64,000 bases of DNA, from positions 22,382,001 through 22,446,000 of the forward strand of contig OZ365118.1 of NCBI GenBank assembly GCA_977030845.1, given 5' to 3'. Numbering within the stretch: position 1 is the stretch's first letter; each line of letters opens with the position of its first letter. Position numbers and translations under genes: made by a program. This DNA is from Fimbriosthenelais zetlandica. Taxonomy: Eukaryota. Positions 1 to 64,000 of this stretch are shown here, in pieces. Below the pieces are notes generated by a model. The model had not been told where the DNA came from. It did no database searches and saw only the letters and a list, made by a program, of their open reading frames with translations.

Positions 1-130
1 TCTAACCCAATGATAGAGCGTACAGTTACATCTAACCCAATGATAGAGCGTACAGTTACATCTAACCCAATGATAGAGCGTACAGTTACATCTAACCCAA
101 TGATAGAGCGTACAGTTACATCTAACCCAA
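1..130. repeat. 30-bp minisatellite (tctaacccaatgatagagcgtacagttaca), >4 copies, cut by window start
   Basis: Identical unit at 1, 31, 61, 91, partial at 121. Confidence 0.95.
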
Positions 131-175
131 TCAGGGCTATCACTCAATTAGGTTCAATATGTATTACTAATGTAT

Positions 176-265
176 GTACGGTGTATTCTGTACGGTGTAT
201 TCTGTACGGTGTATCCTGTACGGTGTATCCTGTACGGTGTATTCTGTACGGTGTATTTTGTACCG
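176..265. repeat. 14-bp minisatellite (gtacggtgtattct) ~6 copies
   Basis: Directly visible; lies just upstream of the tatcttttcag acceptor ending at 284. Confidence 0.9.
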
Positions 266-310
266 TATATCTGTATCTTTTCAGTTGCTGAATGAAGACA
301 ATATAAAAGA

Positions 311-917
311 ATGGCAGAGAGGTTACCAGAAGGGGTGAGAGTAGAGAGTGAGGTCGGGGGCATGGCAGGGAGAATGGTAGGACAGACAGAAGGAAGGACA
401 GAAGGGATGAGAGTAGAGAGTGAGGTCGGGGGCATGGCAGGGAGAATGGTAGGACAGACAGAAGGAAGGACAGAAGGGATGAGAATAGACAGTGAGGTCG
501 GGGGCAGGGCAGGGAGAATGGTAGGACAGACAGAAGGAAGGACAGAAGGGATGAGAGTAGAGAGTGAGGTCGGGGGCATGGCAGGGAGAATGGTAGGACA
601 GACAGAAGGAAAGACAGGAGGGATGAGAGTAGAGAGTGAGGTCGGGGGCATGGCAGGGAGAATGGTAGGACAGACAGAAGGAAAGACAGGAGGGATGAGA
701 GTAGAGAGTGAGGTCGGGGGCATGGCAGGGAGAATGGTAGGACAGACAGAAGGAAGGACAGGAGGGGTGAGAAGAGAGAATGAGGAGCGAGGCCGGGTGC
801 ATTTTGTGCCTAACATAGAGCAGAAAAAGAGGAGGACACCTAAATGGATCCTCATCTTCCTGTGCGGCATCGTCCTCTTCATTATAGCTATCGTGGTCCT
901 GGCACTCACACTCACCG
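311..917 (+). CDS. First coding exon: cytoplasmic repeats plus signal-anchor TM helix
   Basis: KKRRTPK followed by WILIFLCGIVLFIIAIVVLALTLT (positive-inside rule gives N-in type II topology); donor ACC G|gtaatc at 918. Confidence 0.85.
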
Positions 918-3900
918 GTAATCTTTATAATTATTTTATACATTTGAGTCTCCTTCAGTTTGAACAATGAAAGAAATCAAACAATTATGAGCAAAATCGA
1001 ATCATCGTCATACAGTAGAATGATCATTTAATTTCCAGGCAAGGATAAGACGGTATCTACCGGTGGAACGGGTGCAGCTCTTACAGGGACAGGCACCTTG
1101 CCAGGTGCACAGCCTCCTCCCCTCCAATTCCCAGTTTTACCAAGTGTCACTAGAACAAACCAGCAAACCCAAGGTAAGACAATGTCATGAGACATTTCTA
1201 TCTTGTGACATTCTGACACAGGCATAAAAAGGGGATTCACCCCTACTGCTGGCACATTAACTAACTGAGCTCGCTTTTATTTCAGCTACTTTCCTCTTGG
1301 AATGTGAAGAACCACGGGATAGCAATGGTAACATCGCCAAGGTTAGTGACCTTTGTTGGTTGGACGATTCTACACTCATGCTAACTCAAAAGTCTGCTCA
1401 ACGTGTCATCCACATCCACATCGAGTGGGAGAACTTGGCATGTACACACGATATAGTCGACTCAGGCTTCACACCTGAAAGTATCACCTGCTCACATTCA
1501 AGAGAAATCTATGTGACAGACAGCGACAAAGTGGTGAGAATCTACAAGCATCACGACAAAACAACCTGGATACCTCAAAGTGCAGCAGACATCCATTCTG
1601 TACATGTTATAGGTGATCGTTACTTTGTCACAGCTGAGACAGGACCAGTCTACGTTTATAACAAGGCCAGACAGTTGGAGAGGACTCTGCCCATTGGTAC
1701 TGGCCAGTGTAAATTCGGCGATGTGCATATCAGAGAAGACGGGCTCTTTTTCGCTATTAATAGTGACCACCAACTTGTCTTATATAACCTGGTAGATTCT
1801 AACCTCGTTACAGTCGGGGGAAGTGGATCATCAGATGGTGATTTCAATTTACCTATAGGGGCTACAGCTGGCCCAGGTAGAACCATAATGGTCACTGATT
1901 TTATTAACAACAGAATCAGTGTCTTCTCAGATGATGGTCAATTCCTACAGCAGTTGCAGCAAGTTGGCTCTGGCACCACTTTCAGCCAGCCCTGGGCTAT
2001 TGCCTACCGACCATATTCAGGCAGTTACACCTCTGGACATCTGGTTCTCTCTCATCTTCAATACATCAGATTTTATGAGGTATCTACTACAAGTCCATCT
2101 CTACCAGGGACAGGCACCTTGCCAGGTGCACAGCCTCCTCCCCTCCAATTCCCAGTTTTACCAAGTATCACCAGAACAAACCAGCAAACCCAAGGTAACA
2201 CATACTTTCTCCCTTAACTCATAAATACTGCTTAATTAAATCATATTGCCCATCAAGGCTACTGCTGGTACATTATCTAACTGAGCTCACTTTTATTTCA
2301 GCTACTTTCCTCTTGGAATGTGAAGAACCTCGGGATAGCAATGGTAACATCGCCAAGGTTAGTGACCTTTGTTGGTTGGACGATTCTACACTCATGCTAA
2401 CTCAAAAGTCTGCTCAACGTGTCATCCATATCCACATCGAGTGGGAGAACTTGGCATGTACACACGATATAGTCGACTCAGGCTTCACACCTGAAAGTAT
2501 CACCTGCTCACATTCAAGAGAAATCTATGTAACAGACAGCGACAAAGTGGTGAGAATCTACAAGCATCACAACAAAACAACCTGGATACCTCAAAGTGCA
2601 GCAGACATCCATTCTGTACATGTTATAGGTGATCGTTACTTTGTCACAGCTGAGACAGGACCAGTCTACGTTTATAACAAGGCCAGACAGTTGGAGAGGA
2701 CTCTGCCCATTGGTACTGGCAAGTTCAACTTGAGAGATGTCCACATCAGAGAGGACGGCCTCTTTTTTGCCACTACTAGTGATGGCCATCAACTTGTCTT
2801 ATATAACCTGGTAGATTCTAACCTCGTCACAGCTGGAGGACTTGGATCATCAGATGGTGATTTCAATTCACCTATAGGGGCTACAGCTGGCCCAGGTAGA
2901 ACCATAATGGTGAGTGACTATAACAACAACAGAATCAGTGTCTTCTCAGATGATGGTCAATTCCTACAGCAGTTGCAGCAAGTTGGTTCTGGCACCACTT
3001 TCAGCCAGCCCTGGGCTATTGCCTACCGACCATATTCAGGCAGTTACACCTCTGGACATCTGGTTCTCTCTCATCTTCAATACATCAGATTTTATGAGGT
3101 ATTTACTACAAGTCCATCTCTACCATGGACAGGCACCTTGCCAGGTGCACAGCCTCCTCCCCTCCAATTCCCAGTCTTACCAAGTATCACCAGAACAAAC
3201 CAGCAAACCCAAGGTAAGACATACTTTCTCCCTTCACTCATAAATACTGCTTAATTAAATCATACTGCCCATCAAGTGGGGGCATTGGGGCTCCTGGAAG
3301 GCTACTGCTGGCACATTAACTGAGCTCGCTTTTATTTCAGCTACTTTCCTCTTGGAATGTGAAGAACCTCGGGATAGCAATGGTAACATCGCAAAGGTTA
3401 GTGACCTTTGTTGGTTGGATGATTCTACACTCATGCTAACTCAAAAGTCTGCTCAACGTGTCATCCACATCCACATCGAGTGGGAGAACTTGGCATGTAC
3501 ACACGATATAGTCGACTCAGGCTTCACACCTGAAAGTATCACCTGCTCACATTCAAGAGAAATCTATGTGACAGACAGCGACAAAGTGGTGAGAATCTAC
3601 AAACATCACAACAAAACAACCTGGATACCTCAAAGTGCAGCAGACATCCATTCTGTACATGTTATAGGTGATCGTTACTTTGTCACAGCTGAGACAGGAC
3701 CAGTCTACGTTTATAACAAGGCCAGACAGTTGGAGAGGACTCTGCCCATTGGTACTGGCCAGTTCAACTTGAGAGATGTCCACATCAGAGAGGACGGCCT
3801 CTTTTTCGCCACTACTAGTGATGGCCATCAACTTGTCTTATATAACCTGGTAGATTCTAACCTCGTCACAGCTGGAGGACTTGGATCATCAGATGGTGAT

Positions 3901-6900
3901 TTCAATTCACCTATAGGGGCTACAGCTGGCCCAGGTAGAACCATAATGGTGAGTGACTATAACAACAACAGAATCAGTGTCTTCTCAGATGATGGCCAAT
4001 TCCTACAGCAGTTGCAGCAAGTTGGCTCTGGCACCACTTTCAGCCAGCCCTGGGCTATTGCCTACCGACCATATTCAGGCAGTTACACCTCTGGACATCT
4101 AGTTCTCTCTCATCTTCAATACATCAGATTTTATGAGGTATCTACTACAAGTCCATCTCTACCAGGGACAGGCACATTGCCAGGTGCACAGCCTCCTCCC
4201 CTCCAATTCCCAGTTTTACCAAGTATCACCAGAACAAACCAGCAAACCCAAGGTAAGACATACTTTCTCCCTTAACTCATAAATACTGCTTAATAAAATC
4301 ATATTGCCCACCAAGGCTACTTCTGGCACATTATCTAACTGACCTCACTTTTATTTCAGCTACTTTCCTCTTGGAATGTGAGGAACCTCGGGATAGCAAT
4401 GGTAACATCGCCAAGGTTAGTGACCTTTGTTGGTTGGACGATTCTACACTCATGCTAACTCAAAAGTCTGCTCAACGTGTCATCCACATCCACATCGAGT
4501 GGGAGAACTTGGCATGTACACACGATATAGTCGACTCAGGCTTCACACCTGAAAGTATCACCTGCTCACATTCAAGAGAAATCTATGTGACAGACAGCGA
4601 CAAAGTGGTGAGAATCTACAAACATCACAACAAAACAACCTGGATACCTCAAAGTGCAGCAGACATCCATTCTGTACATGTTATAGGTGATCGTTACTTT
4701 GTCACAGCTGAGACAGGACCAGTCTACGTTTATAACAAGGCCAGACAGTTGGAGAGGACTCTGCCCATTGGTACTGGCAAGTTCAACTTGAGAGATGTCC
4801 ACATCAGAGAGGACGGCCTCTTTTTCGCCACTACTAGTGATGGCCATCAACTTGTCTTATATAACCTGGTAGATTCTAACCTCGTCACAGCTGGAGGACT
4901 TGGATCATCAGATGGTGATTTCAATTCACCTATAGGGGCTACAGCTGGCCCAGGTAGAACCATAATGGTGAGTGACTATAACAACAACAGAATCAGTGTC
5001 TTCTCAGATGATGGTCAATTCCTACAGCAGTTGCAGCAAGTTGGCTCTGGCGCCACTTTCAGCCAGCCCTGGGCTATTGCCTACCGACCATATTCAGGCA
5101 GTTACACCTCTGGACATCTGGTTCTCTCTCATCTTCAATACATCAGATTTTATGAGGTATTTACTACAAGTCCATTTCTACCATGGACAGGCACCTTGCC
5201 AGGTGCACAGCCTCCTCCCCTCCAATTCCCAGTCTTACCAAGTATCACCAGAACAAACCAGCAAACCAAAGGTAAGACATACTTTCTCCCTTCTCTCATA
5301 AATACTGCTTAATTAAATCATATTGCTCATCAAGTGGGGGCATTGGGGCCCCGCTCCTGGAAGGCTACTGCTGGCACATTATCTAACTGAGCTCGCTTTT
5401 ATTTCAGCTACTTTCCTCTTGGAATGTGAAGAACCTCGGGATAGCAATGGTAACATCGCCAAGGTTAGTGACCTTTGTTGGTTGGACGATTCTACACTCA
5501 TGCTAACTCAAAAGTCTGCTCAACGTGTCATCCACATCCACATCGAGTGGGAGAACTTGGCATGTACACACGATATAGTCGACTCAGGCTTCACACCTGA
5601 AAGTATCACCTGCTCACATTCAAGAGAAATCTATGTGACAGACAGCGACAAAGTGGTGAGAATCTACAAACATCACAACAAAACAACCTGGATACCTCAA
5701 AGTGCAGCAGACATCCATTCTGTACATGTTATAGGTGATCGTTACTTTGTCACAGCTGAGACAGGACCAGTCTACGTTTATAACAAGGCCAGACAGTTGG
5801 AGAGGACTCTGCCCATTGGTACTGGCCAGTTCAACTTGAGAGATGTCCACATCAGAGAGGACGGCCTCTTTTTCGCCACTACTAGTGATGGCCATCAACT
5901 TGTCTTATATAACCTGGTAGATTCTAACCTCGTCACAGCTGGAGGACTTGGATCATCAGATGGTGATTTCAATTCACCTATAGGGGCTACAGCTGGCCCA
6001 GGTAGAACCATAATGGTGAGTGACTATAACAACAACAGAATCAGTGTCTTCTCAGATGATGGTCAATTCCTACAGCAGTTGCAGCAAGTTGGCTCTGGCG
6101 CCACTTTCAGCCAGCCCTGGGCTATTGCCTACCGACCATATTCAGGCAGTTACACCTCTGGACATCTGGTTCTCTCTCATCTTCAATACATCAGATTTTA
6201 TGAGGTATCTACTACAAGTCCATCTCTACCAGGGACAGGCACCTTGCCAGGTGCACAGCCTCCTCCCCTCCAATTCCCAGTTTTACCAAGTATCACCAGA
6301 ACAAACCAGCAAACCCAAGGTAAGACATACTTTCTCCCTTCACTCATAAATACTGCTTAATTAAATCATATTGCCCATCAAGTGGGGGCATTGGGGCTCC
6401 TGGAAGGCTGCTGCTGGCACATCATCTAACTGAGCTCGCTTTTATTTCAGCTACTTTCCTCTTGGAATGTGAAGAACCTCGGGATAGCAATGGTAACATC
6501 GCCAAGGTTAGTGACCTTTGTTGGTTGGACGATTCTACACTCATGCTAACTCAAAAGTCTGCTCAACGTGTCATCCACATCCACATCGAGTGGGAGAACT
6601 TGGCATGTACACACGATATAGTCGACTCAGGCTTCACACCTGAAAGTATCACCTGCTCACATTCAAGAGAAATCTATGTGACAGACAGCGACAAAGTGGT
6701 GAGAATCTACAAACATCATAACAAAACAACCTGGATACCTCAAAGTGCAGCAGACATCCATTCTGTACATGTTATAGGTGATCGTTACTTTGTCACAGCT
6801 GAGACAGGACCAGTCTACGTTTATAACAAGGCCAGACAGTTGGAGAGGACTCTGCCCATTGGTACTGGCCAGTTCAACTTGAGAGATGTCCACATCAGAG

Positions 6901-9900
6901 AGGACGGCCTCTTCTTTGCCACTACTAGTGATGGCCATCAACTTGTCTTATATAACCTGGTAGATTCTAACCTCGTGACAGCTGGAGGACTTGGATCATC
7001 AGATGGTGATTTCAATTCACCTATAGGGGCTACAGCTGGCCCAGGTAGAACCATAATGGTGAGTGACTATAACAACAACAGAATCAGTGTCTTCTCAGAT
7101 GATGGTCAATTCCTACAGCAGTTGCAGCAAATTGGCTCTGGCGCCACTTTCAGCCAGCCCTGGGCTATTGCCTACCGACCATATTCAGGCAGTTACACCT
7201 CTGGACATCTGGTTCTCTCTCATCTTCAATACATCAGATTTTATGAGGTATTTACTACAAGTCCATCTCTACCAGGGACAGGCACCTTGCCAGGTGCACA
7301 GCCTCCTCCCCTCCAATTCCCAGTTTTACCAAGTATCACCAGAACAAACCAGCTAACCCAAGGTAAGACATACTTTCTCCCTTCACTCATAAATACTGCT
7401 TAATTAAATCATATTGCCCATCAAGTGGGGGTATTGGGGCTCCTGGAAGGCTACTGCGGGCACATTAACTGAGCTAGCTTTTATTTCAGCTACTTTCCTC
7501 TTGGAATGTGAAGAACCTCGGGATAGCAATGGTAACATCGCCAAGGTTAGTGACCTTTGTTGGTTGGACGATTCTACACTCATGCTAACTCAAAAGTCTG
7601 CTCAACGTGTCATCCACATCCACATCGAGTGGGAGAACTTGGCATGTACACACGATATAGTCGACTCAGGCTTCACACCTGAAAGTATCACCTGCTCACA
7701 TTCAAGAGAAATCTATGTGACAGATAGCGACAAAGTGGTGAGAATCTACAAACATCACAACAAAACAACCTGGATACCTCAAAGTGCAGCAGACATCCAT
7801 TCTGTACATGTTATAGGTGATCGTTACTTTGTCACAGCTGAGACAGGACCAGTCTACGTTTATAACAAGGCCAGACAGTTGGAGAGGACTCTGCCCATTG
7901 GTACTGGCCAGTTCAACTTGAGAGATGTCCACATCAGAGAGGACGGCCTCTTCTTTGCCACTACTAGTGATGGCCATCAACTTGTCTTATATAACCTGGC
8001 AGATTCTAACCTCGTCACAGCTGGAGGACTTGGATCATCAGATGGTGATTTCAATTCACCTATAGGGGCTACAGCTGGCCCAGGAAGAACCATAATGGTG
8101 AGTGACTATAACAACAACAGAATCAGTGTCTTCTCAGATGATGGTCAATTCCTACAGCAGTTGCAGCAAGTTGGCTCTGGCGCCACTTTCAGCCAGCCCT
8201 GGGCTATTGCCTACCGACCATATTCAGGCAGTTACACCTCTGGACATCTGGTTCTCTCTCATCTTCAATACATCAGATTTTATGAGGTATCTACTACAAG
8301 TCCATCTCTACCAGGGACAGGCACCTTGCCAGGTGCACAGCCTCCTACCCTCCAATTCCCAGTTTTACCAAGTATCACCAGAACGAACCAGCAAACCCAA
8401 GGCAAGACATACTTTCTCCCTTCACTCATAAATACTGCTTAATTAAATCATATTGCCCATCAATTTGGGGCATTGGGGCTCCTGGAAGGCTGCTGCTGGC
8501 ACATTATCTAACTGATCTCGCTTTTATTTCAGCTACTTTCCTCTTGGAATGTGAAGAACCTCGGGATAGCAATGGTAACATCGCAAAGGTTAGTGACCTT
8601 TGTTGGTTGGACGATTCTACACTCATGCTAACTCAAAAGTCTGCTCAACGTGTCATCCATATCCACATCGAGTGGGAGAACTTGGCATGTACACACGATA
8701 TAGTCGACTCAGGCTTCACACCTGAAAGTATCACCTGCTCACATTCAAGAGAAATCTATGTGACAGACAGCGACAAAGTGGTGAGAATCTACAAACATCA
8801 CGACAAAACAACCTGGATACCTCAAAGTGCAGCAGACATCCATTCTGTACATGTTATAGGTGATCGTTACTTTGTCACAGCTGAGACAGGACCAGTCTAC
8901 GTTTATAACAAGGCCAGACAGTTGGAGACGACTCTGCCCATTGGTACTGGCCAGTTCAACTTGAGAGATGTCCACATCAGAGAGGACGGCCTCTTCTTTG
9001 CCACTACTAGTGATGGCCATCAACTTGTCTTATATAACCTGGTAGATTCTAACCTCGTCACAGCCGGAGGACTTGGATCATCAGATGGTGATTTCAATTC
9101 ACCTATAGGGGCTACAGCTGGCCCAGGTAGAACCATAATGGTGAGTGACTATAACAACAACAGAATCAGTGTCTTCTCAGATGATGGTCAATTCCTACAG
9201 CAGTTGCAGCAAGTTGGCTCTGGCACCACTTTCAGCCAGCCCTGGGCTATTGCCTACCGACCATATTCAGGCAGTTACACCTCTGGACATCTGGTTCTCT
9301 CTCATCTTCAATACATCAGGTTTTATGAGGTATCTACAACTGGTGCCTCTGCAGCTCTCCCTGGGCCAGGTACCGGACTAGGTAAAACGCCAATAACTAG
9401 TACAACAATGCCAGGTAAGACTCTAATGAATAGCACAACCAAAATGCCAAGCACGACTGCAATGCCAAGCACGACTCCAATGCAAAGCACAACTGCAATA
9501 CCTAGCACAACTGCAATGCCAAGCACCAATCCAATGCCTAGCACCAGTCCAATGCTTAGCACAACTCCAATGCTAAGCACCACTACAAAGCCAAGCACCA
9601 GTCCAATGCCTAGCACCAGTCCAATGCCAAGCACCACTCCAATGCCTGGCACCATCCCAATGCTTAGTACAGCTTCTATGTCTAATGCAACCTTAATGCC
9701 AAATACAACTGCAATGCCTAGCACAACTGCAATGCCTAACACAACTGCAATGCCTAATACAACTGCAATTCCTATTACAATGTCAATGCCAAATACAACC
9801 TTAATGCCAAATACAACTGCAATGCCTAGCACAACTGCAATGCCTAACACAACTGCAATTCCTATTACAATGTCAATGCCAAATACAACCTCAATGCCAA

Positions 9901-12900
9901 ATACAACTGCAATGCCTACTACAATCTCAATGCCCAATATAACCTCAATGCCAAATATAACCTCAATGCCAAATACAACTGCAATGCCTACTACAATCTC
10001 AATGCCTAATACAACCTCAATGCCCAATATAACCTCGATGCCCAATATAACCTCAATGCCAAATACAACTGCAATGCCTACTACAATCTCAATGCCCAAT
10101 ATAACCTCAATGCCAAATATAACCTCAATGCCAAATACAACTGCAATGCCTACTACAATCTCAATGCCTAATACAACCTCAATGCCCAATATAACCTCGA
10201 TGCCCAATATAACCTCAATGCCAAATACAACAGGAATGCCTAATACAACAGCAATGCCTAATACAACTGCAATGCCTACTACAATCTCAATGCCCAATAT
10301 AACCTCAATGCCTAATACAACTGCAATGCCTACTACAATTTCAATGCCCAATATAACCTCAATGCCTAATACAACTGCAATGCCTACTACAATTTCAATG
10401 CCAAATACAACTGCAATGCCTAATACAACTGCAATGCCTAATACAACTGCAATGCCTACTACAATCTCAATGGCCAATATAACCTCAATGCCAAATATAA
10501 CCGCAATGCCTAATACAACTGCAATGCCTAATACAACTGCAATGCCTACTACAATCTCAATGCCAAATATAACAGCAATGCCTAATACAACTTCAATGCC
10601 TACAACAACCTCAATGCCCAATATAACCTCAATGCCAAATATAACCGCAATGCCTAATACAACTGCAATGCCTACTACAATCTCAATGCCCAATATAACC
10701 TCAATGCCAAATACAACTGCAATGCCTACTACAATCTCAATGCCAAATTCAACTGCAATGCCTACTACAATCTCAATGCCCAATATAACCTCAATGCCAA
10801 ATATAACCTCCATGTCAAATACAACTGCAATGCCTACTACAATCTCAATGCCCAATATAACCTCAATGCCAAATACAACTGCAATGCCTACTACAATCTC
10901 AATGCCCAATATAACCTCAATGCCAAATACAACTGCAATGCCTACTACAATCTCAATGCCAAATTCAACTGCAATGCCTACTACAATCTCAATGCCCAAT
11001 ATAACCTCAATGCCAAATATAACCTCCATGTCAAATACAACTGCAATGCCTACTACAATCTCAATGCCCAATATAACCTCAATGCCAAATACAACTGCAA
11101 TGCCTAATACAACTGCAATGCCTACTACAATCTCAATGCCAAATACAACTGCAATGCCTACTACAATCTCAATGCCAAATACAACTGCAATGCCTACTAC
11201 AATCTCAATGCCCAATATAACCTCAATGCCAAATATGACCTCCATATCAAATACAACTGCAATGCCTACTACAATCTCAATGCCCAATATAACCTCAATG
11301 CCAAATACAACTGCAATGCCTACTACAATCTCAATGCCCAATATAACCTCAATGCCTAATACAACTGCAATGCCTAATACAACCTCAATGCCTAATACAA
11401 CCTCAATGCCAAATACAACTGCAATGCCTACTACAATCTCAATGGCCAATATAACCTCAATGCCAAATAAAACCGCAATGCCTAATACAACCGCAATGCC
11501 TAATACAACCGCAATGCCTAATACAACCTCAATGCCCAATACAACTGCAATGCCTACTACAATCTCAATGCCCAATATAACCTCAATGCCAAATATAACC
11601 GCAATGCCTAATACAACCGCAATGCCTAATACAACAGCAATGCCTAATACAACTGCAATGCCTACTACAATCTCAATGTCAAATACAACTACAATGCCTA
11701 ATACAACCTCAATGCCAAATACAACTGCAATGCCTACTACAATCTCAATGCCCAATATAACCTCGATGCCAAATACAACTGCAATGCCTACTACAATCTC
11801 AATGCCCAATATAACCTCAATGCCCAATATAACCTCAATGCCTAATGCAACTGCAATGCCTACTACAATCTCAATGCCAAATATAACAGCAATGCCAAAT
11901 ACAACTGCAATGCCTAATACAACCTCAATGCCAAATACAACTGCAATGCCTACTACAATCTCAATGCCCAATATAACCTCAATGCCAAATACAACTGCAA
12001 TGCCTACTACAATCTCAATGCCCAATATAACCTCAATGCCAAATACAACTGCAATGCCTACTACAATCTCAATGCCCAATATAACCTCAATGCCCAATAT
12101 AACCTCAATGCCTAATGCAACTGCAATGCCTACTACAATCACAATGCCAAATACAACTGCAATGCCTAATACAACCTCAATGCCCAATATAACCTCAATG
12201 CCAAATACAACAGGAATGCCAAATACAACTGCAATGCCTGCTACAATTTCAATGCCAAATATAACCTCAATGCCAAATACAACTGCAATGCCTACTACAA
12301 TCTCAATGCCCAATATAACCTCAATGCCAAATACAACGGCAATGCCTACTACAATCTCAATGCCCAATATAACCTCAATGCCTAATACAACTGCAATGCC
12401 TACTACAATCTCAATGCCAAATACAACTGCAATGTCTAATACAACTGCAATGTCTACTACAATCTCAATGCCCAATATAACCTCAATGCCTAATGCAACT
12501 GCAATGCCTACTACAATCTCAATGCCAAATATAACAGCAATGCCAAATACAACTGCAATGCCTAATACAACCTCAATGCCAAATACAACTGCAATGCCTA
12601 CTACAATCTCAATGCCCAATATAACCTCGATGCCAAATACAACTGCAATGCCTACTACAATCTCAATGCCCAATATAACCTCAATGCCCAATATAACCTC
12701 AATGCCTAATGCAACTGCAATGCCTACTACAATCTCAATGCCAAATATAACAGCAATGCCAAATACAACTGCAATGCCTAATACAACCTCAATGCCAAAT
12801 ACAACTGCAATGCCTACTACAATCTCAATGCCCAATATAACCTCAATGCCAAATACAACTGCAATGCCTACTACAATCTCAATGCCCAATATAACCTCAA

Positions 12901-15900
12901 TGCCAAATACAACTGCAATGCCTACTACAATCTCAATGCCCAATATAACCTCAATGCCCAATATAACCTCAATGCCTAATGCAACTGCAATGCCTACTAC
13001 AATCACAATGCCAAATACAACAGCAATGCCTAATACAACCTCAATGCCAAATATAACAGCAATGCCTAATACAACTGCAATGCCTACTACAATCTCAATG
13101 CCCAATATAACCTCAATGCCAAATACAACTGCAATGCCTACTACAATCTCAATGCCAAATATAACAGCAATGCCAAATACAACTGCAATGCCTAATACAA
13201 CCGCAATGCCAAATACAACAGCAATGCCTAATACAACCTCAATGCCAAATATAACAGCAATGCCTAATACAACTGCAATGCCTAATACAACTGCAATGCC
13301 TACTACAACCTCAATGCCAAATATAACAGCAATGCCTAATACAACTGCAATGCCTACTACAATCTCAATGCCCAATATAACCTCAATGCCAAATACAACA
13401 GCAATGCCTAATACAACTGCAATGCCTACTACAATCTCAATGCCAAATACAACTGCAATGCCTAATACAACTGCAATGCCTACTACAATCTCAATGCCCA
13501 ATATAACCTCAATGCCCAATATAACCTCAATGCCCAATATAACCTCAATGCCCAATATAACCTCAATGCCAAATACAACTGCAATGCCTACTACAATCTC
13601 AATGCCAAATATCACAGCAATGCCTAATACAACTGCAATGCCTACTACAATCTCAATGCCAAATATCACAGCAATGCCAAATACAACTGCAATGCCTAAT
13701 ACAACCTCAATGCCAAATACAACTGCAATGCCTACTACAATCTCAATGCCAAATATCACAGCAATGCCAAATACAACTGCAATGCCCAATATAACCTCAA
13801 TGCCAAATACAACTGCAATGCCTACTACAATCTCAATGCCAAATATCACAGCAATGCCTAATACAACTGCAATGCCTACTACAATCTCAATGCCAAATAT
13901 CACAGCAATGCCTAATACAACTGCAATGCCTACTACAATCTCAATGCCAAATATCACAGCAATGCCAAATACAACTGCAATGCCTACTACAATCTCAATG
14001 CCAAATATCACAGCAATGCCAAATACAACTGCAATGCCTAATACAACCTCAATGCCAAATACAACTGCAATGCCAAATACAACAGCAATGCCTAATACAA
14101 CTGCAATGCCTACTACAATCTCAATGCCAAATACAACTGCAATGTCTAATACAACTGCAATGCCTACTACAATCTCAATGCCCAATATAACCTCAATGCC
14201 TAATGCCACTGCAATGCCTACTACAATCTCAATGCCAAATATAACAGCAATGCCAAATACAACTGCAATGCCTAATACAACCTCAATGCCAAATACAACT
14301 GCAATGCCTACTACAATCTCAATGCCCAATATAACCTCAATGCCAAATACAACTGCAATGCCTACTACAATCTCAATGCCCAATATAACCTCAATGCCAA
14401 ATACAACTGCAATGCCTAATACAACTGCAATGCCTACTACAATCTCAATGCCCAATATAACCTCAATGCCCAATATAACCTCAATGCTTAATGCAACTGC
14501 AATGCCTACTACAATCTCAATGCCAAATATAACAGCAATGCCAAATACAACTGCAATGCCTAATACAACCTCAATGCCAAATACAACTGCAATGCCTACT
14601 ACAATCTCAATGCCCAATATAACCTCAATGCCAAATACAACTGCAATGCCTACTACAATCTCAATGCCCAATATAACCTCAATGCCAAATACAACTGCAA
14701 TGCCTACTACAATCTCAATGCCCAATATAACCTCAATGTCAAATACAACTGCAATGCCTAATACAACTGAAATGCCTACTACAATCTCAATGCCAAATAC
14801 AACTGCAATGCCAAATATAACAGCAATGCCTAATGCAACTGCAATGCCTACTACAACCTCAATGCCAAATATAACAGCAATGCCTAATACAACCGCAATG
14901 CCTAATACAACCTCAATGCCCAATACAACTGCAATGCCTACTACAATCTCAATGCCCAATATAACCTCAATGTCAAATATAACCGCAATGCCTAATACAA
15001 CCGCAATGCCTAATACAACAGCAATGCCTAATACAACTGCAATGCCTACTACAATCTCAATGCCCAATATAACAGCAATGCCTAATACAACCGCAATGCC
15101 TAATACAACCTCAATGCCTAATACAACCTCAATGCCAAATACAACTGCAATGCCTACTACAATCTCAATGCCCAATATAACCTCAATGTCAAATACAACA
15201 GCAATGCCTAATACAACTGCAATGCCTACTACAATCTCAATGCCAAATACAACCTCAATGCCTAATGCAACTGCAATGCCTAATACAACCTCAATGCCAA
15301 ATATAACTGCAATGCCTAGCACAACTGCAATGCCTACTACAATCTCAATGCCTAATATAACCGCAATGCTTAATACAACTGTAATGCCTATTACAACTGC
15401 AATGCCTAATACAACTGCAATGCCAAATACAACAGCAATGCCTCGTACAATGAATATAACACAGTCAATGTTAAATACAACTGCAATGCCTAGGATCTCA
15501 AATAACATTACCACAGCAATGCCTAATACAACCTCAATGCCAGGCACGCCCAAACTGAATGCTACAACTGCACTGCCCCATTCAACCACAATGATGCCAA
15601 GTATGTGTTCTTTATGTGTTCTCTGTATATGTCCTGTCATCTGTATGTTGTTTGTGTTCTTCTATATGTGTTCTCCATGTTTCGTATGTCTGGTTGCAAT
15701 GACAACCGAAGGAGATGACAGAAAATTCAGCATAAAGTCTTTAAAGAAAGTACAACCAGAATCTCTTATACAGAAGCAGTTACTATCGCAGCAGTGGACA
15801 CGGGAGGAGGAGTGTCTCCACCTGATACAGGTCAACAGGCACCACTACAATTCCCAGCTTTACCAACTGTGAGCAGAACAAACCAGCAAACCCAAGGTAA

Positions 15901-18900
15901 CACATACTTTCTCCCTTCACTCATAAATACTGCTTAATTAAATCATATTGCCCATCAAGTGGGGACATTGGGGCTCCTGGAAGGCTGCTGCTGGCACATT
16001 ATCTAACTGAGCTTACTTTTATTTCAGCTACTTTCCTCTTGGAATGTGAAGAACCTCGGGATAGCAATGGTAACATCGCCAAGGTTAGTGACCTTTGTTG
16101 GTTGGACGATTCTACACTCATGCTAACTCAAAAGTCTGCTCAACGTGTCATCCACATCCACATCGAGTGGGAGAACTTGGCATGTACACACGATATAGTC
16201 GACTCAGGCTTCACACCTGAAAGTATCACCTGCTCACATTCAAGAGAAATCTATGTGACAGACAGCGACAAAGTGGTGAGAATCTACAAGCATCACAACA
16301 AAACAACCTGGATACCTCAAAGTGCAGCAGACATCCATTCTGTACATGTTATAGGTGATCGTTACTTTGTCACAGCTGAGACAGGACCAGTCTACGTTTA
16401 TAACAAGGCCAGACAGTTGGAGAGGACTCTGCCCATTGGTACTGGCCAGTTCAACTTGAGAGATGTCCACATCAGAGAGGACGGCCTCTTCTTTGCCACT
16501 ACTAGTGATGGCCATCAACTTGTCTTATATAACCTGGTAGATTCTAACCTCGTCACAGCTGGAGGACTTGGATCATCAGATGGTGATTTCAATTCACCTA
16601 TAGGGGCTACAGCTGGCCCAGGTAGAACCATAATGGTGAGTGACTATAACAACAACAGAATCAGTGTCTTCTCAGATGATGGCCAATTCCTACAGCAGTT
16701 GCAGCAAGTTGGCTCTGGCACCACTTTCAGCCAGCCCTGGGCTATTGCCTACCGACCATATTCAGGCAGTTACACCTCTGGACATCTGGTTCTCTCTCAT
16801 CTTCAATACATCAGATTTTATGAGGTATCTACTACAAGTCCATCTCTACCTGCACAGCCTCCTCCCCTCCAATTCCAAGTTTTACCAAGTATCACCAGAA
16901 CAAACCAGCAAACCCAAGGTAGGACCTACTTTCTCCCTTCACTCATAAATACTGCATAAATAAATCATAGTGACCATCAAGGCTACTGCTGGTACATTAT
17001 CTAACTGAGCTCACTTTTATTTCAGCTACTTTCCTCTTGGAATGTGAAGAACCTCGGGATAGCAATGGTAACATCGCCAAGGTTAGTGACCTTTGTTGGT
17101 TGGACGATTCTACACTCATGCTAACTCAAAAGTCTGCTCAACGTGTCATCCATATCCACATCGAGTGGGAGAACTTGGCATGTACACACGATATAGTCGA
17201 CTCAGGCTTCACACCTGAAAGTATCACCTGCTCACATTCAAGAGAAATCTATGTGACAGACAGCGACAAAGTGGTGAGAATCTACAAACATCACGACAAA
17301 ACAACCTGGATACCTCAAAGTGCAGCAGACATCCATTCTGTACATGTTATAGGTGATCGTTACTTTGTCACAGCTGAGACAGGACCAGTCTACGTTTATA
17401 ACAAGGCCAGACAGTTGGAGAGGACTCTGCCCATTGGTACTGGCCAGTTCAACTTGAGAGATGTCCACATCAGAGAGGACGGCCTCTTCTTTGCCACTAC
17501 TAGTAATGGCCATCAACTTGTCTTATATAACCTAGTAGATTCTAACCTCGTCACAGCTGGAGGACTTGGATCATCAGATGGTGATTTCAATTCACCTATA
17601 GGGGCTACAGCTGGCCCAGGTAGAACCATAATGGTGAGTGACTATAACAACAACAGAATCAGTGTCTTCTCAGATGATGGTCAATTCCTACAGCAGTTGC
17701 CGCAAGTTGGTTCTGGCGCCACTTTCAGCCAGCCCTGGGCTATTGCCTACCGACCATATTCAGGCAGTTACACCTCTGGACATCTGGTTCTCTCTCATCT
17801 TCAATACATCAGATTTTATGAGGTATCTACTACAAGTCCATCTCTACCTGCACAGCCTCCTCCCCTCCAATTCCAAGTTTTACCAAGTATCACCAGAACA
17901 AATCAGCAAACCCAAGGTAACACATACTTTCTCCCTTCACTCATAAATACTGCTTAATTAAATCATAGTGACCATCAAGCGGGGGCATTGGGGCTCCTGG
18001 AAGGCTGCTGCTGGCACATTATCTAACTGAGCTCACTTTTATTTCAGCTACTTTCCTCTTGGAATGTGAAGAACCTCGGGATAGCAATGGTAACATCGCC
18101 AAGGTTAGTGACCTTTGTTGGTTGGACGATTCTACACTCATGCTGACTCAAAAGTCTGCTCAACGTGTCATCCATATCCACATCGAGTGGGAGAACTTGG
18201 CATGTACACACGATATAGTCGACTCAGGCTTCACACCTGAAAGTATCACCTGCTCACATTCAAGAGAAATCTATGTGACAGACAGCGACAAAGTGGTGAG
18301 AATCTACAAGCATCACAACAAAACAACCTGGATACCTCAAAGTGCAGCAGACATCCATTCTGTACATGTTATAGGTGATCGTTACTTTGTCACAGCTGAG
18401 ACAGGACCAGTCTACGTTTATAACAAGGCCAGACAGTTGGAGAGGACTCTGCCCATTGGTACTGGCCAGTTCAACTTGAGAGATGTCCACATCAGAGAGG
18501 ACGGCCTCTTCTTTGCCACTACTAGTGATGGCCATCAACTTGTCTTATATAACCTGGTAGATTCTAACCTCGTCACAGCTGGAGGACTTGGATCATCAGA
18601 TGGTGATTTCAATTCACCTATAGGGGCTACAGCTGGCCCAGGTAGAACCATAATGGTGAGTGACTATAACAACAACAGAATCAGTGTCTTCTCAGATGAT
18701 GGTCAATTCCTACAGCAGTTGCAGCAAGTTGGCTCTGGCACCACTTTCAGCCAGCCCTGGGCTATTGCCTACCGACCATATTCAGGCAGTTACACCTCTG
18801 GACATCTAGTTCTCTCTCATCTTCAATACATCAGATTTTATGAGGTATCTACTACAAGTCCATCTCTACCTGCACAGCCTCCTCCCCTCCAATTCCAAGT

Positions 18901-21900
18901 TTTACCAAGTATCACCAGAACAAATCAGCAAACCCAAGGTAACACATACTTTCTCCTTTCACTCATAAATACTGCTTAATTAAATCATAGTGACCATCAA
19001 GCGGGGGCATTGGGGCTCCTGGAAGGCTGCTGCTGGCACATTATCTAACTGAGCTCACTTTTATTTCAGCTACTTTCCTCTTGGAATGTGAAGAACCTAG
19101 GGATAGCAATGGTAACATCGCCAAGGTTAGTGACCTTTGTTGGTTGGACGATTCTACACTCATGCTGACTCAAAAGTCTGCTCAACGTGTCATCCATATC
19201 CACATCGAGTGGGAGAACTTGGCATGTACACACGATATAGTCGACTCAGGCTTCACACCTGAAAGTATCACCTGCTCACATTCAAGAGAAATCTATGTGA
19301 CAGACAGCGACAAAGTGGTGAGAATCTACAAGCATCACAACAAAACAACCTGGATACCTCAAAGTGCAGCAGACATCCATTCTGTACATGTTATAGGTGA
19401 TCGTTACTTTGTCACAGCTGAGACAGGACCAGTCTACGTTTATAACAAGGCCAGACAGTTGGAGAGGACTCTGCCCATTGGTACTGGCCAGTTCAACTTG
19501 AGAGATGTCCACATCAGAGAGGACGGCCTCTTCTTTGCCACTACTAGTGATGGCCATCAACTTGTCTTATATAACCTGGTAGATTCTAACCTCGTCACAG
19601 CTGGAGGACTTGGATCATCAGATGGTGATTTCAATTCACCTATAGGGGCTACAGCTGGCCCAGGTAGAACCATAATGGTGAGTGACTATAACAACAACAG
19701 AATCAGTGTCTTCTCAGATGATGGTCAATTCCTACAGCAGTTGCAGCAAGTTGACTCTGGCACCACTTTCAGCCGGCCCTGGGCTATTGCCTACCGACCA
19801 TATTCAGGCAGTTACACCTCTGGACATTTGGTTCTCTCTCATCTTCAATACATCAGATTTTATGAGGTATCTACTACAAGTCCATCTCTACCAGGGACAG
19901 GCACCTTGCCAGGTGCACAGCCTCCTCCCCTCCAATTCCCAGTTTTACCAAGTATCACCAGAACAAACCAGCAAACCCAAGGTAAGACATACTTTCTCCC
20001 TTCACTCATAAATACTCCTTAATTAAATCATATTGCCCATCAAGGCTACTGCTGGCACATTAACTAACTGAGCTCACTTTTATTTCAGCTTCTTTCCTCT
20101 TGGAATGTGAAGAACCTCGGGATAGCAATGGTAACATCGCCAAGGTTAGTGACCTTTGTTGGTTGGACGATTCTACACTCATGCTAACTCAAAAGTCTGC
20201 TCAACGTGTCATCCATATCCACATCGAGTGGGAGAACTTGGCATGTACACACGATATAGTCGACTCAGGCTTCACACCTGAAAGTATCACCTGCTCACAT
20301 TCAAGAGAAATCTATGTGACAGACAGCGACAAAGTGGTGAGAATCTACAAGCATCACAACAAAACAACCTGGATACCTCAAAGTGCAGCAGACATCCATT
20401 CTGTACATGTTATAGGTGATCGTTACTTTGTCACAGCTGAGACAGGACCAGTCTACGTTTATAACAAGGCCAGACAGTTGGAGACGACTCTGCCCATTGG
20501 TACTGGCCAGTTCAACTTGAGAGATGTCCACATCAGAGAGGACGGCCTCTTCTTTGCCACTACTAGTGATGGCCATCAACTTGTCTTATATAACCTGGTA
20601 GATTCTAACCTCGTCACAGCTGGAGGACTTGGATCATCAGATGGTGATTTCAATTCACCTATAGGGGCTACAGCTGGCCCAGGTAGAACCATAATGGTGA
20701 GTGACTATAACAACAACAGAATCAGTGTCTTCTCAGATGATGGCCAATTCCTACAGCAGTTGCAGCAAGTTGGCTCTGGCGCCACTTTCAGCCAGCCCTG
20801 GGCTATTGCCTACCGACCATATTCAGGCAGTTACACCTCTGGACATCTGGTTCTCTCTCATCTTCAATACATCAGATTTTATGAGGTATCTACTACAAGT
20901 CCATCTCTACCTGCACAGCCTCCTCCCCTCCAATTCCAAGTTTTACCAAGTATCACCAGAACAAATCAGCAAACCCAAGGTAACACATACTTTCTCCCTT
21001 CACTCATAAATACTGCTTAATTAAATCATGTTGCCTATCAAGGCTACTGCTGACAAATTAACTAACTGAGCTCGCTTTTATTTCAGCTACTTTACTCTTG
21101 GAATGTGAAGAACCTCGGGATAGCAATGGTAACATCGCCAAGGTTAGTGACCTTTGTTGGTTGGACGATTCTACACTCATGCTAACTCAAAAGTCTGCTC
21201 AACGTGTCATCCACATCCACATCGAGTGGGAGAACTTGGCATGTACACACGATATAGTCGACTCAGGCTTCACCCCTGAAAGTATCACCTGCTCACATTC
21301 AAGAGAAATCTATGTGACAGACAGCGACAAAGTGGTGAGAATCTACAAGCATCACAACAAAACAACCTGGATACCTCAAAGTGCAGCAGACATCCATTCT
21401 GTACATGTTATAGGTGATCGTTACTTTGTCACAGCTGAGACAGGACCAGTCTACGTTTATAACAAGGCCAGACAGTTGGAGAGGACTCTGCCCATTGGTA
21501 CTGGCCAGTTCAACTTGAGAGATGTCCACATCAGAGAGGACGGCCTCTTCTTTGCCACTACTAGTGATGGCCATCAACTTGTCTTATATAACCTGGTAGA
21601 TTCTAACCTCGTCACAGCTGGAGGACTTGGATCATCAGATGGTGATTTCAATTCACCTATAGGGGCTACAGGTGGCCCAGGTAGAACCATAATGGTGAGT
21701 GACTATAACAACAACAGAATCAGTGTCTTCTCAGATGATGGTCAATTCCTACAGCAGTTGCAGCAAGTTGGCTCTGGCACCACTTTCAGCCAGCCCTGGG
21801 CTATTGCCTACCGACCATATTCAGGCAGTTACACCTCTGGACATCTGGTTCTCTCTCATCTTCAATACATCAGATTTTATGAGGTATCTACTACAAGTCC

Positions 21901-24900
21901 ATCTCTACCTGCACAGCCTCCTCCCCTCCAATTCCAAGTTTTACCAAGTATCACCAGAACAAATCAGCAAACCCAAGGTAAGACCTACTTTCTCCCTTCA
22001 CTCATAAATACTGCTTAATTAAATCATAGTGACCATCAAGCGGGGGCATTGGGGCTCCTGGAAGGCTGCTGCTGGCACATTATCTAACTGAGCTCACTTT
22101 TATTTCAGCTACTTTCCTCTTGGAATGTGAAGAACCTCGGGATAGCAATGGTAACATCGCCAAGGTTAGTGACCTTTGTTGGTTGGACGATTCTACACTC
22201 ATGCTAACTCAAAAGTCTGCTCAACGTGTCATCCACATCCACATCGAGTGGGAGAATTTGGCATGTACACACGATATAGTCGACTCAGGCTTCACACCTG
22301 AAAGTATCACCTGCTCACATTCAAGAGAAATCTATGTGACAGACAGCGACAAAGTGGTGAGAATCTACAAGCATCACAACAAAACAACCTGGATACCTCA
22401 AAGTGCAGCAGACATCCATTCTGTACATGTTATAGGTGATCGTTACTTTGTCACAGCTGAGACAGGACCAGTCTACGTTTATAACAAGGCCAGACAGTTG
22501 GAGAGGACTCTGCCCATTGGTACTGGCCAGTTCAACTTGAGAGATGTCCACATCAGAGAGGACGGCCTCTTCTTTGCCACTACTAGTGATGGCCATCAAC
22601 TTGTCTTATATAACCTGGTAGATTCTAACCTCGTCACAGCTGGAGGACTTGGATCATCAGATGGTGATTTCAATTCACCTATAGGGGCTACAGCTGGCCC
22701 AGGTAGAACCATAATGGTGAGTGACTATAACAACAACAGAATCAGTGTCTTCTCAGATGATGGTCAATTCCTACAGCAGTTGCAGCAAGTTGACTCTGGC
22801 ACCACTTTCAGCCAGCCCTGGGCTATTGCCTACCGACCATATTCAGGCAGTTACACCTCTGGACATTTGGTTCTCTCTCATCTTCAATACATCAGATTTT
22901 ATGAGGTATCTACTACAAGTCCATCTCTACCAGGGACAGGCACCTTGCCAGGTGCACAGCCTCCTCCCCTCCAATTCCCAGTTTTACCAAGTATCACCAG
23001 AACAAACCAGCAAACCCAAGGTAAGACATACTTTCTCCCTTCACTCATAAATACTCCTTAATTAAATCATATTGCCCATCAAGGCTACTGCTGGCACATT
23101 AACTAACTGAGCTCACTTTTATTTCAGCTTCTTTCCTCTTGGAATGTGAAGAACCTCGGGATAGCAATGGTAACATCGCCAAGGTTAGTGACCTTTGTTG
23201 GTTGGACGATTCTACACTCATGCTAACTCAAAAGTCTGCTCAACGTGTCATCCATATCCACATCGAGTGGGAGAACTTGGCATGTACACACGATATAGTC
23301 GACTCAGGCTTCACACCTGAAAGTATCACCTGCTCACATTCAAGAGAAATCTATGTGACAGACAGCGACAAAGTGGTGAGAATCTACAAGCATCACAACA
23401 AAACAACCTGGATACCTCAAAGTGCAGCAGACATCCATTCTGTACATGTTATAGGTGATCGTTACTTTGTCACAGCTGAGACAGGACCAGTCTACGTTTA
23501 TAACAAGGCCAGACAGTTGGAGACGACTCTGCCCATTGGTACTGGCCAGTTCAACTTGAGAGATGTCCACATCAGAGAGGACGGCCTCTTCTTTGCCACT
23601 ACTAGTGATGGCCATCAACTTGTCTTATATAACCTGGTAGATTCTAACCTCGTCACAGCTGGAGGACTTGGATCATCAGATGGTGATTTCAATTCACCTA
23701 TAGGGGCTACAGCTGGCCCAGGTAGAACCATAATGGTGAGTGACTATAACAACAACAGAATCAGTGTCTTCTCAGATGATGGCCAATTCCTACAGCAGTT
23801 GCAGCAAGTTGGTTCTGGCGCCACTTTCAGCCAGCCCTGGGCTATTGCCTACCGACCATATTCAGGCAGTTACACCTCTGGACATCTGGTTCTCTCTCAT
23901 CTTCAATACATCAGATTTTATGAGGTATCTACTACAAGTCCATCTCTACCTGCACAGCCTCCTCCCCTCCAATTCCAAGTTTTACCAAGTATCACCAGAA
24001 CAAATCAGCAAACCCAAGGTAACACATACTTTCTCCCTTCACTCATAAATACTGCTTAATTAAATCATATTGCCCATCAAGTGGGGACATTGGGGCTCCT
24101 GGAAGGATACTGCTGGCACATTATCTAACTGAGCTCGCTTTTATTTCAGCTTCTTTCCTCTTGGAATGTGAAGAACCTAGGGATAGCAATGGTAACATCG
24201 CCAAGGTTAGTGACCTTTGTTGGTTGGACGATTCTACACTCATGCTAACTCAAAAGTCTGCTCAACGTGTCATCCACATCCACATCGAGTGGGAGAACTT
24301 GGCATGTACACACGATATAGTCGACTCAGGCTTCACACCTGAAAGTATCACCTGCTCACATTCAAGAGAAATCTATGTGACAGACAGCGACAAAGTGGTG
24401 AGAATCTACAAGCATCACAACAAAACAACCTGGATACCTCAAAGTGCAGCAGACATCCATTCTGTACATGTTATAGGTGATCGTTACTTTGTCACAGCTG
24501 AGACAGGACCAGTCTACGTTTATAACAAGGCCAGACAGTTGGAGAGGACTCTGCCCATTGGTACTGGCCAGTTCAACTTGAGAGATGTCCACATCAGAGA
24601 GGACGGCCTCTTCTTTGCCACTACTAGTGATGGCCATCAACTTGTCTTATATAACCTGGTAGATTCTAACCTTGTCACAGCTGGAGGACTTGGATCATCA
24701 GATGGTGATTTCAATTCACCTATAGGGGCTACAGCTGGCCCAGGTAGAACCATAATGGTGAGTGACTATAACAACAACAGAATCAGTGTCTTCGCAGATG
24801 ATGGCCAATTCCTACAGCAGTTGCAGCAAGTTGGCTCTGGCGCCACTTTCAGCCAGCCCTGGGCTATTGCCTACCGACCATATTCAGGCAGTTACACCTC

Positions 24901-27900
24901 TGGACATCTGGTTCTCTCTCATCTTCAATACATCAGATTTTATGAGGTATCTACTACAAGTCCATCTCTACCTGCACAGCCTCCTCCCCTCCAATTCCAA
25001 GTTTTACCAAGTATCACCAGAACAAACCAGCAAACCCAAGGTAAGACATACTTTCTCCCTTCACTCATAAATACTGCATAATTAAATCATAGTGACCATC
25101 AAGGCTACTTCTGGCACATTAACTAACTGAGCTCGCTTTTATTTCAGCTACTTTCCTCTTGGAATGTGAAGAACCTCGGGATAGCAATGGTAACATCGCC
25201 AAGGTTAGTGACCTTTGTTGGTTGGACGATTCTACACTCATGCTAACTCAAAAGTCTGCTCAACGTGTCATCCACATCCACATCGAGTGGGAGAACTTGG
25301 CATGTACACACGATATAGTCGACTCAGGCTTCACACCTGAAAGTATCACCTGCTCACATTCAAGAGAAATCTATGTGACAGACAGCGACAAAGTGGTGAG
25401 AATCTACAAGCATCACAACAAAACAACCTGGATACCTCAAAGTGCAGCAGACATCCATTCTGTACATGTTATAGGTGATCGGTACTTTGTCACAGCTGAG
25501 ACAGGACCAGTCTACGTTTATAACAAGGCCAGACAGTTGGAGAGGACTCTGCCCATTGGTACTGGCCAGTTCAACTTGAGAGATGTCCACATCAGAGAGG
25601 ACGGCCTCTTCTTTGCCACTACTAGTGATGGCCATCAACTTGTCTTATATAACCTGGTAGATTCTAACCTCGTCACAGCTGGAGGACTTGGATCATCAGA
25701 TGGTGATTTCAATTCACCTATAGGGGCTACAGCTGGCCCAGGTAGAACCATAATGGTGAGTGACTATAACAACAACAGAATCAGTGTCTTCTCAGATGAT
25801 GGTCAATTCCTACAGCAGTTGCAGCAAGTTGGCTCTGGCACCACTTTCAGCCAGCCCTGGGCTATTGCCTACCGACCATATTCAGGCAGTTACACCTCTG
25901 GACATTTGGTTCTCTCTCATCTTCAATACATCAGATTTTATGAGGTATCTACTACAAGTCCATCTCTACCTGCACAGCCTCCTCCCCTCCAATTCCCAGT
26001 TTTACCAAGTATCACCAGAACAAACCAGCAAACCCAAGGTAAGACATACTTTCTCCCTTCACTCATAAATACTGCTTAATTAAATCATGTTGCCCATCAA
26101 GTGGGGGCATTGGGGCTCCTGGAAGGCTGCTGCTGGCACATTATCTAACTTAGCTCACTTTTATTTCAGCTACTTTCCTCTTGGAATGTGAAGAACCTCG
26201 GGATAGCAATGGTAACATCGCCAAGGTTAGTGATCTTTGTTGGTTGGACGATTCTACACTCATGCTAACTCAAAAGTCTGCTCAACGTGTCATCCACATC
26301 CACATCGAGTGGGAGAACTTGGCATGTACACACGATATAGTCGACTCAGGCTTCACACCCGAAAGTATCACATGCTCACATTCAAGAGAAATCTATGTGA
26401 CAGACAGCGACAAAGTGGTGAGAATCTACAAGCATCACAACAAAACAACCTGGATACCTCAAAGTGCAGCAGACATCCATTCTGTACATGTTATAGGTGA
26501 TCGTTACTTTGTCACAGCTGAGACAGGACCAGTCTACGTTTATAACAAGGCCAGACAGTTGGAGAGGACTCTGCCCATTGGTACTGGCCAGTTCAACTTG
26601 AGAGATGTCCACATCAGAGAGGACGGCCTCTTTTTCGCCACTACTAGTAATGGCCATCAACTTGTCTTATATAACCTGGTAGATTCTAACCTCGTCACAG
26701 CTGGAGGACTTGGATCATCAGATGGTGATTTCAATTCACCTATAGGGGCTACAGGTGGCCCAGGTAGAACCATAATGGTGAGTGACTATAACAACAACAG
26801 AATCAGTGTCTTCTCAGATGATGGCCAATTCCTACAGCAGTTGCAGCAAGTTGGCTCTGGCGCTACTTTCAGCCAGCCCTGGGCTATTGCCTACCGACCA
26901 TATTCAGGCAGTTACACCTCTGGACATCTGGTTCTCTCTCATCTTCAATACATCAGATTTTATGAGGTATCTACTACAAGTCAATCTCTACCAGGGACAG
27001 GCACATTGCCAGGTGCACAGCCTCCTCCCCTCCAATTCCCAGTTTTACCAAGTATCACCAGAACAAACCAGCAAACCCAAGGTAAGACATACTTTCTCCC
27101 TTCACTCATAAATACTGCTTAATTAAATCATATTGCTCATCAAGTGGGGACATTGGGCCTCCTGGAAGGCTACTGCTGGCACATTAACTAACTGAGCTCG
27201 CTTTCATTTCAGCTAAATTCCTGTTTGAATGTGAAGAACCGCGGGATAGCAATGGACATATCGCGACAGTTAACGATCTTTGTTGGTTGGACGATTCTAC
27301 ACTCATGCTAACTCAAAAGTCTGCTCAACGTGTCATCCACATCCACATCGAGTGGGAGAACTTGGCATGTACACACGATATAGTCGACTCAGGCTTCACA
27401 CCTGAAAGTATCACCTGCTCACATTCAAGAGAAATCTATGTGACAGACAGCGACAAAGTGGTGAGAATCTACAAGCATCACAACAAAACAACCTGGATAC
27501 CTCAAAGTGCAGCAGACATCCATTCTGTACATGTTATAGGTGATCGTTACTTTGTCACAGCTGAGACAGGACCAGTCTACGTTTATAACAAGGCCAGACA
27601 GTTGGAGAAGACTCTGCCCATTGGTACTGGCCAGTTCAACTTGAGAGATGTCCACATCAGAGAGGACGGCCTCTTTTTCGCCACTACTAGTAATGGCCAT
27701 CAACTTGTCTTATATAACCTGGTAGATTCTAACCTTGTCGCAGTAGGGGGGCGTGGAAGTTCAGATGGTGATTTCAATTTACCTATAGGGGCTACAGCGG
27801 GCCCCAGTAGGACCATACTTGTGAGTGATTTCATAAACAACAGAATCAGTGTCTTCTCAGATGATGGTCAATTCCTACACCAATTAAACACAGATCGTTC

Positions 27901-28027
27901 CGGAGCATATTTCCCCCAGCCCTGGGCTATTGCCTACCGACCATATTCAGGCAGTTACACCTCTGGACATCTGGTTCTCTCTCATCTTCAATACATCAGA
28001 TTTTATCATTTATCAGATGACGTCTGA
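311..28027 (+). CDS. Giant type II membrane protein with 20 NHL beta-propeller exons plus mucin (paralog 1), ~8,330 aa if all 23 coding exons are used
   Basis: Hand-built exons, all phase 1: 311-917, 1039-1173, 1286-2194, 2302-3213, 3341-4252, 4360-5271, 5408-6319, 6451-7362, 7490-8401, 8533-15600, 15774-15896, 16028-16918, 17026-17916, 18048-18938, 19070-19981, 20089-20979, 21087-21977, 22109-23020, 23128-24018, 24150-25040, 25148-26038, 26170-27081, 27213-28027. Internal exon lengths are multiples of 3 and no stops occur. The ATG at 311 has an in-frame upstream stop. Confidence 0.8.
337..780 (+). repeat. 72-bp coding repeat (RVESEVGGMAGRMVGQTEGRTEGM) x6
   Basis: Units start at 337, 409, 481, 553, 625, 697. 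Confidence 0.95.
1039..1173 (+). CDS. Linker exon (KDKTVSTGGTGAALTGTGTLPGAQPPPLQFPVLPSVTRTNQQTQ)
   Basis: tttccag acceptor, caag|gtaaga donor, 135 nt open frame; a 135-nt homologous exon lies at 31275-31409. Confidence 0.85.
1286..8401 (+). CDS. Array of 7 tandem NHL-propeller exons (909-912 nt) separated by 107-136 nt introns
   Basis: NHL-like motifs GSSDGDFNSPIGAT, IMVSDYNNNRISVFSDDGQFL, FSQPWAIA; most introns carry a (C/T)TAAC branch point and ttttatttcag acceptor. Confidence 0.85.
8533..15600 (+). CDS. NHL propeller 8 fused to mucin domain (7,068-nt exon)
   Basis: Continuous ORF with a phase-1 donor CCA A|gtatgt at 15601; the ORF-track tail beyond 15600 (CSLCVLCIC...) reads as intron. 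Confidence 0.7.
9440..15600 (+). repeat. 18-bp coding repeat (MPNTTA/MPTTIS/MPNITS), roughly 340 units
   Basis: Hexapeptide period; synonymous third-position variation (cca/cct/ccc, act/aca/acc) with the frame preserved. Confidence 0.95.
15774..15896 (+). CDS. Second, diverged linker exon (AVTIAAVDTGGGVSPPDTGQQAPLQFPALPTVSRTNQQTQ)
   Basis: tctcttatacag acceptor, caag|gtaaca donor, 123 nt, phase 1-1; 3' half is homologous to exon 1039-1173. Confidence 0.7.
16028..27081 (+). CDS. Array of 11 tandem NHL-propeller exons (891 or 912 nt)
   Basis: Same splice signals and motifs as the first array; 8 of 11 lack 21 nt (GTGTLPG). Confidence 0.85.
27213..28027 (+). CDS. Terminal, divergent NHL-propeller exon with stop
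   Basis: ttcatttcag|ctaaattcc acceptor; KFLFECEEPRDSNGHIATVNDL ... RFYHLSDDV*; no linker tail. Confidence 0.85.
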
Positions 28028-28474
28028 TAGCAAGTATGTTCCTCCCTCTCCCACTTCACTGCCAAACATGTAGCAACACAAATAACGCTACTGACACCAC
28101 AGACATTCTTCATAATGTTCCTCATGTAATAACCATGGCAGAGTGCCTCCTAATTATTGTAAAGCCTTTATAATGCTACTCAATTCAAATTGTTGTCTTA
28201 TATGATATGTGATGAAAATAAGAATGGTAATAGGAACCATGTTAACCGATTTATTATTCATGTACTTCTAATCATGTTACTCTACAAAGTAATGTAACAT
28301 AACATTTACCAGAAATACACATAATTACGATGACGTAAAGATATATAAAGTATGTGATGATCTTGATCTATACACTCAATAACCCATTGAACTCACCAGA
28401 AATGACATATATTTTGGTCATCTTGTAAATTCAAGTTTGATTTTGTATATATGCTATTTTTCATAATGTACATT

Positions 28475-28486
28475 AATAAAAATAAA
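28475..28486 (+). terminator. Candidate tandem AATAAA poly(A) signal (also 40470-40481 for paralog 2)
   Basis: aataaaaataaa ~450 nt after the stop, conserved in both copies. Confidence 0.35.
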
Positions 28487-28659
28487 CGTCTTTCAATCCA
28501 TGAATCTGAATTATACGTTTGTAATGTGACCAACCAAGTTAACGGTATCAATACAACCATATTATGCCCACAATAACCGTTGGGTTCGTAAATATTCATT
28601 TATATCTTTGATATTAATGTATAATTAAAGAGATTGCTGGTATTGGGAAAGATTTTCAT

Positions 28660-28705
28660 CGCGTTATTGCAGTAGTTTGGCCGGACCTGCTGATGACATT
28701 TCCAC
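28660..28705 (-). pseudogene. Degenerate remnant of the SLCO last-exon end
   Basis: ggccggacctgctgatgacat (MSSAGPAK on -) matches ggcgggcctgctgacgacat at 40681 (MSSAGPPQ*), at the equivalent position of the duplicated flank. Confidence 0.55.
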
Positions 28706-29083
28706 GCCGAATCATTCAATAAGAAAGTGAACAGAGTAGAAAACAGTTTATGGGCATTGCATGCATTGGTGTTGAAGCAGAAAGTGATAAAAACACAATG
28801 ATCCCAGCTTCTTGCCATGAAGTGTCATAGAGTGATAGACGGTCAAAGGGTGATCATACAAAAAGCCACGGTGAAGTCATTAGGGTATGTAAGACAACAA
28901 AATATGACTTGTTGTCTGAGCTTGGCTTTGGGATAGAGATGTCCGAGGCTATAATCACTTGTCGTTCTAAGCTGAAACCATGGCTATAAACTCAGAATGA
29001 ATATTAGTTTAACTTCCAGTCAGCCTTATCATAAATTAACCACCAGGATGGATGACATCTTATTTGCGCCAAAGTCACCAAAG

Positions 29084-29482
29084 CATGGTACAGGGATGTG
29101 GGGGCGGGGGTTAGGATGCTTACAGTGCACGTTTGGCAGTCACCAAAGCATGGAATAGGTGTCAATTTCATTAAAAAGTACAAAAGTATAAAGTATGTCA
29201 ATTTAAAAGTATACAGTATACAATGAGGCTAACCACTAGGGTGCTGACAGTGCACTCTTTTCCTCATTGACCAATAGGGTGACACTACAGTGAGTGGTCA
29301 ATGGGGGAAAGGAATGACCGGAATACAAGATCTGACCAGAAGGGGTCCGGTCAGTTACACAATGTTATGCTCCGAATATGATCCTGTACCACTTGTAATA
29401 TACAACATGCAGTGCATGGTACAGGGATGTGGGGGCGGGGGTTAGGATGTGGGGGCGGGGGTTAGGATGCTTACAGTGCACT
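29084..29482. repeat. G-rich direct repeat (catggtacagggatgtgggggcgggggttaggatgcttacagtgcac) at ~29084 and ~29415
   Basis: Two copies; the second has an internal duplication of the G-tracts. Confidence 0.75.
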
Positions 29483-30240
29483 TTTGGCCGTCTAAGTCAC
29501 TCTTTCCTTCATTTACTTCACTCACTCTTTACCTGCCGTGTTTGCAGCCAGCATACTGGCCCCTTCTCAGATAACATCTATGATTGAGTAAGTCTATTTC
29601 CTTTAACTTATATTCCAATGTTATATTGTGATATATTATGATTATTCATTTTTGTGGCATTTATATATATAGATATCGTTATTCAATATTTCAAGGTTCT
29701 GTTATGTTATATTGCAGTGTGTGTCTCTATCCCCTAACTGTCCACATCCACATTCTATCTTATATTCCTCACCAAAACGCTGAGGTAAGTCATAATATAT
29801 GATATATTAAAGATTATTATATAAAAACATATATATCTATATCTATATTAGCCACTTCTATAGATATATGTGCAATAAATAGTTATCATATTCATTGAAA
29901 TTGTTACTGTATAAGCTCCCAATCATTATCATTGTATAATACTGTTATCTAATAATCATCTTTGTGGAATGTATAATAAAAACAACTAACAGCAACTCGT
30001 TTCTATTCTACCTTGACAAATCCCGAAACAAGTGGTGCGGATCACACTTTAAACAGCCGCACTTGAGAGGCGGAGGAGGATACACCTCCCACACACCTCC
30101 CGTAACGTAAGCTCTTAACGTAGCTGGTGCATGACATTGGGGCGGGGAGTGGGGGGGGGGGGTTGCAAGAGCTATCTGCAGGAGCTATCTGCAGGAGCTA
30201 TCAGCACGGATCACCTGATGCTTCACACATTCTGCCAGGG

Positions 30241-30900
30241 TCTATGATGTCTGTCATACTTGTCCCTGTTATCAAAGATAAAGCTGGCAACATATCGTCC
30301 AAAAACAATTACAGACCCATTGCCCTAACAAGTATCATCAGCAAAGTTGTAGAAAATAGAGGTTATAATGTGTGATTATAAATATATTGAAAAGTGGACC
30401 TATGTTGTATCTACTCCAGTAGGAGGAGGATCGGTCAGCCCGAAGGCCTCCTGGTGTTAATCTTAAGCATTGTGATTGTATGTCTCCAAGGTAGCAGGAC
30501 CAAAACAATTAGTTGGGGTTGGTCCCCGGTTGCTGCAGGTCGCTGTGATTTTTCGCTCTGTACTGTTTGATAAATTAACTCAATTAACTATGAGAGTAAA
30601 AAAATATATAGGAGTGCCCTATCTGGTCTATTTACTGTGACAAATGGAGTAAGGCAGAAAGGTTTAAGCTCCAAGCTCAATTCATGTAAAATAGGCTGTG
30701 CCATGAACAATTTAGTCATCAACCATATTATGTATATGCAGATGACCTTGTATTATTTGCAGCATCTGTAACAGGCATGAACAAGTTGCTAAACATATGT
30801 GAAGAGTTTGGCCGCAGTCATTATGTTAAATATAATACAAACAAAAGTTTTATGTCATTCAGGGCCTCATACCTCAAAGGTGTTAATCTACCCGAGTTCA
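30241..30900 (+). mobile_element. Degenerate non-LTR retrotransposon (LINE) reverse transcriptase fragment
   Basis: LVPVIKDKAGNISSKNNYRPIALTSIISKVVE (30241-30375), FTVTNGVRQ (30646), frameshifted YADDLVLF (30735), GMNKLLNICEEFG...KYNTNKS; internal deletions and stops. Confidence 0.8.
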
Positions 30901-30960
30901 TCTTAAGGAAAGACAGAAGGAAGGACAGGAGGGGTAAGAGGAGACAGTGAAGTCGGGGGC

Positions 30961-33900
30961 ATGGCAGGGAGAATGACAGAAAGAACGACGGGAAGAATGA
31001 CGGGAAGAATGACAGGAGGATTGAGAGAAGACAGTGAGGAGGGAGGCCGAGGGCATTTTGCCAGGAGGACGCCTAAATGGATCCTCATCGTGCTGTGTGG
31101 CATCTTACTCTGCATTATAGCTATCGTTGTCCTGACACTTACACTCAAAGGTAATCTTTATATTTTATACACTTCAGTCTCTTTCAGTGTGAACAATTAA
31201 CAAAATCAAACAATTATTAGCAAAATATTATTAACAATCGAATAATAATAAAGGATGGATTATTCAATATCTAGACAAAGATCAGACGGTATCTACGGGT
31301 GGAACGGGTACAGCTCTAGCCAGGACAGGCGCCTTGACAGGTGCACAGCCTCCTCCCCTCCAATTCCCAGTTTTACCAAGTATCACCAGAAAAAACCAGC
31401 AAACCCAAGGTAAGACATACTTTCTCCCTTAACTCATAAATACTGCTAAATTAAATCATATTGCTCATCAAGTGGGGGCATTGGGGCTCCTGGAAGGCTA
31501 CTACTGGCACATTATCTAACTGAGCTCACTTTTATTTCAGCTACTTTCCTCTTGGAATGTGAAGAACCTCGGGATAGCAATGGTAACATCGCCAAGGTTA
31601 GTGACCTTTGTTGGTTGGACGATTCTACACTCATGCTAACTCAAAAGTCTGCTCAACGTGTCATCCACATCCACATCGAGTGGGAGAACTTGGCATGTAC
31701 ACACGATATAGTCGACTCAGGCTTCACACCTGAAAGTATCACCTGCTCACATTCAAGAGAAATCTATGTGACAGACAGCGACAAAGTGGTGAGAATCTAC
31801 AAACATCACAACAAAACAACCTGGATACCTCAAAGTGCAGCAGACATCCATTCTGTACATGTTATAGGTGATCGTTACTTTGTCACAGCTGAGACAGGAC
31901 CAGTCTACGTTTATAACAAGGCCAGACAGTTGGAGAGGACTCTACCCATTGGTACTGGCCAGTGTAAATTGGGAGATGTGCATATCAGAGAAGACGGGCT
32001 CTTTTTCGCCATTAATAGTGACCATCAACTTGTCTTATATAACCTGGTAGAATGTACACTTGTTACAGTCGGGGGAAGTGGGTCTTCAGATGGTGATTTC
32101 AATTTACCTATAGGGGCTACAGCTGGCCCAGGTAGAACAATAATGGTCACTGATTTTATTAACAATAGAGTCAGTGTCTTCTCAGATGATGGTCAATTCC
32201 TACAGCAGTTGCAGCAAGTTGGCTCTGGCACCACTTTCCTCCATCCCTGGGCTATTGCCTACCGACCATATTCAGGCAGTTACACCTCTGGACATCTGGT
32301 TCTCTCTCATCTTCAATACATCAGATTTTTTGACTTATCTACAACTGGTGCCTCTCCAGCGCTCCCTCCCCCTACAATGCTTCGTACAGCTTCAATCTGT
32401 AATAGTACAAGCTCAATGCCAAGTACAACTGCAATCCCTAGTACAAGCTCAATGCCTAATACAACAGCTATACCTAGTACAACAGCTATGCCTAGTACAA
32501 CCTCAATGCCTAGTACAACTTCAGTGCTTAATACAACAGCAATGCCTAGTACAACCTCAATGCCTAACACAACAGCAATCCCTAGTACAACCTCAATGCC
32601 TAACACAACAGCAATACCTAGTACAACCTCAATGCCTAGTACAACTTCAGTGCTTAATACAACAGCTATGCCTAGTACAACCTCAATGCCTAGTACAACT
32701 TCAGTGCTTAATACAACAGGTATGCCTAGTTCAACCTCAATGCCAAGTACAACTGCAATCCCTAGTACAAGCTCAATGCCAAGTACAACTGCAATCCCTA
32801 GTACAAGCTCAATGCCAAGTACAACTGCAATCCCTAGTACAACCTCAATGGAAAATACAACTGCAATGCCAAATACAATTGCAATGCCTAATACAACAGC
32901 TATTCCTAGTACAAACTCAATGCCTAATACAACAGCTATGCCCAGTACAACCTCAATTGCAAATACAACAGCTATGCCTAGTACAACCTCAATGCCTAAT
33001 ACAACAGCTATGCCTAGTACAACCTCAATGCCTAATACAACTGCAATGCCTAGTACAACTTCAATGCCCAATACAACAGCAATACCTAGTACAACCTCAA
33101 TGCCAAATCCAACTGCAATGCCCAATACAACTGCAATGCCCAATACAACTGCAATGCCCAATACAACTGCAATCCCTAGTACAATCTCAATGCCTAATAC
33201 AACAGCTATGCCCAGTACAACCTCAATGCCTAATACAACAGCTATGCCTAGCACAACAGCTATACCTAGTACAACCTCAATGCCTAATACAACAGCTATT
33301 CCTAGTACAACCTCAATGCCTAATACAACTGCAATCCCTAGTACAATCTCAATGCCTAATACAACAGCTATGCCCAGTACAACCTCAATGCCTAATACAA
33401 CTGCAATGCCTAGCACAACAGCTATACCTAGTACAACCTCAATGCCTAATACAACAGCTATTCCTAGTACAACCTCAATGCCTAATACAACAGCTATTCC
33501 TAGTACAACCTCAATGCCTAATACAACAGCTATTCCTAGTACAATCTCAATGCATAATACAACAGCTATGCCCAGTACAACCTCAATGCCTAATACAACA
33601 GCAATCCCTAGTACAACCTCAATGCCAAGTACAACTGCAATCCCTAGTACAACCCCAATGACTAATACAACCGCAATGCCTAATACAACTGCAATACCTA
33701 GTACAATCTCAAAGCCTAATACAACTGCAATCCCTAGTACAGCCCCAATGCCTAATACAACCGCAATGCCTAATACAACTGCAATGCCTAGTACAATCTC
33801 AATGCCTAATACAACAGCTATGCCTAGTACAACCTCAATGCCCAATACAACTGCAATCCCTAGTACAACTTCAGTGCTTAATACAACTGCAATACCTAGT

Positions 33901-36900
33901 ACAATCTCTATGCCCAATACAACTGCAATGCCTAGTACAACCTCAATGCCCAATACAACTGCAATGCCTAGTACAACCTCAATGGCCAATACAACTGCAA
34001 TACTTAGTACAATCTCAATGCCTAATAGAACTGCAATGCCTAGTACAACCTCATTGCCCAATACAACTGCAATGCCTAGTACAACCTCAATGGCCAATAC
34101 AACTGCAATACCTAATACAATCTCAAAGCCTAATACAACTGCAATCCCTAGTACAGCCCCAATACCTAATACAACCGCAATGCCTAATACAACTGCAATG
34201 CCTAGTACAATCTCAATGCCTAATACAACAGCTATGCCTAGTACAACCTCAATGCCCAATACAACTGCAATCCCTAGTACAACTTCAGTGCTTAATACAA
34301 CAGCAATACCTAGTACAACCTCAATGCCTAATACAACTGCAATGACAAATAAAACTGCATTGCCTCGTACAACCGCAATGCCTAGTACAACCTCAATTGC
34401 AAATACAACTGCAATGCTAAATCCAACTGCAATGTCTAATACAACTGCAATACCTAGTACAATTTCAATGCCCAATACAACTGCAATGCCTAGTACAACT
34501 TCAATGCCCAATACAACAGCAATACCTAGTACAACCTCAATGCCAAATCCAACTGCAATGCCCAATACAACTGCAATGCCAAATCCAACTGCAATGTCTA
34601 ATACAACTGCAATACCTAGTACAATTTCAATGCCCAATACAACTGCAATGCCTAGTACAACTTCAATGCCCAATACAACAGCAATACCTAGTACAACCTC
34701 AATGCCAAATCCAACTGCAATGCCCAATACAACTGCAATGCCAAATCCAACTGCAATGCCCAATACAACAGCAATACCTAGTACAACCTCAATGCCAAAT
34801 CCAACTGCAATGCCCAATACAACTGCAATGCCAAATCCAACTGCAATGTCTAATACAACTGCAATACCTAGTACAACTTCAATGCCCAATACAACAGCAA
34901 TACCTAGTACAACCTCAATGCCAAATCCAACTGCAATCCGTAGTACTATCTCAATGCCTAATACAACAGCTATGCCCAGTACAACCTCAATGCCCAATAC
35001 AACAGCAATCCGTAGTACTATCTCAATGCCCAATACAACAGCAATCCGTAGTACTATCTCAATGCCCAATACAACTGCAATGCCTAGCACAACAGCTATA
35101 CCCAGTACAACCTCAATGCCTAATACAACAGCAATCCGTAGTACAACCTCAATGCCAAGTACAACTGCAATCCCTAGTACAACCCCAATGACTAATACAA
35201 CCGCAATGCCTAATACAACTGCAATGCCTAGTACAATCTCAATGCCTAATACAACAGCTATGCCAAGTACAACCTCAATGCCCAATACAACTGCAATCCC
35301 TAGTACAACTTCAGTGCTTAATACAACTGCAATACCTAGTACAATCTCTATGCCCAATACAACTGCAATGCCTAGTACAACCTCAATGCCCAATACAACT
35401 GCAATGCCTAGTACAACCTCAATGGCCAATACAACTGCAATACTTAGTACAATCTCAATGCCTAATAGAACTGCAATGCCTAGTACAACCTCATTGCCCA
35501 ATACAACTGCAATGCCTAGTACAACCTCAATGGCCAATACAACTGCAATACCTAGTACAATCTCAAAGCCTAATACAACTGCAATCCCTAGTACAGCCCC
35601 AATGCCTAATACAACCGCAATGCCTAATACAACTGCAATACCTAGTACAATCTCTATGCCCAATACAACTGCAATGCCTAGTACAACCTCATTGCCCAAT
35701 ACAACTGCAATACCTAGTACAACCCCAATGACTAATACAACCGCAATGCCTAATACAACTGCAATACCTAGTACAATCTCAAAGCCTAATACAACTGCAA
35801 TCCCTAGTACAGCCCCAATGCCTAATACAACCGCAATGCCTAATACAACTGCAATGCCTAGTACAATCTCAATGCCTAATACAACAGCTATGCCTAGTAC
35901 AACCTCAATGCCCAATACGACTGCAATCCCTAGTACAACTTCAGTGCTTAATACAACTGCAATACCTAGTACAATCTCTATGCCCAATACAACTGCAATG
36001 CCTAGTACAACCTCAATGCCCAATACAACTGCAATGCCTAGTACAACCTCATTGCCCAATACAACTGCAATGCCTAGTACAACCTCAATAGCCAATACAA
36101 CTGCAATACCTAGTACAATCTCAAAGCCTAATACAACTGCAATCCCTAGTACAGCCCCAATACCTAACACAACCGCAATGCCTAATACAACTGCAATGCC
36201 TAGTACAATCTCAATGCCTAATACAACAGCTATGCCTAGTACAACCTCAATGCCCAATACGACTGCAATCCCTAGTACAACTTCAGTGCTTAATACAACT
36301 GCAATACCTAGTACAATCTCTATGCCCAATACAACTGCAATGCCTAGTACAACCTCAATGCCCAATACAACAGCAATACCTAGTACAACCTCAATGCCTA
36401 ATACAACTGCAATGACAAATAAAACTGCATTGCCTCGTACAACCGCAATGCCTAGTACAACCTCAATTGCAAATACAACTGCAATGCCAAATCCAACTGC
36501 AATGTCTAATACAACTGCAATACCTAGTACAATTTCGATGCCCAATACAACTGCAATGCCTAGTACAACTTCAATGCCCAATACAACAGCAATACCTAGT
36601 ACAACCTCAATGCCAAATCCAACTGCAATGCCCAATACAACTGCAATGCCAAATCCAACTGCAATGTCTAATACAACTGCAATACCTAGTACAATTTCAA
36701 TGCCCAATACAACTGCAATGCCTAGTACAACTTCAATGCCCAATACAACAGCAATACCTAGTACAACCTCAATGCCAAATCCAACTGCAATGCCCAATAC
36801 AACTGCAATCCCTAGTACAATCTCAATGCCTAATACAACTGCAATGCCCAATACAACTGCAATCCCTAGTACAATCTCAATGCCTAATACAACAGCTATG

Positions 36901-39900
36901 CCCAGTACAACCTCAATGCCTAATACTACTGCAATACCTAGTACTATCTCAATGCCTAATACAACAGCTATGCCCAGTACAACCTCAATGCCCAATACAA
37001 CTGCAATCCCTAGTACAATCTCAATGCCTAATACAACTGCAATGCCCAATACAACTGCAATCCCTAGTACAATCTCAATGCCTAATACAACAGCAATCCC
37101 TAGTACAACCTCAATGCCAAGTACAACTGCAATCCCTAGTACAACCCCAATGACTAATACAACCGCAATGCCTAATACAACTGCAATACCTAGTACAATC
37201 TCAAAGCCTAATACAACTGCAATCCCTAGTACAGCCCCAATGCCTAATACAACCGCAATGCCTAGCACAACAGCTATACCCAGTACAACCTCAATGCCTA
37301 ATACAACAGCTATGCCCAGTACAACCTCAATGCCTAATACAACAGCTATGCCTAGTTCAACCTCAATGCCTAGTACAACCTCAATGCCTAATACAACTGA
37401 AATACCTAGTACAACCTCAATGCCTAACACAACAGCAATCCCTATTACAACCTCAATGCCAAGTACAACTGCAATCCCTAGTACAGCCCCAATGACTAAT
37501 ACAACCGCAATGCCTAATACAACTGCAATACCTAGTACAATCTCAAAGCCTAATACAACTGCAATCCCTAGTACAGCCCCAATGCCTAATACCACCGCAA
37601 TGCCTAATACAACTGCAATGCCTAGTACAATCTCAATGCCTAATACAACAGCTATGCCTAGTACAACCTCAATGCCCAATACAACTGCAATGCCTAGTAC
37701 AACCTCAATGGCCAATACAACTGCAATACTTAGTACAATCTCAATGCCTAATAGAACTGCAATACCTAGTACAACCTCATTGCCCAATACAACTGCAATA
37801 CCTAGTACAACCTCATTGCCCAATACAACTGCAATGCCTAGTACAACCTCAATGCCCAATACAACAGCAATACCTAGTACAACCTCAATGCCTAATACAA
37901 CTGCAATGACAAATAAAACTGCAATGCCTCGTACAACCGCAATGCCTAGTACAACCTCAATTGCAAATACAACTGCAATGCCAAATCCAACTGCAATGTC
38001 TAATACAACTGCAATACCTAGTACAATCTCAATGCCCAATACAACTGCAATGCCTAGTACAACTTCAATGCCCAATACAACAGCAATACCTAGTACAACC
38101 TCAATGCCAAATCCAACTGCAATGCCCAATACAACTGCAATCCCTAGTACAATCTCAATGCCTAATACAACAGCTATGCCCAGTACAACCTCAATGCCTA
38201 ATACAACTGAAATACCTAGTACAATCTCAATGCCTAATACAACAGCAATACCTAGTACAATCTCAATGCCTAATACAACAACTATGCCCAGTACAACCTC
38301 AATGCCCAATACAACTTCAATGCCTAGCACAACAGCTATACCTAATACAACCTCAATGCCTAATACAACAGCTATTCCTAGTACAATCTCAATGCATAAT
38401 ACAACAGCTATGCCCAGTACAACCTCAATGCCTAATACAACTGCAATACCTAGTACAACTTCAATGCCTAATACAACTGCAATGCCAAGTACAACCTCAA
38501 TGCCCAATACAACTGCAATGCCTAATACAACCCCAATACCCAATACAACTGCAATGCCTAGTACAACCTCAATGGCAAATACAACTGCAATGCCTAGCAC
38601 AACAGCCATACCTAGTGCAACCTCAATGCCTAATACAACACCTATGCCTAATACAACAGCTATGCCTAGTACAACCTCAATGCCTAATACAACCGCAATG
38701 CCTAGTACAAATACAACTGCAATGCCAAATACAACTGCAATGTCTAATACAACAGCTATGCCTAGTACAATCTCAATGCCTAATACAACCTCAATGCCTA
38801 GTACAACCCCAATTGCAAATACAACTGCAATGCCAAATACAACTGCAATGCCCAATACAACTGCAATAACTAGTACAATCTCAATGCCTAATGCAACTGC
38901 AATGCCTAATACAACTGCAATGCCAAATACATCTGCAATGTCTAATACAACAGCTATGCCTAGTACAACAGCAATGCCTAGTACAACCTCAATGCTTAAT
39001 ACAACAGCTATGCCTAGTACAACCTCAATGCCTAATAGAACTGCAATGCCTAGTTCAACCTCAGTGCTTAATACAACTACAATGCCAAATACAACTGTAA
39101 TGCCTAATACAACAGCTATGCCTAGTACAATCTCAATGCCCAATACAACTGCAATGCCTTGTACAACGTCAATGTCAACTGCAATGTTAAATACAGCTAA
39201 ATTCCTGTTTGAATGTGAAGAACCTCGGGATAGCAATGGACATATCGCGACAGTTAACGATCTTTGTTGGTTGGACGATTCTACACTCATGCTAACTCAA
39301 CCGTCTGCTAAACGTGTCATCCATATCCACATCGAGTGGGAGAACTTGGCATGTACACACGATATAGTCGACTCAGGCTTCACACCTGAAAGTATCACCT
39401 GCTCACATTCAAGAGAAGCCTATGTGACAGACAGCGACAAAGTGGTGAGAATCTACAAACATCACAACAAAACAACCTGGATACCTCAAAGTGCAGCAGA
39501 CATCCATTCTGTACATGTTATAGGTGATCGTTACTTTGTCACAGCTGAGACAGGACCAGTCTACGTTTATAACAAGGCCAGACAGTTGGAGAGGACTCTG
39601 CCCATTGGTTCTGGCAAGTTCAATTTCAGAGATATCCACATCAGAGAGGACGGCCTGTTTTTTGCTACTATTAGTGGTGGCCATCAACTTGTCTTATATA
39701 ACCTGGTAGATTCTAACCTTATCGCAGTAGGGGAACGTGGAAGTTCAGATGGTGATTTCAATTTAGCTATAGGGGCTACAGCGGGCCCCAGTAGGACCAT
39801 ACTTGTGAGTGATTATATAAACAACAGAATCAGTGTCTTCTCAGATGATGGTCAATTCCTACACCAGTTAAACACAGATCGCTCTGGAGAATATTTACCC

Positions 39901-40014
39901 GAACCCTGGGCCATTGCCTACCGACCATATTCAGGCAGTTACACCTCTGGATATCTGGTTCTCTCTCATATTCAAAACATCAGATTTTATCATTTATCTC
40001 ATGACATCTGTTAG
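30961..40014 (+). CDS. Paralog 2: type II membrane protein, TM - NHL - mucin - NHL, ~2,930 aa
   Basis: Exons 30961-31150 (TM WILIVLCGILLCIIAIVVLTLTL, donor AAA G|gtaatc), 31275-31409 and 31541-40014, all phase 1; first in-frame ATG after a stop at 30904. Confidence 0.75.
32400..39190 (+). repeat. 18-bp coding mucin repeat (MPNTTA/IPSTTS/MPSTIS), roughly 375 units
   Basis: Hexapeptide period; higher-order blocks (TNKTA recurs near 34345, 36415, 37910); frame preserved across irregular indels. Confidence 0.95.
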
Positions 40015-40673
40015 GAAGTGACCCTGTATGTTCCCATCTCTCCCACTTTACTGCCAAACATGTAGCAACACAAATAACGCCACTGACACCACAGACATTC
40101 TTCATAATGTTCCTCATGTAATAACCATGGCAGAGTGCCTCCTAATTATTGTAAAGCCTTCATAATGCTACTCAATTCTTATATGATACGTGATGAAACT
40201 AAGAATGGTAGTAGAAACCATGTTAACCATGTTATCATGTTACCATGTTGTCATGTACTTCTAATCATGTTACTCTACAAAGTAATGTAACATAACATTT
40301 ACCAGAAATACACATAATTACGATGACGTAAAGATATATAAAATATGTGGTGATCTTGATCTATACACTCAATAACCCATTGAACTCACCAGAAATGACT
40401 GATATATTCTGGTCATCTTGTAAATTCAAGTTTGATTTTGTATATATGCTATTTTTCATAATGTACATTAATAAAAATAAACGTCTTTCAATCCATGAAT
40501 CTGAATAATACGTTTGTAATGTGACCAACCAAGTTAACGGTATCAATACAACCATATTATGCCCACAATACACGTTGGTTTAGCAAATATCTATTTATAT
40601 CTTTGACATTAATGTATAAATAACAATATTCGTCATTTCTCGCATTGGCAATGATGTTCATGTCGTTATTTCA

Positions 40674-43600
40674 CTATTGTGGCGGGCCTGCTGACGACAT
40701 ATTGCCCTTTTTTCGTTTAAAGTCGGACTTTTTCAGCGAGATAAACAGAATCAAGGCGAGCACGATCGCCAGGAAGGAGAAGACAGTGGTGACACCATAC
40801 GTGTAGTAGCGGAAGCGCGCATTGTCGTAAATCATACACGAGCCTGTCGTTAGACAGTCCTGCTTCCATACCAAACATGAGGCGTCAATGAGCCAGCCAA
40901 ACAAGAGGTGTCCACAAACAAAGGCTGGAAAAACAAGAGATGTTCACTAACAAAGGCTGGAAAAACAAGAGATGTTCACTAACAAAGGCTGGAAAAACAA
41001 GAGATGTTCACTAACAAAGGCTGGAAAAACAAGAGATGTTCACTAGCAAATACCGTGGGTTGGGCTGTGAGCAGATAGCTTGGGTTGTGAGCAGATAGCT
41101 TGGGTTGTGAGCAGATAGCTTGGGCTGTGAGCAGATAGCTTGGGTTGTGAGCAGATAGCTTGGGATGTGAGCAGATAGCTTGGGTTGTGAGCAGATAGCT
41201 TGGGTTGTGAGCAGATAGCTTGGGCTGTGAGCAGATAGCTTGGGTTGTGAGCAGATAGCTCGGGATGTGAACAGATGGCTTGGGCTGTGAGCAGATAGCT
41301 TGGGTTGTGAGCAGATAGCTTGGGATGTGAGCAGATAGCTTGGGATGTGAGCAGATAGCTTGGGTTGTGAGCAGATAGCTTGGGTTATGAGCAGATAGCT
41401 TGGGTTGTGAGCAGATAGCTTGGGTTATGAGCAGATAGCTTGGGTTGTGAGCAGATAGCTTGGGCTGTGAGCAGATAGCTTGGGTTGTGAGCAGATAGCT
41501 TGGGTTGTGAGCACATAGCTTGGGTTGTGAGCAGATAGCTTGGGTTATGAGCAGATAGCTTGGGTTGTGAGCAGATAGCTTGGGTTGTGAGCAGATAGCT
41601 TGGGATGTGAACAGATAGCTTGGGTTGTGAGCAGATAGCTTGGGTTGTGAGCACATAGCTTGGGTTGTGAGCAGATAGCTTGGGTTGTGAGCAGATAGCT
41701 TGGGTTGTGAGCAGATAGTGTGAGCGGCGAGCAGATAGCGTGGATGAATGACTCATAAGACAGGGGGATGGGCCATACTTTATTAGAGGAGGCATTGTAA
41801 GGTTCTTACTTCCGAAGTTAATGAAGAATGTCCTTATAGACATGGCCAGCGTTTTGTCTTCCTGATCCACCAACCTGCGAGGACGAGAAGAGAATATAAA
41901 TAAATAAAACAATCTACAAGAAAACTTAGATAACAAAAACAATCTACAAGAGAACATAGATAACTAAAACCAGCTGGCATGGCGTTAAATCACCATTCAT
42001 TCATTCATTCATTCATTCATTCATTCATTCATTCATTCATTAGATAACTAAAACAATCTACAAGAGAACATAGATTGCTAAAACAATCTACAAGAAAACA
42101 TAGATAACAAAGAAAACAATCTACAATCTAAATGTATCATCATGAGGTGGGAGATATAACGTGATGCATGTTGAAACTGATTCAATGATACAAACACAGG
42201 ATGAAGATAATGAGGCAGGACCTGAATGTGAGGAGGAGAGCAGGCACGACTCCTGTAGCCGTGAGGAAGGTTGAGATGAAGATGAGTAGAATAAAGGGGA
42301 TGAGTGAGAGACAGGTCGAGGCACAGGCGGCCTGACTCACCCCACCCCCAACCACACAGCTACAGTTAGTAAAGGTCTGAAAATAACAAACATACCAATC
42401 ACACAGTGAAGGTCTGAAAATAACAAACATACCAATCACATATTTACTAATCCAAACCAGGCTTTGTAATTTTGGAGACACCAAACCCAACCATAATATT
42501 TTGGGGACCCCAACCCAGCTTTTGGGATCCCCACCTGTTTCAATTCAGATTATTAAATGATGTAAATATGAAGCAGCATGAGCTGAGATCCCTTGCCTGT
42601 CGTATAATAGTCTAATCCTCACCTGGTTATGTTTGGAGGTACAGCCAGCATGGCAGGGGGTGGTGTAGAGGAGACCCGAGCCATCACACACAGGATGAAA
42701 GACATCCTGACGACAGTCACAATATGACCAACAGCTGGTGTTAGACCTACATGGAAACGTATATAACATTTATATAAAAAAAAATATACAAAACCTAGCT
42801 CTACAATTACTACAACTATACATGCTCCTATATGTGCCCATACATGAAGACCAGTACCACTAATATATGTTAGTTAAAACTAACAGAATAACAGTTTCTC
42901 ACCCTGAAATGGCTATTGTTTCTAGTCCAGGGAAAAGTTTACTTTCTTCACAAGGAATGAATGTAGCAATGAAGATGGTGAAGAAAGCGCATGAGAGAGA
43001 GACGAGGAACATTCTCATCATGGCTTCAGTTGTACTGCCGAGTCTCCGCAGGATACAACTGCCAGCTACCACGCCCACGATGCCAGCTACTGCTCCAATA
43101 CAGGCTACAATAGAGTACTGTATCAATGAGCAGGATACAACTGCCCGCTACCACACCCACGATGCCAGCTACTGCTCCAATACAGGCTACAATACAGTAA
43201 TATCAATACAGTACTGTATCAATGAGCAGGATACATCTACCCGCTACTGCACCAATAGACATAGAAAATAATATTATGTGAATGAGCAGATGACTGAGTT
43301 AGTAGAGTTAGTCTGACCTGTGATTAGGTTAGCGATGTTGGCTGACTGGTGGTAGTGAATCTCCAGGAATCTCGGTAGCTGTATCATGACGCCCACGGCA
43401 CCGTAAAGTGACGTGGCTTTAGTCAAGATTAACAAGACGTAGTCCTTGTTCATCATGAGGCGACAGACGGCCTTACAGAACTCTGACACAGAACACAACA
43501 CTTAATGAGACTAAATGAAGAGATTAAACAGATTAAAATGATGGTATGGGTAATGAATGGTTGTAGACGAGGGTGGGTGCCTGTAAGTGGACGGTGTGAT

Positions 43601-44945
43601 ATAACAGTGTGGTAGATTACCTTTGATGTGAGCTAGGACAGCCCAGCGTCCTGGCTGGTCAGACTTGGTGGCTCGCTGTTTCTTCGTCTTGACGTGGTTG
43701 TAGTAATGTTTGGAGTGTTTAGGTTGAGAGAACATGGGTAGAGCTGTGAGTAGAAGAGCTACTCCGAGCAGGACATAACCCAACCACCAGGCTCCAATAA
43801 ACCGAGTATCACTCCGCGACACCCCGCCTACAAATAAACGACATTATATAATGACTAATGGGGTTTTTAAATATTTTTTTGAACTTCTGTTATTTTCAAT
43901 ATCCATGTAAAATATACTATATTATACCCGTCCTGAATATTGTTTAAAAAAATGACTTATATATTAGTAGTGTGGGGATTCTTCTACTTTGTAATAATTT
44001 GAGGGTGAATGATAGAGCGGACTGACCATGGAGAGCTTCTGGCAGGCTGAGTGTTAATGAGGCGAGCAGTACTCCTACTGATTTAGATCCAAGAATCATA
44101 GAAGATACAAAACCTAGAAATACAGACAGTTATAACATTATAATTTATATTCCTTATACACTGAATTAATGGAAGCTATATTCAGATTACACGATAAAAT
44201 AAAGAGAAGATAAAAGTCATGAGAGATGGAATATGAATAACTTACCCACATACAGTGTAGTATCATCGTTGTTGACGTTTTCCTCTATGTAAGGGATACC
44301 CAGGTACCATATCGGGGTACTGGAGAGCCCGCCTACAATATTACCAGCGACTATAATCATGTATGAGACGCGGTTACTGTAGGAGCTTATCGCCTCACCT
44401 GGCTTTGTGTGGCAGGTATCACCCGCTCCCTCCTGTCCACCCTCACACAGCTCCCTACCTGTCCTCACGCTCACATTCATCAGACTAAATCTATCCTCGG
44501 ATGAGGAAGCCTCAACCGACATCGGTCCAAAGATGAAGAAGGGCAGGGAGTTAATGAGGAGGCCGAGGGTGGTGAGCAGCAAGGTGAAGGCTAGAATTCG
44601 CATCTTGTTATTTTTCGTGCCGAGATAAGCGAGGAATCCACTAGTGACACATTGCATCACATCCTCAATGACCATCAATATCGACGATGATACACTTCTG
44701 AGTTCAAAGCGTCGCTCCACGGTGCGAACTATACCGCTATTATAACGCGTGATGGACATGGTGAGGAGCAGGGACAGGCCTATCAGACACGTGGCCACCC
44801 TCATCCTCCCCGCATCGTCACGTGCTTTTATATCGCATCTCGGGGATTGACCAGCGGTGGACATCAAGACTGGGGCGAGCGGAGACTCAGCATCTTCTAC
44901 GGTAGCTGAATGAGGCGCGACATCCAAGTCTACCTCCTCAATCAT
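40674..44945 (-). CDS. SLCO: Organic anion transporting polypeptide (OATP/SLCO family)
   Basis: Exons 44945-44246, 44113-44027, 43827-43621, 43482-43318, 43104-42903, 42746-42623, 42376-42222, 41874-41810, 40924-40674 with consistent phases. Motifs ERRFEL, FIGAWWLGY, Kazal-like CDCRQDVFHPVCDGSGLLYTTPCHAGC, FGWLIDASCLVW...C...GSCMIYDN. Subfamily not assignable. Confidence 0.92.
40919..41045 (-). repeat. 32-bp repeat x4 containing the SLCO last-exon acceptor
   Basis: ttgtttttccag|cctttg with the acceptor G at 40925, 40957, 40989, 41021. Confidence 0.9.
41056..41720. repeat. 20-bp intronic minisatellite (tgggttgtgagcagatagct) ~33 copies
   Basis: Directly visible; explains ORFs 40979-41656 and part of 41385-41957. 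Confidence 0.95.
41995..42041. repeat. (CATT)n microsatellite
   Basis: Directly visible. Confidence 0.95.
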
Positions 44946-44972
44946 AGCTCACACCAGTACTTAAATTCCTAA

Positions 44973-45095
44973 TGCTCAACTCAGACCAGTACTTCAAAGC
45001 GCTCAACTTAGACCAGTACTTCAAAGCGCTCAACTTAGACCAGTACTTCAAAGCGCTCAACTTAGACCAGTACTTCAAAGCGCTCAACTTAGACA
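44973..45095. repeat. 27-bp minisatellite (gctcaacttagaccagtacttcaaagc) ~4.5 copies
   Basis: Just upstream of the SLCO ATG; explains the ALNLDQYFK ORF. Confidence 0.9.
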
Positions 45096-45648
45096 GTACT
45101 TCCTTATACACTCAACTTGCTAACTCTGATCTACAGTCCAAACTAAATCCTAAACCACATGTCCTCCTGGTGCTGCCAATCCAACAATTACTGACAATGG
45201 ATTATATGATGTATGCTTATATCACAAGGAGTTTGGAGGGATTTGTTGGCGGGGGCGCGGGGCAGTCAAGTTTATAGGTAGGCTACTATAAAAGATGAGC
45301 CAGCATCTGTAACATTACCAACTAATTTATATCACCATCAGTAATGGTAATATAAAAGTTACCTGACATTACGTATTTGTTAGGCTATTCATATAAGATC
45401 ATATCAATTAAAGTCAGTAATAATTCATCCACGCATCAATAGATTAGTTAGCATTATGACCCTGTATGTATGTATATGTCAGTTGGTTTGTCCTTCACAG
45501 ACAGAATGATAATCTATTGCTGATAATCTGATGGCCTCAACATCAACTGCGGGCATGACTTTCATAGAAAATTCCCCCGAGAAAAGTGGATAAGAAACGC
45601 TTCACAGCTGTTACAAAACCTTAACAAAATCTCCAATAAATCATATAA

Positions 45649-45890
45649 TGGTGATACAATAATGGGGCATTGTCATGTCATGGTGATACAATAATAGGAC
45701 ATTGTCATGTCATGGTGATACAATAATGGGGCATTGTCATGTCATGGTGATACAATAATAGGACATTGTCATGTCATGGTGATACAATAATAGGACATTT
45801 TCATGTCATGGTGATACAATAATGGGACATTGTCATGTCATGGTGATACAATAATGGGACATTTTCATGTCATGGTGATACAATAATGGG
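45649..45890. repeat. 32-bp minisatellite (tggtgatacaataataggacattgtcatgtca) ~7-8 copies
   Basis: Units at 45649, 45681, 45713 and onward. Confidence 0.9.
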
Positions 45891-46265
45891 ACTTTATCCC
45901 ACTTTCTCATCATTGAACGTTGCCTAATGGGACACATTGTACCTTCTAATAATTATACAGGATAAAAGACGTAATAAATCAACCTACTCTTCAACGGCAA
46001 ACATTGGCAGTTCGTAATCCATATGACAGGCTCCCTTATAGCAGGTAAATATGACAGAAATAACGCACTTCCTGAGCGCTGAAGGTCTATAAGTACACAC
46101 AGTAGTCCCACAAGGGCGAGGGTGGTCCCTATTGCATCCTGAGCAATGTGGCATTTTTTGGTTTATGGTAATTCCAAAAGAAAAATTCAGTGACACAGGT
46201 CCGTGTGTGGTGGGTACGGCCAGGTGAGCAATGGCTGCCGCTACCTGTCAGGTAACTTACAAGGA

Positions 46266-46284
46266 TGGCCACCAGGTGGCGTAT
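46266..46284 (+). promoter_or_regulatory. CTCF-like motif
   Basis: TGGCCACCAGGTGGCGTAT versus the consensus TGGCCACCAGGGGGCGCTA. Confidence 0.55.
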
Positions 46285-46769
46285 TGAATAGCCTAGAATA
46301 AGCCTAGAATAAGGTCGAAAGCTTCCTGGGTTGGGAATTTCTACTAATTTATATGTCTACTAATTTTTATGTCTACTAATTGGTATTGTAAATTATATTC
46401 TCCAATAAATACTAATTTTTACCATACCTGGCATGTAGAATACCATTAATTCCATGAGCCAACTAAATTAGCATTAACATAACCTTAATCAGTTGAACAT
46501 ATTACCGGCACATAAAACAGTTAGAAAATATATGTGTAAGATAGAAAGTAGTGACAATAAAATGTTCTGAAAAAAATACACATGTACATGGCTACCTTGT
46601 ATGTGGATCATGATTAATACCATGATCAGAAAACTAGGATTAATACCACCCTAATCAGGTCATTATATCACACATGGAATGAGGTGTCTATATCCCCACA
46701 ATATCATGAATATAGACAGGACCTCAGAAGAAGAACATACCTGTACTTAAATTAAAAAAGGAATATTTA

Positions 46770-47023
46770 GGGGGCGACCAAGATACAGGGGTGGGGTCTG
46801 GTTTTTTTTTCTGGCAATTTATGGAAAACTTTTTATTATTTTGTGGCAAGACAGGTTCGAAATATTAATTTAGGCCTACTACCAGGCATTTAATTTATTT
46901 CACCCACCTATGAGGATAATATATTTATTTCCAACGTCTCTTGTGTCAATTTATTTTGATTTCATATCATTTAAAAAAAAATATTTCCACCAAAAAATCC
47001 CTTGTCTTCTTTTGGTCGACCCC
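46770..47023. mobile_element. 254-bp MITE, Tourist/PIF-Harbinger-like
   Basis: TIRs GGGGGCGACCAA / TTGGTCGACCCC; TTA target-site duplication at 46767-69 and 47024-26; AT-rich non-coding interior. Confidence 0.75.
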
Positions 47024-47326
47024 TTAGTGTAAGTTTGCACTCTACCTTGAATCCAGCGCAGGTAGAAGCGGGATATCGGCGACCATCAGTGCTTCCCGTT
47101 TTGTCCGCAGGGGGGCGGCGAGGCGTGGGTGAGAGGCGAGGTGCTGGCATCATCATCTCTCTCACTAAAAGCGTCTTCATTAATCAGCAGGCCTCCTAAA
47201 CGGCAAGACATGAGGTGAATATATCATACATTGTAAATATGACGAGGTCATAACATGACATTCACGAATAGTTAGCAGAAAATAAAGCTTTTTTCAAGAT
47301 TCAGATCTTTGTATACATGGCTCCGA

Positions 47327-47342
47327 GCTGCCACCTCGAGGC
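47327..47342 (-). promoter_or_regulatory. CTCF-like motif (reverse)
   Basis: Minus strand reads GCCTCGAGGTGGCAGC. Confidence 0.45.
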
Positions 47343-47539
47343 AATATGGCGAACCAAGGAGATTGTTAACACGTGTGTTCGCGGCACGACTCTCCGCTTT
47401 CTGCGCTTATACACGAGTAACGCGCGATAATTCCGACATGAGAGGAAAGATATAAGGTTCATACATACAAACAAGTCAAATGTTCACACCATATATCAAT
47501 AAATTATCACAAAACAAAGGAAAACCGAGGAGCCGGTAG

Positions 47540-47800
47540 CTTACCTGCTGGATCCGGGCTGGATCACCGGCGGCTTGCTTCCCAACCAATCAGAGCCACC
47601 GTAACATGAGGAGCAGCAGTCGCAGATTATAAGACGAGGCCTCTCATTGGTCCATGTTGATAGGGCCCTTCACACCAACTACAAACCACTGGTGCTGACT
47701 CTGACATGAAAATCTAATTATTCTGGCTTTAAAGACACTCTAATTAATCTCATAAATCATATCTAGCATGGTGTGAGTGTATAATGGCGCCGCGTTGTTT
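47540..47800. promoter_or_regulatory. Candidate bidirectional promoter between SLCO and the BTB-ZF gene
   Basis: Opposed CCAAT boxes (aaccaatcag ~47584, cattggtc ~47645), YY1-like taatggcg (~47782), CpG-rich; minus-strand donor CAG|GTAAGC at 47544. Confidence 0.45.
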
Positions 47801-48014
47801 TATTTTGTTGTTTGTTGACACGCCCGTGCTTTATTGTTCATGTTGTACGCGACCTGCGCAGACTGGGTGCGCAGTAGAAGGCGTTAGTAGCTGGCTTGTT
47901 TGTGGATTTTCCGCTCTTGAGGGTCAACAAACGCCTCCTAAATCTAATCTCACGATGCCAACACACCTTCAGGGATCATAAATCTCACATCTGTAAGTTG
48001 GATTATCGTGTAAA

Positions 48015-51000
48015 ATGGAAGGGACGCCTGTAGATCTACGATCGGGTGAGTGTGAGGGAGCGGGAGATGGAGAGGGACGGGCGGCGGGGGAGCAGCCTGC
48101 CCAGCAAGACACGATCATGGACGAAACTAAACCAGAAATAAACACGGAATCTACTTCACAGGACCCAACAGAGGTGACGGATAATACTACCCATAATACA
48201 GGAGAAAATAGTGAAGATAATGAGAGGGTTTTGGAGGGTGGAGCAGGTGATGTGGGGGGAAATCTGGAGGGTGGGGTTTTGGTTGAGAGTGACCCCCCAT
48301 CATGTCAGGACTTGACAGACAGTGTAGGTGTTAGTGAAGGGGAGGGTGTGAGTATACTGGCTTCACTACAACACTCCCTCCCCCCACCTACAACTACTAC
48401 ACAGGTAGAAGAAATACAGGAGGAAATACAAGATCAGCCTGGAGAGACACCCCCACAGCCTGGAGAGACACCCATGGAACCTGTAGTCCAGCCTGGCCCT
48501 GGAGAGACACCCTCAGAGCCTGGAGAGACACCCATAGAGCCTGGAGATTCACCCACAGGGCCAGGATTGACACCCCCACAGCCTGGAGATTCACCCACAG
48601 GGCCTGAATTGACACCCCCACAGCCTGGAGAGACACCCATAGAGCCTGGAGAGACACCCACACAGCCTGGAGAGACACCCATAGAGCCTGGAGAGACACC
48701 CATAGAGCCTGGAGAGACACCCATAGAGCCTGGAGACACACCCACAGAGCCTGGAGAGACTCTAATCAAAACAGAAGAAGGCGCAGAGAGTGAGCCAGAA
48801 TCTGCTGCCGTCAGTGCTTCCACCCTGAACAGTACACACTGCTCGAAAATCATGTTTAACCTAATTAACCAGAGACAGATTGGGAAGTTTTGTGATGTTT
48901 TAATTAGAACTTCAAATAAGCAGATCTGGGCTCATAAATGCGTCCTTTCTGCGGTCAGTCCCTATTTTGATTCTTTTCTACTGAAAAGCTCCACTCCCCC
49001 TGATCTGGAGGGAGGGGTGGGTGAAATCCAAGAAATAGAGTTTAGTGAATTTTCCACGGAAGTTGTAGAGATGATGATAAACTATATGTATACTGGGAAC
49101 TTGTGCCTGAAATTTGAAGAAGCAGATCAGTTCATACTCCTGGCTGACAAATTTATAATGACAGACACCAAAGTGGAATGTTCTCACATTCTGTCTAAAA
49201 TGGTTAATTTAAAGAACTGGTCGAGTTGCTATCAAATAGCAAAAAAATACACTTTATGTGAGTTGGCTACAGCTGTATCTCACTTCATTACGGCACATAT
49301 AGAGGACATTGTTAAAGATCACCAGTTCCTCAAACTCGACTTACAACATGTTCGTTCTCTAGTAAAACGCGAGGATTCAAAACGACGCAAATCTAAAGAG
49401 AAGCGGGAGCTGAGCATGTTTAAATATATCTCCTACTGGTTGTCTCATGACTTCACTGAGAGGAAACACCACCTGAGTGAGTGCCTTGACATGATCTACA
49501 GCGACCACCTCAACAAAACCAGGACTTACAGATACATCGAGACCGACCTGGCCGACCTCAACAACGACGACGTCCTCAGCGACTCAACACTCGTCAACTG
49601 GTTGTTAGCCTTAAACGACGACGAGAAGAAAGAAGAGGAAGAGATGATAGAAGAAGAGGAGGAGGAAGAGGTGGTGGGTGAGAACGAGAAGGACGACCCT
49701 GACTACGACAATGACCTGATCAGTGACGAGACGGCGCCTGAATCTGACGACGAGCTGTTTATACCCGGTAAAGAGCTGCGACACGTCATGCCCACCCGGC
49801 GATCATCGCGATGTACGACACCGCGACGAAAACGAAAAGCGACGAAACTAGAACAGACCGACGACGAGGACGAGGTGCAGGACGAGGCCCCGCCACCCCT
49901 CGTCACTCCACCCGTGAAGCGAGGACGAGGCAGACCCAGGAAAAACGATCCTAAACCTGCTAAACCTGCCACTAAAACTAAAGGCAGGAGGGGCCGACCC
50001 CCCGGACGGAAAAACAAGGTGAAAGTGGAGCCAGCAGACGTGGAGATCAAAGAGGAGAAGGTGGAGGGAGAGGAGGGAGAAGTGAAGGAAGAGAGAGATG
50101 AAGATGAAAGTCTGACTCCCAGAGCCAGCAGAGTCCCCACAGGTGATACAATAACCCTAAATATACATCTAAAATATAGTTACATTAAAATATACTCCCG
50201 TTAAAATATACTCTCATAAAAATATAATCACATTAAAATATAATCACATTTTATACATTTAGAATTTATTCAGTAGATCATATCATTTATACATGTCTTA
50301 TAAGTTCATATATAATATTTCAGGTGACTATTTTCACATCATCTTATGATTTATTTTCAGTTAAATCTAAGAGCAAGTGCCCGGAGTGTTCTGAGACGTT
50401 TACCAGTCAGAGCGCGTTCAGACAACACATGAGGGAGCACGGAGAGAACAAACCATTCAAGTGTAACCTGTGTATATTCCAGACCATTCACTACGGTATC
50501 TTCATGTCACACAAACGTCGTCAACACAGAGGTGGGTACCTCCCACAGTAAACGGAATTAAATCACTTTATAAATACTTACAATACAGATATACATGTAT
50601 GTATGTATACAATAATTATATCCATGAAATTCCAGTTATTTTTTGCGTCAGTAATTTGATCTGATGTAATTTGATTTTCAGTTGATATGCAGTGTTCTAT
50701 CATTGATTTTCAGTTGATATCCAGTGTTCTATCATTGATTTTCAGTTGATATCCAGTGTGCTATCATTGATTTTCAGTTGATATCAAGTGTGCTATCATT
50801 GATTTTCAGTTGATATCCAGTGTTCTATCATTGATTTTCAGTTGATATCCAGTGTTCTATCATTGATTTTCAGTTGATATCCAGTGTTCTATCATTGATT
50901 TTCAGTTGATATCCAGTGCTCTATCATTGATTTTCAGTTGATATCCAGTGTTCTATCATTGATTTTCAGTTGATATCCAGTGTTCTATCATTGATTTTCA

Positions 51001-53128
51001 GTTGATATCCAGTGTCCTATCATTGATTTTCAGTTGATATCCAGTGTTCTATCATTGATTTTCAGTTGATATCCAGTGTCCTATCATTGATTTTCAGTTG
51101 ATATCCAGTGTTCTATCATTGATTTTCAGTTGATATCCAGTGTTCTATCATTGATTTTCAGTTGATATCCAGTGTTCTATCATTGATTTTCAGTTGATAT
51201 CCAGTGTCCTAAATGCCCGCGTGAGTTCCCGTCTCAGAGCGCGCTCAACCACCACATGCGCGGCCACGGCAGCGACACGCCATTCCTGTGTGACGTCTGC
51301 GGATTCACCACCAAACACTTTGCTTCCATGAACATTCATAAGCGAAGACACAACGGTGCGTCATTTATTCATTCATTTATTCATTCATTCATTCATTCAT
51401 TCATTCATTCATTCATTCATTCATTCACCCATCCATTCATTCATTCATTCTCTAACTCTCAGGCCTCCGGTCTTTGGGTAGCCAAAATCAATATTTCTCA
51501 GGCTTTTTAGAGTCAAACATTTAGGCAAAATAGAGCCCTGTTCAGGTGACATTTCCATTGTTTCTGGTGAAGTAAACTGTCCAGTTTAAAGTGTGCCCCT
51601 CTCCTCCAGGTAACATGTATAATGTATTATATTCCAGGTAAGATGTTGAAGTGTACCTTTGAGGGTTGTACGTACGAGTCGACGCGAACCGTGCGCCTGC
51701 GCGACCACATGAACATGCACCTGGGTGTGAGGAACTATGTGTGCCCGGTGTGTGGCAAGGCGTTCGGCTCTAGGAAACACTTATCACGCCACGAAAACAT
51801 CCACAAAAGCGAGAAAGATGTCAATTGTGAGATATAGGCTCACGACTCTATCTCTAACTAGATGTTTATATAACCAGACACGATGTAGACTAGCCATGTC
51901 TGAGTTACTGGTGCTACTTAATGTTAATTAATGTGTGGATTCTATACATTAATCTACATAGTATTACATAATCCGGGTGATAACTAGAATCCACTCTACC
52001 TGGTGATTAAGATTAGTGATTAGGACCCAGTATTGAGCCTAGAGTAAGCCTACAGTAAGCCTACAGCATGCCTGTATGAGAGCCGTCTATATGTAGATTA
52101 TTAACCCCGTGTTTTGTCTGTTATTAGGTAAGAAGTTAAAGTGTCCGCATGAAGGATGCGCGTACGAGGCGGTGCGTCATACGCGTCTACGCGACCACAT
52201 GAACATGCACCTGGGTCTGAAGAACTACATCTGTACCGTGTGTGGGAAGGCGTTCGGTGCGAGGAAACATCTCTTTAGACATGAAAACATCCACAAAACT
52301 GAGAAAATACTCAACTGTGAATACTGTACCTACACGTGAGTGTTCACATCAATATTATAGACATTAATGATAATCAATATTACACTCATTAATAATAATC
52401 AATATTACACTCATTAATAATAATCAATATTACACTCATTAATAATAATCAATATTACTCTCATTAATAATAATCAATATTATGAATACCTCATAGTTGT
52501 CTCACATTTGCTCTATGTTTTCTAATTCAGCACCTCTTGTTGTAGTTTTATAAACCTGTATTATTTTCTACTTCAGCACCCCTTGTTTTAGTTTTATAAA
52601 CCTGTAATATTTTCTAATTACAGCACGTCTCGCAGGGACCGTATACGGCAGCACATTAAGCGCCACCACCCGGACATGGCCGTCCTGCTGGGTTACATTA
52701 ACGAACACGAGGCTGCGGTACAGATGCAGAAGAACACCATGACGACCCTGAAGGCCGCGCAGGCCGGCCCCGGTAACAAAAAATCACACAAGAAGAAGAA
52801 GGTGAAGGAAGAGGAGGAAGGAGAGAAGGCAGCGGAGAGCGTGATGAACATGGAGGTGGGGGGAGTAGGCAGGGAGATTATAATCCCCCAGTTACCCTCC
52901 ATACCCCCACAAGCTGCCCCTCACCTCGTCACCCCCCATATAGTCACCCCCATCATCCACACCACGGAGCCGCCCCCCGACACGACCAAGTCAGACCTCA
53001 AACAGACGGTGACCGTCACCCATAACGCCGCCAGCACCATAGTGGACATGATTCACTACTTCATGGCTCCAGATGGCGCCACCACCGAGCAACATCAAAC
53101 CTGGAATTACCATAGCAACCCATTGTGA
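48015..53128 (+). CDS. BTB-BACK / AT-hook / C2H2 zinc-finger protein
   Basis: Exons 48015-50142, 50361-50531, 51194-51355, 51638-51826 (use uncertain), 52128-52335, 52624-53128. BTB FCDVLIRTSNKQIWAHKCVLSAVSPYF; BACK-like NWSSCYQIAKKYTLCEL...QFLKLD...ELSMFKYISYWLSHD; AT-hook-like KRGRGRPRK and RRGRPPGRK; up to ~9 C2H2 fingers. Confidence 0.85.
48435..48760 (+). repeat. 21-bp coding repeat (PGETPIE-like)
   Basis: cagcctggagagacaccc units in the acidic N-terminus. Confidence 0.9.
50671..51207 (+). repeat. 32-bp minisatellite x17 containing a splice acceptor plus exon start
   Basis: ttctatcattgattttcag|ttgatatccagtg; acceptor G from 50681 to 51193 in 32-nt steps. Confidence 0.95.
51361..51450. 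repeat. (TTCA)n microsatellite
   Basis: Directly visible, just after the donor at 51356. Confidence 0.95.
52370..52485. repeat. 25-bp intronic minisatellite (aatattacactcattaataataatc) x4
   Basis: Directly visible. Confidence 0.9.
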
Positions 53129-54840
53129 GCATCACAATGCTTACATGGACACACGGTACAGGAATAGCACCCTGCGCTTACACTGCGCATGCTAGGTTGC
53201 TGTAGTAAAGCTTGGTTGCCATGGACACATGTGAATTAATGAGGTTGTGGGTGTGGATGTGGGTGTGACACTCAGCCGTTGTTGGCCATGTCAAACATTC
53301 AGTTATCAGTCTATGTCTTTATTGTTGACTTTGGGTTTGTAATATCTAGTGTGAACTTCTCATAATGAGGAGTATCTTATATAGAGGTAATGCTGTACAC
53401 AATTCTTTTACCACTATTCTCCTTATATCATTATTGTCAGATGTCTGAGTGTTCGATAATCATGTTTTACAAATTAAAATGCCAGTAATGTATAAATAGA
53501 GAACTACTTGAATGAGTGTTTTACATTATAATTATACAGCCCCCAATATTTATAGAGGATGCAGGTTTTTAAACTGTTAGTGAACTTCCCAACATTTTGA
53601 AAAGTGAAAAATCTGGGATGAGTAAGATAATGATGACTATTACAGCTACTGTAAGCCTATGTCCAGTCATGCTGGAAGTTATGCTTTAATATCAACATTG
53701 ACCATGTATTGTATATATGTAGTCTATATATACCATGTTTATATAGGATTATATTTTATATTACCAGCGCCTTGTTTAATATTAATTAGTAATTAATATT
53801 CTAAATCAAACCCGTACCAATCTAGACAAGATTAGAAGGAGCATCAATTAATGTGAAATATGACCATTAATAACACTTTAAGATTGTTTCACAATTACCT
53901 CCCATTTGTTTGGAAGGCCCTTGGAAAAAAATTGTCAATATACATTAATAACGTCTTATTAGTATTCATCTTCCAATGTTTAAGTTAAACTTGTAAACAT
54001 GACGTCTGGATTGACAGAGTTCCTGCTAACTTATTAAACGCGCTGTTAACGGATCTACTGATGGGGCTGTGGGTTTGATCGTCAACCGTCCTGCCTTGTC
54101 AATTATAAATGTAATAGTTGAATCAAGGACTGGTATATTTGTATATATGACATTTCTCAGTCCGCGTCGAGGACCTATATCTACTGCTCTAATGTACATG
54201 GATATTTATCACAATAAACCAACCCTAGAGTTTTTAAACCAACAAAAGTTGTCCTCTCCTTTTTGTAGAACCATCTATTTTCGCGGAATTGCCCCCCAAA
54301 AATCCTTAAATTGAATGGAATTCATGGGGTTGTTTTTAGGTAGTGGGTCGATTTAAGGCATGTAATTGCGCCTATGTACGGTAGGCCTACCCGGTACCTA
54401 AATAGTGTGGCTGATCATTGCACCATCAGATTCCACATTTAGAATAATTTATACAAGAGAATGTTATGAAAAAAATGTAAGAAAATCATTCCCAACTTTC
54501 AAATGCTTAGGCCTACCTGGGGAGCAATATCTTATCTAATATAGGCCTACACACATATCTGATACCCTATTAGATTAGGCCGGGACTTGGGGCTGTTGAG
54601 GCGGTGGGACATCGCTGTCTGCCTCCCGGGTAACACAACAAGGGCTTCTCATTAAAAAGTCCGGCTCTATTTCAACAACCATTGATAATTAAACATCAGT
54701 ACAGAGGACAATCTACTTATCCTGATGGCTGAATAGTGTTGTCATGCTAATTAAGAGCCAATTTTCATCTTTTTTCACAGTCGACAAGCAAGATTTGGAT
54801 CTTTCTCACGCCGACCGGAAGTGCAGGGCGTCTGCCAGAC

Positions 54841-55200
54841 CGAGGCTGTGTAAGGCCACTTAGTAGTTTTACATTCACAAAAAACTTATTTCTTATTACA
54901 CGTCTTTCCATCAATATTATGCTATAAATCGCTTGTTAAAACTCAGTGTATTTGATTCATTAAGAAACAGTCGTCTATTACGTTGATTTTTCTACCGCTT
55001 CATTGTTGTTAATGTGCTAACGGGGCTGTAAGGCCACCTAGTAGTTCGTACATTCACAACAAGCGACTTTCTTATTATACGTCTTTCCACCAACATTATG
55101 CTATGAATCGCTTGTTAAAATTCAGTGTATTTGATTCATTAAGAAATATTCGTCTATTACGTTGATTTTTCTATTGTTTCATTGTGGTTAATGTGCTATG
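54841..55200. repeat. Diverged ~180-bp tandem duplication
   Basis: gctgtgtaaggccacttagtag...ttaatgtgcta (54841-55020) and gctgtaaggccacctagtag...ttaatgtgcta (55021-55200). Confidence 0.85.
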
Positions 55201-55482
55201 AGGTCGCGATGCCGGAAGCGGAAGTGGAAGTCAAAACGCATGCGCTGTGAGTCCAAGACGGCCGACATGGCCGCCCTCAGCGCATTTACCATTTCAGCAG
55301 TTGAAAAAACATGAATTACATCACTCTGAGGAATTGTCAAGATCCCCAAAACAAAAGAAAGATGTATGACTATATGACCGTGTGTTTTGAGGGGTTGAAA
55401 CTACATGTCATTCCTTTTTTTGTCCAATAACAGCATAAAAACATGGGCGGGAATGGATCCTCGCCAGTTCCCTAGGCTTACA

Positions 55483-56622
55483 TTAATCATCAGCTGTGAC
55501 AGCGGGGTTCACTACTCCACCTTCCTCCGTCTCATCCCCTATTGGTCTCAGACCTAGGTTTATAACAGGCTCCTGTCTATAGGACAGGCATCTATCCCTC
55601 ACCTGTCCACACTCTGTCAACACCTCCCTCAGCTCCTGTCTGTAGAGAGCACCACTGAAGCAGTAGAGTATGGGGTTGACACTATGAGTCAGGTTAGACA
55701 CACACACTAGTAAGACATCTGTCAGTTCAGTGTGGGTCGTGAACAGTCCCTGGGTCTTCATGAACAGGACGAATTCAAACGGCAGCCGCAGGATGAAGAA
55801 GGTGGCTATATTAATGATCAGGAGGCGAGTGATATGGGAGGTCACCCCTCGTGACAGTGACTGAACGGTCACGACTTGAGGTGACCGCTGGCTGACCAGT
55901 GACTGACCAGTCACGGCTGGAGGTGGACGCTGGCTGACCAGTGACTGAACGGTTACGACTTGAGGTGACCGCCGGCTGGACCGTGACTGACCAGTCACGG
56001 CTGGAGGTGACCGCTGGCTGACCAGTGACTGACCAGTCAGGGCCGATGACCGCCATCTGGACCGTAACCGCCGCCACCTGGTCACATGACGTACCAGGAT
56101 GAGGGTAGAGATGAGGAGGATGGTGCCTGGGAGGAGAGTGGACATTGTGAGTGATAGAACAGACACTGACTGATTAAACCCACCCCTCACACCTACATAC
56201 TGCCTGACGAGGATGATCGCAGTGACGAGGCTGTACATGACGATATGGATGACGAGACACACCAGCCAGGCCATCCTCCTACTACAGATATCACGCTGAC
56301 GACCCACTGATAGCGTCACGATGAGAGCTCTCTCTACAGCTACTGAGCTGAGAATCCATGAGCTGATGAGAGGCAGACCCAGCTGGATGGTCTGAATGAC
56401 CCCCCGGTCATCCAGGCTGTCAGGTATGACTGTCAGTAGGTAGAGCAGGAACGCTGACAGCAGCACCTGGAGGTCAGTGACAGCGAGCATGGTCAGGTAC
56501 ACAGGGCTGGTCCGTGATCTCAATCTACGTCTGTTCATAACGACCAGGACAAGGCCATTACCTACACAACCAAACAGGACGATGACAGGGGTGAGGTGGT
56601 AGAGGGGTGGAGGCTGACCCAT
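55483..56622 (-). CDS. Intronless class A (rhodopsin-like) GPCR, orphan peptide/chemoreceptor type
   Basis: Seven hydrophobic segments, GNGLV, LAVTD, VERA (DRY-equivalent), NPILY; 14-aa repeats in ICL3. Confidence 0.88.
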   Translation of the reverse strand: MGQPPPLYHLTPVIVLFGCVGNGLVLVVMNRRRLRSRTSPVYLTMLAVTDLQVLLSAFLLYLLTVIPDSLDDRGVIQTIQLGLPLISSWILSSVAVERALIVTLSVGRQRDICSRRMAWLVCLVIHIVMYSLVTAIILVRQYVGVRGGFNQSVSVLSLTMSTLLPGTILLISTLILVRHVTRWRRLRSRWRSSALTGQSLVSQRSPPAVTGQSRSSRRSPQVVTVQSLVSQRPPPAVTGQSLVSQRSPQVVTVQSLSRGVTSHITRLLIINIATFFILRLPFEFVLFMKTQGLFTTHTELTDVLLVCVSNLTHSVNPILYCFSGALYRQELREVLTECGQVRDRCLSYRQEPVINLGLRPIGDETEEGGVVNPAVTADD

Positions 56623-57242
56623 CAGTGATCAATACCACACTATCTGGTAGTGACAAATAGGGGGTTATTCTGGCTAAAGTATAATCCAGGGTATCATCCT
56701 GGGTAAAGCATTGCTGTCCTGGGTCATTGCTGTCCATTAGTGTCTCATTCTGGGTAATCAACAATATGAAGTCTCCCTGTAATACAGTAGCCTTCATACA
56801 CAAGTTCAAGCGCAGGAGAAGTGTGTGAGAATGTTCATGAGAATGAAAGTACACATTAACATAAAAGACTGAGACGACACATTAATAATCTGTAATCTCA
56901 TCAAGGCTCGTGGATCAACAGGTGTTATCTGGTCCAATAAAAGGGTACCAGCATAACCCACGATAATCCTGAACCAGAGATGATTAATCGCCATGAGAAT
57001 ACTTATAGATTTAGTCAGAAGTTGCTCCAACATGTTGATTCTCTTTTTATCAGTGACGGCTAAACTTCAGCAAGTCTTATTTGATCTTAATTTAGTCAAA
57101 AGTTGATCAATTTGAGTCCATTCCCCCGTTGACTGAGGAATCAGAAAGGAGGAGGGCGATAGCAGGAGGTCGGGTTAGTCTGGTTATAGGGATGAACGCT
57201 CGTCAGATGTTTAGTCAGTGAGGGCCTGTTACAGGTGTTTAG

Positions 57243-58262
57243 TCAGTGAGGGCCTGTTAAGGCTGTTTTATAGTGAGGGCCTGTTAATGCTGTTTTGTTA
57301 GGAGCTGTTTTATAAGGAGTAGCTCTTTTTATGCTCATTTTTCTCGTACTTTTCGCCGCCTTACATCCACACATCACCCTGTACATGGCCTGTCTGTATA
57401 AACTCCCACTAAACACGTACAACACGGGGTTTAACGCGTGATTCAGCGCGGCTAAACACAAAAACACCGGCCGAGATGAGTCAGTGACGAAATAATGCGA
57501 AATACGGAGAGGAAACGTGAGCAAGAAGAACATGACAATGTTAATGATCACTATCCTATACACGCACGAGTAGGATCTACTGCTGGCAGTTTGTCTGCCT
57601 AGTCTCCGTCTTCTGCTGAATAACTTGTAGATTAGTAATAATCCACACGTGAAGATAATCACCCCGGGCAGCAGGGTGGACATAACTAAATGAAAAGTGT
57701 GAAAAAACCTGATGTAGTGATTCTTGATGAAGCAGTATTCCTGCTGCATGATGAGACAAGCTGATGTGATGTAAGATGTGTAGACAATGACATGGATCAC
57801 CAGGTGGGTGATCCATGCCTTACACCTGGTCACCACACGTTTAGTCCACCCTATACTACACGAGGCCAGGATGGCTCGCTCCATGGCTACCACAGCCAGC
57901 ACCCAGGAGCTGATGACAGTAAAGATGAGCTGCATGGTGAGCATGGCCTGACACACCTCCCGCCTGTACCCTATACCATACTGTACCGCCAGGTACTGGG
58001 TGAGGTTCAGTATTAATATAATACCATCTGTGTAGGCCAGTATAGGGAAGTGAACTGATGCATTCAAGGCTTTAAACTGCTTACTGAGCATGACGATGGT
58101 TACCATGATGTTACCAGCAACACCCAGGAGGCAGATGATGGGCAGACTGACCATATAGTAGAGGGGGTCAGAGGGCTGGGCAGTGGCCGGAGTGACCGCA
58201 GTGAAGGCAGTGGCCGCAGTGGCCGCAGCCAGAGTGACCGCACTGACCGCAGGAATGTCCAT
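57243..58262 (-). CDS. Intronless class A GPCR, paralog of 55483-56622
   Basis: GNIMV, LAYTD, MERA, LLPG, NPVLY; the ATG is at 58262 (the ORF track starts at an upstream TTG). Confidence 0.9.
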   Translation of the reverse strand: MDIPAVSAVTLAAATAATAFTAVTPATAQPSDPLYYMVSLPIICLLGVAGNIMVTIVMLSKQFKALNASVHFPILAYTDGIILILNLTQYLAVQYGIGYRREVCQAMLTMQLIFTVISSWVLAVVAMERAILASCSIGWTKRVVTRCKAWITHLVIHVIVYTSYITSACLIMQQEYCFIKNHYIRFFHTFHLVMSTLLPGVIIFTCGLLLIYKLFSRRRRLGRQTASSRSYSCVYRIVIINIVMFFLLTFPLRISHYFVTDSSRPVFLCLAALNHALNPVLYVFSGSLYRQAMYRVMCGCKAAKSTRKMSIKRATPYKTAPNKTALTGPHYKTALTGPH

Positions 58263-60341
58263 GTTCACTCTATCCTTCTTTAGATCCAAAAACAATGAGC
58301 TGAAGGACAGAGGAGGAGGGAGGGGGGAGGGGGGGCAGGGACCTAATGGGGGCTAACATGTATAGGAAGCGGTAACCAACTATAACCTCCACAGTGAAGG
58401 CAGTAACGTATACTGGGGATCTATACACTATGGTGTCATTAAAGGCTGTCTACTAATGAGTACTATCAGGCTTTGAGGCATTCATCCTAAGATTACTAAT
58501 TACTAATAGTCATAATCAACAAGATGGGGACATAGATGCATATCACCTGCCATAGATGAGAGCATATTCAGTTTGTCATTATGTCACCCTTATAATAAAT
58601 TGTGTTATATGTTGGTTCTCCCACATTAGGTTGTTACAATAATTAGATTACAAGAGATAGTGTAAAGAGAATGCATCGTTTAATATCCGAGAGTGTACCC
58701 TGTACATAACCTAAATGCACTAAAATATAAATATCTATTTCTCAGTGAAAAGCGAATTTTATGTTTATGTCTATTTCTAAGCGACTTCATACATCAAAGA
58801 TTGTTATTTATTTTAATGTTTATGCTTACTGCTTTAGCAATCACGTTGTGCAGTCAGGTTTAAACTTGTTCTAAATATTAAATATACATATTTAGCATGT
58901 ACCCTGGTCACTGTAGCATGACGGAGGCACATAACACAGGCACTCGGGGACACTCCCCTCTCACTGTATGTGCCTTATTCCGTCCTCTTCTTCCCAAGAC
59001 ATTCTTTACTATATTTGTGGATTTGTCTAATTCTGGGTCGTGAAGGGGTTTGATTTGAAAACCCATTCATCCACCTGTGAATCCCTACTAAACTATATGG
59101 ATATCTGTCCTGTAGGTTTTACTGTAGCTACACAGTTCAAGAGATGGGGTAAGCCCCCCATACCCCTCACCACAGAGAGAGGTAGAGGGTGTGACGGTAG
59201 TGTGTGTATAAGGTGCACACCTGGCATATAGACCAGCTATATATCACTGCTTCCTCCTCATCAGCTAAATCCACCATCAAACCATCCACCAGGCATCAAA
59301 CCATCACAGGGCATCTCTATATCTAACGTTACTTCATTCCCATGTACTAAGTGCATCTACTGGGGGTAATATTGTTGGACTTTTAGGAATATTTTTTTTT
59401 CAGAGGAGGATCCCTAAACCTTGAATATATTGTGTTGGAATGTGAGACTCATACAGACCCGGGTGGCCCTGTACTACATCTTACCCCTGGATATCAAGAC
59501 ATGACTTAATATATTGACGGGTAGGGATCCAGAAACTTATTGTAATAAATTAAATCTGACATATTTTAGGAGTATTCAAATTTCAAGATTCAAATAGAAA
59601 TTTCAGACATCAAAACGCAGATAGCAGAGTCTGATGCTTCATTAATATTTTTGGATTCATCCCGATTTAAGTTATAGTTTTTATAATATGTTACCACCTA
59701 CAGGTCTGTGTTAGATTTATGATGATAAAAGGCATGATTCATGAGCTAGTTAGACTATCACGCCGCCATGCACCACAGACCTGGTCTACAGGCACCTGGT
59801 CTTGTAGGCCAAGTTAGATCATGGCCCATTAATTGGCCTCCACCTTCCGTGTGTTATCTACATGAAGACTTTCATGGACTGAGTTTCTACACACCTCTAC
59901 ACGCCTATTATAAACCATCATTGATGGACTGGCAGAGTGTAGGTGTGACTCATATAGGTGTGACTCTATACAGGTGTCACTAATAATTAACTTATTATTA
60001 AAGATAGCAGGCAATGCATGGACATGTACATCAACACTCATACCCTACAAACACCTGATGTCAACCCAGGTTATTAAGGACTAGGATCATGTTTACTTCC
60101 TGTATTATATTGACACAGGACCAGGAGGAATGTTTGGTTTTCTAGTCTAATATTGGTTTACATCTGATTATAGGTAGATGACTAGAGGTAGGGGGGAGAT
60201 ATAGAGGAGGAGGAACAAGGAGGAAGCATGCCTGACGGTAAACAATCATCATAATATTACAAGATCAAACTTCATACAAATCTCTCCTACAAGCTACTTC
60301 ACATTTATCACGGATATAAGTTATTTACATTCTGTTTTCAG

Positions 60342-61409
60342 ATGGAGGAGGGGATGGAGGAGGAGATGGAGGAGGAACAAAAGATGGAAGTGGAGGAACA
60401 AAAGATGGAAGTGGAGGAACAAAAGATGGAAGTGGAGGAACAAAGGATGGAGGAATGAAGGACGGGGGTTCAGGGGGGTTACCTCCTCCAAGAGGTATGT
60501 AACATTTATACATGTATTCCTTAAAGTTAAATTAAGTGTACCATATACTAGCATCAACACTATTTAAATTAAGTCTACCACATTCAATGCATTAGTTTAA
60601 CACTATTCTTGACCACAGTATGAGCCTCAGCTTCTATCATCAACATTTCATGTTTTTCATTATTTTTGTTTTCAGGCCCGTTCCCGGTTTACGCCATTGT
60701 GCTCATTGTACTCCTGGTTGTGCTCATTATCGCGGTCATTGTGGGTGTGTACATACTTTATAAACGGCGACAAAACAAACGCAACAGTCCCAAGATGATC
60801 AAAAAGAAAACCAAACCCAAAAACAAGAAAACGGTGAAAACTAAACTAAACGAGGCTCAAACTGAGACCAATAAATACGGCGCTTCACCAAACGAGGCGA
60901 AAAACACGGAGAAAAGCGCGAAGAAAGGTGCGACTCACACACCAGACACGGCGAGGAAAGGTGCGACCCACACACCAGATACGGCGAGGAAACACGCGGA
61001 ACCGCTGTCAGCCGTGGTGAAAGACTGCGAACAGAGCGTGAGACGGTCACAAGACCTGACAGAGACGAGCGGGGGTGGCGAGGGTAAAACAAAGGTCATA
61101 CAAGGTCAAAACACGACCAGACAAGGTCAAATAATTGACGGTGAAGGTCAAAAGACAGAGAAAGGCCGCATACCGACATATAAAAGTCATATTACTAACA
61201 TAGACGAGGGTCAAGGTGGGTCAGTCATAGATGACGGATATATAGACATGGCCGAGACGTCACCTGGTGTGACGTCACCAGGAGGTGTGACGTCATCCTC
61301 AGATTACTACATGACGCCAGTGACGTCACCAGATGAGGAGGGGGAGTATCAGGAACTGGACGTCAATAACATGGACAAACATGAATATGATTACCTCCAG
61401 CCTCAATAA
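60342..61409 (+). CDS. 3' part of a type I single-pass receptor (Gly-rich stalk, TM, Tyr-motif tail); 5' exons unresolved
   Basis: Exon 60342-60494 (GGTKDGS repeats, phase 1-1) and exon 60676-61409 (TM YAIVLIVLLVVLIIAVIVGVYILY then KRRQNKR). Confidence 0.75.
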
Positions 61410-61680
61410 AGACAAGTTATATATAATAATGACATCACCATTATATACAGCCTCAATAAAGCAAAGTCATATACAAAAATGACATCACCATTATACAGCC
61501 TCAATAAAGCAAAGTCATATACAATAATGACATCACCATTATATAGCCTCAATAAAACAAGGCTATATAATAATGACATCACCATTATATAGCCTCAATA
61601 ATACAAGGCTACACTATGACATCCCCATTATACAGCCTCAATAATACAAGGCTACACAATAATGACATCACCATTATATC
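61398..61680 (+). repeat. ~47-51-bp tandem repeat x6 starting at the stop codon (cagcctcaataa...atgacatcaccattata)
   Basis: Directly visible. Confidence 0.85.
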
Positions 61681-62305
61681 ATATAGAGCACCTATCACAG
61701 TGAGGGACATGGCAGCACATCCTAATAATTAACCCCGAGTACACAAATTTCAAGAGAACAAAAAGGTTGACAAACTTATAAGTAAGACCTTCCATTCGTG
61801 ATCAGAAATTTATTTGGGTAACAACAATAATTCATCAAGCTCGAGATTTATGTTTAAATAAATATAGAAATTATGATCCACATTCATGTGTCAGTCTCGG
61901 ACTGCTGGGAGATTTGTAAAACCATGTGTATATATAATAATATAGTTGTAAAATATGTGTCTTTTTGTGCAGAATAAATAAATAATTAAATAAATATTAC
62001 TTGTCAAATCATAAACCCATGATTTAGTTAGTAGTTTATGTTGGATTTTTTGAAGTATATTAATATTGCCCTCAGTTATAACCTCCAAATCACACTGACA
62101 AAAAGTCCACACCATCACACCATCCCACCCTCACCTCACAAATAAGTTACTGAGAACATTAAAAATAAAGTCTTAGTGCTGAGTGAAGTCTTGTGATATT
62201 GTGAGGTAGTCATAACCTAGCTCGACTAGTCTGTAGTCTAGAATAATGTCTGTAGTCTAGAATAATGTCTGTAGTCTAATATAATATCTGTAATCTATAA
62301 TATTG

Positions 62306-63696
62306 TCAGGTTATAGTAAAGTCAGCAGCTAGTGAGAGGTGATCAGAGGGGTAGGTGAATGAGGGCAGTCTATTCTCGCCGATCTGTTCATGATCAGGTA
62401 AAGCTAGTGTGGAGATCATGTTAAGTTTCTCATGTCGGTACCAGATGTAGTCGATGGTACGTTTAGACTCCCGCTCAGTACCGGTCGGTGATCCTCGTAT
62501 CTTCCATGTAGTATACGGCGGTTCCTGACCGGTACCGGTAGCTTGCCGGTACACACTGGTCAGGTCTAACTTACTGTCAGTAAACACCCGGTATACCGGC
62601 TCATTATAATCAGCGTTAAAATCACCACACACGATGAGAGGCTTATCCTTCACGTGCTCCTCTAAATACGCCGCTAGGTACGCCCCCTGACTGTGGCGTA
62701 GATCCTCCCAGCCTGACTTAGCTTTAAGATGAGTGGTGGCCACCACTAGCTCGCGCCCGGTGTGTCTGAGTTTGAGGTGTATAATGATACACACCTGGTT
62801 GGTATCTGTAAGGTGAGGGAGCGTCTTTAAGACTATACCCTCCACCTCCACCACATCCAGTACGCCCGTCTTTATAAACACGGCCACGCCATCAGGTCCG
62901 TTATTCCCGTCCACGTACAGCGTGGGTGAGTCAGGTTTAGGTTTAAAGTGACCCACGTACCCACACGTAGATAACGTGTGTTTAAATAAACCGTAATGAT
63001 CCACCTCCTGTAGTGTGAGGATGTCAGGGTCGTGGGTGAGAATCTCCTCCAACAGACGGAGACGACGAGATGACCAGAGTAAGGCTTCATTAGGACAACG
63101 GACAAAGTTATCCTTACCTATAGACAGGGCTGAAAAATAGACAGATATCAGATATATCCACTAAAGATGCACTGTTATTAACAGAACCAATACAGAATTA
63201 ACATTAATCTTCAGTATCCATGGTATTAATTACCTTATCTTAATATCCTTCATTGTCCATAGGTTGTAGGTCTGTTACTTATTGTGTTTTTAATGAATTA
63301 ATTCGATATAATTTATTTAAGTTTAGATATGTATAGTTCAGGGTGACTTACCATCAGCAAGTGTGTTCCACTGCATGATCCTGATCACTGATCCCGCCTC
63401 TCCTCCATTCTCCTTCCCATCTCCTCCTCCATTCTCCCTATCTTCTCCTGCCGCTCCATTCTCCTTCTCTATGGGTAGGAATTCTCTCTCTATGATGGGA
63501 GGGAGGTGTTTAAGGTGTGTTTTGACATGAGTCAGTAGTTCCGGTACCGTGTTTCCTTGCTTCACGTTGAGACCAGGTATGACTTCTGGTTCGTTCCACA
63601 TTCGTTCATATCGCTCCATGTCTATAGCTCCGTCAGGTGTGGTGTGTGGGCCGCGACAGTGGGTGGATAACCGTGAACCTCCCATCATCAGACTGA
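62306..63696 (-). CDS. NOCT: Nocturnin (EEP-fold NADP(H) phosphatase); possible further 5' exon beyond the window
   Basis: Exons 63696-63352 and 63129-62306 (phase 1). IRIMQWNTLADALSIGKDNFVRCP, LQEVDHY, TTHLKAK, CGDFNA, IDYIWY, YPSDHLSL. Confidence 0.92.
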
Positions 63697-64000
63697 CTGT
63701 AATTAAAACATTAATTAATGCTCTCATAATTCAGGTACGATCTATATCTGACTATGATACACAGAAACCCGCCTACATACAACTACAACTGGTGATGTTC
63801 TCCTTCCTTGTACTTTCCTATTGTTTGTTCTTGTCTTCTAGTCTTAAGATGAACCTTTATATTCTCTATACTATATGTGTCCACAATAAAGCTAATTTAA
63901 TTGAATGAAATCAATACCTCAGTGTTCCAAATATGTCAAGAAATAAACTAAGAACCCTGTAGTCTGAAAGATGATCAACTTATGTAGCAACTGATGTGTA

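Follow-up and report, generated by a model that had tools for sequence, protein, structure and literature searches.

What does a long run of near-identical exons in an animal genome encode? The window analyzed here, a stretch of 64,000 nt from Fimbriosthenelais zetlandica (contig OZ365118.1, positions 22,382,001 to 22,446,000), raises this question. The answer that we consider probable is an animal gene, real and intact, that encodes a giant type II cell-surface glycoprotein with 8 NHL propellers, a mucin of ~2,100 aa, and 12 further propellers. From its N terminus, such a chain would consist of a ~178-aa cytoplasmic head of 24-aa repeats, a signal-anchor, the 8 propellers, a Thr/Met/Pro/Asn mucin spacer, and the 12 propellers. 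Except at the mucin junction, adjoining propellers would be spaced by a Pro/Thr/Gln-rich linker of 35-42 aa. Of this picture, what is established here is the chain of exons, the fold of the propellers, the constraint on their coding sequence, and the presence of a neighboring paralogue.

The rebuilt gene 1 spans 311-28027 on the + strand. Its 23 exons join into 24,993 nt that translate into 8,330 aa with no internal stop, in agreement with the sequence-only reading, which had linked a transmembrane (TM) exon to in-phase exons in a type II chain of ~8,330 aa. The parts are as follows.

311..917, + strand: exon 1, with the ATG start, predicted cytoplasmic 24-aa repeats, and predicted signal-anchor helix; donor G|GTAATC, phase 1
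1039..1173, + strand: linker exon, encoding KDKTVSTGGTGAALTGTGTLPGAQPPPLQFPVLPSVTRTNQQTQ
1286..8401, + strand: propeller exons U01-U07, 909-912 nt each, introns 107-136 nt; GC donor after U07
8533..9320, + strand: propeller U08, the opening part of the giant exon 8533-15600
9321..15600, + strand: mucin region, filling the rest of the exon that opens with U08; donor A|GTATGT, phase 1
15774..15896, + strand: small linker exon past the mucin; donor at 15896 firm, acceptor uncertain
16028..27081, + strand: propeller exons U09-U19, 891 or 912 nt, introns 107 or 131 nt
27213..28027, + strand: terminal propeller exon U20, of divergent type; stop codon 28025-28027
28028..28700, + strand: probable 3' UTR, presumed as such, with two AATAAA at 28475-28486

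The acceptors of the first 10 propeller exons lie at 1286, 2302, 3341, 4360, 5408, 6451, 7490, 8533, 16028, and 17026, and those of the second 10 at 18048, 19070, 20089, 21087, 22109, 23128, 24150, 25148, 26170, and 27213. With 20 open exons of 297-304 codons in one fixed phase, a chance origin is no concern. The 3' portion of the linker exon is the same sequence with which each propeller exon ends. All 22 introns are in phase 1 and measure 107-173 nt, and all but one are GT-AG (21 of 22). The splice signals had been described as intact, but one donor, that of the GC-AG intron after unit 7, is GC instead of GT. This donor, at 8402-8403, matches the consensus for GC donors (AAG|GCAAGA); were it left unused, the reading frame would end 13 codons into the intron. 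For the small exon after the mucin, several in-phase AG candidates fall between 15738 and 15831, 15774 being the best guess. On this model, all 23 exons would be joined in one mRNA. The minus-strand open reading frames at 154-915, 323-967, and 9323-15640 are repeat by-products, since repeats of low complexity leave several frames open.

What does a propeller exon encode? Each specifies ~300 aa, of which 4 are Cys (a fifth occurs in unit 1); an N-K-T sequon at residue 90 is found in 17 of the 20 units, much as previously counted (4-5 Cys per propeller and usually an N-K-T). An AlphaFold model of a single unit (pLDDT 92, pTM 0.89) has 24 strands arranged as 6 blades. Its top Foldseek matches are the NHL domains of TRIM71, TRIM2, TRIM3, Thin, and Brat (E ~1e-12, TM 0.75-0.80), and VIA-align of the unit against the TRIM3 NHL domain gives a Z of 27.3. 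The Pfam model PF01436 scores 20.9 bits on U01 and 22.8 bits on U20, above the gathering cut-off of 20, a marginal match in which one of the six blades is recognized. Blade 5 retains the canonical NHL motif, VSDYNNNRISVF. By modeled fold, Pfam score, and sequence homology alike, the unit is a six-bladed NHL-type beta-propeller. A catalytic reading, as a PAL or lactonase-like enzyme, seems unlikely; invariance in the family is confined to the Cys residues and the NHL structural motif, and nothing points to an active site.

On which side of the membrane would these propellers lie? The head encoded by exon 1 is composed of 6.4 copies of the 24-aa repeat and leads to the hydrophobic anchor WILIFLCGIVLFIIAIVVLALTL (helix ~845-913), with KKRRTPK directly N-terminal to it. 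The protein N terminus is hydrophilic, without a signal peptide, and the anchor is the only TM segment. A single internal helix, a positive N-terminal flank, and the lack of a cleavable signal peptide suggest a type II (signal-anchor) protein, probably oriented N-in and C-out. The propellers are read as extracellular on the combined strength of the positive-inside anchor, the mucin, the conservation of four Cys, and the secreted relative P0085, in which a signal peptide accompanies chitin-binding domains; the extracellular placement made earlier is thereby backed. The mucin region itself is 2,092 aa long (T 28%, M 16%, P 16%, N 12%, S 10%), contains 244 N-x-S/T sequons, and has a DNA period of 18/36/54 nt. 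A long Pro/Thr/Ser-rich tandem repeat together with one TM anchor is the layout of a membrane-tethered mucin, which this protein may therefore be, and it is probably glycosylated. Pfam found no SEA domain in the gene 1 model. Likewise, no RING, B-box, or coiled-coil was found by Pfam in exon 1 or the linker, so the protein does not have the makeup of a TRIM-NHL E3 ligase.

The family does not end with gene 1. The stretch 311-28027, to which it had been confined, is as described, but two more propellers follow at 30961-40014 in a paralogous gene.

30961..40014, + strand: paralogous gene 2, model of 2,932 aa with TM, linker, propeller, mucin, and propeller
30961-31150, + strand: TM exon of the rebuilt gene 2 model
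31275-31409, + strand: linker exon of the rebuilt gene 2 model
31541-40014, + strand: last exon of the rebuilt gene 2 model

The last exon is intronless and encodes propeller U21, a mucin of ~2,290 aa, and the terminal propeller U22. Exon 1 and its gene 2 counterpart are 79% identical over 526 nt with an identical donor position, and the TM and linker exons match those of gene 1 in splice positions and phases. At the other end, 27902-28700 (the end of U20 plus the probable 3' UTR) and gene 2 positions 39886-40700 share 89% identity. That gene 2 has the same TM, linker, and propeller layout is independent support for the joining of the TM exon to the propellers in gene 1.

How unusual is this protein? 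None of the protein collections searched contains gene 1, and word-index searches with one unit, the 2,820-aa open reading frame of gene 2, and a family profile returned neither a close homologue nor an annotated copy. HMMER with the unit gave 18,268 matches at E <= 1e-3, and all those checked carry PF01436; in this exhaustive search none exceeded 40% identity apart from short matches to single NHL repeats. A full-text literature search for NHL propellers that are extracellular, secreted, or in tandem found nothing relevant. By its sequence, the unit is a member of a rare and unannotated, putatively extracellular NHL subfamily with four conserved Cys, of which a handful of relatives exist among 1.84 billion representative proteins, none with at least two copies of the domain. 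The true nearest relatives are the subfamily members P0085, P0072, P0083, P0123, P0128, and P0192, at 31-38% identity over the whole domain. The gene 1 unit and the first five of these share their intron position, the four conserved Cys, and a domain that starts with xTFLxEC. The chitin-binding domains of P0085, a secreted protein with a signal peptide, are of the CBM_14 type. In all six, the propeller is single and C-terminal, with no tandem array or mucin in the available short contigs.

The nearest solved fold belongs to the TRIM-NHL proteins (TRIM2, TRIM3, TRIM71/LIN-41, Brat, and Thin), which align over ~265 aa with Z 25-27, TM 0.75-0.80, and 16-19% identity. These are cytosolic binders of RNA or protein with one propeller behind RING/B-box/coiled-coil domains. 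Gene 1, in contrast, has no RING/B-box and combines four conserved Cys, a sequon, a membrane anchor, and a mucin with 20 copies of the propeller. Extracellular NHL-type propellers do occur in the NHL domain of teneurins, which are also type II membrane proteins, and in the PAL domain of peptidylglycine amidating monooxygenase. Both differ from gene 1 in having one propeller each, in another domain context. The teneurin model PF25021 (TEN_NHL) does not match gene 1 at E <= 1, and no EGF or YD repeats are found in the gene 1 model; PAL (3fvz) aligns to the unit with Z 23 and 9% identity, and no catalytic site was identified in the unit. The top HMMER matches are giant bacterial surface proteins from metagenomes (P0006, 6,129 aa; P0007, 2,653 aa), with up to 40 matched stretches. 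Like gene 1, they string many NHL propellers along one very large, probably surface-exposed chain. They are, however, uninterrupted prokaryotic genes in which the propellers alternate with Bact_surface_Ig-like domains and are not near-identical, and the mucin is absent. They match only the canonical NHL repeats (query residues ~135-250) at 30-35% identity, and none has the xTFLxEC/Cys signature. The sequence-only reading had held that NHL propellers occur once per chain, which stands for the eukaryotic proteins found but not for these bacterial giants. No eukaryotic counterpart of the layout of 20 propellers plus mucin was found in the searched databases.

How might such a gene have arisen, and what would its product do? 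A simpler ancestor of the gene 2 type (TM, linker, propeller, mucin, propeller) was probably expanded by tandem amplification of a unit consisting of linker tail, intron, and propeller exon, with gene conversion maintaining the likeness of the copies. The protein would then be a bead-on-a-string display of 20 copies of one binding module on a glycosylated stalk. Its role would presumably be to bind a repetitive extracellular ligand by avidity. A microbe, a partner cell, matrix, or a surface bearing glycans could be that ligand; another possible role is the cross-linking of an apical glycocalyx or mucus.

Is the 8,330-aa chain what the locus chiefly produces? It is unlikely, if well worth keeping in mind, that the locus is real but its main product shorter, through cassette skipping, failure of the GC donor, or retention of the post-mucin intron. 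The exons from the linker exon to U19 are all multiples of 3 nt and all introns are in phase 1, so that cassettes are symmetric, and the donor at 8402 is GC, but it fits the consensus AAG|GCAAG. The frame also stays open through 15601-15872, encoding ...MCSLCVLCICPVICMLFVFFYMCSPCFVCLVAM TTEGDDRKF..., so that a retained intron would add a 33-aa hydrophobic stretch and a short charged tail before a stop at 15870-15872. However, this hydrophobic read-through comes from TG-rich low-complexity DNA that is absent from gene 2, where the mucin continues straight into a propeller. For the same reasons, and given the consensus donor at 15601, a split into two genes at the mucin, with the open frame running into a second TM segment, was judged unlikely. 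Coding constraint on the 12 downstream propellers is no different from that on the first 8, so they are translated in some product. An array whose units are 97-99.5% identical over ~1 kb is also of a kind that is hard to assemble; it might have been over-expanded or mis-joined, the true propeller number being far lower. We regard this as very unlikely, since the propeller exons are real and constrained. Each genomic unit is distinct, and any two differ by indels as well as by 5-28 substitutions per kb. The order of exon lengths (891/912) and of intron lengths (107/127/131/136) is irregular along the array, and there are no frameshifts across 25 kb and no N runs. Variants among the internal units are biased toward synonymous changes (28 versus 15 nonsynonymous), which is not a product of sequencing error. 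Might the array instead be young and nonfunctional, its amplified exons not yet decayed? The introns are as alike as the exons, which means that recent duplication or conversion, and not selection, accounts for much of the identity. Yet the older comparisons (U01 versus U20, gene 1 versus gene 2), at Ks 0.07-0.35, keep the Ka/Ks of 0.23-0.52 seen between repeat types, the frame is open for 25 kb, and all splice sites are kept. This reading is very improbable.

More specific than the binding role we favor is a special case of it, a receptor for gamete, self/non-self, or symbiont recognition analogous to abalone VERL and sea-urchin EBR1, a parallel first drawn in the sequence-only reading. These have giant glycosylated tandem-repeat ectodomains with internal repeats in concerted evolution, built from ZP-N domains in VERL and from CUB, TSP1, and hyalin domains in EBR1. 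Gene 1 resembles them in its giant, putatively glycosylated repeat ectodomain, and the unit comparison bears out the divergent end repeats and homogenized internal repeats described earlier; the family is also confined to few lineages. The domains, however, are unrelated, as Pfam found no ZP-N, CUB, TSP1, or hyalin domain in the gene 1 model. Divergence of the edge repeats is expected of any tandem array homogenized by unequal exchange, and a Ka/Ks of 0.23-0.52 indicates purifying selection, giving no sign of rapid evolution or positive selection. The analogy thus seems to us quite improbable. Somewhat less so, if still doubtful, is a programmable recognition receptor, in which alternative splicing of the symmetric phase-1 cassettes would set the number and type of propellers on the mucin stalk. 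Across the 22 copies that the two genes contain, the N-terminal half of the exon is near-identical and the C-terminal half comes in three types (first, internal, and terminal); gene conversion could fix the N-half of the domain while the C-half stays type-specific.

What would follow for the giant type II glycoprotein that we prefer? If one chain is made, its 20 beta-propellers would be among the largest arrays we know of in animal proteins; LRP2 has 8 YWTD propellers. Most familiar as part of cytosolic TRIM-NHL regulators, the NHL fold is predicted here at the cell surface in a disulfide-bearing, glycosylated version. Should the programmable reading be true, the locus would encode a new kind of surface receptor of variable valency that recognizes gametes, self versus non-self, or microbes, and its building block would be a domain whose other known examples in animals are mainly cytosolic and bind RNA or protein. 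The 22 copies in two genes are a clean natural example of exon amplification with mosaic gene conversion, and such loci are easily overlooked or split by gene predictors. Elsewhere in the window lie a BTB-BACK gene, two rhodopsin-type GPCRs, an OATP exon, and LINE fragments.

The observation first made at 311-28027 (+ strand, gene 1) is confirmed. Its repeated unit had been read, from sequence alone, as an NHL propeller, and both profile search and structure prediction support that interpretation. Pfam recognizes one NHL repeat, scoring just above the cut-off of 20 bits (20.9 and 22.8). An AlphaFold model of unit 3, computed from a 15-sequence alignment (pLDDT 92, pTM 0.89), has 24 strands arranged as six four-stranded blades, and the NHL domains of TRIM71, Thin, TRIM2, TRIM3, and Brat take the top ranks in Foldseek (E ~1e-12, TM 0.75 to 0.80). 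VIA-align gave Z values of 27.3 against the TRIM3 NHL domain, 24.9 against the extracellular PknD sensor, and 23.0 against PAL; ESM-atlas searches by feature and by shape had the same outcome.

How are these propellers joined? Twenty open stretches of ~300 codons lie at ~1-kb spacing on the + strand (1286-28027). Each propeller exon begins with CT(A/T)CTTTCC directly after ...TTATTTCAG, and all except the 8th and last close with CCCAAG^GTA (^ marks the exon boundary). Adding an ATG/TM exon (311-917), a linker exon (1039-1173), and a small post-mucin exon (~15774-15896) gives a frame of 24,993 nt and 8,330 codons whose sole stop is terminal, exactly the length first proposed for this chain of in-phase exons. 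The 22 introns are all phase 1 and 107 to 173 nt long. Their splice signals, earlier described as intact, are GT-AG in 21 cases; the exception is the intron after unit 7, which has a consensus GC donor (AAG^GCAAGA, 8402-8403), the only one in the gene. Were this donor unused, the frame would hit a stop after 13 codons. The post-mucin acceptor is not unique, since there are 12 in-phase AGs, the best pyrimidine tract being at 15774. Across the presumed intron here (15601-15872, + strand) the mucin frame stays open, encoding a 33-residue hydrophobic stretch rich in Cys, Val, and Phe, a charged tail, and a stop. This is probably TG-rich intron DNA, but it could yield an isoform that retains the intron and gains a second membrane segment.

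Exon 1 of gene 1 encodes no signal peptide. It encodes six 24-amino-acid repeats, KKRRTPK, and a 23-residue helix (WILIFLCGIVLFIIAIVVLALTL), an order that, by the positive-inside rule, would place the N terminus in the cytosol and everything downstream of the helix outside the cell. In line with the 4 to 5 Cys and usual N-K-T previously ascribed to each propeller, the units carry 4 Cys (5 in unit 1), and 17 of the 20 have N-K-T at residue 90. The units are separated by Pro-, Thr-, and Gln-rich linkers of 35 to 42 residues. The mucin (2,092 amino acids; T 28%, M 16%, P 16%, N 12%) contains 244 sequons, and the gene 1 product is predicted to be glycosylated. The mucins of genes 1 and 2 (9321-15600 and 32340-39190) are both unusually rich in Met, and both are built on PNTT/PNIT-A/S-M hexapeptides, which therefore place an N-glycosylation sequon every ~6 to 9 residues.

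Gene 2 is a paralogue at 30961-40014 (+ strand). Its TM exon and the gene 1 TM exon share 79% identity and place the donor at the same codon position; a linker exon follows, and then an intron-free third exon of 8.5 kb encoding a propeller, a mucin of ~2,290 amino acids, and a terminal propeller (2,932 amino acids in the full model). Its first propeller is nearest to U01 and its last to U20, the first and last propeller exons of gene 1. Because TM exon, linker exon, and propeller occur in one order and phase in two genes, the TM exon would appear to belong to the propeller chain, and this layout is the best evidence at hand for that assignment. The gene 2 layout is probably the ancestral state of the family; from such an ancestor, gene 1 would have arisen by amplification of a unit running from the linker tail through an intron to the end of the propeller exon. 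Because a reverse-transcriptase fragment (...YADDLVLFAASVTGMNKLLNICEEFG..., 30740-30905, + strand) abuts the end of the 5' homology between the two genes, and only ~1 of the 24-amino-acid cytoplasmic repeats is left in gene 2, its 5' end may have been cut off by retroelement insertion.

Is the gene 1 array a product of sequencing error or of duplication during assembly, or is it dead? No two of the 18 complete genomic units are identical; any pair is separated by 5 to 28 substitutions plus indels. The lengths of exons (891/912) and introns (107/127/131/136) are irregularly interleaved. There are no frameshifts in the 25 kb of gene 1 and no N runs within the 64-kb window. Variant codons among the internal units are synonymous in 28 cases and non-synonymous in 15, and comparisons of repeat types and of the two genes give Ka/Ks of 0.23 to 0.52 (Ks ≤0.35). 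These values show purifying selection on the translated sequence, which is not expected from any of the three.

Concerted evolution of the propeller exon is mosaic. Nucleotides 67-396 (blades 1 to 3) differ at 0 to 7 of 330 sites between unit types, even between genes, and are near-identical across all 22 copies (1286-40014). Nucleotides 397-793 differ at 19 to 74 of 397 sites, the C-terminal half of the exon showing 5 to 19% difference between the three unit types (first, internal, and terminal), and the type-specific residues fall in the strands and loops of blades 4 to 6. Nucleotides 67-396 form a sharply bounded gene-conversion tract.

How unusual is this protein? HMMER, run exhaustively against 1.84 billion representative proteins, returned 18,268 matches, none of which, short single-NHL-repeat matches apart, exceeds 40% identity to the unit. 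The best-scoring are giant proteins whose alignment to the unit is confined to the canonical NHL repeats (query residues ~135 to 250) and recurs many times; the two examined are bacterial-type and combine NHL propellers with Bact_surface_Ig-like domains. Only a handful match the whole domain: five proteins from sequencing runs ERR14368245-49 (P0072, P0083, P0123, P0128, and P0192) and the metatranscriptomic protein P0085 with its cluster. They share with the unit the xTFLxEC domain start, the DLCWLD motif, and conserved Cys, and in those contigs that are genomic the domain starts directly after a 3' splice site, at the position seen in gene 1. P0085 has an N-terminal signal peptide, Cys-rich chitin-binding CBM_14 modules, and a single C-terminal propeller, a secreted layout that implies an extracellular site of action for propellers of this type. 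The unit belongs to a rare extracellular NHL subfamily, whose whole-domain members have one C-terminal propeller each, whereas gene 1 has 20. A protein with at least two full copies would be expected to score ~280 bits or more; among the 1.84 billion representatives none does except a bacterial protein, P0006. Bacterial giants likewise carry many NHL propellers per chain, but with Ig-like domains between them and without the subfamily signature (P0006). The earlier statement that no described protein was known to have 20 near-identical NHL propellers on a mucin is supported for eukaryotes in the databases searched and must be qualified for bacteria, where multi-NHL giants exist. A prokaryotic counterpart of multi-NHL architecture is found on the metagenomic contig L007 (ENA ERZ25072730), where a bacterial-type locus carries several large NHL-propeller/Ig-like surface-protein genes side by side, among them the gene for P0007 (2,653 amino acids). 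The gene 1 locus is a new architecture made from known parts.

What might it do? The reading with the most support is a filament, heavily glycosylated and tethered to the membrane, that presents one binding module 20 times, and binding would rely on the avidity of those copies. The relatives' chitin-binding domains hint at matrix or glycan surfaces as candidates. The proposed analogy to the gamete-recognition receptors VERL (abalone) and EBR1 (sea urchin) draws only on traits of any homogenized tandem array; they have no domain in common with gene 1, which shows no sign of positive selection at the Ka/Ks of 0.23 to 0.52 between repeat types and genes.

The window is animal DNA. Genes 1 and 2 share it with a BTB-BACK gene, two rhodopsin-type GPCR open reading frames (ORFs) of a single exon each, one OATP exon, and fragments of LINEs. 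The BTB-BACK and GPCR ORFs, and further repeats that include several clean minisatellites, lie as follows:

1-131, perfect 30-bp tandem repeat, 4.4 copies, directly upstream of gene 1
170-262, run of short GTACGGTGTATYCT repeats, directly upstream of gene 1
41060-41743, minisatellite, 20 bp x 34 copies
45641-45892, minisatellite, 32 bp x 8
48015-50204, + strand, single-exon BTB-BACK ORF, 729 amino acids
50671-51211, minisatellite, 32 bp x 17
55483-56622 and 57243-58295, - strand, single-exon rhodopsin-family GPCR ORFs, 379 and 350 amino acids

The N-terminal part of the BTB-BACK ORF overlaps a 21-bp tandem repeat at 48436-48760.
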